Assembly (NCBI GenBank): GCA_934096555.1
Contig: CAKOMD010000004.1
Coordinates: 12,792 to 76,791 of the forward strand
Source of the DNA: an uncultured Bacilli bacterium
GTDB taxonomy: Bacteria; Bacillota_I; Bacilli_A; RF39; UBA660
Length of the DNA: 64,000 bases
Direction: 5' to 3'
The first letter of the stretch is position 1; each line of letters opens with the position of its first letter. Positions 1 through 64,000 of this stretch are shown one piece after another. The position numbers were made by a program, and so were the translations under genes. The notes beneath the pieces are model-generated. The model was not told where the DNA came from, made no database searches, and was given only the letters and a program-made list of their open reading frames with translations.

Positions 1-211
1 CATCTAACATTTTGTCACTGTCTAAGCCTAAATATTTAGCATAGTCTCTAATAAAATACTTTAGGTAGAATATGTCTTTGAAGTCATCTTTTCTTCCTTC
101 TTCAATACTCTCTATTTGTGAAGGTCTTAGTTTTAAGTCTTCAGCCACTTCATCAATAGATAAACCATTTTGTATTCTTTTTTCTTTTAGTTTCAGTCCA
201 ATGTTTTTCAT
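1..211 (-). CDS. RodZ-like HTH protein, N-terminal 70 aa only (gene runs off the window edge)
   Basis: Own reverse-strand translation MKNIGLKLKEKRIQNGLSIDEVAEDLKLRPSQIESIEEGRKDDFKDIFYLKYFIRDYAKYLGLDSDKMLD. XRE-type HTH followed by the Y..FIR.YA..LGLD pattern typical of RodZ/YmfM. RBS AGGAGAAG at 213-220. Absent from the ORF track because no stop lies in the window. Confidence 0.6.
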   Translation of the reverse strand, partial: MKNIGLKLKEKRIQNGLSIDEVAEDLKLRPSQIESIEEGRKDDFKDIFYLKYFIRDYAKYLGLDSDKMLD

Positions 212-224
212 ACTTCTCCTTAAT

Positions 225-582
225 AATAATAAATCTTATAAGCCATGTTCTGTACCTATTGCTAGGCGGTAAATATTTATCTATGACATAATGTCATTCT
301 TCTTTGGATTCTTGTTCTCCTTGGAAGATTCCCCTACCATATTTTGGGTTTCTCGCTTGCGGGGTTTACCTCGTTTCATTCTACGAATTTCTTCATAGAC
401 TCGTTTCTGTGGCACTTTATATCCATTTTATCATAGTTTCCCTTAGATAAAACGAACGCCGTCAGTTTCCTGCCTTAGGTTATTTTTTCCCTAAGCACAA
501 ACACTACTATCATCACAGATAGTGCGAGCATGGACTTTCCTCTACATAATTATATGCAGCATTTACCCAGATAAATTATTGT
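225..582 (-). ncRNA. rnpB: RNase P RNA (bacterial, Bacillus-like type B); ends approximate
   Basis: The reverse complement carries the universal blocks GAGGAAAGTCC (532-542), GTGCCACAGAAA, GGTAAACCCC, GCGAGAAACCCAAA and ACAGAACATGGCTTA in the order seen in B. subtilis rnpB. It sits next to gpsB as in Bacillus. No long ORF on this strand. Confidence 0.88.
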
Positions 583-899
583 TCTGATTTTCCTAAAATT
601 ATCTTCTCTAACTGAGATATTCTTCTTAATAAATCAACATTTGTTATTTCTTTTTCGCCAATTCTAGCAGCTTCAATACTTGATCTTAAATTTCTTGCTT
701 CATTTTTTAGATTTTGGTTTTCAAGAGCAAGGGCCCTTTTTTCTTTTTCTAGGTTTTTTATAATATTATTATATTCATTATAATCTTTAATAATAATATC
801 TAAAAATTTGTCTACTTCTTGCGGTCTATATCCTCTGGCATCTATTTTGAATTCCTTCTCTAAAATATCTTGCATAGTTAAAGTAATTCTATCATTCAT
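576..899 (-). CDS. gpsB: Cell-cycle protein GpsB (DivIVA-domain)
   Basis: 107 aa. N-terminal DivIVA motif ILEKEFK..ARGYRPQEVDKFLD, a coiled coil, and the C-terminal NVDLLRRISQLEKIILG tail typical of GpsB. Confidence 0.8.
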   Translation of the reverse strand: MNDRITLTMQDILEKEFKIDARGYRPQEVDKFLDIIIKDYNEYNNIIKNLEKEKRALALENQNLKNEARNLRSSIEAARIGEKEITNVDLLRRISQLEKIILGKSEQ

Positions 900-1063
900 T
901 TAAACCACCTCTATAATAAAATTATCTCAAAAAAAATATTATTTGTCAATTAAAAAGAAGTTCTTTTTAACTAGTTATAATTCTACCACAAATATGTAAT
1001 AATGTCAAAAAAATATGGTAGAAAAATTTTACCAGTTTTTTAAATAAAAATAAGTACCATAGT

Positions 1064-2863
1064 TTATAGGTACTTATCTATTATTTCTAGTAATTTATCT
1101 TTGTTTATTGGTTTTAAAAGGTAACCATCAAAACCATATTTTAGATATTCTTCATTATATTCGTATTCGTTATTTCTGGTTAATAATATGACTTTGGTAT
1201 TGAAATCTCTGATATCTTTAAATTTTTTCATAACTGTCTTTCCATCTAGTGGATTCATTACTTCATCTAATAGGATTAGGTCATATTTTTCTTTGTTTCT
1301 GATTTTATCTAGGGCTTCTTTGCCTAGACTTACATAATCTAATTCTATATTGGTGTCTTTTAGTAATTTACTTATTATCTTATTAGTGGAAACATTGTCA
1401 TCTACAAGTAGAATTCTTTTTTTATCATAGGTATTTTCATATTTAGTTAGCTTTTCATTATCTGATTCTCCTAGTTTCTGGTCTAAAACTATTTTCATTG
1501 TGGTACCCTCATTATAATTACTACTGGCAATGATAGTACCACCCATTAAGGTAATTAATTTTTTTGCTGTATATAAATTACTCTTAATATTACTTCCATC
1601 TATTTCTTCTCTATTTTTATAAAAGATGGTATTTAATTTATCGGGAGTTATACCAATACCGGAATCCTCCACTGTTATTATTAGTCTTGCTATATTATTT
1701 TTTATAATGGTACTTACATTTAACTCTACATAACCATTACTTGTATATTTAACACTATTATCTAGAATACTAGTTAGTACATTTTTAAGTCCGAGACTAT
1801 CACCATATAGATATTCTGGCAAAGTACTATCAATATCACTTCTGAAAGCTAGATTTTTTTCTTTGCATTTATCATTATATAATGTTACTAATCTTCTTAG
1901 TAATAGTTTTATATTATACTTTTCATCATAAACTTTGATACTTGCATTATCTATACTAGATACATCTAATATTTCATTAGTCATTGTGGTAAATCTAGCG
2001 GTATTTTCTTTAATGCCTCTTAAGCATTCACTCATATAGTCTTTGTCTATTTTTTTACTATCTAATTCAAGTATAGCATTATTGGCATCATTATTTATAT
2101 CTTTAGTAATTGCTCTTATATCGTTAGTCATATTATATAGAAACATTGTTTTATCTTCATTAGCGTTATCGGCAATTTCTTTAGCTTTATGATATTCCTC
2201 AATCATTTTTACATCGGGGTTTTCAATAGTGAAGTACATTATAAATGTTATGAAAGCATGAATTGGTGTAGCAAGTAATAAACCAGGGTTCATATACTGA
2301 ATATAAGATGCAACACCACCCACTAATAAAAATAATAATATTGGAAAGAAACGTCTATCTTTAATATTTTTGATATTTCTTATTAGTGCAAAAATACCAA
2401 TAAAGGAGTACAAAAAGGCTGATATATATATAATGTTAACACTTGGACCATAAGTATATGCTATATAACCATCATATTTAAAATTAAGTGGTAAGATAAA
2501 ATTTAATGTAGCAAATATTATCATTAATACTATTGCTGTATTCCTTACCATAGGAATATATTTATCTTTTTTTCTTATATTAAGACAGACAAATAAAACA
2601 TAACATAGTAAAATAGTTATCCAAAGTTCTACTACTAATGAATAGAATCTTGCTACAAAATAACTTACTTTAGGAATAGTTTGATACATTGGTCCTACTA
2701 TGTCCAAAACAAATTCTAACAAAAGTTCAAAAAAGGAAACGCCAACAAGTATTGAATATACTTTATTTTCTTTACTTTTATAGACTTGTTTTCTAAAGTA
2801 AACTATAAGTAGTAGTACTGAATAAAATATTGCTTCGATTAAGAAATATATTCCTGTATACAT
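1064..2863 (-). CDS. Polytopic hybrid histidine-kinase-like protein with C-terminal receiver domain; H-box His replaced by Asn
   Basis: About 6-7 N-terminal TM helices. DHp-like FLYNMTNDIR (canonical FLANMSHEIR). N-box LDNSVKYT and G1 DSGIGI are present, the G2 GxGLG box is absent. REC residues VDDN / LILLDEVM / LLT / LLKP are intact. Confidence 0.7.
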   Translation of the reverse strand: MYTGIYFLIEAIFYSVLLLIVYFRKQVYKSKENKVYSILVGVSFFELLLEFVLDIVGPMYQTIPKVSYFVARFYSLVVELWITILLCYVLFVCLNIRKKDKYIPMVRNTAIVLMIIFATLNFILPLNFKYDGYIAYTYGPSVNIIYISAFLYSFIGIFALIRNIKNIKDRRFFPILLFLLVGGVASYIQYMNPGLLLATPIHAFITFIMYFTIENPDVKMIEEYHKAKEIADNANEDKTMFLYNMTNDIRAITKDINNDANNAILELDSKKIDKDYMSECLRGIKENTARFTTMTNEILDVSSIDNASIKVYDEKYNIKLLLRRLVTLYNDKCKEKNLAFRSDIDSTLPEYLYGDSLGLKNVLTSILDNSVKYTSNGYVELNVSTIIKNNIARLIITVEDSGIGITPDKLNTIFYKNREEIDGSNIKSNLYTAKKLITLMGGTIIASSNYNEGTTMKIVLDQKLGESDNEKLTKYENTYDKKRILLVDDNVSTNKIISKLLKDTNIELDYVSLGKEALDKIRNKEKYDLILLDEVMNPLDGKTVMKKFKDIRDFNTKVILLTRNNEYEYNEEYLKYGFDGYLLKPINKDKLLEIIDKYL

Positions 2864-2937
2864 AAAACCAACTCCTTATTTTTCTATAATTAGTATACAA
2901 AAATTTTTACTTTTTTACAATAGAAAAAGAAGAAAAA

Positions 2938-4683
2938 TTATTTTAGTTCTTTCTTCTTTGATTTGGTATTAGCTTCTTCTTTAGCCATTTCTTCAAGTAA
3001 AGTATAATTTACTTTATCTGCTTTAGTTAATGGTAGTTCATCTAAGAATTCTATACTTTCTGGCACTTCAAATGGTTTTAACTGAATAGTCTCTCCTGCT
3101 GCACTATTATATATTGGTTTATAACATTCACTCATAATATAATCACTTATTTCTTTAGTAGGCATTATACCATCTTTTAGTACTACATAGGCTTTATTTG
3201 TAAATAGTAAGTCTTTATCAGGCTTTGGCACAACACAGCAAGCTTCTACTACATCGATTAGTGATACAAAACTTTGAATATGTCCTAAATATACTTTATT
3301 TAAATCAGATCTTATATAATATCTAGAATTTCTTCCAGTTAATTTAAAATATCCATCTTCATCTAAAGTTCCCATATTACCTGTTTTATAATACTCTCTA
3401 CCTTTATAATTAAATTTTGTTTCTTTAGTTTTTTCTTCATCATTATAGTAGCATTTAAATACATGTTTACCAGATTGACATAGCATTCCTTCTTTACCAT
3501 AGTCCAATTCTTCCATCGTATTAGGATCTACTATAATTGACTTAGGACCCACAAGTACCCTACCTACTGTTTCAGGTCTGTTTATAGAACCAACGGCCAT
3601 GGTATTGGTACCACATGTTTCGGCATTTCCTGAGCCATTGCATATAATAACATTGGCATCATGTTTTTTAAAGAAGACTACACCTTCAGCATTTTGTGAT
3701 GGAGTTAAAAAGTCACCGCCTGATACAAAAGTATGAACTGATGATAAATTATCTTCTGGTAATGAATTTCTTTTTATTAGTTCTAGAAGAGCTGGACTAC
3801 CAAAAATGTAATTTGGATATTTAGACAAATAATATCTGATGTTATCTTTGGTTAAATTTGGAGCAAGTATTCCTGTTCTACCGCATAATAAGCTCATTAC
3901 TGTAGATGTGTCTAGGCCGTATGGATAAGAAAATGGTACACATACTAAACATCTTTCTCCAGGCTCCGCTTTTATTTTTCCAGTATTCTTCATGTAAATT
4001 CCTGAAGCTAAGATATTTTCATTTGTTAGAACAACACTTTTAGGATTACCTGTTGAACCGCTTGTAAATAATATTTGAGCATCATTTTTACCACTATAAA
4101 GTGTATAAATAGGCTTTTTATAATAATTTGATATTTTACCTATATCACTAAATGTTAAAAAGTTATTATATCCATTAGCACTAGTAATTATATTTTTGTA
4201 ATTCTTGGTATTTATTTCATTTTGTTTTAATGTAAGAATATTTTTTACTCTACTACTGGTAGTAATCTTCTTGTTATATTCATTATCTTTATCGTAGTTT
4301 ATAAATAATGTTGATTCGAATTCATTTAAGTACCCTAGTACCTCTTCGATTGATGACATTGAATTAATAAATGTGGTTATAGCTCCTATGCGGTTGGCTG
4401 CAAGAAATGTTATTACCCCTTGATAGTAATTAGGCATTGATACAGATATTATATCTCCTTTTTTTATTCCTAATTCCTTTAAAGCTTTAGACATAGTTAT
4501 AGCATCTTTTAACATCTCATCATAACTTACTGTTAAATCTAAACAATCAATTGCTTCGACATTTCTATAAAATGTACTAAGTAAACTGATGGCATTATAA
4601 ATACTTAGATTTGGTATAATAGGATGTCTTTCTGAGAAACTATAGTCATCATTTATAGTTCTATGTTCTGTAGTTTTTTTCAT
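2938..4683 (-). CDS. AMP-dependent synthetase/ligase (acyl/aryl-CoA ligase family)
   Basis: 581 aa with the AMP-binding signature LFTSGSTGNPKSVVL, a YKTGN.G motif and a C-terminal lysine region. Substrate unknown. Confidence 0.75.
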   Translation of the reverse strand: MKKTTEHRTINDDYSFSERHPIIPNLSIYNAISLLSTFYRNVEAIDCLDLTVSYDEMLKDAITMSKALKELGIKKGDIISVSMPNYYQGVITFLAANRIGAITTFINSMSSIEEVLGYLNEFESTLFINYDKDNEYNKKITTSSRVKNILTLKQNEINTKNYKNIITSANGYNNFLTFSDIGKISNYYKKPIYTLYSGKNDAQILFTSGSTGNPKSVVLTNENILASGIYMKNTGKIKAEPGERCLVCVPFSYPYGLDTSTVMSLLCGRTGILAPNLTKDNIRYYLSKYPNYIFGSPALLELIKRNSLPEDNLSSVHTFVSGGDFLTPSQNAEGVVFFKKHDANVIICNGSGNAETCGTNTMAVGSINRPETVGRVLVGPKSIIVDPNTMEELDYGKEGMLCQSGKHVFKCYYNDEEKTKETKFNYKGREYYKTGNMGTLDEDGYFKLTGRNSRYYIRSDLNKVYLGHIQSFVSLIDVVEACCVVPKPDKDLLFTNKAYVVLKDGIMPTKEISDYIMSECYKPIYNSAAGETIQLKPFEVPESIEFLDELPLTKADKVNYTLLEEMAKEEANTKSKKKELK

Positions 4684-4775
4684 ATAATCACTCTCCCTTT
4701 TTTACGGCAATATTATATAATAAATTTATTAAATTGTAAAGAAGAAGTTTATAATCAAAAATGATAGAAGACAAA

Positions 4776-6128
4776 CTATCTTCTACCACTTACTTTGTGT
4801 TCTTTTTCCTCATTTGCCACAATATTGCTGATTAGACTATCTTCTTGAGACTCATTTTCTTTTAATTTTCTTATTAGTAATTCTGATGGGACAATAAATC
4901 CTAGTTCGCTTCTGTAACCTGATGTATTTGTAAATCCTGATAAATCTTTCTCATCTACAAATTTCTTTATGGCACCATGCATTTGTTTATCACCATATTT
5001 TATTTTTGTCTCAATAGCGGCATTTATTAGTGCATCATAACCCATTTCTAATAAATATTCTTGTAGTACTTCTTTAGGATAATATTTATCTATCATATAT
5101 CTTATTTTATTATTTATAGTAAAGGCTCTTATATTATCCCTATCTATATAATCCATTATTACTCTGTGTAAATATTCTATGCTGTTGTTTATTTTATCAC
5201 TGGCATCATAACTATTTTTTAATGCTACGAATATTTCTCTTAGGGCTTTTTTCTTTATTTCTACTAATTCATCACTAGTATATTCATACTTATCTCCAGG
5301 TCTAAACTTTTTCATTTTTTGATATTCTTCAATATCTTCTAGTGATAAGTCACTTTCTATATTTTTCTTTATCATACCTGAAACTAGTACAAAATCTTGA
5401 TACATTCGCATATCTTTTAAATCATATAATAAGTAATAATAATGCCAATTTTTTCCTTCAAAATTACTTAATTCTTCTTTTATAAAGTTAGCAAAATCTC
5501 TCGTTGTCACTAGATGTAATGTACCATTCATTTTTTTATCATATAAATATTTATCTAGTAATTTAGCTAATACTCGATTATATGATATTTGACCATCAAT
5601 ACATGTATTTATTCCTTGTACTTCTGGTATAAATGGATTACCTGTATTTAAGTCTTTTTTATGTTTTTTTACTGCATACTCTATGATTTCGTTTATGTCT
5701 TCTTTATTGGTAGTCCTAATTGTTAGGGTATCATTAGCATGAAAATTTCTTACTTTACACTGCATAGCAATTTTCTTTTTTATGGCAAAATCTATTATTG
5801 ATGTTGCTACTTTATATACTTTTGAAGTCTCTAGTGGTAAGTATATTTTTATTCCATCTCCCATAGCAAACATATTTTCATATTCTTCACTGCTATTGGG
5901 AGTATCTATAACTAGAAAATTAGGAAATGGTGTTACTCTTAATTTTTTCTTTTTTTCATCTTTGATGTAATCGTTTCTTATTTTGGTTTGAGCCCCTAGT
6001 AGGCTTTCACCAGTACTATTGCGGTTATTTATATAATTGCTTATTGTTTTATCGTCTGGACAAGGAGTATTTTGATAGATAGAAGATAATTTATTTAATA
6101 TTTCTTCTCTTTCTATGCCTCTACTCAC
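4776..6128 (-). CDS. Hypothetical 450-aa protein, GTG start without a clear RBS
   Basis: Long ORF with coding-like composition and no motif I can name. Its start overlaps the stop of the 28-codon ORF 6121-6207 (GTGAGTAG). Confidence 0.55.
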   Translation of the reverse strand: MSRGIEREEILNKLSSIYQNTPCPDDKTISNYINNRNSTGESLLGAQTKIRNDYIKDEKKKKLRVTPFPNFLVIDTPNSSEEYENMFAMGDGIKIYLPLETSKVYKVATSIIDFAIKKKIAMQCKVRNFHANDTLTIRTTNKEDINEIIEYAVKKHKKDLNTGNPFIPEVQGINTCIDGQISYNRVLAKLLDKYLYDKKMNGTLHLVTTRDFANFIKEELSNFEGKNWHYYYLLYDLKDMRMYQDFVLVSGMIKKNIESDLSLEDIEEYQKMKKFRPGDKYEYTSDELVEIKKKALREIFVALKNSYDASDKINNSIEYLHRVIMDYIDRDNIRAFTINNKIRYMIDKYYPKEVLQEYLLEMGYDALINAAIETKIKYGDKQMHGAIKKFVDEKDLSGFTNTSGYRSELGFIVPSELLIRKLKENESQEDSLISNIVANEEKEHKVSGRR

Positions 6129-6207
6129 TGTCTTTTATTTCCTTTACAATTTCTGTTAAATCTATTGTGTCTTCAAGAAATATTATTCTTTCTTTACTTT
6201 CTTCCAT
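6121..6207 (-). CDS. 28-codon acidic ORF (MEESKERIIFLEDTIDLTEIVKEIKDSE), or the true 5' end of the 450-aa gene separated by a frameshift
   Basis: The ATG lies 3 nt after the PFOR stop, with a GAGGAG RBS inside the PFOR 3' end. Its TAG overlaps the GTG start of 4776-6128. Confidence 0.35.
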   Translation of the reverse strand: MEESKERIIFLEDTIDLTEIVKEIKDSE

Positions 6208-6210
6208 ATT

Positions 6211-9200
6211 TTACTCCTCACTTATCTTTTTGTAATAATTATATCTATCTATAGCCCACTGTTTTTGCTCTTCTAATAATAGACTGGCACGTTCTTTATC
6301 TTTTCTTACTAGGCTAGCGAATCTGTTTTCAGTCATTAAATAATCCTCATATTTATCAAATTCTGGTTCTTTAGAATCTAGGCTAAATTTCTTTGTATCT
6401 GGATTATATCTGAATGTTAAGAAATATCCACATTTAGTGGCAAGATAACCATTTGATTGTGAATGTTGCATACCTGTTTTGATACCATGTTCAATACATG
6501 GAGAATAAGCTATTATTAATGATGGACCATTATGAAGGCTAGCTTCTTTGATAGCTTTTAGATATTGTTCTTTGTTATAACCTATATTTACTGAGGCTAC
6601 ATATACATGTGGATAGCACATTGCTATTCTAGCTAAATCTTTCTTATAATTATCTTTACCATTTGATGTAAATGATGCTACTGAGCCGATATTTGATGAT
6701 TTTGATGATTGTCCTCCAGTATTTGAATATACTTCAGTATCAAGTACTAGAATATTTATATTATCTTTCTTTGATAGTACATGATCTAGACCGCCATATC
6801 CAATATCATAGGCAAAGCCATCTCCTCCTAGAACCCATAACTGTTTAGGCACGATATAATCTTTCATGTCATTTAAATATGGATGTTTTTTATAATCAAT
6901 GCTTTCTTTTACTTCTTTGCAGATATCATAGTTATCCATATTTTCTATCCATTTTTTAAATAGTTTATTTCTTGGATATTCTTTCATGTATTTTTTTATT
7001 TTATCTCTTTTGATATTTATACCTTGAAGAATACCATAGCCATATTCGGTATTATCTTCAAATAGTGAACTAGCCCAAGGTATACTATATGGCATACTTG
7101 GAACTGATCCAGAATATATTGAAGAACAACCTGTAGCATTGGCTATTATTAGATTATCATTAAATACTCTGGTTAAATTTGTTATATATGGTGTTTCTCC
7201 GCAGCCTGCACAAGCTCCAGAATATTCAAATTTTGGCTCTTTGAAACTTACATTCTTTACTGTTAATAAATTGCTTTGATATTTATCATTAGCATTGTTT
7301 TTAAGTAGATATTCAAAATTACTTTCTTTATCTTTATTTGGTACCATTTCCAAGGCTTTCTTACCTAGTTTTCCTGGACAAGCTAAGGCACATACACCAC
7401 AGCCTGTACACTGTTCATAATTTATTCCAATAGTAAATTCTTTATCTTTTGGTATAAATGATGGTATACTTTCTACTTTGCTATCTTTTTTATCTAGAAG
7501 GAATGGTCTTATTACACCATGTGGACAAGAGAATGCACACTGATTACATTCTATACAGTTTTCACTTATCCAGCAAGGAACTTCTTCGGCAATGTTTCTT
7601 TTTTCTTCTTTAGTAGTGGTTCCTTCAAAAATACCTTCTTTATTTTTTATAAAACTACTTACTGGTAATGTATCTCCTTTAAGTAAATTTATACTTTCAT
7701 TAAAGGTTAATTTTTTATTATCTTTGTATTCTAAATCTTTCCATTCTTCTGGTACTTCAAAAGTAGTTAGATATTCTAGAGAATTATCTATTATTTTATT
7801 ATTTATTTCTACGATTTTATCTCCTTTAGAGGCAAATCTTAGTTTATTATTTTCCTTTAGTATTTTTATTACTTTATTTATATCATAGATATTCATTATT
7901 TTAAATATACATACTTCCATACAAGTATTTATTTTATTCTTTAATCCTAGAGAGTTGGCTATTTTATAAGCATCTATTATGTATACTTTGATATTTTTAT
8001 CTTTTAATAGTCTCTTTACTTTGTTTGGTAATGTTTTTGCAAAGTCTTCTTTACTTAGACTAGTATTTAATAGTAGTATTCCATTTTGTTTTAGGTTATC
8101 TATGATATCATATTTATAAATATATGTATCTTTTGATACTACAATGAAATCTGGATTATCGATGTAATAGGTGCTTTTTATTGGACTCTCAGAAATACGA
8201 AGATGACTTCGAGTTACTCCTCCAGATTTTTTGGAATCATATTGAAAATATCCTTGAACATATTTTGGAGTGGCATCTCCGATTACTTTTAGAATATCTT
8301 TTGATGTTCCAACCATTCCATCTGAACCATAACCATATATTAGTATTTGGTAATTATGATTATCTAATTTAAAATTATTATCTACATCAAGACTCAAATT
8401 GGTTACATCATCATTTATACCAATAGTAAAATTATTCTTCATATCTTTATTTAGGTTATCATAAACTGCTTTTATCATACTTGGAGTTGTATTTTTAGAG
8501 GACAATCCATATCTTCCTCCGATTACTTTGATATTAGTATCTTTTAAGGCATTAACAACATCTAGATATAGAGGTTCACCTGAAGAGCCTGGCTCTTTAG
8601 TACGATCTAGTACTGTGACTTTTTCTACTGTACTTGGTAATACCTCAAGTAAATGTTTAATACTAAATGGTCTATATAAATGAACTTTTATTAAACCAAC
8701 ATTATATCCATCTTTATTTAGTTTATCTATTGTCTCCTCGATACATTCGCATACTGAACCCATAGCTACAATTACTTCTTTAGCAGTGCTACTACCATAA
8801 TAGTTAAATGGTTTATAATCTTTCTTTACTATTTTACCTACTTTTTTCATGTAATCTATGGTAATATCTACAACATCTTCATAATATTTATTTCTTACCT
8901 CAGTATTTTGAAAGTAAATATCGTCATTTTCTGCTGTTCCTCTTTCATTTGGATTTTCATTACTTAAAGCTCTTTCTCTAAAATTTCTTAAGGCTTTTTT
9001 ATCTATAAGTGGCTCTAAGCGGGATAAGTCTACTTCTTTTACTTTATCTATTTCATGACTAGTTCTGAAGCCATCAAAGAAATTAACAAATGGTAATGAT
9101 GCTTTAATACTTGATAAATGGGCTATCATAGCCATATGATAGGCTTCTTCTACTGATGATGATGATAACATACATACACCGGTACTTCTTACGCTATAAA

Positions 9201-9585
9201 TATCTTGATGATCTCCAAAAATACTTAAGGAATGTGTAGATAAACTACGTGCAGCTACATGGATTACTCCGGGTAACATTTCTCCTGATAACTTGTATAA
9301 TGTAGGTATCATTAATAACAAACCTTGACTTGCTGTAAAAGTACTGGCTAAAATACCACTTTGTAAAGCACCATGAACTGTAGCTACCGCTCCAGCCTCT
9401 GACTGCATTTCTACTACTTTTACTCTATTTCCAAAAAAGTTTATTTCTCCGTTACTACTCAATACATCTATTTTTTCAGCCATTGGTGAAGCTGGAGTAA
9501 TTGGATATATTCCCGCTAGTTCAATAAATTTATAGGCTACTCTAGCTACGGCTTCATTGGCATCTAATACTTTATATTTAGTCAT
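6211..9585 (-). CDS. nifJ: Pyruvate:ferredoxin (flavodoxin) oxidoreductase, single-chain
   Basis: About 1124 aa. Two 4Fe-4S ferredoxin motifs (CIECNQCAFSCPHG, CTGCGVCALACPG), the TPP-binding region GGDGFAYDIGYGG, and the N-terminal LDANEAVARVAYKF. ATG at 9585 preferred over GTG at 9594. Confidence 0.9.
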   Translation of the reverse strand: MTKYKVLDANEAVARVAYKFIELAGIYPITPASPMAEKIDVLSSNGEINFFGNRVKVVEMQSEAGAVATVHGALQSGILASTFTASQGLLLMIPTLYKLSGEMLPGVIHVAARSLSTHSLSIFGDHQDIYSVRSTGVCMLSSSSVEEAYHMAMIAHLSSIKASLPFVNFFDGFRTSHEIDKVKEVDLSRLEPLIDKKALRNFRERALSNENPNERGTAENDDIYFQNTEVRNKYYEDVVDITIDYMKKVGKIVKKDYKPFNYYGSSTAKEVIVAMGSVCECIEETIDKLNKDGYNVGLIKVHLYRPFSIKHLLEVLPSTVEKVTVLDRTKEPGSSGEPLYLDVVNALKDTNIKVIGGRYGLSSKNTTPSMIKAVYDNLNKDMKNNFTIGINDDVTNLSLDVDNNFKLDNHNYQILIYGYGSDGMVGTSKDILKVIGDATPKYVQGYFQYDSKKSGGVTRSHLRISESPIKSTYYIDNPDFIVVSKDTYIYKYDIIDNLKQNGILLLNTSLSKEDFAKTLPNKVKRLLKDKNIKVYIIDAYKIANSLGLKNKINTCMEVCIFKIMNIYDINKVIKILKENNKLRFASKGDKIVEINNKIIDNSLEYLTTFEVPEEWKDLEYKDNKKLTFNESINLLKGDTLPVSSFIKNKEGIFEGTTTKEEKRNIAEEVPCWISENCIECNQCAFSCPHGVIRPFLLDKKDSKVESIPSFIPKDKEFTIGINYEQCTGCGVCALACPGKLGKKALEMVPNKDKESNFEYLLKNNANDKYQSNLLTVKNVSFKEPKFEYSGACAGCGETPYITNLTRVFNDNLIIANATGCSSIYSGSVPSMPYSIPWASSLFEDNTEYGYGILQGINIKRDKIKKYMKEYPRNKLFKKWIENMDNYDICKEVKESIDYKKHPYLNDMKDYIVPKQLWVLGGDGFAYDIGYGGLDHVLSKKDNINILVLDTEVYSNTGGQSSKSSNIGSVASFTSNGKDNYKKDLARIAMCYPHVYVASVNIGYNKEQYLKAIKEASLHNGPSLIIAYSPCIEHGIKTGMQHSQSNGYLATKCGYFLTFRYNPDTKKFSLDSKEPEFDKYEDYLMTENRFASLVRKDKERASLLLEEQKQWAIDRYNYYKKISEE

Positions 9586-9745
9586 ATGTATCACTCTTTT
9601 CTTATTATAACTATACGATATAATTTTATCATAAATGTATTAAAATAACAACTGAATATGTATAAGAAAAAAATTTTATTGCTTTTTTATTAAAATTATC
9701 ATATAATGTATATGGAAAGAGAAATTAGTCATAATAAAAATGGCT

Positions 9746-9768
9746 AACACCTATTTGCTAAAGGTGTT
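9746..9768 (-). terminator. Putative intrinsic terminator of the small-peptide transcript
   Basis: The minus-strand RNA reads AACACCU-UUAGCAAAU-AGGUGUU followed by AGCCAUUUUUAUU. It overlaps the 3' arm of the 12-nt long-range repeat. Confidence 0.45.
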
Positions 9769-9823
9769 CTCTTCAAACTGTTGTTATCGGAGCTACCCCC
9801 CCTGAGGTGCCCCGATTTTTTAT

Positions 9824-9901
9824 CTATTTTCTATGGCTACCTAGCACTATTAATGCTATGGTAACAAGAATAGTTAAAGCATACGCTATAACTAATTCCA
9901 T
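9824..9901 (-). CDS. 25-aa hydrophobic peptide MELVIAYALTILVTIALIVLGSHRK (type-I-toxin-like)
   Basis: Own translation. A very strong RBS GGGGGAGGAGG lies 9 nt upstream. One TM helix with a basic C-terminus. A dedicated promoter and terminator flank it. Confidence 0.5.
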   Translation of the reverse strand: MELVIAYALTILVTIALIVLGSHRK

Positions 9902-9904
9902 GTA

Positions 9905-9949
9905 CTAATAACCTCCTCCCCCTAAGGTTAAGAAATTACTTTCTATCAT
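9905..9949 (-). CDS. 14-codon leader ORF MIESNFLTLGGGGY whose Gly codons encode the RBS of the downstream peptide
   Basis: RBS GGAAGGAGAGGTGAT, then 3 nt, then ATG. The stop TAG lies 3 nt before the ATG of 9824-9901. Confidence 0.3.
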   Translation of the reverse strand: MIESNFLTLGGGGY

Positions 9950-10023
9950 AAAATCACCTCTCCTTCCAAAGTAAATATACCCTAGAAAAAGAAGAGAACA
10001 CCATAAGTATTAACCACGCCAAC

Positions 10024-10053
10024 ATTATATACTAGTTTAAATACTATAGTCAA
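10024..10053 (-). promoter_or_regulatory. Near-consensus sigma-A promoter for the small-peptide transcript
   Basis: Minus strand reads TTGACT (10053-10048), then 16-18 nt, then TATATAAT (about 10031-10024), depending on which hexamer is used. Confidence 0.5.
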
Positions 10054-10193
10054 GCAAAATATGACTATTTTTTTAATATCTTTGTAAAGTCTTTATTTAT
10101 ATGTATTTATAAGATTTTCACATATCAAACATATATACCAAATTATAATCAAGTATATAGTATATGCTTATATATAATAGGCATACTGATGCA

Positions 10194-10250
10194 TTATTCT
10201 TAGACTAAAATTAGGCTAAGAATAACACTAAAAGACCTTGGCTTTTAGTG
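10194..10250. repeat. Tandem-hairpin repeat unit R1
   Basis: ttattcttag-actaaaattagg-ctaagaataa followed immediately by cactaaaag-accttgg-cttttagtg. Both stems are perfect. It lies 49 nt downstream of the lipoprotein gene stop. Confidence 0.6.
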
Positions 10251-10298
10251 AAAGGCATAGAAAAAAAGTCTATTATTATTAGTAATAGAACTTTAATT

Positions 10299-10841
10299 TT
10301 ATTTACATGTTAATCCACGGTCTGTATATATTTTCTTTAGAGTATTAAAATCTCTATTTATACCAAAGTTAGTTATATCAGTATCTGTTAGTTTTGTTAA
10401 ATCGTAGGTGTATGTTACACTATAATCATTATCGTTATCATTATCTATTTTGGTAGTAAACCCTTCTGTATTGGTATAACTTCCAAATCTAGTATTGTGT
10501 CTAGTTTTTATACCTGAAATATCTAGAATTGTATCTGCTACTCCTGTTACTACATCATCTAATGCTTCTCCTACTACACCATCTACGATACCATTGCTAT
10601 CAGGATCTTTATCACTCGTTGTACCGTCTGTACCCGTTCCTACTCCATCAGTATGATTGTCTTTATAATCATAAGTTGCTGTTAGTTTTTTTACATCATT
10701 ACCATCATAATCTATCATATATTTTGTCTTTGATGTGATATTACCTGATTTTGTTTCACCAGTACAAGTTAGTGTTTTGGTATTGGCTGTACATCCTGAA
10801 AGAACTGCAATTACGGCAATTATTAGTAGTACTTTCTTCAT
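10299..10841 (-). CDS. Lipoprotein, function unknown
   Basis: Signal peptide with the lipobox LSGC (MKKVLLIIAVIAVLSGCT). Asp/Thr/Gly-rich mature part. Confidence 0.7.
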   Translation of the reverse strand: MKKVLLIIAVIAVLSGCTANTKTLTCTGETKSGNITSKTKYMIDYDGNDVKKLTATYDYKDNHTDGVGTGTDGTTSDKDPDSNGIVDGVVGEALDDVVTGVADTILDISGIKTRHNTRFGSYTNTEGFTTKIDNDNDNDYSVTYTYDLTKLTDTDITNFGINRDFNTLKKIYTDRGLTCK

Positions 10842-10949
10842 ATTTATTACTCCTTTCCAGTATTAGTATTGACAATTGTTAGTAATATAGTATTGGTATT
10901 TTTTGGTAATTTTAAAAGGTAGTTATTGCTAACTACCTTTGGTATTATT

Positions 10950-12323
10950 TTAATAATCACAGTTTCCTGGAGTTCTAGGATATGGTATTACGTCCCTTAT
11001 GTTATCTACTCCTGTTAGATAGATAAGTAGTCTTTCAAAGCCCATACCGAATCCTGAGTGAGTACATCCACCAAATCTTCGAAGATTTAGATACCACTGC
11101 ATTGATTCTTCTTCCATTCCTAGTTCATTCATTCTATTTAATAATTTATCATAGTCTTCTTCTCTTTGACTACCACCCATTAGTTCTCCTGCTCCTGGAA
11201 CTTCTAGGTCTACTGCAGCTACTGTTTTACCATCTGGGTTTTGTTTCATATAGAAGGCTTTGATATCTTTTGGCCAATTTTTTATGAATACTGGGCCACC
11301 AAAGTATTCTGTTATGTATTTTTCGTGTTCTCTAGCAATATCTTCACCATATTCTGGTTCAAATTCCCATTTTACTTTGGCTTCTTTTAGTATTCTTATT
11401 ACTTCTTCGTGATCTACTCTAGTGAAGTGGCTATTTATTAATTTGTTTAATTTTTCTAATAGGCCTTTTTCGACGAATTTATCAAAGAATTCCATCTCGT
11501 TTGAACAATTATCTAGGACATATTTTACTACATACTTTAGCATATCTTCCATTATATCCATATCGCCTTCAAGGTCACAGAAGGCTATTTCTGGCTCTAT
11601 CATCCAAAATTCTGAAGCATGGGTTTTGGTGTTAGAGTTTTCCGCTCTAAAGGTTGGTCCGAATGTATAGGTCTTTTTGTAAGCCATAGCAAATGTTTCA
11701 GCCTCTAGTTGTCCGGATACGGTAAGAGCAGCCATTTTTCCAAAGAAATCTTTTGAGTAGTCTACTTTTCCTGTTTCTGCTACTTTGTTTAAGTCTAGTG
11801 TTGTTACTTGGAACATTTGGCCTGCGCCTTCACAGTCTGATGCTGTTATTAATGGAGCATGGAAATAAACATAATTACGCTCTTGGAAATATTTATGAAT
11901 AGCATAAGCCGCTACACTTCTTACTCTAAATACAGCATTAAATAGATTTGTTCTTGGTCTTAAATAAGCTATTTCTCTTAAGAATTCTCTTGTTGGTCTA
12001 CCTTTGGCTTGAAGTGGGTAATCATCTGGGCAGTCGCCTTCAAGAACAAATGAAGTCATAGATAATTCAAATGGTTGACCTTCTTTTGGTGACTTTATTA
12101 ATTTACCTGTTACAGTAATAGCACTACCTAATTTTAATTTTGTTACTTCTTCAAAATCTTTTAGGTTATCATCATAGACTACTTGTAATCCTTTGAAGTA
12201 AGTTCCATCGGATAAGTCTATGAATCCAAAGTGAGCCTGCTTTCTATGACTTTTAATCCAACCATTTACGGTAATTTCTTGGTCTATATAATCTTTTAAA
12301 TATAATTCTTTAATGTCTAACAT
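10950..12323 (-). CDS. asnS: Asparagine--tRNA ligase
   Basis: 457 aa. OB-fold N-terminus, class II motifs, and the AsnRS-typical ITASDCEGAGQMFQVTT and GGSQREE. Confidence 0.88.
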   Translation of the reverse strand: MLDIKELYLKDYIDQEITVNGWIKSHRKQAHFGFIDLSDGTYFKGLQVVYDDNLKDFEEVTKLKLGSAITVTGKLIKSPKEGQPFELSMTSFVLEGDCPDDYPLQAKGRPTREFLREIAYLRPRTNLFNAVFRVRSVAAYAIHKYFQERNYVYFHAPLITASDCEGAGQMFQVTTLDLNKVAETGKVDYSKDFFGKMAALTVSGQLEAETFAMAYKKTYTFGPTFRAENSNTKTHASEFWMIEPEIAFCDLEGDMDIMEDMLKYVVKYVLDNCSNEMEFFDKFVEKGLLEKLNKLINSHFTRVDHEEVIRILKEAKVKWEFEPEYGEDIAREHEKYITEYFGGPVFIKNWPKDIKAFYMKQNPDGKTVAAVDLEVPGAGELMGGSQREEDYDKLLNRMNELGMEEESMQWYLNLRRFGGCTHSGFGMGFERLLIYLTGVDNIRDVIPYPRTPGNCDY

Positions 12324-12338
12324 AATAATTCCTTCTTT

Positions 12339-12704
12339 CTACTTTGTACTTCCTGTTAGTAATCTCTTATTTATGATACTAGCAGATCTATTAACATCTT
12401 TTAATAACTTGTTATATAGATTTGGGTAATGTCTTAATGCCAGAATAAACTGAACATCTTCGTAGGAGATAGCCCCTATGTATGTTTTGTTTTCTTCATT
12501 TTTAACGGCTACTTCTCTACCTAATAAGTAATCTGCAGTTGTTTCTAATACTTCTGATATTTTTACTAAATTGTCTAAAGTTGGAAGTCTTGTTCCATTT
12601 TCGTAACCACAAATTGATACTTTGGTAACTCCTATTGCTGTTCCTAATTCCTGCTGGGAAAAACCTCTTTTCATTCTTAACTCTTTTAATCTTTTTCCTA
12701 TCAT
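12339..12704 (-). CDS. XRE-family HTH transcriptional regulator
   Basis: MIGKRLKELRMKRGFSQQELGTAIGVTKVSICGYENGTRLPTLDNLVKISEVL is a classical Cro/C1 HTH. It ends 15 nt upstream of asnS. Confidence 0.8.
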   Translation of the reverse strand: MIGKRLKELRMKRGFSQQELGTAIGVTKVSICGYENGTRLPTLDNLVKISEVLETTADYLLGREVAVKNEENKTYIGAISYEDVQFILALRHYPNLYNKLLKDVNRSASIINKRLLTGSTK

Positions 12705-12888
12705 TGTATTTATTACCTTTCTTTATTAGTTATCTCCTTGTTAATATTATTTTATAACAAAATAGGTAAAAAGTACATATTTATTTACTAAATTTTACTA
12801 AAATATATAGGTTTTATGGGAATTTATCTGTTTATTCTATTATTATTTTCTATATTTTTAATTTTATTATTATTTTTTAAATAAATTT

Positions 12889-12919
12889 AGAGAAAGTAGA
12901 TTACTCTTCTACTTTCTCT
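12889..12919 (-). terminator. 12-bp hairpin spanning the ssb stop codon
   Basis: agagaaagtaga (12889-12900) pairs with tctactttctct (12908-12919) around a 7-nt loop. The following U-tract is weak (AAAUUUAUUU). Confidence 0.4.
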
Positions 12920-13290
12920 TCTTGATCTTCAGATAATTCTTCGACCACTGTATCACTTTTTCTACGTTGGGGGTTGGATGTTAGAAATGTGACTTTTTCG
13001 GCGATTATCTCGGTTTTCTTTCTTTTCGTTCCTTCGGGTGTTTCTACTACTCTGGTCTGAAGACGACCTTTGATGCCAATCATATCACCAGTTTCACAAT
13101 ATTCACTAGTGGATTCTGCTACTGCAGACCATAGAGTACAATCTAAGAAATCTGTATCGTATTCACCGTTGGAATTTTTATAATTTCTTGGTACCGCTAG
13201 TGTTAGAGTGGCCATCTTTTTACCATTTTCTGTAACTTTTGTTTCAGGGGCTCTTGCTATTCTACCTACTAGAACTATTTGATTAACCAT
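12901..13290 (-). CDS. ssb: Single-stranded DNA-binding protein, non-canonical C-terminus
   Basis: OB fold MVNQIVLVGRIARAPE...LTLAV. ATG at 13290 with an AGGAGG RBS. The tail ends EDQEEKVEE rather than the D-D-(I/L)-P-F tip. Not in an rpsF-ssb-rpsR context. Confidence 0.8.
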   Translation of the reverse strand: MVNQIVLVGRIARAPETKVTENGKKMATLTLAVPRNYKNSNGEYDTDFLDCTLWSAVAESTSEYCETGDMIGIKGRLQTRVVETPEGTKRKKTEIIAEKVTFLTSNPQRRKSDTVVEELSEDQEEKVEE

Positions 13291-13481
13291 AGTTTTCCTC
13301 CTTTCCAGAGACAATATATCACACTATATTTTTTGCGGCAAATTGGTAAAACTGGTTTTCGGTGGTTAAAAATGTAAAGAAAAAGAACCTTTAGATTTCT
13401 AAAAGTCCTTACTTTATTTTTTTAGTGTCTTTAAAAGATGTTTTTGGGTAAAATCGCTACTTTACACAAATTTGACACTTT

Positions 13482-14759
13482 TTATAGACCTAATTCTTTA
13501 ATTATAGCATCTGATATAGCACTGGCTAGTTTATCTTTGCTATTTATTAAAATATCCAAATCACTTTGATTTGATAAATAGCCTAATTCTAATAGATATG
13601 ATTCATTGGCTATGTTGTTTTTGTAGTATGGATTTACTCCTACTTTATCAGGATTGCTATCGTCAACATAGGCTCCAGTTAGGTAACCGCCTGTTTCTCT
13701 TATCATATATAAATAGTTAGATTTTTCGGTTACGTTATATGGTTTGTATCCTTTTTCTTCATAGCCTTCAAGTGATGACTCTATTTCTTTAGCAGTAAAG
13801 TTATGGGTATAGATGCCATTAAATTCTTTATATAATTTATTACTTGAATATCCTAAATCGGTATAAGAAGTTATATTGTCTACTAGTGACTTGGCTAAAT
13901 TATAGTTTATTCCTTTAGCGGTATATATTTCTATTCCTCTTACTTTTGAAGATGTACTCTTGTTGATATGGATAGAGAATGTATATTTTGATTTTACTTC
14001 ATTTGGTATTACTGCTCTTCCATGCTTATTGTATTCATCCATTACTTCGTTTTTGGTTAAATCGTTTTCATCATGAGTTAGTTTTACTTTAATGTTTTTC
14101 TCTTCTAGATTTTCTTTTATTTTTTTACTAATATCCATAGTGAAGTCAGTTTCTTTATAGTCTCCTGATTTTCCACCGCCATCCATTCCACCATGACCTG
14201 GATCGATAGTTATATCATATATTTCTTTATCTTTATTTTCTATTATGTCAAACATCATTGTCTTGTAGTCATTATTTGAGTTTATTAAGATTTTATTGTT
14301 ATATTTTGAAAGTGTATAGTAGGTACTTTCTTTATATTCAGTTTTGTTATCAAGGACATAGTATTTTACTATAGGTTCGTCTTTATTTTCTTCATTTTTA
14401 TACGTTAATTTTAAGAATAAATAATAGATATCTCTTGGTATGTCATCTAAATATAATCCTTCATTTATTTCTTCGCTAGTATAGAAACTTATTTTATTGT
14501 CTTCACTATCTACTTCTATGTCAAAGTCTTTATCTTTACCATTATATAGTGTTAGTTTTATATCTTCATAGCTTTTGTCTGATAATTCTAGGCTTCCTTT
14601 AATATTGAAGTGATTTCCATACATATAGTATTCCTCTACTGCTACTTTTTCTGGTTCAGGGGTTATTTTAGGAACTTTGTTTATGTAATTGACATAGATA
14701 AAGTAACCTAGAAAACCTAATACTATTAATACTCCTATTGTTATTATTATTTTTTTCAT
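13482..14759 (-). CDS. Membrane-anchored N-acetylmuramoyl-L-alanine amidase (Amidase_3)
   Basis: N-terminal TM helix. C-terminal domain with IDPGHGGMDGG and SIHIN motifs. Confidence 0.8.
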   Translation of the reverse strand: MKKIIITIGVLIVLGFLGYFIYVNYINKVPKITPEPEKVAVEEYYMYGNHFNIKGSLELSDKSYEDIKLTLYNGKDKDFDIEVDSEDNKISFYTSEEINEGLYLDDIPRDIYYLFLKLTYKNEENKDEPIVKYYVLDNKTEYKESTYYTLSKYNNKILINSNNDYKTMMFDIIENKDKEIYDITIDPGHGGMDGGGKSGDYKETDFTMDISKKIKENLEEKNIKVKLTHDENDLTKNEVMDEYNKHGRAVIPNEVKSKYTFSIHINKSTSSKVRGIEIYTAKGINYNLAKSLVDNITSYTDLGYSSNKLYKEFNGIYTHNFTAKEIESSLEGYEEKGYKPYNVTEKSNYLYMIRETGGYLTGAYVDDSNPDKVGVNPYYKNNIANESYLLELGYLSNQSDLDILINSKDKLASAISDAIIKELGL

Positions 14760-14762
14760 TTT

Positions 14763-16070
14763 TTAATCTCCTATATTTAATTTTAATAATCTATTTAGTT
14801 CGACAGCATATTCCATTGGTAGTTCTTCTCTAAAGGCTCCAATAAAGCCCATTATTATTAATTCTTTGGCTTTTTCACTATCTATACCTTTACTCATTAG
14901 ATAGAAGAGTTTATCTTCAGATATTTTGGATACTGTGGCTTCATGTTCCATAAATGATGAGTTGTTATTTACTATATTGGTTGGGATGGTATCACTCTTG
15001 GATATTTCATCTAGTATTAGGGTATCGCATTTTACTGAGGCTTTGGAATTTATTGCATTTTTAGATATTTTTACTGTACCACGATAGACTGCTAGTCCAC
15101 CACCTGATGCTATTGATTTGGATACGATATTGCTTTTGGTATTCTTACCTAAGTGAATCATTTTGGCACCGCTATCTTGGATTTGTCCTTTTCCTGCGGC
15201 TGCTACAGTGATACAACTTCCTCTTGAATAATCGCCTTTTAAAATACAACATGGATATTTCATATTTGTTTTTGAACCGATGTTTCCATCTATCCACTCC
15301 ATTAAGCCATTTTCTTCAACAATTGCTCTTTTGGTGACTAAGTTATAAACATCACTGGACCAGTTTTGAATGGTAGTATAACGACATTTGGAATTCTTAC
15401 CAACAAATATTTCTACTACAGCAGCATGAAGAGAATCTTCTGTGTATGTTGGAGCAGTACAGCCCTCTATATAGTGCAGTTCACTATCATCATCAACAAT
15501 TATTAGGGTTCTTTCAAACTGCCCCATATTTTTACTATTTATTCTAAAGTAACTTTGGAGTGGTCTATCTAAGTGAGTATGTGGTGGAATATAGATAAAT
15601 GTTCCTCCTGACCAGACAGCACCATTTAAAGCAGTAAACTTGTTTTCATTATATTTAACTAGAGTATTAAAATATTTTTTAAAGATATCAGGATGTTCTC
15701 TTAGAGCAGTATCTGTGTCACAGAAAATAACATTTTTCTTTTTTAATTCTTCATTCATATTGTGATATATTACTTCACTATCATACTGTGCTCCTACTCC
15801 ATCTAGATATTTCTTTTCAGCGGATATTACTCCTAAATCATCAAATAGATTTCTTACTTCACATGATATATTATTCCAATTATCAGTTAAATTATCCTCT
15901 CTTTGTTTATAATAATTTATACTATCATAATCTATGTCTAGTTTTGGACCAAAGCTTGGATTACTACTTTTATCAAAGGCATCTAGGGATGTTAATCTAA
16001 AATCTAACATCCAAGATGGTTCTTTTTTTATTTCAGATATTTGTTTTACTACTTCTTTTGTTAACTTCAT
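14763..16070 (-). CDS. sufB: Fe-S cluster assembly scaffold SufB/SufD family
   Basis: 435 aa with the SufB-like beta-helix core (FYIPPHTHLDRPLQSYFRIN, IVSKSIASGGG, ISEDKLFYLMSKGI). No sufC/D/S/U gene is adjacent. Confidence 0.75.
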   Translation of the reverse strand: MKLTKEVVKQISEIKKEPSWMLDFRLTSLDAFDKSSNPSFGPKLDIDYDSINYYKQREDNLTDNWNNISCEVRNLFDDLGVISAEKKYLDGVGAQYDSEVIYHNMNEELKKKNVIFCDTDTALREHPDIFKKYFNTLVKYNENKFTALNGAVWSGGTFIYIPPHTHLDRPLQSYFRINSKNMGQFERTLIIVDDDSELHYIEGCTAPTYTEDSLHAAVVEIFVGKNSKCRYTTIQNWSSDVYNLVTKRAIVEENGLMEWIDGNIGSKTNMKYPCCILKGDYSRGSCITVAAAGKGQIQDSGAKMIHLGKNTKSNIVSKSIASGGGLAVYRGTVKISKNAINSKASVKCDTLILDEISKSDTIPTNIVNNNSSFMEHEATVSKISEDKLFYLMSKGIDSEKAKELIIMGFIGAFREELPMEYAVELNRLLKLNIGD

Positions 16071-16165
16071 TTTTTCACCTTGTTTCTACCATTATTATAA
16101 ATGAAAATATATTTTATGTAAAGAAAAAAACGGCCTATTTACATGGATAGACAGTTTTTTTACTT

Positions 16166-16906
16166 TCACTCAACTATATTTGATTTTGCTTCAAAACCAT
16201 TTAAATAATAATTTGGTATTTTTCCTTGTATTACTTTCATTCCAATGGGAATACTGGCACTTATATTTAAATCTTCAGTGGATATTGGTAAGATTACTCT
16301 AGTTGTTACTGATATGTTTATCAATACTTTTAATAAGGCATTATTTATACCATACTCTACTACTTCTGTACTAAAGTTTGTTGATACATCTCCTATTAAA
16401 GACATTTTTACCGGTATTTTAGGACCTATGTTAGATAATAGGCTAGAACCTGTGGTTAGTCCAAAGGGTATTTCACATATTATTCTTTTTGATAGTAAGT
16501 CCATGTTGTAATTGCTTAGACTATTATCTGGTAATTCTAACATATCTATTTTACCTTCTTCAACCGCACGAAGGTTTAATTCAACAAGGCTTGTCATTGC
16601 GCTTAATACTTTGGATGTTTTTTTAGTATCAAAATCTATTAAAATTATTTCTCCTTCTTTATTATATGTTATTTTAAATAATTCCTCAACATCCATATTA
16701 TATAACTGCTTTGTTACGGCTTTATTTATAATCAAGACAGTTAATTTTTTTGTCTCAGCTTCGGCATAAGATTTTAATATTGGATATGCTTTTTTAGAAT
16801 AATAATTTATAAATGTAAGTGATAGTATTATAACAGATGTTAATATTAATAAAATTATTAGCAGAATATTATGTTTTTTATTTTTTTTCTTTAATATCAT
16901 TCTCAT
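16166..16906 (-). CDS. yunB: Sporulation protein YunB
   Basis: N-terminal TM helix, then AYPILKSYAEAETKKLTVLIINKAV and the V.E..IN.A pattern of the YunB family. Confidence 0.65.
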   Translation of the reverse strand: MRMILKKKNKKHNILLIILLILTSVIILSLTFINYYSKKAYPILKSYAEAETKKLTVLIINKAVTKQLYNMDVEELFKITYNKEGEIILIDFDTKKTSKVLSAMTSLVELNLRAVEEGKIDMLELPDNSLSNYNMDLLSKRIICEIPFGLTTGSSLLSNIGPKIPVKMSLIGDVSTNFSTEVVEYGINNALLKVLINISVTTRVILPISTEDLNISASIPIGMKVIQGKIPNYYLNGFEAKSNIVE

Positions 16907-16928
16907 ACTAAAATATATGATATTTAAA

Positions 16929-17204
16929 TTATTTTAAAGCATTTAATCCACCTTTTATTGATTTTGTATTGTAACCAAATTCATTTAATCTTTTACTTAT
17001 TTCGAGGCTTTGTTTTCCTTCTTCACAATAAAGATAATATATATTATTTTTATTTAAATAATGTGAAAAATTATTTAATAAGTTATAGTAAGGTATATTT
17101 ATTGAATTCTTTATATGTGAAATACTATATGAATAGTTATCTCTAATATCAATTATAATTGGGTTAGAAATTTTTTTTAATTCATTTAATGATATTGTAT
17201 TCAT
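16929..17204 (-). CDS. Single-domain rhodanese-like sulfurtransferase
   Basis: 91 aa with an IIDIRD motif and the active-site loop YCEEGKQS. Confidence 0.65.
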   Translation of the reverse strand: MNTISLNELKKISNPIIIDIRDNYSYSISHIKNSINIPYYNLLNNFSHYLNKNNIYYLYCEEGKQSLEISKRLNEFGYNTKSIKGGLNALK

Positions 17205-17287
17205 ACTTGCACCTCACTATAATATATTAAATTTTTATTATGGTGAAAAGTTAATAAACACAATAATTTCTTATTTTATTTGTTTTT

Positions 17288-17341
17288 CACTTCAGGCCTA
17301 AGGTCCTGAAGTGTTTGCTTAAGCCTTAGGTCTTAAACAAA
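17288..17341. repeat. Tandem-hairpin repeat unit R2
   Basis: cacttcagg-cctaaggt-cctgaagtg followed by tttgcttaag-ccttaggt-cttaaacaaa (9 of 10 bp). It lies downstream of the T4CP terminator, at the left edge of the accessory block. Confidence 0.6.
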
Positions 17342-17404
17342 GGGCTATTATATATAAGCATAATCTATATATTTAGATTAAGATGGTAGGATATTTGCAA
17401 GCAA

Positions 17405-17435
17405 AAAGCCTTTAATAATTAAAATTAAAGGCTTT
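17405..17435 (-). terminator. Intrinsic terminator after the coupling-protein gene
   Basis: The minus RNA reads AAAGCCUUUAAU-UUUAAUU-AUUAAAGGCUUU followed by UUGCUUG. It starts 4 nt after the stop codon. Confidence 0.6.
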
Positions 17436-17438
17436 ATA

Positions 17439-19616
17439 TTAATCATCTGAGAAAAAGTCATCAAAGAAATCGTCATCACTTGTATTATCTGTATACATAT
17501 TTTGTAGTTTTTCTTCTGCTGTATTATCTTCTTTAGGTACTGATGCTTTTTCATCACTTTGTGTTAAATCATTAAATGATATGTTTTCTTTATCTGCTAT
17601 TGGTTTAGCTGGCTCCGAAATTACATCTACTGGTTTTTGCTCTTTTTCTTGTTCCTTAGTTTGTTCTTCTTCTCTTTCAATTTCCGCTATTTTAGCATCG
17701 ATCTTCTTAACTAAATCGTCTATGTTGAAACTATCTTCTTCAGGTTCTTGTCTTTCTTGATTACCTAAGAAGCTAGGCATACCGCTACCAAATGGATTTG
17801 GAGAAGGACTAGCAAATGGATTTGAACCACCAAATGGGTTACTCATAAATGGATTAGATGAAGAAGTAAATGGATTAGACATATTAGGATTAAATTCTCC
17901 CATTGCGGCCATCTTTTCTTGCTTCTTTGCTTTAACAAATTCTCTTATATCAAATAATTGTAACTCTCTCTTTGGTCTTGCTTCTGGAGTACTTTTTGGA
18001 TATGTTCTACCCCAATCAACTTGGAAGTCTGTTTGAAATTTTGTTTTATATGGAAACATTCTTCTTCTTAAAACAATTATTTCAAACTGATTTAGTCTTT
18101 GTAAATCACTTACTGTTACTAAAGGTGTTGAAGCAGTTTTATCTTTTTCTTTTGATTTTACTTCACCACACATTTTACTTATTTCTTCAAGAGCTGCTAT
18201 TTCGCTACTTATCAAATATAGTAAATTACAGTTACCGCGAATAGTATCACCATTCTCTTTACCATACACTTGGGTTAACTGTGCGAAGTTTTGAATAATA
18301 AAGGTAAATCTAATTAATCTACTTCTAGCGGCAGTAACCATTGTTGTAACATCTTTTAAAGGTGGCATATTGGCAAACTCATCTAGAATAAAGTTAGTTC
18401 TATATGGTAACTTTCCACCACTTTCTTGAGCAACATCTATCAATGTTTCATAACATTGTTTAATGAATATTGTAGCAAGGGGATGTAATGTTTTCTTTTC
18501 ATCTTGAACTATTAAGAAAACTGCTGTTTTCTTTCTACCAATATCACGCATATCAAAATCGCTATAAGATAGCATTTCTGATAAATTTTCTCTTGATGAG
18601 AATAATTTTATTTTTTGTTTAAAAGTTGCTATGATACCCTGTTTTGTTTCATCCGCAGTGAAAACAGTACCTGAGGCATTAATATATGCAGGTTTAGATG
18701 GATCTTTGGCATTAAAGTATTCTTTTATATAGTTATTGTTTGGACCGCCAAATCTTTCTTCACCTAAGCTACTCATTAAGTTTATACTATTTAAATTTAC
18801 TTGGGCTGGTGATGCATCTTCAAATAATCCTAATGCAAGACCTGTAAAATAGTCTGCAGCTGTTTTTTCCCAGAATGGATCGCCGCTACTTTTTTCTTCA
18901 TATAATATATTTAATGCTAAGTCATCAAGTAACTCTATGGCTTTATCGGTATTGCCATCTTTATATAATTGGTAAGGTAGACTCATAGGATTCCATGCAT
19001 TTCCATGTTGTGGGTCCCTAAAATTTAATGTAACTATATTATAACCTTCATCTTTTAGTAATGCTGCTGTCTCCTCATACAACTCACCTTTAGGGTCAGT
19101 TAGTATCATTGACTCGTTATGCTTAGCTAATAATTTTATCATTGGTTTAGCTACTATTACAGTTTTACCAGAACCAGTAGCACCCATAACTAACCAGTGG
19201 TCTTCACCATTATCAACCCACATTTTACCTTTCTTACTATATAAGGCTATACCAGCTGCTGGTATTGTTTGATCTTTAATGTTAACTACTTCAAGACCTT
19301 TTTTAAATTCAGCATCAGTTGCCCATCTCGAATAGCCTTTTTCTTTCTTTGAACCTATACTAAAACCAAAGCCCTTTTCACGATCAAAAATATATGATTT
19401 AACTGCTAGAAAAAGTCCTACTAGAGATGCTATAAATAAGAATAATGTCATACCTATATATCTAGAAGTAAAGGCTTTAAATGGTAAAAATCCATAAAAC
19501 TTATTAGTTGAAGCTAAACTACTTACATTTAATACTCCTATAGCACATAAATATAATAGAAATACGCAAAAAATTATAAATATAATTAAATCTTTCTTTT
19601 CTACTTTTATTTTCAT
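17439..19616 (-). CDS. Type IV coupling protein (VirD4/TraG family) with a long disordered C-terminal tail
   Basis: Two N-terminal TM helices, Walker A GATGSGKT, Walker B/TraG motif FILDEFANMP. The tail has six NPF repeats and the acidic end DDDFFDDFFSDD. Confidence 0.88.
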   Translation of the reverse strand: MKIKVEKKDLIIFIIFCVFLLYLCAIGVLNVSSLASTNKFYGFLPFKAFTSRYIGMTLFLFIASLVGLFLAVKSYIFDREKGFGFSIGSKKEKGYSRWATDAEFKKGLEVVNIKDQTIPAAGIALYSKKGKMWVDNGEDHWLVMGATGSGKTVIVAKPMIKLLAKHNESMILTDPKGELYEETAALLKDEGYNIVTLNFRDPQHGNAWNPMSLPYQLYKDGNTDKAIELLDDLALNILYEEKSSGDPFWEKTAADYFTGLALGLFEDASPAQVNLNSINLMSSLGEERFGGPNNNYIKEYFNAKDPSKPAYINASGTVFTADETKQGIIATFKQKIKLFSSRENLSEMLSYSDFDMRDIGRKKTAVFLIVQDEKKTLHPLATIFIKQCYETLIDVAQESGGKLPYRTNFILDEFANMPPLKDVTTMVTAARSRLIRFTFIIQNFAQLTQVYGKENGDTIRGNCNLLYLISSEIAALEEISKMCGEVKSKEKDKTASTPLVTVSDLQRLNQFEIIVLRRRMFPYKTKFQTDFQVDWGRTYPKSTPEARPKRELQLFDIREFVKAKKQEKMAAMGEFNPNMSNPFTSSSNPFMSNPFGGSNPFASPSPNPFGSGMPSFLGNQERQEPEEDSFNIDDLVKKIDAKIAEIEREEEQTKEQEKEQKPVDVISEPAKPIADKENISFNDLTQSDEKASVPKEDNTAEEKLQNMYTDNTSDDDFFDDFFSDD

Positions 19617-19745
19617 ATAAAAATCTTTCCTTCCAATTAACTACCAATATTATAGCATTAATAATTTGAATTGTAAATAAGTTTAATATAAAAGAAAAGG
19701 CATTCCTTAAAAGATGGTCCTGCCCTTTCTTTGAGTATTTATTTC

Positions 19746-20606
19746 TTAACTTTTTAAATATATATCTACTTTATAATTCATAATAGATTCTTCATTGAAT
19801 ACAAACTTGTTACCATTTTTGTCAATAACAGAATATACTCTATTATTCTTTATTTTTTCCATTAAACATTTATCCGCTGAAGTTGATATTTGTTTGATAT
19901 TACTATTCATATATTGTTTATAAGAATCAATAGTATCAAATTCAGCCTGTTTCTTCATACTATCACTAAGTAAGGAATATGATGAAGTTATATCATTTCT
20001 TACCTTTTCAATATAGTCAGATAAGTATAAAGAGCATATTTCCTCTTTAGTAACTATACTAGGATTATTTACTTTATTATAATCATTACTATTGATACTT
20101 ATTTTTTTTATTTTGTTAATTATTTTTGTATAATCTGTTTTATTGTCAATTGGATAAAATGATACAGTTAAATTGTTTAAATCCTTTAATATTATTATTT
20201 GAAAACCATCATCAATTTCTTTAGTACTATCATAATTATTCTGAATAATACTTCCTTTTAAGTAATAAATATAATTATTCATAACATTTACTGAAGTTAT
20301 TGTACTTGCCTTTGCTGATGTATTTTTTGGATATGTTATTATTTTATCCAATACATTGTCTATGGTTATTTCATTATTTGATATATAATCTTCATCTAGT
20401 AAAGAATAGATAGCTTCTTTATTATTACTACTAGCATAGTTAACATATTTATTTACACTACTAACTATTGAAAAATAATCATTATATTCACTTACTGCTG
20501 CTAGTTTATCACTATTACTTTTTATATTTAATATTAAAACAATTGCTAGTGGTATTACGCAAACAAGTATTACTACAATTAGTGTTTTTATATCATCTTT
20601 TTTCAT
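19746..20606 (-). CDS. Bitopic membrane protein, possible VirB8/TcpC-like T4SS component
   Basis: One N-terminal TM helix plus an extracytoplasmic domain of about 250 aa. The call rests on its position between the hydrolase and the T4CP, with no motif support. Confidence 0.3.
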   Translation of the reverse strand: MKKDDIKTLIVVILVCVIPLAIVLILNIKSNSDKLAAVSEYNDYFSIVSSVNKYVNYASSNNKEAIYSLLDEDYISNNEITIDNVLDKIITYPKNTSAKASTITSVNVMNNYIYYLKGSIIQNNYDSTKEIDDGFQIIILKDLNNLTVSFYPIDNKTDYTKIINKIKKISINSNDYNKVNNPSIVTKEEICSLYLSDYIEKVRNDITSSYSLLSDSMKKQAEFDTIDSYKQYMNSNIKQISTSADKCLMEKIKNNRVYSVIDKNGNKFVFNEESIMNYKVDIYLKS

Positions 20607-20618
20607 ATGTATCACCTT

Positions 20619-21800
20619 TTATTTACAACCATTTTTTACATAGTTAACGAATTCACTGCTACTTTCTCCTCTTTTAGTACAAGTATTTTTTGTATCATTA
20701 GGTCTTTCAAAATTATAGCAAAAATCATATGTTAGCTCTTTACTTGAGGATGTTCCTTCGGAAACTCCTTTATAAAGTGTTGGATAGTTATTTTCTAATT
20801 CATATAATAGAAAACTTATTTGTCCCCCTATTGTATCGTAGTTATTAGGAAAAGTTGTCTTCAGATTATTCCATCTTTCATTATGCCATTGGCATAATCC
20901 ATAACTGGTTGGTACACCATTTTCATAATCACCATATGCGTTATAATCAAATGAACTTTCATGATTGATATTAGTCATTAATGCAATTATTCCATTTTCT
21001 GATATTCCATTTGCTCTTAATGTTAAGCAAACACTTTGCTTATTAGAATCACCATCAACAGAACCACCATATTTGCTCTTTGGTCTAGGATTAGTTGCAG
21101 ATATATAGTTGCTTGGATCAACATAACTACCATTGACCATAACTCCAAAATGTAGATGTGCCCCTGTCGAAGAACCACTATTTCCTATTTTTCCAATGAC
21201 TTGACCTTGTTTTACTTTATCTCCAGAACGAACTGTAATACTATTCTTAGCCATATGAGCATACACTGTATAAGTACCATCAGCATGAAGAATTTTAACG
21301 AAGTTTCCAAAGCCACCACCATCAGTATTTCCATAATAACCATTATCATTATATTGTACATCACTATCTGATGACGGATATACAACTTCTCCTTCTTCAG
21401 CGGCAATTACATTTACTGTTCCTATTCCACCTGTTCCTGGAGATATATCTAGGCCATTATGATTGCTTGTTCTAAAGCCATCATCGCCACCAAACTCTGA
21501 TGTAATGGTAATACTTACAGGTTCACCATCAGCATATGTTACACCATTTTCAGTTCTTGTCTCTGAACTTCCTACTGGCCACCAATATGTATTTTTTTCT
21601 TTTATATTGGTATAATCTCCATATGCATAAGATCCATTTATAATGCTATCTTCTAGACCTATGCTATCAACCCAAAGTGGTGTCGTTAATATTACAATAA
21701 ATATTACCGGTAAAAAAGTTATTACTAATCCTATTGATAGTATTATCATTTTTTCTTTTAATGACAAACTTTTCCACTTATTTAATAAAATTTTCCACAT
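20619..21800 (-). CDS. T4SS-associated cell-wall hydrolase: M23 peptidase plus lysozyme-like domain
   Basis: N-terminal TM helix. M23 motifs HNGLDI and GNSGSSTGAHLHF. The C-terminal part (NINHESSFDYNAYGD ... GLCQWHNERW) resembles the phage-tail-lysozyme family. Confidence 0.8.
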   Translation of the reverse strand: MWKILLNKWKSLSLKEKMIILSIGLVITFLPVIFIVILTTPLWVDSIGLEDSIINGSYAYGDYTNIKEKNTYWWPVGSSETRTENGVTYADGEPVSITITSEFGGDDGFRTSNHNGLDISPGTGGIGTVNVIAAEEGEVVYPSSDSDVQYNDNGYYGNTDGGGFGNFVKILHADGTYTVYAHMAKNSITVRSGDKVKQGQVIGKIGNSGSSTGAHLHFGVMVNGSYVDPSNYISATNPRPKSKYGGSVDGDSNKQSVCLTLRANGISENGIIALMTNINHESSFDYNAYGDYENGVPTSYGLCQWHNERWNNLKTTFPNNYDTIGGQISFLLYELENNYPTLYKGVSEGTSSSKELTYDFCYNFERPNDTKNTCTKRGESSSEFVNYVKNGCK

Positions 21801-21825
21801 TAATATCACCACCTAATGGAGATTA

Positions 21826-23610
21826 TTATAAGCCTCCACCTGAACCAAATGACTCTAACTCATCTTCTGTTACTGTTACATTTATTTGCATTCTTCTATT
21901 ACCACATACAAATAATGCTTCACCTTGGCTAAATCTCTTTATACCTTCTTTTTCATTTTCATTTAAATCTATTAACATTGATAAGTCTTCAACTGATTGT
22001 TTCTTTAATCCCATAACTAAATAATATGAAGAGTTATCAAATATTGCCTTACCATGCATTAATATTCCATCTGCTACAAAGTCTGATGGCTGCTGAGTAA
22101 TTATTATTGTTCCTGTATTGTATTTTCTTGCTCTTCTTTGAACTTGAGCTAAGAATTCTGCACCTAGTTCGTTTTTAGCTCCTAATAATACATGGGCTTC
22201 ATCTACTGATAATACTGTGTTTTTACTTGGATCTAAACATAGTCCCCAAGCAAACTTAAGTACATTAAATAATAGTGCATTTCTTATGTTAACATCTGAA
22301 TTCATTAATTCTTTTATATTGAATACTAGGAAATCACTATCAGTATTTATTGAAGTATGACCATTAAAGTAATATTGTAATTCTCTTACAAACGGTCTTA
22401 ATTTTAACTCTAGTCTTTCCATAACATCTCTTTCATGAGTTTTCTCAGTCATTGATGTTAGCTTGCTTGTTACTGTTACATATACATCACTAAATGTTGG
22501 AAATTGACTTGATGTAAACTTAGTAAAATCTGAAGTAAATGTTATTCCAAATCTAGCATACGTATCTTGTACGACTTCACTAAATAGTGTTAGTACATCA
22601 TCTTCAATATCTGGCGCATAATACTTCATGAATGCTTTTAATGATTGCAAAGTTTTATTAAGTACAGTGTAACCTAATCCTGACCTTATTTCATTTTCAT
22701 CAGCATCCATTATTATTTCAAGTGGATTTACCATTCCGTATTCTCCACCCTTACCTAAGTCTACTACATCGCCACCATACATTTTTGTCATTTCACTTAT
22801 TTCACCCTCAGGGTCGACTGCTACTATTTGATAGCCATTTCTTATATGACTACGAAGTATTAATTTAGCTGCTGTTGATTTACCTGATCCTGAAGTACCT
22901 AATATAATCATATTAGCATTATTTCTATTGCTTTCTTTTCTTATTTGATATAAGAACTGATTAAATAGTACAACACCACCAGAGAAATCCACACCAAGAA
23001 GTGTTGATAATCCATCATCTTTGATGCTATCAAAGATGAATGGATACATTGCTGCCATTGTTGGAGATGGCATTGGCGTACCAATTCTACTTTCTATTAT
23101 TTGTTTGTCAAATATAGGAAGGATAGATTTCAATACTCTTTCTTGTTCAAATCTAAGAGGTATTGCTCTCATTTCCATGGCATCAAGATAATTTTTAATA
23201 CTAACTTTCTTGTTTTCCAGTTCTTCTCTAGTATCAGCAGTAATCATTATATGCATTTGAAAATCAAATGTTTTTGCTTGTGAAGCAGTAAACTGCTGAA
23301 TAAAATATTCTAATGAGTCAACATCTTGTCTAATTCTTTCTTGAATAGTTCTATCTCTTTCTTGTTGATACTTACTTTTTAAATCTGCTATTTCTTTATT
23401 TAACATTTTGGCAAGTACAGAAAATGGTAATGGAATATGCTTAATAACCATTTTTACACCTGACATATTAGTTAAGTTAGATAAATAGCCTGGCCCAATT
23501 AATCTAGGATAAGATATTACTGTTAATATAGTTGCATATTTATCACTAATAACAAAATCTGCTGGATTAAATTGTAATCCTTTCGGAGCTAGTTCACTTT
23601 TAAAATTCAT
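21826..23610 (-). CDS. VirB4-family T4SS ATPase, central and C-terminal part
   Basis: Walker A GTSGSGKST and Walker B VLSVDEAHVLL. The N-terminus APKGLQFNPADFVISDKYATILTVISYP corresponds to the middle of full-length Firmicute VirB4 proteins. Confidence 0.88.
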   Translation of the reverse strand: MNFKSELAPKGLQFNPADFVISDKYATILTVISYPRLIGPGYLSNLTNMSGVKMVIKHIPLPFSVLAKMLNKEIADLKSKYQQERDRTIQERIRQDVDSLEYFIQQFTASQAKTFDFQMHIMITADTREELENKKVSIKNYLDAMEMRAIPLRFEQERVLKSILPIFDKQIIESRIGTPMPSPTMAAMYPFIFDSIKDDGLSTLLGVDFSGGVVLFNQFLYQIRKESNRNNANMIILGTSGSGKSTAAKLILRSHIRNGYQIVAVDPEGEISEMTKMYGGDVVDLGKGGEYGMVNPLEIIMDADENEIRSGLGYTVLNKTLQSLKAFMKYYAPDIEDDVLTLFSEVVQDTYARFGITFTSDFTKFTSSQFPTFSDVYVTVTSKLTSMTEKTHERDVMERLELKLRPFVRELQYYFNGHTSINTDSDFLVFNIKELMNSDVNIRNALLFNVLKFAWGLCLDPSKNTVLSVDEAHVLLGAKNELGAEFLAQVQRRARKYNTGTIIITQQPSDFVADGILMHGKAIFDNSSYYLVMGLKKQSVEDLSMLIDLNENEKEGIKRFSQGEALFVCGNRRMQINVTVTEDELESFGSGGGL

Positions 23611-24167
23611 TATGAAATCACCGTCCCAAAATTAGTTGTCATTCCACTATTAAGGAAATTATCAAGTATTATTCTTAAATCATCATTAGATACTTGTTTA
23701 GACTCTAAACCTGCATTAGCAAGTCCAGTAATTAGAGTTCTAAGTCTCTTTTGTATCAAATCATCATTCTTTTCTTTAAATAATATATAATACTCAGTAT
23801 CAGTAATATTATTATTCATGAAATCATTGGCCTTATCTATATCTTGATTGATTAACTTTCTAACTGCTGGATTAGGGGTTTGATTATATAATAATTGTAA
23901 TCTAGCAAGATAGTTATTTAAATCTACTGGTCTATCTGCAGATATTAACCAAAACTCAAAATCTATTGTATTATAGAAATTTTTTAAAGCTATTATTGTA
24001 TTATCTTGTGTACCTTGATCCAAGATAAAGATATTTCTTGGCTTTATTTTTACCCCTGTTACTTTTAGTTTGTTATCAAGTATTATTGTACCATTAGCAA
24101 TAGATTTAATTGGTAACCAATCTTCAGTATACTTTGAATTATTTTTTGTCGTCGCCAAATTTTTCAT
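23610..24167 (-). CDS. VirB4 N-terminal domain encoded as a separate ORF (start uncertain: 24167 or 24245)
   Basis: EDWLPIKSIANGTIILDNKLKVTGVKIKPRNIFIL...FWLISADRPVDL matches the usual VirB4/TcpF/PrgJ N-terminus. Its stop overlaps the next ATG as TAATG. Confidence 0.65.
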   Translation of the reverse strand: MKNLATTKNNSKYTEDWLPIKSIANGTIILDNKLKVTGVKIKPRNIFILDQGTQDNTIIALKNFYNTIDFEFWLISADRPVDLNNYLARLQLLYNQTPNPAVRKLINQDIDKANDFMNNNITDTEYYILFKEKNDDLIQKRLRTLITGLANAGLESKQVSNDDLRIILDNFLNSGMTTNFGTVIS

Positions 24168-24459
24168 AGAAACACCAACCTCTCCATATATAATTTCTTC
24201 TTTCTGTAAAAAATCTAAATATACTTTGTATAGCACATAAAACATTATGATAATTAGGTATTGGTACTACCAGTAGGCCAGTTACGCCTACTGGTAAACA
24301 TGATAACAATATCATTGCTGTATTGCTTGAATCAACAAGTATTAATAATAATAAAGTTACTGCCATTCCTGTACCAAACATAATTAAATCAAATGGTCTA
24401 AATATATTAAATATCAATGTACCTCTTTTAGCGTTAGCAGGTACTAAAAATCCATTCAC
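24139..24459 (-). CDS. PrgI/VirB3-like small membrane protein
   Basis: 106 aa with two TM helices, a LIFNIFRPFDLIMFG start pattern and a basic C-terminus RRNYIWRGW. Located immediately upstream of VirB4. Confidence 0.6.
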   Translation of the reverse strand: MNGFLVPANAKRGTLIFNIFRPFDLIMFGTGMAVTLLLLILVDSSNTAMILLSCLPVGVTGLLVVPIPNYHNVLCAIQSIFRFFTERRNYIWRGWCFYEKFGDDKK

Positions 24460-24479
24460 TATGTATCACACTCCTTTTA

Positions 24480-26663
24480 TTAATAATAGTTTGAACCATC
24501 AAACTCGTCGTTATTATTACTACTTGAATTTTGACCGCTGTTGTTATAATAATTTGGGTTTGTGTATGGATTATCGTCTTCATTACTATTATTTGCTCCA
24601 GTAGTATTAAACTGGCCATGTCCCGTTTCATATGGATTTCCATCATCATTTCCATATGTTGAATTATTATTTCCACTAGGTGTATTATCTGCAGTAAATT
24701 GACCATATCCTGCTTCATATGGATTACCATCTTCTCCATAATTTTCTACATTGCCAAATACAGATGGTGGTGTATTTGAACTTGATTGATGTTGATTATT
24801 TGTACTTTGAGGTTGCTGATTATTCTGAGGTGTAGTGGAAGTACTTTGATTGTTCTGTGTTTTTGGTTCGTTTTCATATTCTTTTACTTTTCCATGAGTT
24901 TTTTTATAATAGTCAAATACTTCTTCACGATGTGCATCGTCTGTATATATTTTCTTATTAGCATTATGTTTGTTTTGAGCAAGTTCTAATTTTCCAGCGG
25001 CTACTTTCTTATTTCTTTCTGCAGTTTTTATTCTGTTTTCGGCTCTTTCTATTGCTGCTTCATCACCACTATTATAAGCTGCTTGATATCTTGCATATTC
25101 TGTTTGATATTCTTGTTCTGCTTTTTTATTTTCTGCCTTTGCTCTTTCAACTCCCAATAAAGAATTTGCATATTCTTGATGTCTGAATATTCCTGCTTTA
25201 ATCCCAGTAATATTTTTATCCTTATCCGTTGTCACTAACTCGCCATCTGTTTTATTGTAGATTTTTTCTCCTTCTACTAGGCTTTTGTTATATTGTCTCT
25301 CATCTTCTTCAGCTTGTCTACGTTGCTTTATAGCTTCTCCTCTTCCTGGTAGCCACTTATCCATAGCTTGTCCGAATTTTCCTCTTGGTTTAGGTAGATT
25401 ATGTGCTTTTCTATCAATATATGTTCCCAATGCTTTTCCACCTTTTATTCCCCATCCTAATGGAGTGTATTTTCCAGTATCCTTTATTGGATCTAAAACA
25501 TTTTTCTTTAAACCGAGACCAAATCCTAGGCTGCCCTTTCCACCACTTAATCCTGGGAAAATATCACCAATTAACTCTGGCACCTTTTTAGCAAATATCA
25601 ATAATCCTATTATTAGGAATATTTTAATTAATGCTATTGTTGGAAAGCTTAGTTGGCTTCCATTAATGCTATCCATTAAAACACTATTAGTGTCGTTTAA
25701 TTGGTCTAAAACATCATTTGACAAGTACATAACAAAGTAGATAATAATTAATCTTAAAAATAAATCTAGATATGTTGTTGTACATTGCTTAACCCAATTT
25801 TTAAATGATCCATCTGGATCAGAAATATAAGACAATATTGGTACTGGGGCAACCAATTGTAAAAATGCTAGTTTAAACACTCTGGCCGCAACTTGAAAGC
25901 AATATACGAATAATATGTACGCCACTGCACAACCTACTATATTGATAAACAATTCATTAAATTCTATTACGAATTGACTATCTCTTCTAATTGAAAGTGG
26001 ACCAATTGTGTCATAAAAGTTCCATTTTGAATTGCCATCTGCTTTCACAGCATCATTTGTAACATTTTCTTTTAATGTGGTATAATTTATACTTTGATAT
26101 CTTTCTTCTAGTCTTTCATCATATTCTGCTGTTCCTAAGTCATACTTTGGAAATTCTTCATCCGTATAAAAGCTAAAGTATAAATCAGCTGCTAGCTTTC
26201 TTCCCATATTACTGCTATTTACCCCTATTGAGTTTTGCATAATTAACTTGTATATTATATTGTCATTAGAATTATTAGCACCAACAAGCAAATTTTGTAG
26301 TTTAAAAGCTTCTTTAAATAGCGAAGGTGTAATTCCAAGTAAAACTATAGAAATTATGCAGCGCATTATAATGGATGTAAAACCATTTTTTTTATCTGTT
26401 AATTTGTCAGGATCAATCAAAGCTTGTATTAATGAAAAAGTCAATTTAAATATCATGAACATACCTAAAATTAATCCGACACTTCTATAGATTTTTTGCA
26501 CTATATCGCTGTTTAATATTTCGGCTTTTGCTATTAATATAAAAACGTCGTACAAGTATGATATGATAGAATAAATTGTTGCAGCAATTGTTCCAAAGAA
26601 TGTTCTTATTGCCTGCTGAATGATTTTTCCGATATCACTAAACAAAAATGCATTATATATCAT
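24480..26663 (-). CDS. VirB6/TrbL-like polytopic T4SS channel protein with an N/Q/S-rich repeat tail
   Basis: At least 6 TM helices in the first 400 aa or so, a coiled-coil middle, and a tail with DGNPYE.G.GQF repeats. ATG at 26663 with an AAGGAGG RBS. Confidence 0.65.
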   Translation of the reverse strand: MIYNAFLFSDIGKIIQQAIRTFFGTIAATIYSIISYLYDVFILIAKAEILNSDIVQKIYRSVGLILGMFMIFKLTFSLIQALIDPDKLTDKKNGFTSIIMRCIISIVLLGITPSLFKEAFKLQNLLVGANNSNDNIIYKLIMQNSIGVNSSNMGRKLAADLYFSFYTDEEFPKYDLGTAEYDERLEERYQSINYTTLKENVTNDAVKADGNSKWNFYDTIGPLSIRRDSQFVIEFNELFINIVGCAVAYILFVYCFQVAARVFKLAFLQLVAPVPILSYISDPDGSFKNWVKQCTTTYLDLFLRLIIIYFVMYLSNDVLDQLNDTNSVLMDSINGSQLSFPTIALIKIFLIIGLLIFAKKVPELIGDIFPGLSGGKGSLGFGLGLKKNVLDPIKDTGKYTPLGWGIKGGKALGTYIDRKAHNLPKPRGKFGQAMDKWLPGRGEAIKQRRQAEEDERQYNKSLVEGEKIYNKTDGELVTTDKDKNITGIKAGIFRHQEYANSLLGVERAKAENKKAEQEYQTEYARYQAAYNSGDEAAIERAENRIKTAERNKKVAAGKLELAQNKHNANKKIYTDDAHREEVFDYYKKTHGKVKEYENEPKTQNNQSTSTTPQNNQQPQSTNNQHQSSSNTPPSVFGNVENYGEDGNPYEAGYGQFTADNTPSGNNNSTYGNDDGNPYETGHGQFNTTGANNSNEDDNPYTNPNYYNNSGQNSSSNNNDEFDGSNYY

Positions 26664-26680
26664 TATTAACCTCCTTACTT

Positions 26681-28516
26681 TTAACCTATTTTGCAACTAC
26701 TTGATTCAATAATTGGCCATACTTTATTTGCTAATTGTAAAATAAGATTTACAATTGTTGGAACAAAGAAAATTATAATGGCAATTATTAATCTTTTTAT
26801 AAAATTCTTTTGTGCCTTCTTCATTTGATCCTCTTGTCCAGCAAAAACTGCTTTTGAGAATTCAATAATTCCTAAGGCAATTAAAATTATAGGAACTGCT
26901 ATTTTTATTATATTTAGATAGCTATTTATTTTATCTATTAGGTTTTGTCCCAATAATCCTGCACAATCAACTACCGTTACTATGTTATTTTCAGAAGCGT
27001 ATTTTTCATACTTTGCTCTCCAAGTGTCTAGTTCTTTAACCTGCTCGCTTGTTAACAAATCTCTGTAGTTGCTATCTATATATGATATCATTATTGTGAA
27101 ATCTCTTATATATTCTTTAATCATTTTATCTATATTTAATACATCTTCTGAATTTGGTGCTATTTCTTTTAATGCTTTATTAAGACTATTATAAAATATG
27201 CTATCTAGTATTCCTGAATTAAGACTACGTTTTTCCACTGAATCAGTAATGTCAAATTTATTTGAATAGAATTTATTTGAATAATATTCATTTAAATCTT
27301 TTGAATCACAAACCATACTATTTTCGTCAAGTGAGAAGATATTAGTCCATGCATAAGTATATAATGATGCAGGTGGAGTTATTTCTTTATTAGTTCCTGT
27401 ATAGCACTTTGAATAATCTGTAAAATTATAGTCTTCCATGTTCTTTAAGTTATTATAAGCGTCCTTTAAATCTTCGAACATTTCTTGTGGTCTATAATTG
27501 TCTGGAAAAGAATAACTTGTTCCACTTTCTACGCTTTTTCTTATCTTTGCAGATTCATCAATTAGTTTTTCTTTCTTCTTTAGTTCACCATAAGAATTTG
27601 AAGTATTCTCGAAATTTTTCATTTCCTGCTCATACCATTCTTTTGCAGTATTTTTTAAAACTGAATTTGAATCTTTACTATCAACTATTAATCCAAATTT
27701 AATTCCTTTTTCTTTTTCCAAGTAGGTATAGCAATCGCCTTCTTTATAGTTTTCTGAGTCATATCCATACACAGCACATATATAATTAGGAAAAATGGCT
27801 TTTCTATTTGTTGATACCTTCCAAAAATCTCCCCATTGTGCTTCAACGGTAGTAGTACCAAAAAGTGTGCTATTTTGAACCGGTATTCCCCAAATAGTAA
27901 ATATTGCTAGTGATAATAGATTGTTCTTGTATAGTCCTTTATCAAATTTACCAACGATGTATTGAAGTTGATATTTTGCAACATTGTCACCACTTATTGT
28001 ATTTATATTTGCATATAAACCATCTTGATTATAACCTTCACCATAAACTATTTTTTGGCCTTTAGAATTTTCCAAATAATAAAATATATATTCATCATCT
28101 TTCAATTCAGAAGACTCGTTAATTCTTCCTTCACCTATTGGCACAAACATTTTTGCATTATCTTTAGCACTTCTAATTCCGGCTGGGCAAACCCCACTTA
28201 ATATTTTTTCTTCCACTTGTCCGGACTTTCTCCACTCGTCTTTGCAATTTTCATTGCCTTTGGTTATGTCTGGTATCCAGCAGCCATCTGTATTAGGTAT
28301 TTGCCAATTATCCTCTAATTGAAAGAATTGTCCAATGCCTTTAACCTTCGAACCGCTACCATCGGTTAATCTGACAAATCTATTGAACTTATCATTATAT
28401 TCTTCATTATATGCACAATCAAGATACATATAAGTTGCACTAACTTTTCTAGTAAATAACGTTGTTGTTAATAGTAATGTTATAATTATTAATAGTACTT
28501 TTTTATTTTTATTCAT
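26681..28516 (-). CDS. Secreted Cys-rich 611-aa protein ending in a VirB2-like two-TM domain
   Basis: Signal peptide MNKNKKVLLIIITLLLTTTLFTRKVSA. The last 95 aa or so align with the 109-aa protein at 28616-28945 (CAGL..VPI.LI.LG.I...KAV.A..ED..KKA.K.F.KR). Confidence 0.6.
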   Translation of the reverse strand: MNKNKKVLLIIITLLLTTTLFTRKVSATYMYLDCAYNEEYNDKFNRFVRLTDGSGSKVKGIGQFFQLEDNWQIPNTDGCWIPDITKGNENCKDEWRKSGQVEEKILSGVCPAGIRSAKDNAKMFVPIGEGRINESSELKDDEYIFYYLENSKGQKIVYGEGYNQDGLYANINTISGDNVAKYQLQYIVGKFDKGLYKNNLLSLAIFTIWGIPVQNSTLFGTTTVEAQWGDFWKVSTNRKAIFPNYICAVYGYDSENYKEGDCYTYLEKEKGIKFGLIVDSKDSNSVLKNTAKEWYEQEMKNFENTSNSYGELKKKEKLIDESAKIRKSVESGTSYSFPDNYRPQEMFEDLKDAYNNLKNMEDYNFTDYSKCYTGTNKEITPPASLYTYAWTNIFSLDENSMVCDSKDLNEYYSNKFYSNKFDITDSVEKRSLNSGILDSIFYNSLNKALKEIAPNSEDVLNIDKMIKEYIRDFTIMISYIDSNYRDLLTSEQVKELDTWRAKYEKYASENNIVTVVDCAGLLGQNLIDKINSYLNIIKIAVPIILIALGIIEFSKAVFAGQEDQMKKAQKNFIKRLIIAIIIFFVPTIVNLILQLANKVWPIIESSSCKIG

Positions 28517-28615
28517 ATTTAATCTACTCCTTCAAAAAGTTAATTTATCACATTTAAATTATAACATACTAATATAAAAAAAGAAATCATTTTTCAATTT
28601 CTTTTTATTTTTTTA

Positions 28616-28945
28616 TTAAGAATTTCTTATCTCATTCCAACATGCACGCCAATTGGCTTGATTAGGATTTATTTCATTTCCTGTTGCACTACTAACTGTA
28701 TCAAATACAAAAGTAACTAACCATACTACTGCAAATACACCAACAGCGTATAAGAATCTTTTACCAAAAGCTTTAGTAGCTTTCTTTACTTCATCTTCTT
28801 TACTAGCTATTACTGCCTTACCTAAATCTATCATTCCTAACACAATTAATACTATTGGAACACCTATCATAATGGCATTGATAACAAGGTTAACCAATCC
28901 AAATAGTGGCTTTAATCCAGCAGCACATCCATCTAAAAAGTACAT
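28616..28945 (-). CDS. VirB2/TrbC-like two-TM pilin-like protein
   Basis: 109 aa with two hydrophobic helices separated by KAVIASKEDEVKKATKAFGKR. First gene after its own promoter, upstream of the VirB6-like gene. Confidence 0.5.
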   Translation of the reverse strand: MYFLDGCAAGLKPLFGLVNLVINAIMIGVPIVLIVLGMIDLGKAVIASKEDEVKKATKAFGKRFLYAVGVFAVVWLVTFVFDTVSSATGNEINPNQANWRACWNEIRNS

Positions 28946-28972
28946 ACGTTATTCCTCCTTACTTATACTTAT

Positions 28973-29016
28973 ATATTACAATAAAAATAGGTAATTGTCA
29001 ATTATTTGACAATTAC
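28973..29016 (-). promoter_or_regulatory. Sigma-A promoter embedded in an 11-bp inverted repeat (operator and/or terminator)
   Basis: Minus strand reads TTGACA (29001-28996), 17 nt, TAATAT (28978-28973). The inverted-repeat arms are gtaattgtcaa (28991-29001) and ttgacaattac (29006-29016). Confidence 0.55.
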
Positions 29017-29023
29017 TTATTAA

Positions 29024-29458
29024 TTATTTTTTTCTTATTAGTTTTTTAGCATTATTTTTTTTATTTTCTTGATGTTTTTTAAAACTATTTAAGATAAATG
29101 ATAATGTTTCATTATCTTTGGTACTTAATGTTATTATCTTTTTTTCTATATATGCTGCTTTTAGTTCTATTAGTAATGCTTTAGTATTCTCTAATTGTTC
29201 TTTTTCTTCCTCTACTAATTCTTTACTATCTAAAATACCTGATACTGCTAGTAAAAGTGATTCTATATTTAATACTAAATGATATTCATCTACAAATGTG
29301 TTATTAAACATCTCATTACATATAACTGCAGTCTCTGGTGTCTCTGCAATTATGATGCCCTTACCTTTTTGACTACTTGGAATATGATTTTTATGATACT
29401 TATCATATACTTTATTAGCTCTTTTTTCTATCAAATCATATTCTATATTATTTTTTGA
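29024..29458 (-). repeat. Copy 1 of an approximately 430-bp coding repeat
   Basis: About 90% identical by eye to 29712-30155 and 31603-32010. Confidence 0.75.
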
Positions 29459-29710
29459 TTCTATAATTATTTTTTTTGGATCTTCAAGAAGGGAACCACC
29501 AACAAAAGCAGCTAATACTGTCATTATTGTTGTATCTTTGCCTAGCCCTGAATTTATAGTATTACTTGCAGAATTAGCTGAAGTTGCTGTTCCTCCTGAT
29601 GTTAATTGCGCAGTTTGTTCTGGGTATGACAATGTTATTGTTGAAACACCGCCTATTGTGCTTGCCCCACCAAGTGAAGTTGATACCATTTTTATATCGT
29701 CATCATACAT
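29024..29710 (-). CDS. Polymorphic paralog A (228 aa): divergent G/S/T-rich N-half, conserved C-half
   Basis: The C-terminal 140 aa or so are nearly identical to paralogs B and C (EYDLIEKRANK...TPETAVICNEMFNNTFVDEYHLVLNIESLLLAVS...KKHQENKK). No signal peptide. Confidence 0.7.
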   Translation of the reverse strand: MYDDDIKMVSTSLGGASTIGGVSTITLSYPEQTAQLTSGGTATSANSASNTINSGLGKDTTIMTVLAAFVGGSLLEDPKKIIIESKNNIEYDLIEKRANKVYDKYHKNHIPSSQKGKGIIIAETPETAVICNEMFNNTFVDEYHLVLNIESLLLAVSGILDSKELVEEEKEQLENTKALLIELKAAYIEKKIITLSTKDNETLSFILNSFKKHQENKKNNAKKLIRKK

Positions 29711-29711
29711 T

Positions 29712-30155
29712 TTATGCTTTCTCCTTTTTCTTTATTAGTTTTTTGGCATTATTTTTTTTATTTTCTTGATGCTTTTTAAAACTATTTAATATAAATGATA
29801 AGGTTTCATTATCTTTGGTACTTAATGTTATTATCTTTTTTTCTGTATAAGCAGCTTTTAGTTCTATTAGTAAATCCTTAGTACTCTCTAATTGTTCTTT
29901 TTCTTTTTGAACTAATTCTTTACTATCTAGAATACCTGATACTGCTAGTAAAAGTGATTCTATATTTAATACTAAATGATATTCATCTACAAATGTATTA
30001 TTAAACATCTCATTGCATATAACTGCAGTCTCTGGTGTATAAGCAATTATTATACCTTTTCCCTTTTGATTACTTGGAATATGGCTTTTGTGATACTTAT
30101 CATATATTTTATTTGCTCTTTTTTCTATCAAATCATATTCAACATTATTTTTTGT
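29712..30155 (-). repeat. Copy 2 of the approximately 430-bp coding repeat
   Basis: See copy 1. Confidence 0.75.
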
Positions 30156-30419
30156 TTCCATTTTGATTACATATACTCCTGATGCTAATAATCCAGCTAA
30201 ACTTGTGGTTACAAGTCCAGACTTCGCACTATCTTCTCCTGCCAATGATTCCATTGACCCTTCAGATGAATTTATCGAACTTGATAGTCCTCCACCTGTT
30301 GTACCATTAACTGTTAATTCAATTGTTGTATCAGGGTGAAATAATGTTGTTGAAACTACTCCTGATATTGCACTAACGCCTAGTGATGAAGCCACTACTT
30401 CATCTGTATTGTCACGCAT
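29712..30419 (-). CDS. Polymorphic paralog B (235 aa)
   Basis: Same architecture as A. Its stop is followed by the ATG of A after 1 nt (TAA-A-ATG), and the extra C-terminal KKKEKA codons carry the RBS of A. Confidence 0.7.
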   Translation of the reverse strand: MRDNTDEVVASSLGVSAISGVVSTTLFHPDTTIELTVNGTTGGGLSSSINSSEGSMESLAGEDSAKSGLVTTSLAGLLASGVYVIKMETKNNVEYDLIEKRANKIYDKYHKSHIPSNQKGKGIIIAYTPETAVICNEMFNNTFVDEYHLVLNIESLLLAVSGILDSKELVQKEKEQLESTKDLLIELKAAYTEKKIITLSTKDNETLSFILNSFKKHQENKKNNAKKLIKKKEKA

Positions 30420-30553
30420 TTTATATCTCCTTTCTCACTATCAACTTTTTCATATTGATTTTTTTCTTTGTATTTTTTACAAATCATTTAATTTTTTTAA
30501 TTAAAGTTTTTGCATTTTTAAACAAAAATTTATTTTATACGTATTCTTTTTTC

Positions 30554-31576
30554 TTAAAATATCATTGATGTTTTAATTTTCATTCTGCTCTCATTAGTTA
30601 GTTTGTTTATTTTAACTATACTTTTCATTATCATTTTTAAATTGTCACTTAATATTTCTTCTTCTGAAATTATTATTTTACAATTTTCTTTGTTTTTAAT
30701 AAACTTTATGGCTTTTTCAATATACTTATTTATTAGATATTCTACATATTCTCTAAATTGTTGATCACATTCCATAGCCTTAATTATTATATCATAATCT
30801 GCCATTGATATAATTATATTAGTAATAAATTTATCATATAGTTCATAATTTTCATTATTTTTTTCTTTGTACAATGTATATACGTCTTTTAACGTTCCAT
30901 TTGAATTAAAGAAATTTTTTAGTACCTTATATTCTTCTAGTATTTCTGGATATTTTTTTACATAATTAGCTGTTCCAATGTAATATGTACCAAAATTGTC
31001 TAAAGCTATTTGATTCTTTCCATAATTAACTTCTAATGTTTCATTTAATAACTCTAATGTACTAATTATTTTTTCCACTGTTTCCTTTTTGCTTTTAAAG
31101 GCATCAACATTTGCTGCCTTTTTATATCCTACTAATAAACTATTAATTTCATTTAATGAAACTTTGTAGTTATTCTTTAACTTCTTTCCTATAAATAATT
31201 TTGCCTTAATACCAAGATTTATTTTATCTGGTGGTAACTTCAAATATGATAGATATGTTATATATTCCATCATAGTCATAATGTGATTATAGTTATAAAA
31301 ATCTTGTTTTTTTGTACTTTCAAATGGTTTTATGTGCTCTATTTCATGACATATTGTATTATATATATAAAATAATTTGTCTTCATGTGACATATCTTTA
31401 AACTTAAATAGATTTATCGTTATTCTATATTTTCCTTCGCCAACATTTGGAAGCATACTTCCCGATTCCTTTAGCATTGGATTATACACCACATTTAATG
31501 AGACGTTGTCTATGTTTTCTCTTTTTGTTTCAATATTAAATACCTCATAGCAATAATCTTTATAAATATTATTCAT
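30554..31576 (-). CDS. HExxH-motif protein, putative zinc metallopeptidase of undetermined family
   Basis: 340 aa with the single motif NTICHEIEHIK about 85 residues from the N-terminus. No signal peptide. Sits between paralogs C and B. Confidence 0.45.
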   Translation of the reverse strand: MNNIYKDYCYEVFNIETKRENIDNVSLNVVYNPMLKESGSMLPNVGEGKYRITINLFKFKDMSHEDKLFYIYNTICHEIEHIKPFESTKKQDFYNYNHIMTMMEYITYLSYLKLPPDKINLGIKAKLFIGKKLKNNYKVSLNEINSLLVGYKKAANVDAFKSKKETVEKIISTLELLNETLEVNYGKNQIALDNFGTYYIGTANYVKKYPEILEEYKVLKNFFNSNGTLKDVYTLYKEKNNENYELYDKFITNIIISMADYDIIIKAMECDQQFREYVEYLINKYIEKAIKFIKNKENCKIIISEEEILSDNLKMIMKSIVKINKLTNESRMKIKTSMIF

Positions 31577-31602
31577 TTTATATGTTCTCCTTTTTTCTTT
31601 TA

Positions 31603-32010
31603 TTAATTTTTTTGCATTATTTTTTTATTTTCTTGATGTTTTCTGAAACTATTTAATATAAATAATAATGTTTCATTATCTTTAGTACCCAATGTTATTA
31701 TCTTTTTTTCTGCATATGCCGCTTTTAATTCTATTAATAATTTTTTTGTTTTTTCTAGTCTTTCTTTTTCTTCTACAATTAATTCTTTAGTATCTAAAAT
31801 ATTTGATACTGCTAGTAAAAGTGATTCTATATTTAATACTAAATGATATTCATCTACAAATGTGTTATTAAACATTTCATTACATATAACTGCAGTTTCT
31901 GGTGTATCAGCAATTATTATACCTTTTCCCTTTTGATTGCTTGAAATATGATTTTTATGATATTTATCATATATTTTATTTGCTCTTTTTTCTATAGCAT
32001 CATACTATAT
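31603..32010 (-). repeat. Copy 3 of the approximately 430-bp coding repeat
   Basis: See copy 1. Confidence 0.7.
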
Positions 32011-32268
32011 ATCATTTTTAGTTTTGTAATATAAAATATATCCAGGTTTTCCTTCTTTCATTCCTGTCATGCTAAAAGCAGACATCACTCCAAGTAGTTT
32101 GATAACTGAATCTTGTTTTGCAGTTTTCTCTCCGCCGTTTATTGAGATGATTGCTTTATCTAAACCCATTAAGGAGCCTACGCTGGTAGATGTCATTCCT
32201 GTTAACGTTATTGTTTGATATAAACTATCGTAAGAACCAGGCAAGATTTCCATATATTCATTTTTCAT
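31603..32268 (-). pseudogene. Polymorphic paralog C interrupted by an in-frame TAG at 32005-32007
   Basis: ORFs 32005-32268 and 31603-31875 share a frame. Reading through gives ...YYKTKNDI*YDAIEKRANKIYDKYHKNHISSNQKGKGIIIADTPETAVICNEMF.... The stop replaces the Glu of the NIEYD motif in A and B. Confidence 0.65.
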
Positions 32269-32269
32269 T

Positions 32270-32842
32270 TTATCTTACCATCTTTCTTACTTTAGTTTTT
32301 GGATTTTCTTTTGGCTCAATATTATCATCTTGTATCCCCATACTATTATAATTATTTATTATTTTTTCTGTCTGTATGTTATTATTTTGATATTTGCAAC
32401 TTGTATTTGTTAATTCACACAAAAGTTCTTTATCATATTGACTACAATTGTTTGAAATAGTTTTTGCTTTTTTTGCCTCTAGTAATTCTTCTTTTGCTGA
32501 TAACCTTATCCAATTATATCTTTGCAACATTACACAATAGGCATCTTTTAATAGCCATGCACTAAGTCCTATTAATGATAATGTTTTAAGATTTAATAGG
32601 TACATTAATACCAACAATGGTATACCTCTTATTAAATTGTTAGTATGTATTGCTCCATTATAAAATAAATATTTCTTAAAATCTTCTAATGAATTCAATT
32701 GATTTTTCTGAATATGATAATTTGTATTCTTTCCTTTATCTTTTCTGTGAACAATCTTTTCTAATTTAAATGCTGCTTTTCTAAATAACTTTACCCCAAG
32801 CAATTCGTAAATTTTCATTTCTATTTTTTGACTTTTTTTCAT
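32270..32842 (-). CDS. Membrane protein resembling the CrtO-like acyltransferase family
   Basis: YELLGVKLFRK near the N-terminus, two TM helices, then MLQRYNWIRL (compare VQRYNRPRL in staphylococcal CrtO). First gene after a consensus promoter. Confidence 0.35.
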   Translation of the reverse strand: MKKSQKIEMKIYELLGVKLFRKAAFKLEKIVHRKDKGKNTNYHIQKNQLNSLEDFKKYLFYNGAIHTNNLIRGIPLLVLMYLLNLKTLSLIGLSAWLLKDAYCVMLQRYNWIRLSAKEELLEAKKAKTISNNCSQYDKELLCELTNTSCKYQNNNIQTEKIINNYNSMGIQDDNIEPKENPKTKVRKMVR

Positions 32843-32872
32843 TCTTTTCCCCCTCTTTGAAAAACGCCTATT

Positions 32873-32901
32873 ATTTTACATAATTTGGTAATATTTGTCA
32901 A
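32873..32901 (-). promoter_or_regulatory. Consensus sigma-A promoter
   Basis: Minus strand reads TTGACA (32901-32896), exactly 17 nt, TAAAAT (32878-32873). The ATG at 32842 has a GAGGGGGAAAAG RBS. Confidence 0.65.
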
Positions 32902-32916
32902 GTATTTTTAATTAAA

Positions 32917-32941
32917 AACTAACGTTAGTTAAACGTTAGTT
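32917..32941. promoter_or_regulatory. Perfect 14-bp palindrome AACTAACGTTAGTT plus an extra half-site; putative operator
   Basis: aactaacgttagtt (32917-32930) followed by a-aacgttagtt (32932-41). Centred about 25-40 bp upstream of the -35 hexamer. Confidence 0.4.
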
Positions 32942-32944
32942 TGA

Positions 32945-33987
32945 TTATCTATTCCCTTTTCTTCCTTTTGATTCTACAATGGTTGCTAACTCTTTTTCTA
33001 CTTGTTCAGCAAATAATAGTTGAAGTTTTAATGTGTTATCAGTATCTATCTTAGGTATATTTCTTTTAGCCATGTTTTCATACATTTTCATATCATTATC
33101 TACTTTCTTAGTTGCTGCTCCAAGTATAACATAAATATTATCTTTTACATGTTTTAATACTATTCTTACTTGATCACTTTTTAGTTCTCTACATTTTTGG
33201 ATATTGGCATTATTAGTTAATGCTTTATATTCACCTGCTGATAGAGTACCTGTTTTAAAGCCATTAATTAGGTAATATACGGTATCATAATACTCTTGTG
33301 GTATATCATCTAAGTCAGCAATAAATTTTGACTTGTAGGATTAACTTCAGAAGCTAAATATATTAATCTATGTGTTTTTTTAACCTCTTGCTCTTCTTCT
33401 ACTAATTCTTCTTTGATATCTTCTGAATTTTCTTTTCTTTCACAAAAAGCATCCTAATATTTTCTTACTGATAAGAAGAAATTTAACTCGTTATAGTAAC
33501 ATTCTATCATATCTTTTCTATCCCTTATATTATGATAATTATCTTTATCTGTTAATAATTCATAGAAATAATATAATTCATTTTGACTAGCAATTATTGT
33601 TTTAATAATTATATATTTATATTCTTCATCATTAAATGTATGAGTTTTTTGTACTTCCAAGGAGTTAATAATTTCTTCCATCGTAGGATTACCCTTTTTA
33701 GTTTTTAAAACTTCATCTACAAATTTATCTAGTGTCTTACTTCTTCTATCATTTATTCTTGGAAGAGTAAATATTTCATATCCAGCATTTACTATATTAG
33801 GTATTTCATCATGTAAGTTCTTTGCATGTTTTTTCTCTATCCCATTACCTTCCTTTTTAGTAAGTAACAATCTATTATATTGTTCTATTTCATTCATATA
33901 TAATAGTTCTTCATATCTCTTTTTGTCATTTTTCTTAATATCAATATATTCTTTAAGTAATTCTATTATTTCTTCCTTGTATTACAT
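32945..33987 (-). pseudogene. Decayed gene of about 345 codons: TAA at codon 2, in-frame TAG at 33454-33456, 1-nt frameshift near 33320-33335
   Basis: GGTGGAG RBS, then ATG-TAA (33987-33982). The same frame stays open through track ORF 33454-33897. After the TAG it continues DAFCERKENSED...EVNPTSQN. A shifted frame then reads KFIADLDDIPQEYYDTVYYLINGFKTGTLSAGEYK...DQVRIVLKHVKDNIYVILGAATKK... to a stop at 32945. Confidence 0.5.
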
Positions 33988-34065
33988 TTTGCTCCACCTT
34001 CTAGTATAATTTTACTAAATTTTTATAATCTTGTCTAATCAAAAATAAAAAACGCTTATCATGCG

Positions 34066-35064
34066 CTATTTACTTTTTTTAAAGATACTGAAGATACTCT
34101 TTTTAGGAGATTCTTCTGTTTCTTCTTGTACTTTAATATATCCTAATTTTTCTAGAAGAGGTAATATATATTTACTTACATCTTCTTTATCGTTTAATGG
34201 GGGCATATTATAAAATACTTTTAAATCTGATTCTACTTCAAAATTAGCTATATCACTATTATTTAATAGACTCTTATTTAGTATTATATTCTTACCTTTT
34301 AACTCACCAAATATCTTAGGATTTATTAATGATAATTTGTTTAATTTAATAGTACTAGGCTCTATTAAATATAATACATCAGTACATATATGTTCCTTGT
34401 TAGTTCTGTTTAGATCTATAACAAAGGTATTTATACTGCTATATTTATTTATTGTATCTTCAAGGGCATCTTCTTTTATTGATAAACAATCCTTATCATG
34501 AAAGTATGTTAAATCCATTTTATTTAGTTCTATAGCCATAGTACTATAGTAATCACTTAATGTCTTTTTTAGTAGGTATACTAGTGTTGTCGCTCCTGCT
34601 GAATCAGTTACATTCTTAACTCCAAGTATTTTTTTAGCAGACAAACTGAGAGAAGCATTTGGTGTTTCTTCTACTTGGCTATCTATATCTTGATAGTGAG
34701 CTACATCTCTATAAATATTAGGATTAGTATATAGATACATTAGATCATTTGGTTCTTTAGTAAAGTTATATATTCCCATACTAACTAATTTAGATAAAAA
34801 TACTTTTGAATCACTTATTTGATCATCTTTATCCAGTAATAATATAACTTTATCCATATTAATACTCATTGATAATTTTTGTAAGTTATTTAAATCTTTA
34901 TAATCTTTAATAGCAGTTATATCTAAAAACATTTTATTAAAGAAATAATTCCCAAAAGTAGATATTATTTCATCTACTTCGTAGACTCCCTCTAATTTCT
35001 TAGATACCTCAATATTTAATGTATTTAGTATGTCACTATATTTGTTGGCTATTACTGTATCCAT
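34066..35064 (-). CDS. TadZ/CpaE-like ParA-fold protein with a degenerate P-loop
   Basis: N-terminal pseudo-receiver-like region of about 130 aa. Then ILGVKNVTDSAGATTLVYLL where KGGxGKTT is expected, and later FVIDLN / VLYLIEPS. Sits at the end of the Tad module. Confidence 0.45.
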   Translation of the reverse strand: MDTVIANKYSDILNTLNIEVSKKLEGVYEVDEIISTFGNYFFNKMFLDITAIKDYKDLNNLQKLSMSINMDKVILLLDKDDQISDSKVFLSKLVSMGIYNFTKEPNDLMYLYTNPNIYRDVAHYQDIDSQVEETPNASLSLSAKKILGVKNVTDSAGATTLVYLLKKTLSDYYSTMAIELNKMDLTYFHDKDCLSIKEDALEDTINKYSSINTFVIDLNRTNKEHICTDVLYLIEPSTIKLNKLSLINPKIFGELKGKNIILNKSLLNNSDIANFEVESDLKVFYNMPPLNDKEDVSKYILPLLEKLGYIKVQEETEESPKKSIFSIFKKSK

Positions 35065-35516
35065 TATCTATTTATCCTTTCTATTTTACGAGTTTCACCT
35101 GTTATTGGAACATTGAAGTTTAATTTAAAGAATGGAAGATTAATATTTATGTATGTTGTTACTTTATAATACTTACTTGTTACGCCATCATTTGTTGACC
35201 CTGAAGTTTCTTCAATGCAGTAACCTCTATCATAACAATGTACATTATCAGTATTACTATTTTTTATGTCTGCTAAATTTACATAATAGCTAACTGTGTT
35301 TAAGTATGTATTAATACTTCCAATTACAGATCCTTCTTTGGTATCTGTATAATCCGAATCATTTATTCCTTCATTCTGCTCTATGATATCTATTATTCTA
35401 TTTTTAACTCTAAAGGCTTTAGCATAGTTTAAGGCTACCGCTATAAAAGCTATATAGATGGCTAAAAATATTAACATTAACTTTATTGTAAAAGTTCCAC
35501 CAAATGCCTCTCTCAT
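35064..35516 (-). CDS. TadE-like pseudopilin
   Basis: MREAFGGTFTIKLMLIFLAIYIAFIAV: a short charged leader, Gly-Gly, then a hydrophobic helix. 150 aa, adjacent to the Flp-like gene. Confidence 0.45.
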   Translation of the reverse strand: MREAFGGTFTIKLMLIFLAIYIAFIAVALNYAKAFRVKNRIIDIIEQNEGINDSDYTDTKEGSVIGSINTYLNTVSYYVNLADIKNSNTDNVHCYDRGYCIEETSGSTNDGVTSKYYKVTTYININLPFFKLNFNVPITGETRKIERINR

Positions 35517-35544
35517 TTATATCACCTACTTTAATATTCTTAAA

Positions 35545-35727
35545 TTATTCGCATCTGCTTCCATTCCAAGTTTGTCCTTCAGGACATACGTTGTTAGCAT
35601 TTCCACCAAATGCATTATTGATAGTTTCAGTTATTTTTGGCCACATAAGTGCTAAAATACCACCAATTACTGCTACTGCTACAATAACTATTACTGTCAT
35701 TGATACTTCACCTGTTGCTTCTTTCAT
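35545..35727 (-). CDS. Flp-like small prepilin with a C-terminal Cys pair
   Basis: 60 aa, MKEATGEVSMTVIVIVAVAVIGGILALMW... ending CPEGQTWNGSRCE. GGTGA RBS. Immediately downstream of the TadB/C-like genes. Confidence 0.5.
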   Translation of the reverse strand: MKEATGEVSMTVIVIVAVAVIGGILALMWPKITETINNAFGGNANNVCPEGQTWNGSRCE

Positions 35728-35785
35728 CACTTTTCACCTTCTTTCATATATTATTTTTTTATTCTTTTCTATATATTTCTAATCT

Positions 35786-36577
35786 TTAGAAACTCATTAT
35801 CATAAAGATTGAAATCAGTAGTAATCCAAGAGATCCAAAACCTGTTACACACATCATAATCATGGTTTTTCTCTCCATAGTATCAAGTCTAGCCTGATAC
35901 TTCATTTCTCTTGATTTTGCTTGAAGAGATGATACTGATTTAGAGAAGGATACTAATTGTTGATGTTTCTTTTCTTGTTCTCCTAGTCCTAATCTATATA
36001 ATAATCTCATCATTCTCATTGAATCTCTTACTGGATATTCTTTAGCAAAATCCATATATGGATCTATTGAAGAATCTCCAGCCTCTATTCTTGCTACTAG
36101 TCTTTTTAATCCTGGTTTAAATACTTCAGGGGCATCATCTATACTTTTAGCTAAAGCTACTGGTACTGTATAGTGATGAACTAGTACTTCTAAACTTTTT
36201 AAGTAATATGGTAATAAGGAATCTATATAATTTAGATGTTTTTTATACCAACTTCTAAGAGAAGTATATTGCTGTTTATATACTAGATATCCTACTACAA
36301 TAGCGGCTATTACTGTTAAGTAACTCATTTGTGATAGGAATAAGAATATTAATGCAGCTGCAACAATAACGCCGTTTCTTATTCTTTTCATGAATACTTC
36401 ATTTGGGTCATATACTCTATCTCCATATTTAGCTATTAATAGAAAGTCATAATCCTTTTCTTTTAACAAATTACATAGTTTGTTATTATTACCAAAGATA
36501 CTATCTTTATCTATTTTTCCATTTACCATAAATATATATATTACTATTATGGCTATTATTAGCATTTCTATATACAT
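35786..36577 (-). CDS. TadC-like (T2SS-F family) polytopic membrane protein
   Basis: 263 aa with TM helices at the N-terminus, middle and C-terminus. Overlaps the preceding paralogous gene by 1 nt. Confidence 0.5.
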   Translation of the reverse strand: MYIEMLIIAIIVIYIFMVNGKIDKDSIFGNNNKLCNLLKEKDYDFLLIAKYGDRVYDPNEVFMKRIRNGVIVAAALIFLFLSQMSYLTVIAAIVVGYLVYKQQYTSLRSWYKKHLNYIDSLLPYYLKSLEVLVHHYTVPVALAKSIDDAPEVFKPGLKRLVARIEAGDSSIDPYMDFAKEYPVRDSMRMMRLLYRLGLGEQEKKHQQLVSFSKSVSSLQAKSREMKYQARLDTMERKTMIMMCVTGFGSLGLLLISIFMIMSF

Positions 36578-37482
36578 TATTCGGCACCTACATTCTCGTT
36601 ATAATATTTTTCTCCTGATAGAAGAAAATAACTATTTATTAAGACAATACCATGTATTAGTATTCGAATTAATGTATTATCAATCATAGATATATATGTT
36701 TCTTGTCCTATTAATATTTGAATAAGGGCTACCATTCCATATAGAGCTACTCCAAAGGTTAGAAATTGTTTATGGAAGTTTGCTCTATCTGTTCTATCTC
36801 GATATACGCCTTCTACTAAGATGTCTATATCTGATAACATGTTTTCAAATGTTTCTGCTGTATCCTTGGCACCCTCTTTAGTTACTTGTAGAAATAACTG
36901 ATGCATATTTTTTACCATATAATATGGATATTTGGTATCCATATATTTTATTGAATCATAGACATCACCTTTTTCATAAGATAGTGCTATCATTGTTTTT
37001 ACATCAGATAAAAGTGGTTCTTCAAGTATTCCTGATTCTACTACTCCCTCTAGTGATTTTACAAAGGCCTGAGTAGTAGCAAATTCCATTATGGTATTGG
37101 TGCAATATACTTGTACTTGTTCAAATATATATTCACTGTATTGTCTTTTGCATCTTAAATATGTTATGTATGGTATAAATGATACCGCTACTATGATATA
37201 TACTAATGATATCAAGATGTTATAGAAGTACAAATAACTTATGCCACCTGCTAATCCAGCAAAGGCTATTAGTTGAAATAGGTATTGTCTTGGAGTATAC
37301 TCTAGTCCTAGTTCTTTTACCTTTTCTCTCATTATTTTAAATGAGTATGGTTCTATTTTTTTATATGTATTTATAGCCTGCTGCGAGATAAACTTATATA
37401 CTGATTCTCCCTGCTTAGTACGATAAGATACTATAAATATTATTATTAAACCTATTAGGATGATTTCCACTTCTATCACCAC
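36577..37482 (-). CDS. TadB-like (T2SS-F family) polytopic membrane protein
   Basis: 301 aa with the same topology. Directly follows the ATPase gene. Confidence 0.5.
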   Translation of the reverse strand: MVIEVEIILIGLIIIFIVSYRTKQGESVYKFISQQAINTYKKIEPYSFKIMREKVKELGLEYTPRQYLFQLIAFAGLAGGISYLYFYNILISLVYIIVAVSFIPYITYLRCKRQYSEYIFEQVQVYCTNTIMEFATTQAFVKSLEGVVESGILEEPLLSDVKTMIALSYEKGDVYDSIKYMDTKYPYYMVKNMHQLFLQVTKEGAKDTAETFENMLSDIDILVEGVYRDRTDRANFHKQFLTFGVALYGMVALIQILIGQETYISMIDNTLIRILIHGIVLINSYFLLSGEKYYNENVGAE

Positions 37483-37483
37483 C

Positions 37484-38818
37484 TTAACTTATATTTTGAT
37501 CACTATTTATACTTGCTACATTTATACTTGTTGGTGCACTAGGTGCTGAAGCATAAATATTTGGTATATTATTAGGAGGAGTTACCACATTACTAGTATT
37601 CATGGTACTTACCATATTATTATTTGGCGTACTTGTTACTGGATTATTGATAGCTGGAGTATTATAAATTGTATTTTGTACTCCAGTATATAGACTATGG
37701 TCTACTACGAACTCTCCTACCTTATCTTTATTTATTATATCATTATTTTCGCTACTAGTAAACTCTTCTTTTACTAAAATATCTGGAGGCATTATTACCC
37801 CTTGACTTTCTAGATATGAAAGTAAGTATTTGGACGGATTAGCAGTTGTTTCTTTTCCATCTGGAGTCTTTTTATATAGTATTTTATATTCTGCCTTATT
37901 ATCGTCTGTAACATAGAATTCTACTACCTCTGATACTTCTCTATGAAAGGCATTATATTTAGTACTATAATATCCTTTTATGTGTACTCCTAATTGTACA
38001 TATCTATGAATTGTTTTTAAAAACTGATCTATATCTTGGCTTGTTTCTAGTAGGCTATACATTCTACTTGGAATTGATTCTGCTTTATCAGCATGAATTG
38101 TTGATAAAATATTATGTCCAGAAGATATTGAGTTTCTAACAGCCATTACTGCTTCAGCACTTCTTACTTCGGATAGTAATATCCATCTTGGGTTCTGTCT
38201 CATACAAGTAACTAATACATCTGAATATGATGCTATATTATTTGTTTTCATGGCAACAATATCTCTATGTGGAAATATTTTATCTAAGTGTAACTCTAAT
38301 GTATCTTCGATTGTTATTATCTTTTCATTTTCTTTGGTATGGGCTGCTAGATATTTTATGAACTCTGTTTTACCACTACCAGTTTCACCACTTACCATAA
38401 TGTTACAATGTCCTTCAACGCATTTAAGTAGAAAATCATGAATATTTAGTCTTATGTAATCTTCTGCGATTATTTTATCTTTTTGTAATCTTATTTTAGC
38501 AGGTGTCTTTCTTATTAATACTGCTATACCATTTCTAGCTATGGAATCATGTACAAAGTTCATTCTTAACTCTGCTGATTCGGCATCAAGAAAGGGATTA
38601 GCCATATTAAACGACTTGCCCATTGAATTAGCACACTGAAAGGCTATTTTTTCCATTAGAGCATTATCTATTCCAGTATTTTCTACTCTATATACGCCTT
38701 TAGATAATGACTTTAGCCATACTTGACCACCATTATCGTAAGATATATCGGTTATATCGTCATTATCAAGAAATTGTTTTAATGGACCAAAATCTATTTG
38801 ATTAAATTGATTGTCCAT
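37484..38818 (-). CDS. CpaF/TadA-type secretion ATPase with an N/T/P-rich C-terminal tail
   Basis: Walker A SGETGSGKT, ITIEDTLEL, Walker B ILLSEVRSAEA, His box GHNILSTIHA. The last 90 aa or so are low complexity. Confidence 0.85.
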   Translation of the reverse strand: MDNQFNQIDFGPLKQFLDNDDITDISYDNGGQVWLKSLSKGVYRVENTGIDNALMEKIAFQCANSMGKSFNMANPFLDAESAELRMNFVHDSIARNGIAVLIRKTPAKIRLQKDKIIAEDYIRLNIHDFLLKCVEGHCNIMVSGETGSGKTEFIKYLAAHTKENEKIITIEDTLELHLDKIFPHRDIVAMKTNNIASYSDVLVTCMRQNPRWILLSEVRSAEAVMAVRNSISSGHNILSTIHADKAESIPSRMYSLLETSQDIDQFLKTIHRYVQLGVHIKGYYSTKYNAFHREVSEVVEFYVTDDNKAEYKILYKKTPDGKETTANPSKYLLSYLESQGVIMPPDILVKEEFTSSENNDIINKDKVGEFVVDHSLYTGVQNTIYNTPAINNPVTSTPNNNMVSTMNTSNVVTPPNNIPNIYASAPSAPTSINVASINSDQNIS

Positions 38819-38832
38819 GCTACACCTCCTTA

Positions 38833-39669
38833 TTAGTTATTGTTTGTATTAGTTGTATCTTCAGTTACATTATCACTTACTTGTGGTAAATCGTCTACTG
38901 ATACAAATGCTGTTTTAGAATTTATGAATTCTTCTATTTGAAGACTGCTTACTGTTACTTTTTGGTCTTCAGATAATGTTGCAGTATTTGGTATTAATAA
39001 TAATTCTACATCATAGTCTGTTAGATATAATGCTTTTCTTAATAATAGGTGTGTTTCTTCTGGTACTGCAAATAGCATATATGCAGGAGTTCTAGCTTCA
39101 TCACTATTTTCAAATACATGTCTACCTGATGAATCTTTAACATCTAGTACTTCAATATTACTGATGAATTTACCAAACATTACTTCTCCATCGTCATTTA
39201 ATGATTTGTAATAGATATTGATATGACTACCTGGAGCCATTGAGTTAGCGTATGTAGTTGCTATTGTTACTGGATAGTTTATTACAGTATATCCTTCTGG
39301 TACTCCTGAAAAAGCTGAATCCGGTAAGTCTTTTTCGTCTACCACTAAATCTGTATAGAATAAACTTCCTTTAGCTATCATAGTATTATAATTAGAATAT
39401 TTTCCTACGATACTTTTGGCTGTGGTATAGTACTTACTAGTATTAAGTAGTTCTATAGGAACATTTCTAATCTCTATCATATCGTCTGTTATGTATGTTC
39501 TTGGTTGTATTGTTTGTTTAGCAACAGGTACTGCTACTAATTCTGTTTTAGAATTTATTCTATAATTATAACCAATATATAATATTACTAAACATAATAT
39601 TACCCCTAGTATGGTAACGGTATTTTTGTTACCAAAAAATTTTTTCATTGATGCTTTTAAATTATTCAT
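38833..39669 (-). CDS. CpaB/RcpC-like Flp pilus assembly protein
   Basis: N-terminal TM helix, then a SAF-like segment VAVPVAKQTIQPRTYITDDMIEIRNVP...GKYSNYNTMIAKGSLF. Confidence 0.6.
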   Translation of the reverse strand: MNNLKASMKKFFGNKNTVTILGVILCLVILYIGYNYRINSKTELVAVPVAKQTIQPRTYITDDMIEIRNVPIELLNTSKYYTTAKSIVGKYSNYNTMIAKGSLFYTDLVVDEKDLPDSAFSGVPEGYTVINYPVTIATTYANSMAPGSHINIYYKSLNDDGEVMFGKFISNIEVLDVKDSSGRHVFENSDEARTPAYMLFAVPEETHLLLRKALYLTDYDVELLLIPNTATLSEDQKVTVSSLQIEEFINSKTAFVSVDDLPQVSDNVTEDTTNTNNN

Positions 39670-39701
39670 ATTATTTTCCTCCTTTATTTAAATAATTTTT
39701 T

Positions 39702-40592
39702 TTATTTTGCATACTCATATTCATTATAATTCCATGTTATTTCTAATTTTAACACTGTTGTTCCTGGACTTCCTGTTCCTGTCCATTCTATCCAATATTT
39801 TGATTCTTCACATTCTTCAGTAGTTAAACACATTCTTCCTTTTATGCTAGTTACTGTAATATTTTTTTGGATGTTATTTATATTCGTAATATTATTACTA
39901 GCATCAAAGTTAGTTTGTTCATTGCTACTTCTAGTCCAATCTATATCTCTATTTAATAGAGCATATAATAGTTCTCCTTCTTCTGTTACATTTCCTTTGC
40001 TTGAAGCCTTGGATATTTTAACATCATAAACGTTGCTATGATTTAGTTCATCGGGTAAATTGATTGGCTCTTTTACTGAATAGTTACCAGAACTACTATA
40101 AGGTATTGAGTAATAAATCTTGGTAAAGGCTTTATTTATTAATGGTGTTCCATTTACATAACTTTCACCACTTTTAGATCCATCTTTACCATAATATTCT
40201 AATATTGCACTTAAAGTATTAGCAACATGATAATCGGATGTATCTTGATAAATCGTGTACTCTCCTATTCCAGTATTTATTGACACTGTTACCTTAGGTG
40301 GTTCTTCCATAATATCAAAATAATTTATTGTATAATTGCTACCTGCAAATACTGTTGATTCTGCAAATCTTCTAGTAAAGCTTTCTACAAATTTATCTTT
40401 AATTATTTTTAATTCTCCAGTTTCTCTATAATAATCCATATTGATGGCATCAATCATTGAGGCTTCAGTTACTTCCTTAAGTAGGTAATAATCATTTTCG
40501 TTATTTGTAGTTATATTTTGAAATAATATTATGATGGTTAAGCCAACTAATCCAAATACTATTAATCCAACACTAGTAAATGACCATTTCAT
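39702..40592 (-). CDS. N-terminally anchored extracytoplasmic protein (pilus-associated?)
   Basis: MKWSFTSVGLIVFGLVGLTIIILF anchor. 4-nt overlap with the upstream gene. Confidence 0.5.
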   Translation of the reverse strand: MKWSFTSVGLIVFGLVGLTIIILFQNITTNNENDYYLLKEVTEASMIDAINMDYYRETGELKIIKDKFVESFTRRFAESTVFAGSNYTINYFDIMEEPPKVTVSINTGIGEYTIYQDTSDYHVANTLSAILEYYGKDGSKSGESYVNGTPLINKAFTKIYYSIPYSSSGNYSVKEPINLPDELNHSNVYDVKISKASSKGNVTEEGELLYALLNRDIDWTRSSNEQTNFDASNNITNINNIQKNITVTSIKGRMCLTTEECEESKYWIEWTGTGSPGTTVLKLEITWNYNEYEYAK

Positions 40593-42682
40593 GAATTACC
40601 ACCTTCTTTGATATAATTTCTAAAGAAATCTTTATCCACTTCATTAAAGTAACTATGATTTTTATTATATTCTTTTATCTCACTTATTGTTTTATTATCT
40701 AGTTCAGTATAGTATTCTAGCTTTTTATATGAATCTTCAAGTGTCTTTTTATCTTTATTTCCTTCAGTTATATACCAGGTATACCAATTAACTCCTGGGA
40801 ATCTACTAGGAAATGGATTATTTAAATTTATTGGTCTATATGTAAATTTATATCTTACTTTACCATTTTCTTTTTCACCACTTGATGGTTCATATATTCT
40901 GTTAGTTACTTTTAATAAACAGCTTGTATCAATAGTCCAAGTGCCAAACCATGCTTTATTTTTGTTTGTTGAATCTTTTTTTGCCTGCGTCTCAGATAAT
41001 CTACTTAAGTTTTCTAATGTTACGTTTATGTTATACTTTTGTATATCTAATGGTATATAATATTTATTATTAATATTAGCATTATCATTAGATTCTGAAT
41101 AACTCACTTTACCAGTTAGTTCTTTTAGATATGATTCTGGTAAAAAGAATGTACATGTTGTTATTAATTTATTGGCAGTAGTAAATGCTCCTGACTGAGT
41201 ACATTTTTTAACAAGCCTTGAACTATCTAATCCAGTTATTGTTAATGTTATATTTTCTTCAAAGTCTGATAATGATTTTAATTTGTTTTGCATTGCTTCA
41301 TCAATATCTTTTCTTTGAGCAGTAGTCAGTACTTTGTTAGTAGCATAATTCCAGCTAACTTCATTATAGTAGGTGATTCCATATTTTAGCCAGCCGCCAT
41401 TATAACTATTGGCATTATAATTTTTATCTTCGTTTACCAAATTGGATTTAAATACATTTGATATATATCCTTTTTGTTCTATCTTTACTACTGCGCTAGT
41501 TCCATTGTTTCTTACTGTTAGCTCATTACAAGTTGACGACAAATTAGTCCAACTATTGCAACTCATTGTCTTGTTAGATGCCGGCTCTGATACAGCACAT
41601 TTTTTATCATTCTTTACATTAATTTTAAATGATGTGTTACCTGTAGGTATTACCCAAGAAGACCATGCAACTTTTGGAGAACTTGAACCTGGTGGGCAAA
41701 TTTCTCTGGTACCATCACTACCACTTATACCAGCAGTTCCTATCAAGAATCTTCCAGGGCCATATGTGTTATTGGGAAAACTGTTTTTTTGCGCTTCTAA
41801 ATAACCATTTTGAAATCCGATGCTATTGCTTTTTGATACTATGCTATAAGTGGAGCCTACTGCTCCTATACATTCTTTTATTTCTTTACCATTTTCTGTT
41901 TCTAGATTTTCATTGCTTATCCAAGCAGTTGTTGCTATAAACTTTACTGTTTTTGAAAAACTTGTTTTATCTATTTGAATATAATCATTTCCACTATTAC
42001 CTTTAAGCAAACCTTTTCTTATAAACAATGATTCATATGCAGCTGTCCTGTTTCCAGTCTTTTTTTGATAATCTGTATTTGTAGCGGCTATTTCAAAATA
42101 GACATCACTTTCTTCAGGGACATTAAGCCATTCTCCTTGACGAACGTTAAAGCTTATATCAAATCCTAAATCCTCATAGTAACAGTTACTACCATCTTTA
42201 TTAGTATTACATTTGTTATCCCAAACTAATCCTACCGGAAATGTATATGTTGTTTCATTATATAATGTTTTGGCTTCATCTTTACTATTTAAATTGTAAT
42301 ACATTTGCTGATAAAAATTATATTTTTTCCCATTTACATTTTTTTGACCTTCAATCTCTTTTGTCTCTATTATGGTCTTTCTACCATTTTTCAAATAATA
42401 AGCTCTAATAAATATTCTTTGACCACCATTTGTAGATGTACTATTATCTGAAAATGTTACATTAAGTATTTTATCAGTTTCATTACCATTACTATCCATT
42501 TTATTAACTGTTACAAAGTTGTGAGTTTGATGTAAGAAAGCCCATCCTTTAAAATTAATTGTACCATCTGGGGTTATTTTAAGATCGGTTACATCATATC
42601 TTAATTCTCCTACTACTGCATTTACTTTTCCTATCATTAATACGAACAATATGATAGCTACAAAGATGTATCTTTTTCTCAT
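40589..42682 (-). CDS. Large secreted Cys-containing protein (697 aa)
   Basis: Signal peptide MRKRYIFVAIILFVLMIGKVNA. At least 14 Cys residues. No recognisable domain. 4-nt overlaps on both sides. Confidence 0.6.
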   Translation of the reverse strand: MRKRYIFVAIILFVLMIGKVNAVVGELRYDVTDLKITPDGTINFKGWAFLHQTHNFVTVNKMDSNGNETDKILNVTFSDNSTSTNGGQRIFIRAYYLKNGRKTIIETKEIEGQKNVNGKKYNFYQQMYYNLNSKDEAKTLYNETTYTFPVGLVWDNKCNTNKDGSNCYYEDLGFDISFNVRQGEWLNVPEESDVYFEIAATNTDYQKKTGNRTAAYESLFIRKGLLKGNSGNDYIQIDKTSFSKTVKFIATTAWISNENLETENGKEIKECIGAVGSTYSIVSKSNSIGFQNGYLEAQKNSFPNNTYGPGRFLIGTAGISGSDGTREICPPGSSSPKVAWSSWVIPTGNTSFKINVKNDKKCAVSEPASNKTMSCNSWTNLSSTCNELTVRNNGTSAVVKIEQKGYISNVFKSNLVNEDKNYNANSYNGGWLKYGITYYNEVSWNYATNKVLTTAQRKDIDEAMQNKLKSLSDFEENITLTITGLDSSRLVKKCTQSGAFTTANKLITTCTFFLPESYLKELTGKVSYSESNDNANINNKYYIPLDIQKYNINVTLENLSRLSETQAKKDSTNKNKAWFGTWTIDTSCLLKVTNRIYEPSSGEKENGKVRYKFTYRPINLNNPFPSRFPGVNWYTWYITEGNKDKKTLEDSYKKLEYYTELDNKTISEIKEYNKNHSYFNEVDKDFFRNYIKEGGNS

Positions 42683-43368
42683 TCTAATACACCTCTTTTC
42701 TTTCTCTTATTAACAATAATTATAATTATCAATATTATTAATACTACTGCTAAAACGGATACTATATACAGTTGATATTTAGTTATAAGTGATATAGCTT
42801 TGTCTAATATTTCTGTAAAATAATTACCTTTTTTTGGAGTATTATCTTCTGGCTTTATATCTTTTGCTTTTTTATATTCTTCTAGTTTTTTTACAAATGT
42901 TTCATAACTTGGCTGATATTCTAAGTATTTTGAACATAACGGAAATTCGTCGGTATTTATTCCTTCACACAATGGATCTAAAGAATATGAATTAAACTTT
43001 GGTAATTTAACACTTATATCCCCTATCTTTTCCTGGCAACTATTTGAATATATTGAAAATCTATATTTACCAGTAGCAATTTTATTTATAATTATTTTAT
43101 TATCATTTACTTCTTTCCACTCTTCATTATAATCATCTATTCTAATATACATATCAGTACTGATATTACTAAATGTTAAATCAAACATATAGTCTACAAT
43201 TACACCATCATCATTAGCATTGCTTCCTAAATGCTTATATGTGACTTTTACTTTATTTGCTTCCTCTTTTAATGTGTCAAGTTCTTCTTTGGTACAAGAT
43301 GCTGATACTGATAAAGTACTTAATAAAAGCATTAAAAATGTAAATATTATATAACTTATTTTTTTCAT
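42679..43368 (-). CDS. Secreted protein with a C-terminal TM anchor (229 aa); first gene of the block
   Basis: Signal peptide ending SVSA-SC. C-terminal LYIVSVLAVVLIILIIIIIV followed by NKRKKRG. Confidence 0.6.
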   Translation of the reverse strand: MKKISYIIFTFLMLLLSTLSVSASCTKEELDTLKEEANKVKVTYKHLGSNANDDGVIVDYMFDLTFSNISTDMYIRIDDYNEEWKEVNDNKIIINKIATGKYRFSIYSNSCQEKIGDISVKLPKFNSYSLDPLCEGINTDEFPLCSKYLEYQPSYETFVKKLEEYKKAKDIKPEDNTPKKGNYFTEILDKAISLITKYQLYIVSVLAVVLIILIIIIIVNKRKKRGVLE

Positions 43369-43489
43369 ATTTAATGCTCCCTTCTCACTACTCTACTATA
43401 TATATAATAATATCATTTTTTGAATTAAAAAAAAAGTAGTTTTTGCTTTTTTTTATAAAAAGTGATATTATTATATTGGTGATTATAAA

Positions 43490-43930
43490 ATGAAAAAGAA
43501 AAATTATTTAATTATTGGTGGCATTATACTAATAATGGCTATTATTGGATGTATTATTTGGTATAGCATACACATGGATAATAAAAACTTTATTAAGCTT
43601 AGTTATAATGACGTATTGGAAAAAGTGAATAATAATGAAAGCTTTATATTATGCGTATCCGCTAGTGAATGTGCTCATTGTAAGTCTTATAAACCTAAAT
43701 TAAAGAAAATATCTAATGATTATAATATTAAAATATATTATACTGATGTTGATAAATTTAGCGATGAAGACTATACCGAATTTAAAAATAAATTTAGTTT
43801 TGATGGTGGTACTCCTACAACTATATTCTTTAAAGATGGTGAAGAAAAAACTACTGCCACTAGAATTGAAGGAGATATATCAATAGAAAGAACTATAGAT
43901 AAATTTAAAAAGAATGGCTTTATTAAATAA
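43490..43930 (+). CDS. Membrane-anchored thioredoxin-fold protein with a CxxC motif
   Basis: N-terminal TM helix, then SASECAHCKSYKPKL and GTPTTIFFKDGE (cis-Pro loop). Divergent from the Tad/T4SS block. Confidence 0.7.
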   Translation: MKKKNYLIIGGIILIMAIIGCIIWYSIHMDNKNFIKLSYNDVLEKVNNNESFILCVSASECAHCKSYKPKLKKISNDYNIKIYYTDVDKFSDEDYTEFKNKFSFDGGTPTTIFFKDGEEKTTATRIEGDISIERTIDKFKKNGFIK

Positions 43931-43931
43931 G

Positions 43932-44441
43932 TCATTCTTTTTCTAAGTAATCTTCTCCTTTAAATGGATCACTTCTTAGTAAGTTATGAAACTTTTGCTG
44001 TCTTAAAGCTTCATAAGTTACTAATGCTACACAATTAGATAGATTCAAAGCTCTTATATTATCACTAGTTGGTATCCTATAACATCTATCTAAATTATTA
44101 TATAATATTTCTTTGGGGATGCCTGTGCTTTCTTTTCCAAAGATTAAATAGTAATTTTTATTCTTATCACTAAAATCTATTTCATCATATGCTTTTGTAC
44201 CATATCTAGTAAAATAATAGTATTCTCCTTCATTATTATTTTTAAAATCTTCATAGTCTAGGTATCTTCTATATTCTACTTTATCTATATAATTTACTCC
44301 ACTTCTTTTAATTCTTTTTTCATCTAGGACAAAACCTAATGGCTCTATTAAATGTAACTTACTATTGGTGCCTGCACAAGTTCGCATTATATTTCCAGTG
44401 TTTTCTGGTATTTCTGGTTCGTATAAAACTATATTAATCAT
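43932..44441 (-). CDS. trmL: tRNA (cytidine/uridine-2'-O-)-methyltransferase TrmL (SpoU family)
   Basis: INIVLYEPEIPENTGNIMRTCAGTNSKLHLIEPLGF and the C-terminal SLNLSN-type motif (ALNLSNCVALV). Confidence 0.8.
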   Translation of the reverse strand: MINIVLYEPEIPENTGNIMRTCAGTNSKLHLIEPLGFVLDEKRIKRSGVNYIDKVEYRRYLDYEDFKNNNEGEYYYFTRYGTKAYDEIDFSDKNKNYYLIFGKESTGIPKEILYNNLDRCYRIPTSDNIRALNLSNCVALVTYEALRQQKFHNLLRSDPFKGEDYLEKE

Positions 44442-44922
44442 TATTTATTATTCCTTCTTCTATTAAGTATTCTTTTAATAATTTTATATTATAATTATTC
44501 TTTTTTACATTAAAGTAACTTATTATTTCACCATTTTTGTATATAATTATAGCTGGATAACTAATAGTTTTATTTTCTATCTTAAGTTTGTTTGTATCTT
44601 TATCTGTTAAATCTAAATAAAGTATTGTATTGTTTAGTGAATAATCATTAACTAATAGTTTTAATTTTTTTTCAAATTCTCTTATTTCTTTATTATTTAA
44701 TTCTGAAACATAAATAACTGAATCTTTATTTTCTACAAGAAAGTTATCTAACTCATTATAATTAATTACTCGTAAATATTTATCCATTATTGGTGCTTTT
44801 AAATTATTTTCTTCATTACTACTATGCCAAATAAAGAAATATATTACCACTATTACTGTTAATATAAGAGTTATAGCAAGTAAAATATAGTTTTTAAATG
44901 GTATATTTCTATTTTTTTCCAT
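44434..44922 (-). CDS. Membrane-anchored thioredoxin-fold paralog lacking the CxxC motif
   Basis: ATG at 44922 with a GGAGG RBS. Same architecture as 43490-43930, but the motif position reads VSELNNKE. YPAIIIYKNGE is retained. Confidence 0.5.
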   Translation of the reverse strand: MEKNRNIPFKNYILLAITLILTVIVVIYFFIWHSSNEENNLKAPIMDKYLRVINYNELDNFLVENKDSVIYVSELNNKEIREFEKKLKLLVNDYSLNNTILYLDLTDKDTNKLKIENKTISYPAIIIYKNGEIISYFNVKKNNYNIKLLKEYLIEEGIINND

Positions 44923-45089
44923 AATTTGATACCTCCTTTTATATTGTAACAATTTATAATTGTTTTTTCAAGAAAATTATATGATTTTACATTTGTTTTA
45001 TACATTTATTATGTTGATAACACATAGTTAATTTTTAGTTTACTTTTACGATAATGAATGTTATAATATTGGTGTTTTTGAGGTGAACT

Positions 45090-45689
45090 ATGAAAGATAA
45101 TTATAGTGTTATGTGCGAAGAAATCTTAAATAATTTGGATGGTAAAAAAAAGCTTTTACTTCATAGCTGCTGCGGTCCATGTAGTAGTTATGTTATTAGT
45201 TATCTTACTAATTATTTTGATATTACTATCTTGTATTATAATCCTAATATATATCCTTATGAAGAATATTTAAAAAGAAAAGAAGAACAAATTAAGCTTA
45301 TTAAGGAAATTGATAAAACTAATAAAGTTGATATATTAGATTGTGATTATGATAATGATGCTTATGAAAAATTAATTAAAGGATTAGAAAAAGAACCTGA
45401 AAGAGGTAAAAGATGCCTAGTATGCTATAGGATGCGAATGGAAAAGACTGCTAAAATAGCTAAAGATAATAATTATGATTATTTTTGCACTACTTTATCT
45501 GTTAGCCCATATAAAAATTCTCTTTGGATCAATGAAATTGGTAAAGAACTTGAAGAAAAATATAAAGTTAAATGGCTATACTCTGACTTTAAGAAAAAAG
45601 ATGGCTATAAAAAATCCATCTTGTTATCACAAAAATATAATCTATATAGACAAAATTACTGTGGATGTATATATTCAAAACCACAGTAA
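45090..45689 (+). CDS. queH: Epoxyqueuosine reductase QueH
   Basis: LLLHSCCGPCSSYV, CLVCY and NYCGC Cys clusters characteristic of DUF208/QueH. Confidence 0.8.
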   Translation: MKDNYSVMCEEILNNLDGKKKLLLHSCCGPCSSYVISYLTNYFDITILYYNPNIYPYEEYLKRKEEQIKLIKEIDKTNKVDILDCDYDNDAYEKLIKGLEKEPERGKRCLVCYRMRMEKTAKIAKDNNYDYFCTTLSVSPYKNSLWINEIGKELEEKYKVKWLYSDFKKKDGYKKSILLSQKYNLYRQNYCGCIYSKPQ

Positions 45690-45694
45690 TTTTT

Positions 45695-46561
45695 TTATTT
45701 CATGTTTTTAATTAAGAAATATGCTACTACTACCACTGTTATTGCTAGCACTAGGCATATTGTTCCAATGATAATATATTTTGTATTGGCATTTCCAGCA
45801 CTACCTTTTCTAGCAACATTTGGTTGAAGATTTAATCCAGCATTATTTAAACTAGGATCTGAAACAACTGCTAGTTTTTCTGCTTGTGGATTAGGTTCAT
45901 TTATAGTAGAATTACTTGGCATTACTGGAATAGTATTTGGCACTGGTTGAGTTGGTGCTTGAGGTGATGTATTAAATATTTGTTCAGCAGAAACTTGACG
46001 ATTTGGAGTTATTGGTACGCTGGTAATAGGTGCTACTACTGGTTCAGCAGGGGCATTCGCTACAGGCTTAGTTACTTCCATTGTAGGAACTGACCAAGTT
46101 GGAATTGTTGGCGCTGGTTCTTCTACTTTGGTTACTAAATTTGCTTTAAAGAAATTTATTGCTTCCTCCACTAATAATTTGCTTGTTATTGCTATTGAGC
46201 AGTTACTATAATAGTTCTGTTCATTAAGCATTGGCATTTCTATTGATAACATAACTTTATTTTCATTAGTTAATTTATCAATCAATGATTTTGCTTCTAT
46301 TCCTTTTTTAGCTTCATTTGGTGTTAATATAACAATGTTATATACAACTCCACTTAATTTGTTTTTTTCTTCAGAAGTAATATCATCTATAAAATATCTT
46401 CCTTCTGAATTTAAAGTTAATCTTGAAACAAATACTTGTTTATTACTTTCATTCTCATCAGTACAATAAATTAAATAGTCTTTGTTTTCTAAATTAAATT
46501 TTACTATAATTTCTGCTTCTTTTTTTATGCCATTGGCATTAAGTATAAACTTATTATTCAT
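45695..46561 (-). CDS. C-terminally anchored protein: DUF1292-like N-domain, Pro/Thr/Val-rich linker, TM helix
   Basis: An N-terminal pattern GIKKEAEIIVKFNLENKDYLIYCTDE...VFVSRL, a proline-rich middle, and YIIIGTICLVLAITVVVVAYFLI at the end. Confidence 0.45.
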   Translation of the reverse strand: MNNKFILNANGIKKEAEIIVKFNLENKDYLIYCTDENESNKQVFVSRLTLNSEGRYFIDDITSEEKNKLSGVVYNIVILTPNEAKKGIEAKSLIDKLTNENKVMLSIEMPMLNEQNYYSNCSIAITSKLLVEEAINFFKANLVTKVEEPAPTIPTWSVPTMEVTKPVANAPAEPVVAPITSVPITPNRQVSAEQIFNTSPQAPTQPVPNTIPVMPSNSTINEPNPQAEKLAVVSDPSLNNAGLNLQPNVARKGSAGNANTKYIIIGTICLVLAITVVVVAYFLIKNMK

Positions 46562-46732
46562 AATTTTTCCTCCATTAAACTATTTTCTATTCTGCTGTAA
46601 GTATATCATATTTTTTTAATAGTTACAAGTATTAAAGAAAAAATATTTTTGCTTTTTGTATTTTTTTAAGTCTTGATGTATGGCTTATATATAATGATTT
46701 TATTTTAAAACTTTGAAAATGTTTAAAATAAC

Positions 46733-46755
46733 GCCTTAAGACATATGGCTTAAGG
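46733..46755. repeat. Hairpin repeat unit R3 (single hairpin)
   Basis: ccttaag-acatatgg-cttaagg, just downstream of the terminator of gene 46777-47406. Confidence 0.4.
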
Positions 46756-46758
46756 GGC

Positions 46759-46788
46759 AAAAAGAAAAAGAAGAAACTATTTTCTTCT
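46759..46788 (-). terminator. Intrinsic terminator with the stop codon in its loop
   Basis: The minus RNA reads AGAAGAAA-AUAG-UUUCUUCU followed by UUUUCUUUUU. Confidence 0.55.
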
Positions 46789-47406
46789 AGCTCTTACTTT
46801 TGCTTGTTCTTGTACTACATCTTCTGAAAAAGTATCAAAAGCAAATCTATCTTGTATTTCTGTGTTTTCAACAATTCTTTTTAATTCGTTATAACTATAA
46901 GCACTATCAATATCATTAATAGTTATCATTTTTTTCCCTTGTACATTTGAATTAACAAGTACATTGGTATTTTCTATACCCCTATTAATTACTTCTTGAT
47001 TTTTAACAAAATATCTATTTTTTTGCATATCTTTTAAAATTCTGTTACTTTTTGCTAATTCTGTAAACATAGGTATATTAGCTACTGTGGCTACTCCTAA
47101 TCCAATAGCTATTTCCTCAATTGCTGATAAATTTAAAAGTTTGGTTGTAGCCACTAGTGATACTACAGCAAATGTTAACATTACAGATATACTTATTCCT
47201 CTTAATTTTAACACTTTATCCCTTTTTGCTTTACTTTTTGTTACTTGGTCAACCATTGTACTCTCTAGTATATTTTCATTCTTTTCAGTATTTGGAATGC
47301 TACGACTTTCACCATCAGCATAATTTACTGTTATAACTTCGTCATTTTTATCATAGTTTAAAACGAAATATTTTCTTTCTTCTTCAGTTAATGAATAATC
47401 TTTCAT
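46777..47406 (-). CDS. Hypothetical membrane protein
   Basis: ATG at 47406 with an AAAGGAG RBS. Two central TM helices. Confidence 0.5.
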   Translation of the reverse strand: MKDYSLTEEERKYFVLNYDKNDEVITVNYADGESRSIPNTEKNENILESTMVDQVTKSKAKRDKVLKLRGISISVMLTFAVVSLVATTKLLNLSAIEEIAIGLGVATVANIPMFTELAKSNRILKDMQKNRYFVKNQEVINRGIENTNVLVNSNVQGKKMITINDIDSAYSYNELKRIVENTEIQDRFAFDTFSEDVVQEQAKVRARRK

Positions 47407-47498
47407 AATAGCCTTCGCTCCTTTCAAAGTGATACATATTTTAGCACAATTTGCTATTTTTGTCAAATATTTGTATGCTAATTATGAAATGATTGCTT

Positions 47499-48215
47499 TT
47501 ATTTATTAATAGTAAAGGCCTCTAGCAATATATTATTATTAATATTTTTAGTATAAATTATTGTTCCATTACTTTTAAATACTCCTATTAGATCAGCAGC
47601 CCTAGTACTATAAGTAATTTCAATATTTGCAGTGTATTTATTATTTTTATATTCTACATTAGTAGCTTTAATCATAGATACATATACATTGTTACTACCT
47701 GATCTTCTATTTCTGTAGTAGACATATTCTTCGTCATAAGTTGTATTTCCTTTGTCTTGGTTTTTTAAATCAAAATTTTCACCAAAAAACTCTTTATAAT
47801 ATTTATTAAATGTATCATAATCTAGATAAGCTAATGTATAATCGTCCGTTGGTTCACCATCAATTTGAGTATTATCAAAACCACTTAAAACAGTAAATTT
47901 ATTATTTTCATTCTTAGTAGATAATATGTATTCCATTGTAAATAACTGTCTATTAGTAGAATCTTTTAGAAAATTAGTATCGTAACTAATATTGTATTTA
48001 GTACCATTTTTAGTTTGATGATCAATTCCATCAGTAATAATAAGCCAACCTAATGGTGTTCCTATTTTAGCAAGTTCATCATCTAATAGTTTTATTTCTT
48101 CGGCTTTGTCAAAATTAATATTTTTCTCCTCTAAAAACTTATTGTAAACAATATAACCTGCTAATAAAAAACATATTACTCCCATGACAATACATATTAT
48201 ATTTGATTTTTTCAC
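47499..48215 (-). CDS. Hypothetical N-terminally anchored protein
   Basis: MKKSNIICIVMGVICFLLAGYIVY anchor. No motif recognised. Confidence 0.5.
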   Translation of the reverse strand: MKKSNIICIVMGVICFLLAGYIVYNKFLEEKNINFDKAEEIKLLDDELAKIGTPLGWLIITDGIDHQTKNGTKYNISYDTNFLKDSTNRQLFTMEYILSTKNENNKFTVLSGFDNTQIDGEPTDDYTLAYLDYDTFNKYYKEFFGENFDLKNQDKGNTTYDEEYVYYRNRRSGSNNVYVSMIKATNVEYKNNKYTANIEITYSTRAADLIGVFKSNGTIIYTKNINNNILLEAFTINK

Positions 48216-48308
48216 ACTATCACCATTCCTGATATAAATATATCATAAAACATATAAAAAAAGAAGTTAATTTGTTTAACTTCTAAAGTTTTTGTTTTAA
48301 CGTCAAGA

Positions 48309-49757
48309 TTATTTGAATAATTTTAGTACTTCCTCACGATCATCAAAATGAGTTCTTTCGCCATTTTTTTCTTGGTATGTTTCATGACCCTTTCCTAATA
48401 TTAAAATTATATCTCCTTCCATTGCGTTATCAATGGCATATTTAATTGCTTCTTTACGATCAGGTATTTTGATATACTTACCATTAGTTTTCTTTATACC
48501 AACTTCAATATCATTCATAATATCATTAACATCTTCATACCTAGAATTATCTTCAGTTATAATAGATAAATCGGCATATTTACCTGATACTTCACCCATA
48601 TCATATCTTCGTTCTTTACTTCTGTTACCACCACAGCCAAATAAACTTACAATTCTTTTGGGATTATATTTTCGCATCGTTGTAAGAATACTTTCAGTAG
48701 ATACTCCATTATGTGCATAATCAATAATAACGGTATATTTATTGCTGACTGGTACTATTTCTACTCTACCCCTTACTGCAACTTTTGCTAAAGCATTTTT
48801 TATACTGGCAATATTGCATCCAAGTAAACTGGTAGTAAGAATTGCACAGGCACTATTGTAGGCCGAAAACTCTCCTGGTGTATTTACTAAAAATTTATCA
48901 TTTACAATACCACTGGTAGTCATTTCTAAACCAATAAAATGTTCTTTTCTAAGTAATTCTACTTTATCTATTACTAGGTTTGCTTCTTTGTTATGACCAA
49001 AAGTATAAATATTACATGTGCTATTTTTAATCATATTATTGTAATATGTATCATCTATATTAAAGATTCCATTTTTACACATTTTAAATAATAAACTTTT
49101 ACAGTATATATATTCTTCCATATCTTTATGTTCATTTTCTCCAATATGATCTTCACTTAGGTTAGTAAATATTCCATAATCAAATGTCATACCATCTACT
49201 CTTCCTACTTTTAAAGCTTGTGAGGATACTTCCATTACTAGATATTCTACGCCATCATTTACCATTTCATTTAGATACTTTTGAATATCATAACTTTCAG
49301 GGGTTGTATTTACTGTACTATAATGTTTATCTTCAAAAAATACACCCATAGTACCTATAACTCCTACTTTTTTATTATCTTCTTCAAGAATATTTTTTAT
49401 CATAAAGGAAGTTGTGGTTTTACCCTTAGTACCAGTAATAGCAATAGTAGTTAATTTACTACCAGGATTATTAAAATAGTTTATTGATACTTGTGATAAT
49501 ACTCTTCTTGTATTATTTACTTTTATAATAGTGATATCTTTTCTAGTAATATCTTTTTCTACAAGTACGGCTTTAGCTCCTTTTTCTATGGCACTATCTA
49601 CATAGTCATGACCATCAAATGAAGAACCTACGAGACATATAAATAGGCAGCCTTCTTTTATTTTTCGAGAATCATAACAGATATCAGTTATCTCTATATC
49701 TGTATTACCATTAATAATACTATATTCTACTTTTTCTAATACTCTTTCTAATTTCAT
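48309..49757 (-). CDS. murE: UDP-N-acetylmuramoyl-L-alanyl-D-glutamate ligase (MurE); added amino acid not assignable
   Basis: Mur ligase P-loop GTKGKTTT, DYAHNG, and the specificity region EDNSR rather than a clear DNPR. Confidence 0.85.
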   Translation of the reverse strand: MKLERVLEKVEYSIINGNTDIEITDICYDSRKIKEGCLFICLVGSSFDGHDYVDSAIEKGAKAVLVEKDITRKDITIIKVNNTRRVLSQVSINYFNNPGSKLTTIAITGTKGKTTTSFMIKNILEEDNKKVGVIGTMGVFFEDKHYSTVNTTPESYDIQKYLNEMVNDGVEYLVMEVSSQALKVGRVDGMTFDYGIFTNLSEDHIGENEHKDMEEYIYCKSLLFKMCKNGIFNIDDTYYNNMIKNSTCNIYTFGHNKEANLVIDKVELLRKEHFIGLEMTTSGIVNDKFLVNTPGEFSAYNSACAILTTSLLGCNIASIKNALAKVAVRGRVEIVPVSNKYTVIIDYAHNGVSTESILTTMRKYNPKRIVSLFGCGGNRSKERRYDMGEVSGKYADLSIITEDNSRYEDVNDIMNDIEVGIKKTNGKYIKIPDRKEAIKYAIDNAMEGDIILILGKGHETYQEKNGERTHFDDREEVLKLFK

Positions 49758-49822
49758 AATTGATTCACCTCTAACAATATTATATATTATTTTTTATATT
49801 TTGAAAAACAAAATAAATGATA

Positions 49823-50524
49823 TTATCTATTTTTTATTCTTCTAAAACCTGGTATTTCTAATTGTCCCTCTATTTCACCGCTGGAAAGGTTAGCCTCATT
49901 TTCAATAGCCTCTAGTAATTCTCTGCTTTTCTTTTCTTTTTCTGTTTTCAAATGTATATATTCTTTTTTCTTTTCTAATATAGTTCTTCTTAATATTGAT
50001 TCCTCATTAGTAACGATCTGTTTTCTTTCGACTAAATTTTTAAAAGTATTGTTATGTTTTTTCTTTAGGTTATTATTTTCTTTTTCTAATTCGCTATTTA
50101 TTTGTTCTAAGTTATAGCTCTTTAAATCTTTTTGTATTTTTATATCTGATAATGCATTCCAAGTTATAGAGGCAATGCCTCCTAGTGAGGATAATAAAAA
50201 GATTATACTTGCTGGATTCTTTGAAACTACTGTTACAGTCGTACACAGAATAATAAACATGGTTATCATTATTTTTTGTTTTAACTTTTTCTTAGATAAT
50301 TTTAAACTATTTATTTTATCTTGGAACATTTCTTTTTGCCTATTTAGATAGTTTATTCTATCTCTAATATTAAATGTATAATTATCAATTCTTATTTCTA
50401 TTTTTTCTCTTTCTTTTTCATATTTTGTTATTATTTTACTAAGATAAAATATTTCATTATCTAAACTATTCATCATTAATATTATTTTCTTTATTTCTTT
50501 TATTTCTTCTTCCATATATATCAC
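49823..50524 (-). CDS. Coiled-coil membrane protein (two central TM helices)
   Basis: Lys/Glu-rich heptad-like flanks around MITMFIILCTTVTVV and ASIIFLLSSLGGIASITW. Start could be GTG 50524 or ATG 50515. Confidence 0.45.
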   Translation of the reverse strand: MIYMEEEIKEIKKIILMMNSLDNEIFYLSKIITKYEKEREKIEIRIDNYTFNIRDRINYLNRQKEMFQDKINSLKLSKKKLKQKIMITMFIILCTTVTVVSKNPASIIFLLSSLGGIASITWNALSDIKIQKDLKSYNLEQINSELEKENNNLKKKHNNTFKNLVERKQIVTNEESILRRTILEKKKEYIHLKTEKEKKSRELLEAIENEANLSSGEIEGQLEIPGFRRIKNR

Positions 50525-50571
50525 GATATATATAATATTATATTATTAATAATAAGTCAATTATAATTTAA

Positions 50572-50624
50572 ACAATGAAGAACTTAGGCTTCATTGTTCC
50601 TCTTAAGAATACAAGCTTAAGAGG
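50572..50624. repeat. Tandem-hairpin repeat unit R4
   Basis: acaatgaag-aacttagg-cttcattgt, then cctcttaag-aatacaag-cttaagagg. Both stems are perfect. It lies 14 nt downstream of the AAA gene stop. Confidence 0.65.
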
Positions 50625-50637
50625 CAGTAAAAAAGGA

Positions 50638-51522
50638 CTAATCTAAAATAGTCCCTTCGATTTTTAATTCATCTTGAAATTGCTCTTTAAATGCCACTAG
50701 TTCTTTAGCTATAACATCAGGATAAACAGCCTTAGTGGTCTTTATAGCATCATATATATTTTTAAAATTTATAGTTTTTCTATTTTCATATATAGCATTA
50801 GAAAAGCATTGTCTTAATATAACTAGAGCAATATCTGGATATCTTGATGATATTTCATATACTCTTTTAAATTCAGTTGTCATATTAACAATAAATTTCA
50901 TTATTTTTTCATTAATAAAATCAGTATACGGAAGAATTACTCCCGTTTGCTTTTCTAACTTTGGTAATGTCTTAAGTAGTATCTGCACAGTCATTTCTTC
51001 AGTAGGTTCAGATACATCTACTTTTTCAAATCTTCTTAAGAAAGCTTTATCACGCATTATATATCTTTCATATTCATAAGTAGTCGTTGCTCCTATTATC
51101 TTGATACTTCCTCTACTTAAACCTTCTTTAAACATATTAGCTAAATCTAAAGTACCATTACCTATTAAAGTATGTATTTCATCAATGAAAAGAATTACTT
51201 TTTCTCTATTTTTTAATTCCTTTACTAGTTTTAGTACTCTATTTTCTTCACCATTACTATTAATTAACGCAGTGGTATTAACTCTATATATAGTGTAGCC
51301 TTGAAGAGCGTCTGGTACTTCATTTCTTTGAATACGATAAGCAAGTCCTTCAACAATAGCAGTTTTACCTATACCTGGTTTACCCACTAGAACGGCTGAT
51401 TTTTCTGGTGTTAAAAGAACTAATATTAATTTTTTTATTTCGTCATCTCTAGCTACTGCTGGGTCTGTAATATATGTAACTTCGGTTAAGTTATCTGCAA
51501 AACGATCTAATATTGAATCCAT
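50638..51522 (-). CDS. Stand-alone AAA+ ATPase homologous to the first nucleotide-binding domain (D1) of ClpA/B/C
   Basis: DPAVARDDEIKKLILVLL..KSAVLVGKPGIGKTAIVEGLAYRI and ILFIDEIHTLIG match Clp D1. There is no N-domain, no D2 and no ClpP loop. 294 aa. Confidence 0.7.
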   Translation of the reverse strand: MDSILDRFADNLTEVTYITDPAVARDDEIKKLILVLLTPEKSAVLVGKPGIGKTAIVEGLAYRIQRNEVPDALQGYTIYRVNTTALINSNGEENRVLKLVKELKNREKVILFIDEIHTLIGNGTLDLANMFKEGLSRGSIKIIGATTTYEYERYIMRDKAFLRRFEKVDVSEPTEEMTVQILLKTLPKLEKQTGVILPYTDFINEKIMKFIVNMTTEFKRVYEISSRYPDIALVILRQCFSNAIYENRKTINFKNIYDAIKTTKAVYPDVIAKELVAFKEQFQDELKIEGTILD

Positions 51523-51524
51523 AG

Positions 51525-51659
51525 TTATCCTCCTATTAATGCGAGAAATACTAAAACGGAAGCACTAATCATTATGCCACATAAAAACATAGCATCTAAA
51601 AATCCACCATTTGTTCTCTTACTATAATCATAGTACATTTTATATTTTCTACTCGTCAT
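51525..51659 (-). CDS. 44-aa single-TM peptide coupled between ylxM and the AAA gene
   Basis: Own translation MTSRKYKMYYDYSKRTNGGFLDAMFLCGIMISASVLVFLALIGG. ATGA overlap with the ylxM stop. Its last codons (GGAGGA) form the RBS of the AAA gene. Confidence 0.35.
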   Translation of the reverse strand: MTSRKYKMYYDYSKRTNGGFLDAMFLCGIMISASVLVFLALIGG

Positions 51660-51949
51660 AATATCTCCCTTATTTTATTCTTTATTTCTTCATTATCAAT
51701 ATCTTTAATGATATCTTCAAGTAATTTTTTCTTTTTATATAAACCTAATTTTTCTTCATAGAAGTATAGTTTTTCTTCAGCAGTCTTAATATTTTTATGA
51801 ATAGCATTTCTACTATAACCATCATTCTCACTTATCTCTCCTAGTGAAAGATTGTTAAAATAGTAATCTTCAAAATACATTCTTTGTTTATCTGTTAATA
51901 ATTCACCATAATAATCATATAAGATTATTAAATAATTTCTTTCTTCCAT
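51656..51949 (-). CDS. ylxM: YlxM/p13-like putative DNA-binding protein (UPF0122)
   Basis: LYDYYGELLTDKQRMYFEDYYFNNLSLGEISENDGYSRNAIHKNIK is the family signature. Confidence 0.8.
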   Translation of the reverse strand: MEERNYLIILYDYYGELLTDKQRMYFEDYYFNNLSLGEISENDGYSRNAIHKNIKTAEEKLYFYEEKLGLYKKKKLLEDIIKDIDNEEIKNKIREIL

Positions 51950-51950
51950 A

Positions 51951-52271
51951 TTAGTTTATCTTTACCATTGTATATATTACTTCAATTATGATAAGTAATA
52001 CTCCAATTCCAAATAATGTGTATACTAGTTTTTTCTTTTTTTCGTCATCGATGTAATAGTAACAGATACAAAATAGAAATAATGCAAAAGAAATAAGTGC
52101 TGCTGGCATAAATACTTCGTTAGTGATAGCTAAAATTAATAGTACTAAAAATATTACTCCTACGACTAGAGTTATTATAAACTCAGTCTTTTTTAACTTT
52201 ACAGAGTCAAGTACTTTGTACCTTTCTTCTTTCTTTGGTTTAATATTTTTTTTACTAACTTCTTTTTTCAT
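51951..52271 (-). CDS. Small membrane protein (three TM helices)
   Basis: 106 aa, hydrophobic, inserted between ftsY and ylxM. Confidence 0.45.
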   Translation of the reverse strand: MKKEVSKKNIKPKKEERYKVLDSVKLKKTEFIITLVVGVIFLVLLILAITNEVFMPAALISFALFLFCICYYYIDDEKKKKLVYTLFGIGVLLIIIEVIYTMVKIN

Positions 52272-52286
52272 ATTATCAATCCCTTT

Positions 52287-53249
52287 CTATAAATCTTTAA
52301 ATAAGCCATAGATATATTTTTCAATATCAAATGGTTCTAAATCATTAGTACCTTCTCCTAGTCCAACAAATTTTACTGGTATATCTACTTCTTCTTTAAT
52401 AGCAAGAACTATTCCACCTTTAGCACTTCCATCTAGTTTAGTTAGAATGATTCCACTGACATCAGTTACTTCTTTAAAGGCTTTGGCCTGCTGGATACCA
52501 TTTTGTCCGGTAGTAGCATCTACAACTAGTAATACTTCATGAGGAGCTTCTGGTATCATTTTCTTTATTACTTTATTCATTTTTGATAGTTCATTCATCA
52601 GATTAACTTTATTTTGTAATCTACCGGCGGTATCTATAAGAACAACATCATACTCACCTTTAATTGCCGTATCTATTCCATCATAGACAGCTGCTGATGG
52701 GTCTTTACTACTTGTAGTAACTACTGGTACATCTATTCTTTTACCCCATTCCACTAATTGTTCGGTAGCACCCGCTCTAAAGGTATCACCTGCTACTAGA
52801 AGAACTTTCTTACCAGCATTTTTCATTCTATTTGCTATTTTTCCAATACTTGTTGTTTTACCAACACCATTTACTCCTACAAAAAGAAGAACTGTTGGAC
52901 CTTCCTCACTATATTTTATCTTAGTATTTAGTACTTTGTTATCCACATACATAATAAGCATTTCATCAACGATTATTTCTTTTAGTGTATCAGTATCTTT
53001 AATATTTTCTTCTTTAGCTCTCTTCTTTAGCTTATCAACAAACTTAACAACGGTATTTATTCCAATATCCGCCATTATAAGAATATCTTCTAACTCTTCA
53101 AAATAATCCTCGCCAATATTTTTATATTTCTTTGATAAATCACTTATCTTAGTAGAAAACTCTTTTCTTGTTTTAGTAAGTGCTTCATCATACTTAACAG
53201 CATCTTTATCTTTGCTAAAGACGCTTTTTATTTTATTAAATAAACCCAT
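52287..53249 (-). CDS. ftsY: Signal recognition particle receptor FtsY
   Basis: SRP GTPase motifs GVNGVGKTTSIGK, DTAGR and TKLDG, with a short N-terminal region. Confidence 0.9.
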   Translation of the reverse strand: MGLFNKIKSVFSKDKDAVKYDEALTKTRKEFSTKISDLSKKYKNIGEDYFEELEDILIMADIGINTVVKFVDKLKKRAKEENIKDTDTLKEIIVDEMLIMYVDNKVLNTKIKYSEEGPTVLLFVGVNGVGKTTSIGKIANRMKNAGKKVLLVAGDTFRAGATEQLVEWGKRIDVPVVTTSSKDPSAAVYDGIDTAIKGEYDVVLIDTAGRLQNKVNLMNELSKMNKVIKKMIPEAPHEVLLVVDATTGQNGIQQAKAFKEVTDVSGIILTKLDGSAKGGIVLAIKEEVDIPVKFVGLGEGTNDLEPFDIEKYIYGLFKDL

Positions 53250-53260
53250 AATAAACCTCC

Positions 53261-53587
53261 TTATAATGTTCTCTTTCTATTTTTTCCTCTTTCTACAACA
53301 TTAGTATATTCTGATAGAATATCATTTTTTAGATACAAATCACTATCATTAATACTTTTTAGTCTAGCGGACTTTATTTCATAATCATCAAGTATAGTCA
53401 TATCTAGTGGTATTATGTAGCCACATCTCGGACACATAGTATAGAACTGTTCTTTGTCCTCTCCAAAATAATCTGTATAAGAAATTTGATAGATTTGATT
53501 AGGAGATAATTCAAAATTAAATCCACATCCGTGCTTTACTCTTCTATCAAATTCAAAATTGTCACTATCTTTACAATTAATATCCAT
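53261..53587 (-). CDS. Hypothetical small protein with a CPRCG zinc-ribbon-like half-site
   Basis: 108-aa ORF with no further motif. Confidence 0.4.
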   Translation of the reverse strand: MDINCKDSDNFEFDRRVKHGCGFNFELSPNQIYQISYTDYFGEDKEQFYTMCPRCGYIIPLDMTILDDYEIKSARLKSINDSDLYLKNDILSEYTNVVERGKNRKRTL

Positions 53588-53649
53588 AACCTTACTTCCT
53601 TACTTCTAAAGTATAACATTTTTAAATAAAATTGTAAATAAAAAAGAAA

Positions 53650-55203
53650 CTATTTTGCTTCTTCTTGGGCTCTAGTTTCTCTTATTACTGTAACTTTAAT
53701 AGTTCCAGGATATTTTAACTCGTTTTCTATTTTTTCTTTTATTTCTCTAGCTATTTGATGAGCTGTTAAATCATCTACTTCATCAGGTTTAACCATTACT
53801 CTAAGTTCTCTTCCTGCTTGAATAGCATAGGCTTTTTCTACGCCTTGCATCTTGTTACCAATTTCTTCAAGCTGCTCTAATCTTTGAACATAGTTTTCAC
53901 TAGAGTCATTTCTAGCTCCAGGACGTGATGCTGATACAGCGTCTGCTATCGCAACAATTGAAGCTATAATACTAGTAGGAGCTACTTCTCCATGGTGGGA
54001 AGCAATCGCATTTATAACAACTTCATCTTCACCATATTTCTTAGCTAAATCTACACCTATTTTAACATGAGAACCTTCCATCTCAAAATCAATTGCTTTA
54101 CCTATATCATGTAATAGTCCAGCTCTCTTAGCAAGATTTACATTTTCTCCTAGTTCACTAGCCATAATACCCGCTAGGTTAGCTACTTCCATTGAATGAG
54201 TTAAAGCATTTTGTCCATAACTACTTCTAAAATGTAGTTTACCTACTATTTCAACTAATTCAGGATCCATTTTTGATAGCCCTAATTCGTATAGAGCATT
54301 TTTACCATACTCTTTTATAGTTTGCTTAACATCTGCACAAGTCTTAGCATATAATTCTTCTATTCTAGCAGGATGAATTCTTCCATCTTTAATTAATGTC
54401 TCTAATGTAAGCCTTGCTATCTCTCTTCTTAAAGGATCAAAACTAGATATTACAATAGCTTCTGGAGTATCATCAATAATTAAGTCAACTCCGGTTACTG
54501 ATTCTATAGTTCTAATATTTCTTCCTTCTCTACCAATTAATCTACCTTTCATTTCATCATTAGGTAGCGTTATAACTGATACTGTCTGCTCACTTGTAAT
54601 ATCTGCTGCATATTTTTGCATAGTACCCACAAGTAATTCTTTGGCTCTTTCGTCAACTTCTAGTTTGGCTTCGGATTCCATTTCTTTAATGTACGCTGCT
54701 ATTTCTTTTGACATTTTAGTCTCAACCATTTTCATAACTGCGTCACGAGCCTGTTCTTTTGTATATTTGCTTATTCTTTCTAATTCTTCAAGTTCTTTTC
54801 TTTTTGTTTCTTCCATTTCTTCTTTAATTTCTTGAATTTTTTGTTGTTTATCAAGTAAATTATTTTCTCTTTCTTCAAGAGCAGTTTCTCTATTTTGAAG
54901 GGCAGTATCCCTTCTGTCAATATTATTTTCTCTTTGAAGAAGCCTATCTTCCTGCTGCTTTACTTCACTTTTCTTTTCTTTAATTTCTTTATCAGCTTCT
55001 AATTTTAATTTATGAATTTCTTCTTTTGTTTCAAATAAAGAATCTCTTTTAATTTTTTCAGCTTCTTTTTTAGCTTTATCTATTATAGTATCGGCTTTAT
55101 TACCATCTTTTTTATTTTTTAAAAAATTAAATAAAATTACTAAAGCAAGTCCTATTCCCAATCCAAGAACAAATAACAAAATGGAGAGAACAGTTTTGTC
55201 CAT
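53650..55203 (-). CDS. rny: Ribonuclease Y
   Basis: N-terminal TM helix, coiled coil, KH domain (GREGRNIR) and HD domain (LLHDIGK). ATG at 55203 with a GGAGG RBS. Confidence 0.92.
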
Positions 55204-55409
55204 ATATATACCTCCATTCTTAATATATTTTATAGAAAAAATCATTAAATATTAATTTAAACTATACAAGTTAATTTTATCTTAGATTTTTTCTCTTGTC
55301 AAGTGCTTTTATCAAAAGAGAAATGGCCCTTGATATATGTTTAAATATTTATACTAAAATATATTTAAATATATAGTTACTGCTTATATATAATAAATGC
55401 ACTGACATA

Positions 55410-55478
55410 TTAAATTAAGACTCTTTAAATGAGGCTTAATTTAACACTCATAAGACTTACATAGTAAGGCTTGGAGTG
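55410..55478. repeat. Tandem-hairpin repeat unit R5 (longer loops, second stem imperfect)
   Basis: ttaaattaag-actctttaaatgagg-cttaatttaa, then cactcataag-acttacatagtaagg-cttggagtg. Downstream of the gap terminator. Confidence 0.5.
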
Positions 55479-55484
55479 AACGCA

Positions 55485-55510
55485 AGAAAAAACTTACCAC
55501 TTAAGGTAAG
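55485..55510 (-). terminator. Intrinsic terminator of gap
   Basis: The minus RNA reads CUUACC-UUAAGU-GGUAAG followed by UUUUUUCU. It starts 4 nt after the stop. Confidence 0.6.
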
Positions 55511-55513
55511 TAT

Positions 55514-56512
55514 TTATTCTTCTAGTAACTTTTTAGCAGTTCTAACCATTTGTGCTGAATATCCCATTTCATTATCATACCAAGCAATAATTTTAACTAA
55601 TTGTTTACCATCTACTTCAAGTACTTTTGTTAATGATAAATCCACTACGGCTCCATAAGTAGAACTAATTATATCAGAGGATACTATTGGATCAAAAGTA
55701 CCTTTAATAGTTTCACTTTCATTATTTAAAAACATGCTATTTATTTCATCTTCAGTAGTCTTTTCTTCTAATTCTAATGATAAATCTATTAATGAACCAT
55801 CTGATACTGGTACTCTAATTGCTCCTCCTGATAGTTTACCCTCAAGGCTTGGTATAACTTTTCCAATAGCAGTAGCGGCTCCTGTTGAAGTTGGAACAAT
55901 ATTCATAGCACATGCTCTTCCTCTTCTGGAATGACTACCTTTCTTATGACTTACATCTAGTGTTACTTGATCGTTAGTATAAGCATGAATTGTAGTCATA
56001 AAGCCTTTTATGATACCAAAGTTATCATCTACTAATTTTAGTACGGGTGCAAGACAGTTAGTAGTACATGAAGCTGCACTTACTATTTTATCACTATCAT
56101 CTAAGATATCATCATTTACATTATAGACAACAGTCTTTACATTTCCTTTACATGGAGCACTTACTAGTACTTTTTTAGCACCTGCAGTAATATGCTTCAT
56201 AGCATCTTCTTCTTTAGTAAATTTTCCAGTACATTCAAACACTAAATCTATTCCTAGTTCTTTCCAAGGTAAATTTGTTGGATCTATTTCTTTGTATACT
56301 CTTACTTTTTTACCCTCTATTATAATGTTTTCTTCATCATAAGTTATTTCTTTATTATAATTACGATGATTTGTATCATACTTAAGAAGATAAGCTAATT
56401 CTTCTGGTGTACTTAAGTCATTAATAGCTACTACATCAAAATAATTATCTTCTTCCATTAATCTAAATACTAGTCTTCCTATTCTTCCAAAACCATTAAT
56501 TGCTATTTTCAT
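55514..56512 (-). CDS. gap: Glyceraldehyde-3-phosphate dehydrogenase (type I)
   Basis: MKIAINGFGRIGR, the catalytic SAASCTTNCLAP, and WYDNEMGYS. ATG at 56512 with a GAGGAG RBS. No pgk/tpi gene adjacent. Confidence 0.9.
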   Translation of the reverse strand: MKIAINGFGRIGRLVFRLMEEDNYFDVVAINDLSTPEELAYLLKYDTNHRNYNKEITYDEENIIIEGKKVRVYKEIDPTNLPWKELGIDLVFECTGKFTKEEDAMKHITAGAKKVLVSAPCKGNVKTVVYNVNDDILDDSDKIVSAASCTTNCLAPVLKLVDDNFGIIKGFMTTIHAYTNDQVTLDVSHKKGSHSRRGRACAMNIVPTSTGAATAIGKVIPSLEGKLSGGAIRVPVSDGSLIDLSLELEEKTTEDEINSMFLNNESETIKGTFDPIVSSDIISSTYGAVVDLSLTKVLEVDGKQLVKIIAWYDNEMGYSAQMVRTAKKLLEE

Positions 56513-56528
56513 AATCTTCTCCTCTTTC

Positions 56529-57713
56529 TTAGTCATTAGCATAATTATCAAAGTATCCTTGTATTAATATTACTGGTGTTCCTTTATCTCCTGAGCCACT
56601 GGTAAGGTCGCATAATGAACCCACTAGGTCTACTATTCTTCTTGGGGTTGTTCCTAAACTCTTGTTTTGGCCTACTAGATTTGATTCTTTTTTCTTTATC
56701 TCTTCTTTCATGGCTTCGTTAAGAGCATCGCCTCTTAGATTTGCTAAAGTATTATCAGATACATATTTTAGTTTTATCTCATTGGGAGTACCTTTTAATC
56801 CTTCTGTGTATGCTGGTGATACTACAGGATCCGCTAATTCCCATATTTTACCTACTGGATCTTTAAATGCACCATCACCATATATTAATACTTCTACTTT
56901 TTTACCTGTTTTTTCAAATATTCTTTTTTGAATACCTAAAACTAAATCTAAGCCATCTTTAGGAAATAGTTTTAATTTTTCATCAGTACTCTTGTTTGAA
57001 CCTAGTAGTCCATATTCAGCATTGTAACCGCTACTATGGATACTATGAGTCATTATGTTATCTAATCCTAGTATAATATTAGCTTCTTTTAATGACATCT
57101 TAGTTCTTTCTCTAGTATGGATATCACAGGCTAGAACATCTTTAGTATATTTTAATATTTCTTTGGGATTATTAGAAAAAATGAATTCTATTTTACAATT
57201 TTCTTTTTCACATATTTCAGTATATACATCTATATAATTTACTCCGGTGAACTCATGAACGATACCCCTAAAATATTCATTATACTTCTCAATACCAAAC
57301 GAATCACTATATGGATTAATATTATATTTATCTAATAAGTCTTCACTAAATAAATGATTACCTACTTCATCTGCTGGATAAGAAAGTAACATATATATCT
57401 TATCTACTCCTCTGGCAATACCTTTTAGTATCATAGAAAATCTATTTCTACTTAATATTGGAAATACTAGACCAACTTCTTTATTTGGAAATTTACTTTT
57501 TATATCTTCCGCTATATCATCTACTGTGACATAGTTACCACTGGCAATACCGACAACTGCTTCAGTTACTCCAATTATATCACGGTCGCGTATTTTAAAG
57601 TTTTCACTTTCACTGGCTCTAAGGACTGAATTTACAACAATCTCTTCGAGATTATCTCCTTCTTTAATTATTCCTGTTCTTATACCTCTCGCGGTAGTTC
57701 CTACATATCTCAT
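56529..57713 (-). CDS. CofE-like gamma-glutamyl ligase family protein
   Basis: N-terminus RYVGTTARGIRTGIIKEGDNLEEIV...DRDIIGVTEAVV resembles the F420-0:gamma-glutamyl ligase fold proteins of Firmicutes. Confidence 0.5.
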   Translation of the reverse strand: MRYVGTTARGIRTGIIKEGDNLEEIVVNSVLRASESENFKIRDRDIIGVTEAVVGIASGNYVTVDDIAEDIKSKFPNKEVGLVFPILSRNRFSMILKGIARGVDKIYMLLSYPADEVGNHLFSEDLLDKYNINPYSDSFGIEKYNEYFRGIVHEFTGVNYIDVYTEICEKENCKIEFIFSNNPKEILKYTKDVLACDIHTRERTKMSLKEANIILGLDNIMTHSIHSSGYNAEYGLLGSNKSTDEKLKLFPKDGLDLVLGIQKRIFEKTGKKVEVLIYGDGAFKDPVGKIWELADPVVSPAYTEGLKGTPNEIKLKYVSDNTLANLRGDALNEAMKEEIKKKESNLVGQNKSLGTTPRRIVDLVGSLCDLTSGSGDKGTPVILIQGYFDNYAND

Positions 57714-57775
57714 GTCTATCACTCTCCTAATATAATTATATATTATATAAAATTAAATTAAAAGAATTTTTACTA

Positions 57776-58795
57776 TTACTTGACACTTTTTTTGTCATAA
57801 ATTATGTTATTTATACCACTTGATAGTACTAGTGATAATTTATCTATTTGGAAATCTATTTCTTTTGGAGTTACAATAAAATTATAGTTAAGTGAATTTA
57901 GTACCTCCTCAATTAAACTTATCCTATCGGTATCGGATAGTTCTCCTATTAAACCTAGTACTTCTTTCTTCTCTTCAATACTTAGATTTTTATCTTTTAT
58001 TTTATCTAAATAGTTATATCTATTAAATACTAGTTTATTTTTTGATGAATTGTCTTTGATATAAGAGATATGTTTGAATAAATAATTTATTGTATCATAT
58101 ACAATAATGGAAGAGCCTACTACTGTGGGAATACCTATGGCAATAACTGGTATACCAATGGTATCATTACTTATCTCTTTGCGCATATTACCTATGCCAC
58201 TTCCTGGATGGATACCTGTATCAGTTATTTGAATACTTTTATTTATTCTACTTATTGTAGAGGCCGCTAGGGCATCTATTACTATGATAAGACTTGGTTT
58301 TATTTTTTTTGCTATTGACGATATTATATCTTGCGTTTCAATACCTGTGTCTGCCATTACACCTGGAGCCATTTTGGATATTTTTAAAATATTTTCTTCT
58401 GGGCTTTCAAGAAGAAATAGATGCCTTGTTACAATAATATTTTCAAGTGCTTTTGGACCTAGACTATCTGGAGTACTCTTGGCATTACCTAGACCCACAA
58501 TTAGTATAGAAGATTTATCATAGTCTGATAAAATAGTTTTTAGTTCATCTTCAAATACTTTGGTTACTTTCTCTCTATTAGTGGTATCTGTAACATCTGC
58601 AAATTCGATAGTAATATAGTTACCTTTTTTCTTATTTAATATTTTACTTGTCTCTTCATCAACATTTACTTTTGTTACTTTAATATCATCAATATTATAG
58701 GTATCACTTTTAATACTTAAACTACTATTTTCTATGGTATCTAATACTAAATCAGTATGTATATCATACTTTTTTAGGTCAATTTCATGATTCAT
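57776..58795 (-). CDS. gpr: Spore germination protease GPR
   Basis: TDLVLD near the N-terminus and VGLGNAKSTPDSLGPKA. Divergent from rpsT as in Bacillus. Confidence 0.8.
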   Translation of the reverse strand: MNHEIDLKKYDIHTDLVLDTIENSSLSIKSDTYNIDDIKVTKVNVDEETSKILNKKKGNYITIEFADVTDTTNREKVTKVFEDELKTILSDYDKSSILIVGLGNAKSTPDSLGPKALENIIVTRHLFLLESPEENILKISKMAPGVMADTGIETQDIISSIAKKIKPSLIIVIDALAASTISRINKSIQITDTGIHPGSGIGNMRKEISNDTIGIPVIAIGIPTVVGSSIIVYDTINYLFKHISYIKDNSSKNKLVFNRYNYLDKIKDKNLSIEEKKEVLGLIGELSDTDRISLIEEVLNSLNYNFIVTPKEIDFQIDKLSLVLSSGINNIIYDKKSVK

Positions 58796-58897
58796 TGTTA
58801 TCACCAGTAATATTTTTTACAAAAAGTACCGAAAATATTTGCTTTTTTAGCATTTTTTTGGTAAAATTATAATTAGTTTTGGGAGGAGATGAAATTT

Positions 58898-59167
58898 ATG
58901 GCAAACGTTAAAAATGCAAAGAAGAAAATTAAGCAAATTAACAAAGTAACTTTAGCAAACCAACAACTAAAATCTACTGTTAAAAACGCTATTAAAGAAA
59001 CTGATAAAGCAGTAGTCGCTGGTAACAAAGAAAGAGCTGAAGATAGATTAAAATTAGCTATCAAATCTTTAGACAACGCTAAAGTAAAAGGTTTAGTACA
59101 TAAAAATAAAGTTGATAGAGAAAAATCTAGATTAACTAAAAAAGTAAATACTATGGAAGTAAAGTAA
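58898..59167 (+). CDS. rpsT: 30S ribosomal protein S20
   Basis: MANVKNAKKKIKQINK..., 89 aa, basic. GGGAGGAG RBS 9 nt upstream of the ATG at 58898. Confidence 0.9.
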   Translation: MANVKNAKKKIKQINKVTLANQQLKSTVKNAIKETDKAVVAGNKERAEDRLKLAIKSLDNAKVKGLVHKNKVDREKSRLTKKVNTMEVK

Positions 59168-59201
59168 TTACTTCTTTTTTTATGCAATAAAATAAATACT
59201 T

Positions 59202-59254
59202 CAATTTGAAGACCTTAGGCTTCAAATTGCCTCGGAAGACTACAGGCTTACGAG
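59202..59254. repeat. Tandem-hairpin repeat unit R6
   Basis: caatttgaag-accttagg-cttcaaattg (perfect), then ctcggaag-actacagg-cttacgag (7 of 8 bp). Lies between two convergent gene ends. Confidence 0.65.
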
Positions 59255-59286
59255 AAATATAAAAAGAAAGAGAATTAAATCTCTTC

Positions 59287-59445
59287 CTATATCATATTTT
59301 CTAGGTTATCTATAGCTTTTGTTTTAGCAGAATTCATTTTTCTAGCTAACTTCTTAATATTACCATTTTTAATGTTTTGATATAGAGCGGCACTACCTAC
59401 TCCTATACCCATACCCATTAAAGCCATACCTACTTTGGATTTCAT
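59287..59445 (-). CDS. 52-aa Gly-zipper small protein
   Basis: Own translation MKSKVGMALMGMGIGVGSAALYQNIKNGNIKKLARKMNSAKTKAIDNLENMI. GGGGTGAT RBS. Confidence 0.4.
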   Translation of the reverse strand: MKSKVGMALMGMGIGVGSAALYQNIKNGNIKKLARKMNSAKTKAIDNLENMI

Positions 59446-59530
59446 TATTTTATCACCCCTTTAAAATATGACAGGTATTTAAGTATTATTAAATACCAAT
59501 AATATTATTGACTAAATTATTATAATTATA

Positions 59531-61717
59531 CTAGATATTGTATTTATTTATTATTAAATCTTTTAGGGTGGTTTTTCTATTATCTACATAGTCATTGTTT
59601 ATACCATAGATAAAGGAGTTTGGCTCTCCAACAATGATGAGACTTTTTTTAGCTCTAGTAACTCCAGTGTAGACTAGTTTGTTGTATAGCATTCTTTTAA
59701 AGTTTGAAGTTATTGGCATGATAACCGTATCGAATTCACTACCTTGGGCTTTATGAATACTAATGGCATATCCATGTCTAAAGTTAATAAATTTATCAGG
59801 GGTGTATTCTACGATATTGCCATCATAATTTATATTTATTTGATTTGGTATTTTTTTACCATCTGATACAATGATTTCTTCGATATATCCAATATCACCA
59901 TTGTAGACATTGTTGTCGGGGTCATTAACTAGTTGAAGGACTTTGTCGTATTCTCTATAGATGACATCTTTGAAGACTATTTCTTTTTTGTTTTTGGCTT
60001 TGGGATTAAATAACTCCTGGAGCATGATATTTAGGCTATCTATGCCATTTATGCTCTTGTACATCGGAGCTAGTACTTGGATATCCATATCGGAATAACC
60101 TTTTTTGATAGCTTTGGTTACTACTTCTTTGATGTAGGATAAGGTATTATCATTGTCACTATTTATGAATAGGTAATCATCTTTTTTTATGAATAAGTCT
60201 TCGCTAATGTTTTTGCTTTTTATGTCATAAGCTAGATTTAATATATATGAGCCTTCAGTTTGACGATATATTTTGTTTAGACTTATTACTGGAAGGCAGT
60301 CGCTATCTATTAAATCTTTTAGTATTTGACCTTCGCTAACACTTGGAAGCTGATAGTAGTCTCCGACGAGGATAAGATGGATAGCTCTCTTTGTTCCTTT
60401 TAGAAGGGCTTCCATAAGAAGAGTATCAATCATACTTACCTCATCTACGATGATGTATTTTTCTTTATTGGGATTATATTCATCTGTGGCAAAGGTGTTG
60501 GTATCTTTATCCCAGCCTAGATATTTATGTATGGTATAGGCGGGAAGATTTGTTGTTTCCATCATTTTTTTGGCCGCTCGTCCAGTGGGAGCAAGGAGTG
60601 CTATATCGGTGTCGTGAGCTTTCTTACTATCCATGATGATACTGACAATGGCTTTGATTATGGTTGTTTTTCCTGTACCTGGTCCTCCAGTGATGATGGT
60701 GATGTTATTGTTTACACCACTTTCGATGGCCTTTAGCTGGATATCATCATATGTTATTTTATTAAATTTATCGTTATCAATATATTTCATTATACTGGTA
60801 TTTGTTATAATTGGCATATCGTTTAGGAAGCAGATTCTTTCACAGATGTATTTTTCGGCTTCGTAAAAATGTTTTAGATAATATCTTTTTTCTTCTATAA
60901 CTATTTTGCCTTCGCGGACTAACTGCAAAATTAGGTAATCAAACTTTTCTGGGGTAATGCTGACATAGTTTGATAGATTAAATGATATTTCTTCTTCGGT
61001 TAGATATGTGTCACCATTGTTAAAGCAAAGATTTTTCATGACATATATTATTAGTGCTTTTACCCTGCGGTCATCCTCCTCTTCAATACCCATTCCTATG
61101 GCTATTTCATCTATTTTGGTAAAAGGCATTTCATCTGTTTCGATTAGTTCATATATATTAGTATTTACTGTATCTAATATTTTATTATTGTATTTGTTTA
61201 AAAAACTTAGGGACTCTTTCATTTCAAAGCCTAACTTGGTTAGTTCTATTACAACACTGGATGTATCTTGATAGTCTTTTAGGACTTCATATATTTTGTC
61301 TATTTTTTTATCTGTTAGTCTTGGTATTCCTACGAGGCAAGATTTATCTTCGAGTATTTTGTTTATGACATCTTCTTTTAGAGTAGCTACTATTTTTTCT
61401 GCTGTTTTTTCGCCGATGGGAAATATATCACTTGATAGGAATGTTATTAGTTCTTCTTCTTTGGTAGGAACATTTACGTTAAAACTATTTACATTCATTT
61501 GAAGGCCGTATTTAGGGTGATTGGCTACTTCTCCATATAATATATATTCTTTTTTATCGCTAAGTCTTGGAAGAGTTCCAGTAATATTTATTACATCTCC
61601 TTCTTCAAACTCGGAAAATGTACTTTCTTTTACCTTGAATAGTCCTACCATGTAGCTATTTATTTCATTACGATATATTTCTTTATATAGCATTCCTTTG
61701 ACAAAATTTTCTTCCAT
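59531..61717 (-). CDS. recD2: SF1B ATP-dependent RecD-like helicase RecD2
   Basis: N-terminal OB/HhH-like region, Walker A GGPGTGKTT, IVDEVSMI, the SH3-like insert and a C-terminal AISIHKAQGSEF. Confidence 0.85.
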   Translation of the reverse strand: MEENFVKGMLYKEIYRNEINSYMVGLFKVKESTFSEFEEGDVINITGTLPRLSDKKEYILYGEVANHPKYGLQMNVNSFNVNVPTKEEELITFLSSDIFPIGEKTAEKIVATLKEDVINKILEDKSCLVGIPRLTDKKIDKIYEVLKDYQDTSSVVIELTKLGFEMKESLSFLNKYNNKILDTVNTNIYELIETDEMPFTKIDEIAIGMGIEEEDDRRVKALIIYVMKNLCFNNGDTYLTEEEISFNLSNYVSITPEKFDYLILQLVREGKIVIEEKRYYLKHFYEAEKYICERICFLNDMPIITNTSIMKYIDNDKFNKITYDDIQLKAIESGVNNNITIITGGPGTGKTTIIKAIVSIIMDSKKAHDTDIALLAPTGRAAKKMMETTNLPAYTIHKYLGWDKDTNTFATDEYNPNKEKYIIVDEVSMIDTLLMEALLKGTKRAIHLILVGDYYQLPSVSEGQILKDLIDSDCLPVISLNKIYRQTEGSYILNLAYDIKSKNISEDLFIKKDDYLFINSDNDNTLSYIKEVVTKAIKKGYSDMDIQVLAPMYKSINGIDSLNIMLQELFNPKAKNKKEIVFKDVIYREYDKVLQLVNDPDNNVYNGDIGYIEEIIVSDGKKIPNQININYDGNIVEYTPDKFINFRHGYAISIHKAQGSEFDTVIMPITSNFKRMLYNKLVYTGVTRAKKSLIIVGEPNSFIYGINNDYVDNRKTTLKDLIINKYNI

Positions 61718-61841
61718 TTGATACATCCTTTCTTCTTAATAATTATATCAATTTGGGAAGGTAAAGTAAATAAAAAAGAATGGTTATTAATAAAAAAAAC
61801 TCTAGAGAAATCAATCATATTCGTGAAATGAAAAAGAACTA

Positions 61842-62723
61842 TCATTTACTTTTTTGATAGTTCATTATTAATTTACTAGTTTTATACAAATAATCAATCA
61901 TTTTGTTTATTTTTATACATATTTTATATTCGTCATTTTCTAACTCTATCTTACTAGGAATAGCTAGCTGGCTGAATAATAGTAGTCTTTCTTCCTCTTT
62001 TAATGGATAACTACTCTCGTAATAATGAAATAGGTCGTCAAAATCTAATTCTAGATAGTGATTCTTATAGAAGGACAATAAATCATATATTGGACTATCT
62101 ATTTTACTTTTATTCCAACTAATAAGGTAGGGCTTCTCACTTTTTATATAATGATCGAGAGTGATGTTGTTGTGAATATTGACCACTCGCTCATTTTTGC
62201 TATCTTCTACTTTTTTATACCAGGCTTCTATTTTGTCTCGGGAATAATAGATGCTTTCAAATATTATATTTATATTTCTAGCTATTAAATATGATGATGG
62301 TGACATATATACTTCTTTTTCTATTGATGTGATTAGATCTGTGTAATAGTTATTTAGGTAGTCTAAGTTGTTTATAGTGGTTTCGTATATTTCTTTGTTG
62401 TGGTCGATGTCTACTTCTCTATAAAAGGTGGTTTTGCTATGAAGGAGACTAAGAAGATATATTAGGTCCATAGCTTTTTGTTCTTTTGGTTCATAACTAT
62501 TTTTGATGTATGGATATAGTTCGTATTTTTTATCAAGAGCAACTGGTTCGGGAAAATAGTCAAAGGAACGGGATTTTAAATAGCTATATGTTCTTTCTAT
62601 ATCATCTTTTTTTCTTTCTTTAACTACGAATTTGTCATCTATTATTTTGGCATTTGATAGAATGGTAATTTTATTTATGGGAATGTTATACTTAGTAAGT
62701 ATTTCACGTAGATTGTTATTCAC
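61842..62723 (-). CDS. ysxE: CotS-family kinase-like spore coat protein (YsxE-like)
   Basis: Aminoglycoside-phosphotransferase-like pattern (IHNNITLDHYI, ISWNKSKIDSPIYDL). Directly downstream of a SpoVID-like gene, as in the B. subtilis spoVID-ysxE operon. Confidence 0.6.
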   Translation of the reverse strand: MNNNLREILTKYNIPINKITILSNAKIIDDKFVVKERKKDDIERTYSYLKSRSFDYFPEPVALDKKYELYPYIKNSYEPKEQKAMDLIYLLSLLHSKTTFYREVDIDHNKEIYETTINNLDYLNNYYTDLITSIEKEVYMSPSSYLIARNINIIFESIYYSRDKIEAWYKKVEDSKNERVVNIHNNITLDHYIKSEKPYLISWNKSKIDSPIYDLLSFYKNHYLELDFDDLFHYYESSYPLKEEERLLLFSQLAIPSKIELENDEYKICIKINKMIDYLYKTSKLIMNYQKSK

Positions 62724-63426
62724 CTTTTTTGGGAATTATTACTTTTTCTCCTGGTTTAATATTGTTTATGTCGTTATAGTTTTCGAAGTCTTCTTTGGAT
62801 ATTTCATACTTAGTAAGTATCTTCTCGATGGTATCTTCTTCTTTTACAATGTAGACATAATAAGTTGCGTAAGTCTCTGTGCTATCTAGATTTGAAAATA
62901 AGTCTGTTTCAATATTTACTGATTCCTCTCTTGATTCTTCTTTTGTATTTACTTTCGGTGATTTTGTTTCTTCATTTTTATTCTGAACCAATGTATCTTC
63001 TGGGACATTAATTGGCACACTTGGTGTTCTTAACTCTTCTTCTGGTAATTCTTCTTGGACATTAAGCATCTCTTCTGGTTCGTCTTTTGCTGGCTCTTCT
63101 GGTAAATATTCTGCTTCAATGAATAAATCTATATTTACTTTTAGAGTATCTTCATTAATTACATCATAATAAAAGTCTTCAATATCAGCATTAACTGTAC
63201 TTATGTCATATCTAGGATCTAAAGTAATGTCAAATGGTAAATCGAAGGAAAATTTTTCTCTACTAATAGAGCCTTCGTTCATTTTATAGTCTCCTGTTAT
63301 GTGGAAAACTCCAGATACTACTTTTTCTTCGGTTACTTCTAAGTCCCTTTCTAGCGATATAGAAGTAATTTCACTAACTTTTGTTTTAAATGGTAATTCT
63401 TTTTTGAATGGTATTATCTGTTTCAT
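62716..63426 (-). CDS. spoVID: SpoVID-like spore morphogenetic protein (SPOCS-like N-domain plus C-terminal LysM)
   Basis: N-terminus IPFKKELPFKTKVSEITSISLERDLEV..GVFHITGDY, an acidic middle, and the C-terminal LysM YYVYIVKEEDTIEKILTKYEI...NIKPGEKVIIP. Confidence 0.6.
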   Translation of the reverse strand: MKQIIPFKKELPFKTKVSEITSISLERDLEVTEEKVVSGVFHITGDYKMNEGSISREKFSFDLPFDITLDPRYDISTVNADIEDFYYDVINEDTLKVNIDLFIEAEYLPEEPAKDEPEEMLNVQEELPEEELRTPSVPINVPEDTLVQNKNEETKSPKVNTKEESREESVNIETDLFSNLDSTETYATYYVYIVKEEDTIEKILTKYEISKEDFENYNDINNIKPGEKVIIPKKGE

Positions 63427-63533
63427 AATCACTCTTCCTTTCAATAAAGAATATGTTAAAATTTATAAATTATGAAAAAAATAGTTCTTTTTTTTATTAT
63501 TTAATGTTATACTTATTTAAGAGGAGGTAAATT

Positions 63534-64000
63534 ATGGAATTAAATGGTTTATTAGGAAGTAATGATAGTTTTTCTAGTAATTTCGGAGGTGTAGCTGCCG
63601 CTGGGGTATGGATGATTGTTTCAGTTGTACTTGCTATAATTGGAGGTATTGTTTTATACTTTGTTGTCTTCACAAAACAAAATGATCATAAGTTTACTGG
63701 CACTATGGCTTGGGTGTATGATTTCTTCACATTTAAAAAAATGTTGTTAGAAACTTTGCTTAAGATATTATATATGATTGTAGCTATATATATTACATTG
63801 TCTTCATTCTCATTAATATCTATAAGTTTTATTGGTTTCTTACTTCAATTAACATTGGGAAATCTACTTGCAAGAATCGGATTTGAATTTTCATTATTAT
63901 TATTAACAATCTGCAAGAACACTACTGAAATTAACGATAAGTTATCTAAAGGTAAAAAAGAAATAAAAGAAGTAAAAGAAGATAAAAAAGAAGAAAAGAA
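63534..64000 (+). CDS. Membrane protein, 5' part (open to the window end)
   Basis: GAGGAGG RBS 6 nt upstream of the ATG. Own translation MELNGLLGSNDSFSSNFGGVAAAGVWMIVSVVLAIIGGIVLYFVVF... with 3-4 TM helices and a Lys/Glu-rich continuation. Confidence 0.55.
   Translation, partial: MELNGLLGSNDSFSSNFGGVAAAGVWMIVSVVLAIIGGIVLYFVVFTKQNDHKFTGTMAWVYDFFTFKKMLLETLLKILYMIVAIYITLSSFSLISISFIGFLLQLTLGNLLARIGFEFSLLLLTICKNTTEINDKLSKGKKEIKEVKEDKKEEK

What the first reader, a model, noticed from the sequence alone, without database searches (positions are those of the whole stretch)
17439..43368. 26-kb co-directional block joining a Tad/Flp-type pilus module to a Gram-positive T4SS module, with no relaxase, recombinase or replication gene
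Seen in the sequence:
- Every ORF from 43368 down to 17439 is on the minus strand. Many junctions are 1-4 nt overlaps.
- The upstream half (43368-34066) has a Tad parts list: three secreted or anchored proteins, CpaB-like, CpaF/TadA ATPase, two TadB/C-like proteins, a 60-aa Flp-like prepilin, a TadE-like pseudopilin and a TadZ-like ParA-fold protein.
- The downstream half (28945-17439) has a monoderm T4SS parts list: VirB2-like, VirB6-like, PrgI/VirB3-like, VirB4, an M23+lysozyme hydrolase and a VirD4 T4CP.
- I find no HUH, Rep_trans or MOB-type relaxase motif in the 64 kb. I also find no tyrosine, serine or DDE recombinase and no replication or partition gene.
- Both flanks are housekeeping genes (rhodanese/yunB/sufB on one side, trmL/queH on the other).

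Established knowledge: Firmicute T4SSs normally sit in ICEs or plasmids with a relaxase near the T4CP, and Tad loci normally stand alone.

Inference, three alternatives:
- a chromosomally fixed hybrid apparatus in which a Tad fibre provides contact for a T4SS that moves proteins or DNA;
- an ICE whose DNA-processing genes lie outside the window;
- an ICE with non-canonical DNA-processing genes, as in Mollicutes ICEs, which lack a recognisable relaxase.
Basis: partly seen in the sequence, partly recalled or inferred. Interest (0 to 1): 0.85.

Follow-up and report, generated by a model that had tools for sequence, protein, structure and literature searches.

The report
Chromosomal pilus-plus-conjugation machine without relaxase
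An uncultured group of small-genome gut bacteria carries, as a fixed and inherited part of its chromosome, a plasmid-type cell-to-cell transfer machine with a built-in pilus module but no gene for cutting DNA for transfer, so a conjugation apparatus seems to have been domesticated for the cell's own use.

Summary
Window 17439-43368 encodes a Tad-like module: a CpaF/VirB11-family ATPase, a CpaB/RcpC-like protein, two T2SSF-like membrane proteins and small pilin-like proteins. It also encodes a monoderm T4SS: a VirB2-like pilin, VirB6, a split VirB4, a cell-wall hydrolase and a VirD4 coupling protein. I found no relaxase, recombinase, replication gene, tRNA or att-like repeat in the 64 kb.

Three points change the reading.
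- The block is not an ICE. Relatives keep it at the same chromosomal site (trmL ... rhodanese-yunB-sufB). Its core proteins diverge in step with the flanking housekeeping genes.
- The two-module pairing is not unprecedented. The block is collinear with the central conjugation operon of pLS20-type Gram-positive plasmids, which embed the same ATPase, T2SSF pair and small pilins next to VirD4/VirB6/VirB4.
- T4SS loci of this type have the Tad-like genes directly upstream in 38 of 45 evaluable cases. The Tad-like module stands without an adjacent T4SS in about half of the species.

A roughly 9.5-kb central segment is hypervariable between conspecific strains.

Best reading: a domesticated, relaxase-less, pLS20/Mycoplasma-ICE-type transfer apparatus. 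The substrate is inferred, not shown; I favour DNA. This is a new variant of a known kind.

The parts
43490..43930 (+). Membrane-anchored thioredoxin-like protein, divergently transcribed. A conserved neighbour of the Tad-like module and a candidate disulfide oxidoreductase for the Cys-containing pilins and adhesins.
   Evidence: Pfam Thioredoxin 2e-8. It stays next to the module in relatives even where trmL is absent.
42679..43368 (-). 229-aa protein with a signal peptide and a C-terminal membrane anchor. First gene of the module.
   Evidence: Sequence. Conserved at 21-97% identity at this position in 62 related loci. No family hit.
40589..42682 (-). 697-aa secreted protein that evolves fast. 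A putative adhesin occupying the place of pLS20 Tie and pZB18 SpaA.
   Evidence: Signal peptide in the sequence. 57% identity where its neighbours are 97%. The positional analogy rests; homology is not shown.
39702..40592 (-). DUF5411 protein with an N-terminal hydrophobic helix. Counterpart of pLS20 gene 36.
   Evidence: Pfam DUF5411 1e-50. The family profile hits pBatNRS213 gene 36 at 4.6e-5. Gene 36 itself hits DUF5411 at 6e-5.
38833..39669 (-). CpaB/RcpC-like protein.
   Evidence: NCBIfam pilus_cpaB 7e-4. 19 relatives hit Pfam RcpC, best 8e-8, and 12 hit SAF.
37484..38818 (-). CpaF/VirB11-family secretion ATPase with intact Walker A, Asp, Walker B and His boxes.
   Evidence: Pfam T2SSE 6e-27. 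PDB: CpaF 4e-20, VirB11 3e-15. 35.6% identity to the pLS20-family VirB11-like ATPase, 4e-44. 63-100% identical in 80 species representatives.
36577..37482 (-). Polytopic membrane protein, T2SSF(TadB)-like. Counterpart of pLS20 gene 38.
   Evidence: The family profile hits pPM400 T2SSF protein b at 2e-4 and gene 38 at 2e-3. hhalign against the gene-38 set gives 66% over 199 columns. No direct Pfam hit. The single-sequence AlphaFold model was unusable.
35786..36577 (-). Polytopic membrane protein, T2SSF(TadC)-like. Counterpart of pLS20 gene 39.
   Evidence: The family profile hits pPM400 T2SSF protein a at 7.8e-9 and gene 39 at 3e-5. hhalign gives 91%. The pPM400 protein matches Pfam T2SSF at 2.7e-5.
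35545..35730 (-). 60-aa pilin-like protein with conserved N-terminus MKEATGEVSMTVI and a variable Cys-containing C-terminus.
   Evidence: Sequences from the window and five relatives. Weak profile hits to small plasmid ORFs at 9e-4 and 0.04. No Flp G/XXXXEY motif.
35064..35516 (-). 150-aa minor-pilin-like protein (TadE/DUF4320-like) with N-terminus M[RK]EA.GGTF followed by a hydrophobic helix.
   Evidence: Sequences. Only weak similarity to pLS20 genes 36 and 40.
34066..35064 (-). 332-aa two-domain protein. The TadZ-like label is unproven: a receiver-like N-terminal half and a degenerate P-loop-like motif G.KN.T..AGATT.
   Evidence: Conservation pattern. No PDB or Pfam hit. A terminator-like hairpin overlaps its stop codon at 34051-34067.
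29024..33897 (-). Variable cassette between the two modules. It holds paralogues 29024-29710, 29712-30419 and 31603-31875, an HEIEH protein at 30554-31576, a CrtO-like acyltransferase at 32270-32842 and small ORFs.
   Evidence: Paralogy and variation between strains. Pfam CrtO 4e-12. Absent or replaced in many relatives; TadZ-like and pil109 are 45-300 nt apart in many loci.
28991..29016 (.). Perfect 26-nt palindrome overlapping a TTGACA -35 box upstream of the T4SS genes. A candidate operator and promoter.
   Evidence: sequence.
28616..28945 (-). 109-aa two-helix VirB2/T4SS_pilin-like protein ('pil109') with invariant Cys7 and Cys102.
   Evidence: 18 of 26 family members hit Pfam T4SS_pilin, best 1e-5. 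Alignment. It follows the Tad-like module even in loci with no T4SS.
26681..28516 (-). 611-aa secreted protein ending in a T4SS_pilin-like membrane domain. Hypervariable. It sits where pLS20 gene 46 and the pZB18 609-aa protein sit.
   Evidence: Pfam T4SS_pilin 4e-4 at residues 530-592. 26-36% identity between strains whose flanks are above 95%.
24480..26696 (-). VirB6-like polytopic protein with a long low-complexity tail.
   Evidence: Pfam TrbL_4 and TrbL, weak. NCBIfam Mbov_0396 at 2e-10 and MMCAP2_0566 at 3e-10. The family profile hits pLS20-family gene 49 at 1.4e-6.
24139..24459 (-). 106-aa membrane protein, VirB3-like by position.
   Evidence: Conserved at 40-96% identity in 71 loci. hhalign against pLS20 gene 50/DUF5592 gives 35%, E 4e-4.
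23610..24245 (-). N-terminal part of VirB4 as a separate ORF.
   Evidence: NCBIfam VirB4_plasma positions 94-277, 9e-16. Pfam TraC-like in relatives.
21826..23610 (-). VirB4 ATPase, C-terminal 594 aa.
   Evidence: NCBIfam VirB4_plasma 1e-106 and CD1110 family 6e-54. Pfam P-loop_TraG and AAA_10.
20619..21812 (-). Cell-wall hydrolase in the VirB1 role, with M23 peptidase and lysozyme domains.
   Evidence: Pfam Peptidase_M23 4e-24 and Phage_lysozyme2 1e-21. Relatives replace it with SpoIID+CHAP or NlpC/P60 enzymes.
19746..20615 (-). 289-aa membrane-anchored protein, variable. The VirB8 role is only guessed from its position.
   Evidence: No family hit. hhalign against VirB8-like/DUF6556 is negative.
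17439..19616 (-). VirD4-type coupling protein with a low-complexity acidic C-terminal tail. It has its own promoter-like site at 19649-19677.
   Evidence: Pfam T4SS-DNA_transf 2.5e-52 and TraG-D_C 1.4e-20. NCBIfam CD1115 family 288.7 bits against cutoff 250. Promoter-like site.

Best explanation
The block is one inherited chromosomal locus for a Gram-positive conjugation-type apparatus of the pLS20 / Mycoplasma-ICE kind. The host appears to have kept the machine without the element's DNA-processing, replication or integration genes.

It has two working parts.
- A Tad-like fibre module: CpaF/VirB11-family ATPase, two T2SSF-like platform proteins, a CpaB-like protein, small pilin-like proteins and secreted adhesin-like proteins.
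- A translocon: VirB2-like pilin, VirB6, VirB3-like protein, split VirB4, cell-wall hydrolase and VirD4 coupling protein.

Proposed mechanism (inferred, not shown):
1. The fibre and adhesin module makes contact with another cell.
2. The hydrolase opens the cell wall.
3. VirB4 and VirB6 form the membrane channel.
4. VirD4 feeds a cytoplasmic substrate into the channel.

I commit to DNA as the most likely substrate. That would be relaxase-independent, or trans-relaxase, chromosomal transfer resembling mycoplasma chromosomal transfer. The hypervariable central cassette (VirB6 outer part, the 611-aa protein, the VirB2-like pilin and accessory genes) would set surface or partner specificity.

Confidence is about 0.8 for what the locus is and that it is fixed and functional. 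It is about 0.4 for DNA as the substrate.
For: Shown by tool results:
- Part identities.
- Collinearity with pLS20-type conjugation operons, with specific one-to-one profile matches: TadB-like to gene 38, TadC-like to gene 39, DUF5411 to gene 36, ATPase to gene 37 (35.6% identity), VirB6 to gene 49 and VirB4 to gene 52.
- Closest NCBIfam models for VirB4 and VirB6 are the Mycoplasma ICE families. The T4CP passes the CD1115 conjugal-transfer cutoff.
- Fixed position and co-divergence with the flanks. For example, L001 has VirB4 97%, T4CP 92% and SufB 99%. L109 has VirB4 91%, T4CP 79% and SufB 88%.
- Rhodanese follows the T4CP in 26 of 41 loci.
- Linkage: 38 of 45 evaluable T4SS loci have the Tad-like genes directly upstream. 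24 species representatives show Tad-like module, then pil109, then T4SS.
- Intact ORFs and ATPase motifs across more than 150 loci.
- No relaxase, integrase or Rep in the window, in the VirB4-to-rhodanese intervals of five distant relatives, or as pLS20-type homologues in 3.0 Mb of loci.
- Within-species mosaic. DNA identity is 96-100% except for roughly 24.5-34.0 kb.

From the literature: Mycoplasma ICE machinery moves chromosomal DNA (PMC12857230).
Against: - No substrate is identified, and no oriT or relaxase is known for this clade.
- The whole genome was not available, so a relaxase acting in trans cannot be excluded or shown.
- The two modules look separately transcribed. There is a terminator-like hairpin after the TadZ-like gene and a promoter with a palindrome before pil109.
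- The Tad-like module occurs with no T4SS within at least 5 kb in 23 of 51 evaluable species representatives. It must therefore have a T4SS-independent function.
- T2SSF assignment is transitive and weak for one of the two proteins.
- The TadZ-like, TadE-like and VirB8-like roles are unproven.
- No prepilin peptidase gene is in the window.
- Coupling proteins also serve protein-secreting T4SSs, so the T4CP does not prove that DNA is transferred.
Confidence: 0.6

Rival explanations
1. Same apparatus, different cargo. The machine delivers proteins, or takes nutrients or signals from another cell by contact. This would be the way the relaxase-less chromosomal T4SS and type IV pili of Patescibacteria support their epibiotic life.
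For: - No relaxase anywhere in the loci examined.
- Small genomes in the clade: a circular 1.20-Mb MAG (L088). RF39 is described as an uncultured, reduced-genome clade (PMC11680825).
- Several VirB2-like paralogues sit in a row in some relatives (L085, L087, L076). This resembles the pilin arrays of the Patescibacteria T4SS (PMC12857230).
- The cassette proteins 29024-30419 end in Lys-rich tails. Positively charged C-termini are a known T4SS effector signal (from my own knowledge).
Against: - No effector, toxin or immunity family was detected.
- All the closest homologues are DNA-conjugation systems.
- The window carries sporulation and ordinary metabolic genes, so an obligate dependence on another cell is not evident.
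Confidence: 0.25
2. Two independent systems that are merely neighbours: a Tad-like adhesion pilus for gut colonisation, and a separate T4SS that mobilises other elements in trans.
For: - Separate promoter and terminator signals.
- The Tad-like module occurs alone in about half of the species representatives, and at another chromosomal site in L006/L007.
- The T4SS occurs directly after trmL with no Tad-like module in L012/L013.
- A variable cassette separates the two modules in this window.
Against: - 38 of 45 evaluable T4SS loci have the Tad-like genes immediately upstream, down to 72% VirB4 identity.
- The same pairing and gene order recur in unrelated plasmids inside what is described as one conjugation operon.
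- The VirB2-like gene stays with the Tad-like module when the T4SS is absent.
Confidence: 0.2
3. An ordinary ICE or integrated plasmid, or its decaying remnant, whose relaxase, integrase and att sites lie just outside the window.
For: All the T4SS genes have conjugative homologues. The window holds nearly all of a 64-kb contig, so the wider context is unseen.
Against: - Housekeeping genes bound the block on both sides, and their order is conserved in relatives. T4CP identity runs from 92% down to about 55%.
- Base composition matches the flanks.
- No tRNA, integrase or repeat.
- Core genes are intact and diverge at the rate of their housekeeping neighbours.
- No plasmid carries an ATPase more than 60% identical.
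Confidence: 0.05
4. A DNA-uptake (competence) machine, like Helicobacter ComB or Tad-pilus-dependent transformation.
For: - Tad pili are needed for DNA uptake in some bacteria (PMC8513845, listed).
- No relaxase is present.
- A stand-alone SSB gene lies 4 kb away and is conserved there.
Against: - DNA-uptake T4SSs lack a VirD4 coupling protein (PMC12857230). Here the coupling protein is present and highly conserved.
- No ComEC/ComEA-like gene is in the locus.
Confidence: 0.1

Closest known systems
Conjugation operon of pLS20-family plasmids of Bacillus (e.g. pBatNRS213), and the related operons of E. faecium pZB18 and B. badius pPM400
   Same: - Gene order and content match. The order is adhesin; DUF5411-type gene 36; CpaF/VirB11 ATPase; two roughly 250-300-aa membrane proteins (genes 38 and 39; T2SSF in pPM400); a 120-150-aa and several 47-66-aa pilin-like proteins; a T4SS_pilin (gene 45); and a large protein with a C-terminal membrane domain.
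- Then come VirB6, an approximately 100-aa protein, a split VirB4, a hydrolase and a CD1115-type VirD4.
   Different: - The plasmids carry a relaxase, Aux1/Aux2, primase, SSB, replication and partition genes, surface exclusion and quorum control. None of these is present here.
- VirD4 precedes VirB6 in the plasmids and is the last gene here.
- A CpaB/RcpC-like gene and a TadZ-like gene are present here. They are not annotated in pLS20.
- Sequence identity is low: ATPase 36%, VirD4 25%, VirB4 21%.
Mycoplasma ICE (M. agalactiae / M. bovis) T4SS and mycoplasma chromosomal transfer
   Same: - The best NCBIfam models for VirB4 (Mbov_0397 family, 1e-106) and VirB6 (Mbov_0396 and MMCAP2_0566, 1e-10) are the Mycoplasma ICE families.
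- Neither system has a recognisable relaxase.
- The host lineage is filed near the Mollicutes.
- The ICE machinery moves chromosomal DNA (PMC12857230).
   Different: - Mycoplasma ICEs are mobile and carry a DDE recombinase (from my own knowledge).
- They lack VirB1- and VirB8-like parts, and no Tad-like module is described for them.
- Scores here fall below the family cutoffs (357 against 590 bits), so this is a relative, not a member.
Chromosomal relaxase-less T4SS of Patescibacteria (MPF_FATA-related)
   Same: - A monoderm T4SS conserved across a large lineage of small-genome, mostly uncultured bacteria.
- Usually no relaxase.
- VirB2-like pilin genes are present.
- It works alongside type IV pili (PMC12102498; PMC12857230).
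   Different: - A different phylum.
- Direct homology to that clade was not tested here.
- In Patescibacteria the T4P and T4SS loci are not described as one collinear block.
- Essentiality and an epibiotic lifestyle are shown there and unknown here.
T4SS plus type IV pilus pairs of Gram-negative elements (IncI R64 thin pilus; P. aeruginosa PAPI-1)
   Same: A type IV filament system is encoded with, and assists or is required for, conjugative transfer by VirB4/VirD4 machinery (PMC12857230).
   Different: Those are diderm hosts with type IVb pili rather than a Tad-like module. The elements are mobile and carry relaxases.
Tad/Flp (type IVc) pilus, including the divergent Tad-like locus of the gut clade TANB77
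   Same: A CpaF-family ATPase, a CpaB-like protein, two T2SSF-type platform proteins and short pilins. Like TANB77, recognition needs methods beyond simple sequence search (PMC11680825).
   Different: - No Flp G/XXXXEY motif and no prepilin peptidase in the locus.
- TadZ is unproven.
- By sequence the ATPase is as close to VirB11 as to CpaF.
- The module is linked to a T4SS.

Membership tests
Tad/Flp (type IVc) pilus system | CpaF/TadA-clade assembly ATPase | tested here: inconclusive
   PDB: CpaF 4e-20 against VirB11 3e-15. NCBIfam: VirB11 6e-33 against the TadA-family model 3e-30, both far below their cutoffs. It belongs to the CpaF/VirB11/FlaI group, but the clade is unresolved.
Tad/Flp (type IVc) pilus system | Two half-size T2SSF platform proteins (TadB and TadC) next to the ATPase | tested here: met
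   No direct Pfam hit. The family profiles hit the pPM400 T2SSF proteins at 7.8e-9 and 2e-4 in a 65-protein set. Those proteins match Pfam T2SSF at about 1e-5. Met by a transitive, weak link; the second protein is marginal.
Tad/Flp (type IVc) pilus system | RcpC/CpaB protein | tested here: met
   TIGR03177 at 7e-4 for the window protein. 19 relatives hit Pfam RcpC, best 8e-8.
Tad/Flp (type IVc) pilus system | Flp prepilin with the G/XXXXEY processing motif | tested here: not met
   The 60-aa protein starts MKEATGEVSMTVIVIV. It has no EY after the Gly and no Flp family hit.
Tad/Flp (type IVc) pilus system | Dedicated prepilin peptidase (TadV/CpaA) | tested here: not met
   No Peptidase_A24 hit among the window proteins scanned. 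It could be encoded elsewhere in the genome.
Tad/Flp (type IVc) pilus system | TadZ/CpaE localisation protein (receiver-like domain plus atypical MinD/ParA ATPase) | tested here: inconclusive
   A two-domain conservation pattern with a degenerate P-loop-like motif. No Pfam or PDB profile hit.
Conjugative monoderm T4SS (pLS20 type / MPF_FATA-like) | VirB4 ATPase | tested here: met
   NCBIfam VirB4_plasma 1e-106 and CD1110 family 6e-54. Split into two ORFs, as in pLS20-type plasmids.
Conjugative monoderm T4SS (pLS20 type / MPF_FATA-like) | VirD4-type coupling protein | tested here: met
   NCBIfam conju_CD1115 288.7 bits, above its cutoff of 250. Pfam T4SS-DNA_transf 2.5e-52.
Conjugative monoderm T4SS (pLS20 type / MPF_FATA-like) | VirB6-like channel protein, VirB1-like hydrolase and VirB3-like protein | tested here: met
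   VirB6. Hydrolase. VirB3-like: positional evidence and a weak hhalign match only. A VirB8-like part is not demonstrated.
Conjugative monoderm T4SS (pLS20 type / MPF_FATA-like) | Cognate relaxase (and oriT) encoded with the system | tested here: not met
   No relaxase family in the block or flanks, and none in five distant relatives. No homologue of pLS20-family Rel, Aux1, Aux2 or primase in the window plus 175 loci, 3.0 Mb. oriT cannot be tested. The rest of the genome was not available.
Integrative and conjugative element (ICE) | Integrase or recombinase, att repeats, and insertion into an otherwise conserved backbone (present or absent among relatives) | tested here: not met
   No recombinase. 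No tRNA. The longest shared flank repeat is a 15-mer inside coding DNA, at chance level. The locus and its flanks are syntenic across relatives. GC content matches the flanks.
Mycoplasma ICE T4SS | Membership of the Mbov_0397 (VirB4) and Mbov_0396 (VirB6) families, plus a DDE recombinase | tested here: not met
   These are the best-scoring models, but both fall below their cutoffs: 357.5 against 590 bits, and 40.4 against 70 bits. No DDE transposase is in the window. It is a relative, not a member.
Patescibacteria-type chromosomal T4SS | VirB4 falling in the Patescibacteria clade; a lineage-wide, relaxase-less chromosomal locus | not tested
   The second feature is paralleled here. No phylogeny with Patescibacteria VirB4 was made.

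The most novel reading that the evidence does not exclude
An order-level clade of uncultured, small-genome gut Bacilli has domesticated a plasmid-type conjugation machine with a built-in Tad-like fibre as a core cellular organelle. The clade is the relatives of UMGS1185, CAG:302, CAG:914 and Ca. Fimihabitans; from memory this is GTDB RF39.

The machine would serve routine contact-dependent exchange with other cells. That could be species-wide chromosomal 'sex' without a relaxase, as in mycoplasma chromosomal transfer. It could instead be Patescibacteria-like acquisition from partner cells.

The swappable 9.5-kb central cassette would act as a mating-type or partner-specificity determinant.

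As a corollary, pLS20-type Gram-positive T4SSs would assemble a type-IV-filament-like fibre. That contradicts the textbook statement that monoderm T4SSs lack VirB11 and pili.
Probability: 0.3. Interest if true: 0.85.

Novelty: new variant of a known kind. Interest (0 to 1): 0.62.

Why it matters
- Recent reviews state that Gram-positive T4SSs lack VirB11 and pilins, with Patescibacteria given as the one exception for VirB2/VirB5, and that nearly all of them only move DNA of mobile elements (PMC12857230; PMC4027160). This locus, together with the pLS20-type plasmids it mirrors, shows a monoderm T4SS lineage with a CpaF/VirB11 ATPase, T2SSF platform proteins and both Flp-like and VirB2-like small proteins.
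- The chromosomal, relaxase-less, vertically inherited version would be a second case, after Patescibacteria, of a conjugation machine turned into a host organelle in a small-genome uncultured lineage. This time the lineage is a common member of the human gut.
- It gives a concrete hypothesis for how these organisms exchange DNA or depend on partner cells.
- It also points to a tractable model. pLS20 genes 36-47 in Bacillus subtilis could be used to test what the embedded pilus-like module does.

Tried and rejected
- Exact-sequence look-up of the window's T4CP found nothing on record.
- Direct Pfam and NCBIfam scans of the TadB/C-, TadE-, TadZ- and Flp-like proteins gave nothing. Scanning 78 family members one by one still gave no T2SSF hit.
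- Profile searches of the TadB-, TadC-, CpaB- and TadZ-like families against PDB sequences gave nothing meaningful.
- hhalign found no paralogy between the TadB-like and TadC-like families.
- A single-sequence AlphaFold model of the TadB-like protein was unusable: pLDDT 41. Alignments built from locus translations are not accepted by that tool, so no fold search was run.
- hhalign of the 289-aa protein against VirB8-like/DUF6556 proteins was negative.
- The search for att-like direct repeats at the block borders found only chance-level AT-rich 12-15-mers inside genes.
- Literature searches for RF39 with T4SS or Tad, for DUF5411, and for pLS20 with Tad found no description of this locus.
- I considered and rejected a prophage or plasmid origin. 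There are no close plasmid homologues: every ATPase hit is below 60% identity.
- I considered the SpoIIIA sporulation channel, which is also an ATPase plus a GspF-like protein. The only trace is an E = 0.046 hit to SpoIIIAA. The VirB4, VirD4 and VirB6 content does not fit it.

Full report
**1. What is in the window**

The window has about 28% G+C. Its GC skew is negative over the whole stretch that holds the block and its flanks. A simple ORF map gives about 60 genes, and only two credible ones are on the plus strand: 43490-43930 and 45090-45689. So the co-directionality of 17439-43368 is real but not special. It is the orientation of the whole region. Tight junctions of 1-4 nt do occur at 23610, 35064, 36577, 40589-92 and 42679-82.

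**2. The T4SS half**

- 17439-19616 is a VirD4-type coupling protein. Pfam T4SS-DNA_transf scores 2.5e-52 and TraG-D_C 1.4e-20. NCBIfam CD1115 family scores 288.7 bits, above its cutoff of 250.
- 21826-23610 is VirB4. The preceding ORF, 23610-24245, supplies the VirB4 N-terminal part. The two match positions 294-893 and 94-277 of the Mycoplasma ICE VirB4 model, at 1e-106 and 9e-16.
- 20619-21812 is an M23 plus lysozyme hydrolase.
- 24480-26696 is VirB6-like. It has weak TrbL hits and matches Mbov_0396 and MMCAP2_0566 at about 1e-10.
- 28616-28945 ('pil109') is a two-helix protein. 18 of 26 family members hit Pfam T4SS_pilin, best 1e-5.
- The C-terminus of the 611-aa protein at 26681-28516 carries the same pilin-like domain.
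- The 106-aa ORF at 24139-24459 is VirB3-like only by position and a weak profile match.
- The 289-aa protein at 19746-20615 could not be tied to VirB8.

**3. The Tad-like half**

- 37484-38818 is a T2SSE-family ATPase. Its best solved relatives are CpaF (4e-20), then FlaI and VirB11 (about 1e-15). NCBIfam ranks VirB11 and a TadA-family model about equally.
- 38833-39669 is CpaB/RcpC-like.
- 39702-40592 is a DUF5411 protein.
- The two membrane proteins after the ATPase gave no direct family hit. Neither did the 60-aa and 150-aa pilin-like proteins or the 332-aa 'TadZ-like' protein.
- The small proteins share an M[KR]EA.G N-terminus followed by a hydrophobic helix. They lack the Flp G/XXXXEY motif.
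- No prepilin peptidase is in the window.

**4. No DNA-processing or mobility genes**

Pfam scans found only housekeeping and sporulation genes outside the two modules. I scanned all block proteins at E <= 0.01 and nearly all flank proteins at E <= 1e-5. The flank genes include:

- a DivIVA-like protein, a histidine kinase and an acyl-CoA ligase;
- an XRE regulator, SSB, an amidase, YunB and rhodanese;
- thioredoxin-like proteins, TrmL, QueH and MurE;
- YlxM, FtsY, RNase Y, GAPDH, the germination protease Gpr and RecD2/YrrC.

By eye, there are also PFOR, AsnRS and SufB.

There is no relaxase, tyrosine, serine or DDE recombinase, Rep or Par. There is no tRNA. The only Rfam hit is RNase P RNA at 234-574. 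The block borders share no repeat above chance.

**5. Where it comes from, and whether it is mobile**

The nearest public record is a 64,092-bp contig of 'uncultured Tenericutes bacterium UMGS1185'. Other relatives are Clostridium sp. CAG:302, CAG:321, CAG:914 and CAG:628, Ca. Fimihabitans, Ca. Onthocola and many gut 'Bacilli bacterium' MAGs. NCBI files Ca. Fimihabitans under Mycoplasmatota incertae sedis. From memory these genera belong to GTDB order RF39; I could not test that here. One relative is a circular 1.20-Mb genome (L088).

T4CP and ATPase homologues at 73-92% identity fill the best-120 lists of both protein searches.

In relatives the T4CP is followed by rhodanese, yunB, sufB, amidase, SSB, XRE, asnS and PFOR, exactly as in the window. 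The Tad-like module is preceded by queH, a PedC-like gene, trmL and the thioredoxin-like gene.

Core proteins diverge in step with these neighbours:

| Locus | VirB4 | T4CP | SufB |
|---|---|---|---|
| L001 | 97% | 92% | 99% |
| L109 | 91% | 79% | 88% |

Composition matches the flanks. This is vertical inheritance of a fixed chromosomal locus, not an ICE.

**6. Are the two halves linked?**

I anchored one scan on the ATPase in one genome per species (80 loci).

| Outcome downstream of the Tad-like module | Loci |
|---|---|
| Tad-like module, then pil109, then VirB6/VirB4 | 24 |
| pil109 follows, then the sequence held ends | 11 |
| pil109 only | 4 |
| No T4SS gene within at least 5 kb | 23 |
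| Too short to judge | 18 |

I anchored a second scan on VirB4 in metagenome contigs (80 loci). Of 45 evaluable loci, 38 have Tad-like genes directly upstream of the first T4SS gene. Three of the other seven show the variable cassette seen in this window.

Exceptions exist. L012/L013 run trmL, then pil, then the T4SS, with no Tad-like module. L006/L007 have the Tad-like module plus pil109 at a different chromosomal site.

The dependence is therefore one-sided. The T4SS is almost always next to the Tad-like module. The module often occurs with no adjacent T4SS.

**7. The key comparison: pLS20-type plasmids**

A tblastn search of the ATPase against plasmids gave its best matches, about 34-36% identity, to the 'VirB11-like ATPase' of pLS20-family Bacillus plasmids and to Enterococcus plasmids.

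The annotated conjugation operon of pBatNRS213 reads as follows:

- adhesin Tie;
- gene 36 (126 aa);
- VirB11-like ATPase;
- two membrane proteins of 267 and 245 aa;
- DUF4320 (120 aa);
- two 47-aa proteins;
- a 78-aa protein;
- two 363-aa proteins;
- VirD4;
- extended VirB6;
- a 103-aa and a 192-aa protein;
- VirB4, VirB8-like and VirB1-like;
- Aux1, Aux2, relaxase and primase.

E. faecium pZB18 has the same layout, including a TrbC/VirB2-family gene followed by a 609-aa protein. In B. badius pPM400 the two proteins flanking the ATPase are annotated as T2SSF family. They match Pfam T2SSF at about 1e-5.

Profiles built from the window's families match one-to-one:

| Window family | Match | Score |
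|---|---|---|
| TadC-like | pPM400 T2SSF a | 7.8e-9 |
| TadC-like | pLS20 gene 39 | 3e-5; hhalign 91% |
| TadB-like | pPM400 T2SSF b | 2e-4 |
| TadB-like | pLS20 gene 38 | 2e-3; hhalign 66% |
| DUF5411 | pLS20 gene 36 | 4.6e-5 |
| VirB6-like | pLS20 gene 49 | 1.4e-6 |

In addition, gene 36 hits Pfam DUF5411 and gene 45 hits T4SS_pilin above its cutoff.

So the whole 26-kb block is the chromosomal counterpart of the central part of a pLS20-type conjugation operon. The 'Tad plus T4SS junction' is a feature of that T4SS lineage, not a one-off fusion. The pLS20-family paper lists genes 36 and 38-47 as unknown and notes only the VirB11 homologue (PMC8557374). Two reviews still state that Gram-positive T4SSs lack VirB11 and pilins.

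**8. What is missing relative to the plasmids**

No homologue of the pLS20-family relaxase, Aux1, Aux2, primase or integrase exists in the window or in 175 related loci, 3.0 Mb in all. Pfam scans of the VirB4-to-rhodanese intervals of five distant relatives found only peptidoglycan hydrolases and unrelated genes.

**9. Internal structure and variation**

- A terminator-like hairpin overlaps the stop codon of the TadZ-like gene (34051-34067).
- A 26-nt perfect palindrome overlaps a -35 box just upstream of pil109 (28991-29016).
- The T4CP has its own promoter-like site.

Separate transcription of the two modules is therefore likely.

Against two conspecific contigs, DNA identity is 96-100% over the flanks, the T4CP-to-VirB3-like stretch and the Tad-like module. 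Roughly 24.5-34.0 kb is unalignable or below 80%. That segment holds the outer part of VirB6, the 611-aa protein, pil109 and the cassette at 29.0-33.9 kb. Cell-surface parts are swapped between strains while the motors are conserved. That fits selection on partner specificity, or on escape from phage or host immunity.

**10. Interpretation**

Shown:
- the identity of the parts;
- the fixed chromosomal position;
- the linkage statistics;
- collinearity with pLS20-type operons;
- the absence of DNA-processing genes in cis;
- the hypervariable centre.

Inferred:
- that the locus works as one contact-dependent transfer apparatus;
- that its substrate is DNA. I give this about 0.4. It rests on conjugative ancestry, a conserved coupling protein and the precedent of relaxase-poor mycoplasma chromosomal transfer.

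The main rival is protein or nutrient exchange of the Patescibacteria kind. A looser reading, two independent neighbours, is weakened by the 38/45 linkage and by the plasmid operons.

**11. Verdict**

The claim of an unprecedented hybrid must be toned down, because the architecture exists on plasmids. What is new is the relaxase-less, vertically inherited chromosomal form across a whole gut lineage. Also new is the recognition that this T4SS lineage embeds a type-IV-filament-like module. I file it as a new variant of a known kind, with interest 0.62.

Noticed in passing
window 234-574 (-): Bacterial RNase P RNA, class B: 277 bits, E 8e-81. The 66-aa plus-strand ORF at 72-272 overlaps it and is probably spurious.
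   Followed up: no
window 43490-43930 (+) and 44434-44952 (-): Two membrane-anchored thioredoxin-like / PedC-like (DUF6568) proteins flank trmL next to the Tad-like module. The first stays beside the module in relatives that lack trmL there. The pilin-like proteins carry conserved cysteines: pil109 Cys7 and Cys102 are invariant. This suggests a dedicated disulfide-forming helper.
   Followed up: partly
window 28991-29016: A perfect 26-nt palindrome, GTAATTGTCAAATAATTGACAATTAC, overlaps a TTGACA -35 box just upstream of the first T4SS gene. It looks like a repressor operator. No regulator gene was identified.
   Followed up: no
window 24500-34000: Within-species mosaic. Against the UMGS1185 contig (L016+L096) and L010, DNA identity is 96-100% everywhere else in the stretch compared. 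This roughly 9.5-kb centre is unalignable or below 80%.
   Followed up: partly
window 29024-29710, 29712-30419, 31603-31875; 30554-31576; 32270-32842: A cassette of three paralogues shares an approximately 145-aa C-terminal domain ending in a Lys-rich tail. With it are a 340-aa protein carrying an HEIEH motif and a CrtO-like acyltransferase. None has a known family apart from CrtO. Content differs between strains, and distant relatives (L005, L116) carry 30-40% identical versions. They could be T4SS substrates or exclusion and immunity factors; this was not tested.
   Followed up: partly
window 16166-16906, 57776-58804, 61842-63444: Sporulation and germination genes (YunB, germination protease Gpr, a CotS-like protein, a SpoVID-N/LysM protein) occur in a lineage that NCBI files as Tenericutes or Mycoplasmatota incertae sedis. 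The T4SS hydrolases of relatives carry SpoIID domains.
   Followed up: no
window 17439-19616 (residues ~575-610) and 24480-26696 (residues ~640-720): Repeated NPF / NPY-containing low-complexity motifs occur in the C-terminal tails of both the coupling protein and the VirB6-like protein. The coupling protein ends in an acidic DDDFFDDFFSDD tail. These may form an interaction code between the two proteins.
   Followed up: no
window 12339-13314 (-): A stand-alone SSB gene with an adjacent XRE regulator lies about 4 kb from the T4CP. It is conserved at that place in relatives (L001-L005). It is not in the usual rpsF-ssb-rpsR context, so it may be a second, specialised SSB.
   Followed up: no
L123:16849-20977: One relative carries a second, partial Tad-like set after the coupling protein: an A229-like protein, a large secreted protein, DUF5411, a CpaB-like protein and a TadE-like protein.
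   Followed up: no
L176:14977-15213 (pBatNRS213 gene 45) and L176:10402-10782 (gene 36): pLS20-family gene 45 scores above the Pfam cutoff for T4SS_pilin, and gene 36 matches DUF5411. The 2021 family description lists both as unknown and says there is no VirB2 homologue.
   Followed up: partly
window 32843-33453 and 9595-10298: Two long stretches (611 and 704 nt) hold no ORF of 55 aa or more. No Rfam family reaches its gathering score there.
   Followed up: no

Follow-up and report, generated by a model that had tools for sequence, protein, structure and literature searches.

We analyzed a window of 64,000 nucleotides on contig CAKOMD010000004.1 of an uncultured Bacilli bacterium, in which three related genes, here called A, B and C, lie between a T4SS structural block and a Tad-like/VirB11-like block (Table 1). 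The minus strand carries all genes of their unit. A and B are intact ORFs, as the preliminary description of this DNA had it, and the peptides quoted there were found in the sequence. Its tandem order holds for A and B, which adjoin, but a gene for a 340-aa zincin-like protein separates B from C. The TAA-A-ATG junctions that it reported are present at B/A and at CrtO-like/C, where the stop codon of the CrtO-like gene lies 1 nt from the start codon of C.

Table 1. Coordinates of the A/B/C unit and of the surrounding locus in the window
Feature	Position	Strand	Remarks
Paralog A	29024..29710	-	Intact ORF, 228 aa; variable N-part residues 1 to ~85, then C-module
Paralog B	29712..30419	-	Intact ORF, 235 aa; N-part type differs from A, C-module the same
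Paralog C	31603..32268	-	Pseudogene, C-type N-part; in-frame TAG and 1-nt deletion
C-module repeat, copy in A	29027..29458	-	Repeat search, tblastn, identity matrix
C-module repeat, copy in B	29745-30155	-	Repeat search, tblastn, identity matrix
C-module repeat, copy in C	31612-32022	-	Repeat search, tblastn, identity matrix
Zincin-like protein, 340 aa	30554..31576	-	Between C and B; HEIEH residues 77-81, conserved Glu104
CrtO-like small membrane acyltransferase homolog, 190 aa	32270..32842	-	Pfam PF18927; first gene of unit
Promoter-like site TTGACA-17-TAAAAT	32873..32901	-	Upstream of CrtO-like gene; consensus match only
Hairpin, 11-bp stem	32916..32942	.	Ends the upstream, broken 485-aa gene
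Perfect palindrome and T-run, terminator-like	28986..29021	.	Directly after A stop codon; consensus match only
VirB2-type-pilin-like protein, 109 aa	28616..28945	-	Two strongly hydrophobic helices; first gene of downstream structural block
T4SS structural block	17439..28516	-	Pfam and NCBIfam results
VirD4	17439-19616	-	T4SS structural block; all-alpha/TrwB domain present
M23/lysozyme hydrolase	20619-21812	-	T4SS structural block
VirB4	21826-23610	-	T4SS structural block
TraC-like piece	23610-24245	-	Resembles N-part of VirB4
VirB3-like gene, 106 aa	24139-24459	-	Label based solely on size and position; matches no family
VirB6-like protein	24480-26696	-	T4SS structural block
611-aa protein, pilin-like C-terminus	26681-28516	-	Weak PF18895 T4SS_pilin match, C-terminal region
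Tad-like/VirB11-like block	34066..43368	-	Includes two polytopic membrane proteins, CpaB-like protein, DUF5411
Flp-like prepilin candidate, 61 aa	35545-35730	-	Tad-like/VirB11-like block
T2SSE ATPase	37484-38818	-	Tad-like/VirB11-like block

C had been taken for an intact ORF and is a pseudogene. Its codon 88 is an in-frame TAG (32005-32007) where A, B and every homolog have Glu, and the loss of 1 nt from a run of A near 31626 replaces the basic tail. TAG is a normal stop in the window, where 8 of 53 ORFs use it. The orthologs of C in the related loci L001-L004 are intact and 218 aa long. In the sister strain L022, whose A gene differs from that of the window at 0.15% of sites (1 substitution), the C copy reads Glu at codon 88 and its tail is intact, and it carries a stop at codon 4 and a frameshift. 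Both differ from the lesions in the window, which indicates that C was inactivated independently in the two sister strains.

The family genes appear to form, with the CrtO-like and zincin-like genes, a co-transcribed unit of their own, bracketed by a promoter-like site and hairpins. The promoter-like site agrees with the consensus at 11/12 positions, the best match of the region, and is kept in L001. The terminator-like palindrome at the other end is kept in L001, L006 and L010, where it lies between the last paralog and the pilin-like gene; its 3' arm contains the TTGACA -35 box of a promoter-like site for the 109-aa pilin gene. The stretch from the 340-aa gene through B and A to the pilin gene holds no additional ORF, and among the window ORFs we found no immunity-like gene paired with A or B.

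In the surrounding locus, the C-terminal region of the 611-aa protein is related to the 109-aa protein. Between loci with 92-98% identity in VirB4, these two and the VirB6-like protein reach only 30-59%. At 32-49% identity, the VirB6-like protein is hypervariable; it is linked to the A/B/C family, a linkage that does not by itself amount to pairing. The sole NCBIfam matches of the VirB6-like and VirB4-N-like proteins are to the Mbov_0396/0397 and MMCAP2_0566 families, below curated cut-offs. The locus yielded no relaxase, integrase, tRNA or att repeat, which favors a role other than self-transfer.

A conserved C-module and a variable N-module

The proposed two-module architecture, with a conserved C-terminal and a variable N-terminal half, holds. 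The C-module is ~140 aa long; in A it begins with ESKNNIEYD and ends with a polybasic tail, and the boundary between modules is sharp, at a conserved (E/K)TKN motif. The earlier figure of about 90% DNA identity was close: over 411 nt we measured 91.5% between A and B, 87.6% between A and C, and 87.3% between B and C, and a repeat search returned a direct repeat of 300 nt in three copies, at 93% and 86% identity. Between A and B, the C-part has dS 0.38 and dN 0.04 (omega 0.10), versus dS 1.2 and dN 0.72 for the N-parts, which are saturated with change. Judging from these rates, the C-module is under purifying selection. Its identity is higher among paralogs of one genome than between orthologs: copies 1 and 2 of L006 share 99.8% identity, and the sequence L005_C is mosaic. 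These patterns, together with the lower dS of the C-part, support gene conversion that homogenizes the C-module among the paralogs of a genome, previously put forward as an alternative explanation.

The net charge of the last 20 residues, +8 in A and +7 in B, is the highest among the 56 ORFs of the window (the next is +4), in line with the Lys-rich C-termini noted before. The tail (KKHQENKKNNAKKLIRKK) is rich in Lys, with one Gln, and its basic character is kept in relatives at about 25% identity. AlphaFold2 (AF2) gives a confident, mostly helical domain for residues 90-226 of A, with secondary structure in the order alpha-beta-alpha-alpha-alpha-beta-alpha. A Foldseek search with the C-module against the PDB gave no match below E=1, and a profile search of PDB sequences with the family found nothing.

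The N-parts had been described as Gly/Ser/Thr-rich and ending in a hydrophobic Gly/Ala-rich stretch. The composition was borne out (40-44% Ser/Thr/Gly in A and B), but there are two weakly hydrophobic segments per variable part, at about residues 8-25 and 60-80, not one. Kyte-Doolittle maxima over 19 residues are 1.0-2.3, and in the AF2 model of A residues 1-81 have pLDDT <50, indicative of disorder, with no helices predicted in the N-part. Net charges are -4 for the N-part of A and -7 for that of B, and Lys-rich sequence follows the second hydrophobic segment. No signal peptide or lipobox is present in A/B/C-type proteins. Across the family, the N-module is low-complexity sequence of 0-95 aa that groups into 18 clusters at 60% identity. 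The types are discrete and interchangeable; most are acidic and Gly/Ser/Thr-rich, with two marginally hydrophobic segments, and some copies have a short N-part of 22-28 aa without such segments or no N-module at all. A Pfam search returned no family for the N-parts, and in no member is an enzymatic toxin domain joined to the C-module. We rejected a T4SS pilin (PF18895/VirB2-like) identity for the N-parts: 38 of them, aligned, gave an hhalign probability of 0.1% (E 0.54) against the pilin-like sequences of the locus, and there was no Pfam hit.

Partner genes and distribution of the family

The CrtO-like protein is assigned to PF18927 by the Pfam gathering score (residues 7-115, E 4.2e-12, 46.9 bits for a cut-off of 27.3), and its gene adjoins a family member in L001, L012, L013, L014, L015, L017 and L020. 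The 340-aa protein has no Pfam or NCBIfam match. All 14 sequences compared, with identities down to 34%, have H77, E78, H81 and E104, and homologs at 33-39% identity keep the HE[IF]EH and downstream EY motifs without change. Its AF2 model (pTM 0.80) has a three-stranded sheet followed by two helices, and the sole support from Foldseek is a weak local match to the zincin-like structure 3e11_A (prob 0.90, target TM 0.51, E 1.9). In every locus that bears the enzymes, the CrtO-like, family member and zincin-like genes are adjacent or overlapping (1-nt and 8-nt junctions), and the three switch type together between strains; in L020 the flanks around the exchanged trio are 95-98% identical to the window. 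The sole family copy of L010 is short, and neither partner gene is present there.

The A/B/C family matched nothing in Pfam, NCBIfam, PADLOC or the PDB. We found 112 close clusters, none with a name, and an exhaustive profile search returned 35 representative clusters in 1.84 billion representatives. The matches are fragments or proteins of at most about 240 aa, save two that match in several stretches, in proteins of 2414 and 4900 aa, and the 21 distant relatives that we read show this architecture as well. Genome matches are confined to Clostridium sp. CAG:302 and uncultured Bacilli MAGs; plasmids and viral contigs gave none. The association with the T4SS, claimed before for the window, proved near-exclusive: T4SS genes stand next to a family member in 11 of the 12 loci that contain one and extend far enough to judge context. 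L012, the exception, still has the trio of CrtO-like gene, family member and zincin-like gene as well as a pilin-domain protein, and no T4SS ATPase lies within 10 kb of them. In L001-L006, L010, L013-L015, L020 and L022 the family fills one and the same slot of the same locus, and context was confirmed in part for L008 (left end cut), L017 (order differs) and L021. This slot is the hypervariable center of a chromosomal T4SS plus Tad-like locus of gut Bacilli like Clostridium sp. CAG:302. In loci with VirB4 92-93% identical to that of the window, the C-module falls to about 25% identity and its last ~60 aa are gone. On the evidence of these searches, A, B and C are a two-module family that has not been described before and is confined, L012 apart, to the center of the T4SS locus.

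Possible roles of the A/B-type proteins

We tentatively favor a substrate-like reading, in which a docking C-module is combined with a variable hydrophobic N-module in proteins that the T4SS handles as cargo or that insert into the envelope as subunits. The C-module and its basic tail would be the common docking or handling module, its partner being the coupling machinery of the T4SS, the two co-encoded enzymes, or both, and would offer exchangeable N-modules of weak hydrophobicity to the envelope or the secretion channel. The A/B-type proteins would then be cargo, possibly processed, and not classical toxin/immunity effectors. Docking may work without the coupling protein, since L012 keeps the trio without a nearby T4SS ATPase, and processing would not be obligatory, since L010 has a family copy and neither enzyme. 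The divergence of the C-module where VirB4 is strongly conserved is strange for a signal that a conserved machine recognizes. Also counted against cargo are the lack of an immunity-like gene for A and B and the twofold independent inactivation of the C-type copy.

We consider it unlikely that these proteins are non-secreted, membrane-anchored specificity or entry-exclusion factors, with N-types matched to the variants of the VirB6-like and pilin-domain proteins. The two weak segments would form a hairpin, or the second alone would span the membrane, leaving the acidic Ser/Thr-rich stretch outside and the C-module and basic tail in the cytoplasm. The charges of the A and B N-parts, negative and then Lys-rich after the second segment, fit the positive-inside rule; the family lies in the hypervariable block beside the pilin-like, 611-aa and VirB6-like proteins, its N-types are discrete and the unit apparently has its own promoter. 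The YddJ-ConG specificity pairing of ICEBs1 (bioRxiv 10.1101/2021.01.25.428195) offers a precedent. The short-N copies, one of them the sole copy in L010, nevertheless lack the anchor and the variable part, so that a membrane factor makes little sense for them. Moreover, the AF2 model has no helices in the N-part, many members are only marginally hydrophobic there, family searches revealed no homology to any known exclusion protein, and the obligatory-looking enzyme partners are left unexplained. These partners are central to a further reading, to which we give little credence: that both enzymes mature precursors into a signal, an envelope component or a bacteriocin-like peptide. Cleavage between N-part and C-module would fall to the zincin-like protein, the CrtO-like protein would modify the freed hydrophobic, Gly/Ser/Thr-rich peptide, and the C-module would be the enzyme handle. 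The trio is indeed adjacent or overlapping wherever the enzymes occur, is exchanged as a unit and persists in L012, which has no T4SS ATPases nearby; HExxH and the Glu do not vary, and the (E/K)TKN boundary is sharp. However, the zincin assignment is based on a motif plus a weak local match of the fold, we recognized no transporter dedicated to such a peptide, A and B are extra copies downstream of the enzymes, and L010 has a family member without them. Known processed peptides usually have the order leader-core, which a conserved C-terminal handle would reverse.

Taken strictly, the proposal of the preliminary description would make the proteins X-Tfe-like antibacterial effectors, the C half being the equivalent of XVIPCD read by VirD4 and the N half an injected membrane toxin; we regard this as very unlikely. 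The C-module is conserved and has a charged tail, and the T4SS includes VirD4 and no recognized relaxase. Exported membrane-targeting effectors have low-hydrophobicity, glycine-rich segments, which those of the N-parts resemble. Domain-only small proteins exist among Xanthomonas XVIPCD proteins too (PMC8740702). X-Tfes are always paired with a cognate immunity gene (PMC8740702), however, and we saw none beside A or B, nor an enzymatic or recognized toxin domain in any member. The host lineage belongs to the Bacilli and its T4SS is Mycoplasma-ICE-like, and one copy, C, decays freely. XVIPCD is a ~120-aa C-terminal domain with conserved motifs, an alpha-alpha-beta-beta-beta fold and a Gln-rich tail (PMC8740702), unlike the C-module in both fold and tail chemistry. 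Membership of the family among XVIPCD/X-Tfe proteins was rejected, since it agreed in none of the three features tested (fold, tail, and N-terminal toxic enzymatic domain with upstream immunity gene). It also seems improbable that the C-module and tail are an independently arisen analog of XVIPCD, by which glycine-rich membrane-inserting peptides matured by the zincin-like and CrtO-like proteins are delivered. If true, this would be the first description, for a chromosomal Bacilli T4SS apparently lacking a relaxase, of a domain dedicated to substrate recognition.

Little is known in Gram-positive-type bacteria about the protein substrates of T4SSs, their specificity factors and their maturation steps, and the uncultured small-genome gut Bacilli that host this family are common in metagenomes of the human gut, Hadza and Nepali samples among them. 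What is new with respect to the preliminary description is the apparent co-transcription of the family with the CrtO-like and zincin-like genes, its exchange together with them, and that C is dead. The family is well delimited and machine-specific, with clearly bounded modules, exchangeable heads on a conserved handle and two dedicated predicted enzymes, and offers experimental handles on what the chromosomal T4SS plus Tad hybrid does. If its members are cargo, a new secretion signal would be defined; if they are exclusion or specificity factors, the hypervariable core of the locus would be explained.

Comparison with known systems

Entry-exclusion systems (YddJ-ConG, TraS/Eex-TraG) share with this locus small polymorphic proteins inside a T4SS cluster, discrete specificity types and an adjoining polymorphic VirB6/TraG-family protein. 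YddJ is a lipoprotein, whereas the A/B-type proteins have neither lipobox nor signal peptide and no homology to it was found; they also have a large conserved, cytoplasmic-looking domain, and some copies are anchor-less. In F-type and P-type pilin maturation, TraA is handled by the TraX acetylase and TraQ, and TrbC by the TraF peptidase. Here, too, a T4SS locus combines a membrane acyltransferase and a peptidase, as predicted, with small hydrophobic hairpin proteins and a pilin gene, but the N-parts of the family are not homologous, by hhalign, to the pilin-like proteins of the locus, and the CrtO-like and zincin-like enzymes belong to other families. Mollicutes ICEs, including those of Mycoplasma, resemble the locus in the sub-threshold matches of the neighboring VirB6-like and VirB4-N-like proteins; their models have no annotated counterpart of the A/B/C family, and the window locus differs in being chromosomal, in having no recognized recombinase and in its added Tad-like module. 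In the X-Tfe system, XVIPCD binds the all-alpha domain of VirD4 and translocation depends on the T4SS. Unlike X-Tfes, whose hosts are proteobacteria (Xanthomonadales), the A/B family occurs in Bacilli, has no similarity to XVIPCD in sequence or fold, lacks enzymatic toxin domains and paired immunity genes, and is co-encoded with acyltransferase-like and zincin-like proteins. The two nevertheless have in common a variable N-part joined to a conserved C-module of ~120-140 aa with a functionally charged tail, several paralogs per genome, domain-only small versions and a VirD4-containing T4SS nearby.

Paralogs A, B and C, their shared module and the decay of C

Every gene in the region of paralogs A, B and C lies on the minus strand, and a single base separates the A and B open reading frames (junction TAA-A-ATG). 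The common 3' halves of the three genes form a direct repeat of 300 nt in three copies (93% and 86% identity). Over the 411-nt conserved module, DNA identity is 91.5% for A-B, 87.6% for A-C and 87.3% for B-C, and the module starts abruptly at E(S/T)KNN(I/V)EYD. This agrees with the near-identical C-terminal halves (about 90% at the DNA level) reported in the preliminary description, whose quoted peptides were all found in the sequence. The same description listed three open reading frames in tandem. A and B are intact, but C is interrupted by TAG at codon 88 (32005-32007), a position that is Glu in A, B and all homologs, and the loss of 1 nt from an A-run near 31626 replaces its basic tail; nor are the copies strictly tandem, because the gene for a 340-aa zincin-like protein parts C from B.

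Features of the paralog region and the surrounding secretion locus (window positions)
Feature	Position	Strand	Remarks
T4SS plus Tad-like locus	17439-43368		about 17.4-43.4 kb
T4SS block genes	within about 17.4-43.4 kb	-	VirD4, M23/lysozyme hydrolase, VirB4, TraC-like piece, VirB6-like protein
VirB3-like gene, 106 aa	T4SS block	-	label taken from size and position alone; matches no family
611-aa and 109-aa proteins	T4SS block	-	T4SS-pilin-like hairpins
Tad/VirB11-like block	adjoining T4SS block	-	T2SSE ATPase, two polytopic membrane proteins, 61-aa Flp-like candidate, weak CpaB-like protein, DUF5411
594-aa ATPase part of VirB4	21826-23610	-
211-aa TraC-like protein	23610-24245	-
Hypervariable central block	24480-32842
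Indel patch in VirB6-like gene	25211-25236
pilin109, VirB2-like pilin gene	28616-28945	-	109 aa
Perfect palindrome GTAATTGTCAAATAATTGACAATTAC	28986-29021		16-bp stem and T-run; after A stop codon, between A and pilin109
Paralog A	29024-29710	-	intact ORF, 228 aa
Paralog B	29712-30419	-	intact ORF, 235 aa
Zincin-like gene	30554-31576	-	340 aa
Paralog C	31603-32268	-	pseudogene, no continuous ORF
CrtO-like gene	32270-32842	-	190 aa
Promoter-like site TTGACA-17-TAAAAT	32901-32873	-	best match in region, just upstream of CrtO-like gene
Hairpin	32916-32942		precedes CrtO-like promoter-like site
p485, broken 485-aa gene	32945-34000	-
150-aa ORF	35064-35516	-	next after 61-aa ORF
61-aa ORF, MMKEATGEVSMTVIVIVAVAVIGG...	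35545-35730	-

We compared the window with related loci from other genomes and metagenomes (L001 to L022), among them that of a sister strain (L022), 98.8% identical across 20.6 kb. There, codon 88 of C is GAA and the tail is intact, but C is cut short by a stop at codon 4 and goes out of frame near codon 22. Reassignment or readthrough of TAG was rejected: TAG is the stop of 8 of the 53 other open reading frames in the window and is therefore not recoded, and the sister strain has GAA at this position but other lesions. Assembly error is also an unlikely source of the lesions, because GAA to TAG takes two substitutions and the indels cluster in two pseudogenes. Of 19 indels between the window and L022, eight fall in p485, two in C and seven in a small patch of the VirB6-like gene; DUF5411 has a single one, and the remaining one is immediately upstream of the start of the CrtO-like gene. 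None occurs in A, B or the genes for the 340-aa and CrtO-like proteins, which differ by 0-0.2% substitutions (C, 0.6%). In L001 to L004 the C-type gene is intact (218 aa). C is thus a true pseudogene.

The second pseudogene, p485, lies in the same stretch, just upstream of the CrtO-like gene, and is a broken ortholog of a 485-aa gene that is intact in L001 at 7813-9270. It lacks about 108 residues, is interrupted in frame by a stop (SVRKY*DAF) and shifts frame near residue 361; in L022 the gene is broken up too, in a different way. The seven clustered indels in the VirB6-like gene amount to a net +15 nt in L022 and mark a local hypervariable spot.

In a dN/dS comparison of A with B, dS is 1.2 and dN 0.72 in the N-part, versus 0.38 and 0.04 in the C-part (omega 0.10). 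N-parts fall into 18 clusters at 60% identity. The conserved C-type accounts for 47 protein clusters and short N-parts (22-28 aa, without hydrophobic segments) for 17, and there are at least 10 Gly/Ser/Thr-rich types. C-modules are more alike between copies within a genome than between positional orthologs: those of A and B in the window are 91.5% identical, versus 85-87% to A and B of L001, and copies 1 and 2 of L006 have C-modules 99.8% identical with different N-parts. The C copy of L005 is a mosaic, with a 5' part like A and a 3' part like C of L001. Homogenization by gene conversion, offered in the preliminary description as an alternative, is thus borne out by these comparisons, and the C-module has undergone concerted evolution by this route on top of purifying selection.

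A chromosomal secretion locus with a variable core

The window is chromosomal, with PFOR, AsnRS, SufB and YunB on one flank of the locus and Thioredoxin, SpoU, QueH, MurE, RNase Y, FtsY, GAPDH and RecD2 on the other. The VirB6-like and VirB4-N-like proteins have their sole NCBIfam similarity to Mycoplasma ICE families, below cut-offs, and no VirB4 from a plasmid reaches 30% identity to VirB4 of the window. The locus has no recognizable relaxase, integrase, tRNA or flanking direct (att-like) repeat and may be a domesticated, non-self-transmissible T4SS. VirB4 itself looks split, in all related loci, into the TraC-like protein, whose match in the Mbov_0397 VirB4 model is to the N-part (positions 94-277), and then the ATPase part, the two genes overlapping by 1 nt. 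Two small open reading frames lie downstream of the genes for the two polytopic membrane proteins of the Tad-like block: the 61-aa product resembles a Flp-type prepilin and the 150-aa product has a TadE-like hydrophobic N-terminus; neither has family matches.

Against 21 related loci, conservation of the window proteins is mosaic: identity is 90-98% for the ATPases and the Tad-like membrane proteins, but no more than 30-60% across the central block. VirB4 (92-98%), the TadB-like protein (89-98%) and a 278-aa protein (79-97%) are highly conserved. The central block is hypervariable, both in the paralog family (25-86%), the CrtO-like protein (47-83%) and the 340-aa protein (33-84%), and in its structural members, pilin109 (48-87%), the 611-aa protein (30-59%) and the VirB6-like protein (32-49%); the M23/lysozyme hydrolase and a 289-aa protein vary as well (43-79%). 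Family members of only about 25% identity occupy the same slot, beside a CrtO-like gene and a 340-aa homolog, in L013, L014, L015, L017 and L020, and in L021 the slot holds the CrtO-like/340-aa pair. The flanks of L020 are 95-98% identical to the window, yet it carries the distant type of all three genes plus one close-type copy, and therefore cassette exchange of the family member, the CrtO-like gene and the 340-aa gene is indicated by sequence comparison. L010 has a short-type copy only and lacks both partner genes. An orphan module in L012 (9322-12707), on a contig of another sporulating Firmicute, comprises a CrtO-like gene, a family member (8-nt overlap) and a zincin-like 340-aa homolog, plus a 308-aa protein whose C-terminus resembles a T4SS pilin. 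Its surroundings are housekeeping genes, two rve transposases stand beside it, and no gene for a T4SS ATPase occurs within 10 kb.

Promoters and hairpins were called by consensus scans. The palindrome after A may act as terminator, operator or both. It includes the TTGACA -35 box belonging to the pilin109 promoter-like site and is kept in L001, L006 and L010; the promoter-like site upstream of the CrtO-like gene is kept in L001. Because these two signals enclose them, the five genes running from CrtO-like through C, 340-aa and B to A seem to be transcribed as one unit, apart from the structural genes.

The family and its partners in databases and models

A search of 5.8 billion clusters retrieved 112 relatives, all lacking both a Pfam domain and a functional name (two are labelled only 'hypothetical protein' and 'FL=1'). 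When 1.84 billion representatives were searched exhaustively with a profile, only 35 matches came back. Two of them are multi-stretch matches in proteins of 2414 and 4900 aa; the others are either fragmentary or short, with a length of at most about 240 aa. Metagenomes were scanned for distant members with a 9-sequence alignment as query. The 21 distant relatives that we read have 162-206 aa, a Gly/Ser/Thr-rich N-part, the core motif ETK..Y..E.RA..IYDKY.K.H and, in most, a K/R-rich end; the final ~60 aa are absent. Among species-level genomes, matches came from Clostridium sp. CAG:302 and from MAGs of uncultured Bacilli of the human gut. A and B matched nothing in Pfam, NCBIfam or PADLOC, and PHROGs gave one marginal match (E 0.006, unknown function). 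All 42 family members gave no consistent Pfam family at E<=1, a PDB sequence profile search with A and B yielded nothing credible (one E=4 match to a designed helical protein), and an exact look-up of protein B returned no record. A plasmid or phage origin of A and B was rejected because PLSDB (DNA and protein) and IMG/VR gave no match. Literature searches on DUF5411, on CrtO with conjugation and on CAG-302 with T4SS found nothing relevant.

The AF2 model of A, built from the 42-sequence alignment, has pLDDT below 50 at residues 1-81 and a confident domain at 90-226, with helices at 90-104, 124-136, 141-161, 166-187 and 196-226 and two short strands; Foldseek against the PDB gave no match below E=1. 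In the N-parts, an acidic Ser/Thr-rich stretch is flanked by two segments (about residues 8-25 and 60-80) that are rich in small residues and marginally hydrophobic (Kyte-Doolittle 19-residue maxima 1.0-2.3). The net charge of the last 20 residues is +8 in A and +7 in B, the two highest among 56 window open reading frames (the next is +4), so the basic tail is not just AT-rich composition. Homology of the N-parts to T4SS pilins was ruled out by hhalign, and a lipoprotein reading was discarded because Cys is not conserved and a signal-peptide-like n/h-region is absent.

As to the partners, the 190-aa protein passes the Pfam CrtO threshold (PF18927; 46.9 bits, threshold 27.3). In the 340-aa protein H77, E78, H81 and E104 are invariant down to 34% identity, and its AF2 model (pTM 0.80) places a three-stranded sheet first, then an HExxH helix, then a Glu helix. 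A putative peptidase is plausible but unproven, since its only Foldseek match, to the zincin-like protein 3e11_A, is local (prob 0.90, E 1.9). None of the libraries searched describes the family, its fold or its enzyme partners. The family is new, narrowly distributed, specific to a T4SS locus and built of two modules, a folded conserved C-module with a polybasic tail and interchangeable N-modules, and it is linked to two putative enzymes.

Possible roles and known systems

We tentatively favour a reading, possible though short of an even chance, in which the C-module serves the copies in common for docking or handling. Its partner would be the T4SS coupling machinery and/or the CrtO-like and zincin-like enzymes, and it would present the N-modules, weakly hydrophobic as they are, to the envelope or channel. 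This retains the core of the effector-like proposal of the preliminary description, a conserved docking half joined to a variable half, and drops its toxin/immunity and XVIPCD claims. The VirB6-like and pilin-domain proteins are themselves hypervariable, and the family might instead be a non-secreted exclusion or specificity factor matched to them, which we consider unlikely. A precursor matured by the zincin and an acyltransferase, given the exchange of these genes as a trio, is a slightly fainter prospect. Some probability goes to something else. Should secretion or a new maturation pathway be demonstrated, the family would gain in interest.

A strict antibacterial effector is the least probable of the named readings, and we hold it to be very doubtful. 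The defining features of XVIPCD, the C-terminal domain of Xanthomonas X-Tfe effectors proposed as an analogue, are its alpha-alpha-beta-beta-beta fold and Gln-rich tail, together with toxic N-domains and paired immunity genes (PMC8740702); none of the four was found in A and B, and the equivalence falls. Small XVIPCD-only proteins have also been reported (PMC8740702), and therefore short family copies alone are no argument against a substrate reading. The general kind to which the family belongs is already known: sets of modular, polymorphic proteins that are tied to a secretion system and homogenized by gene conversion.
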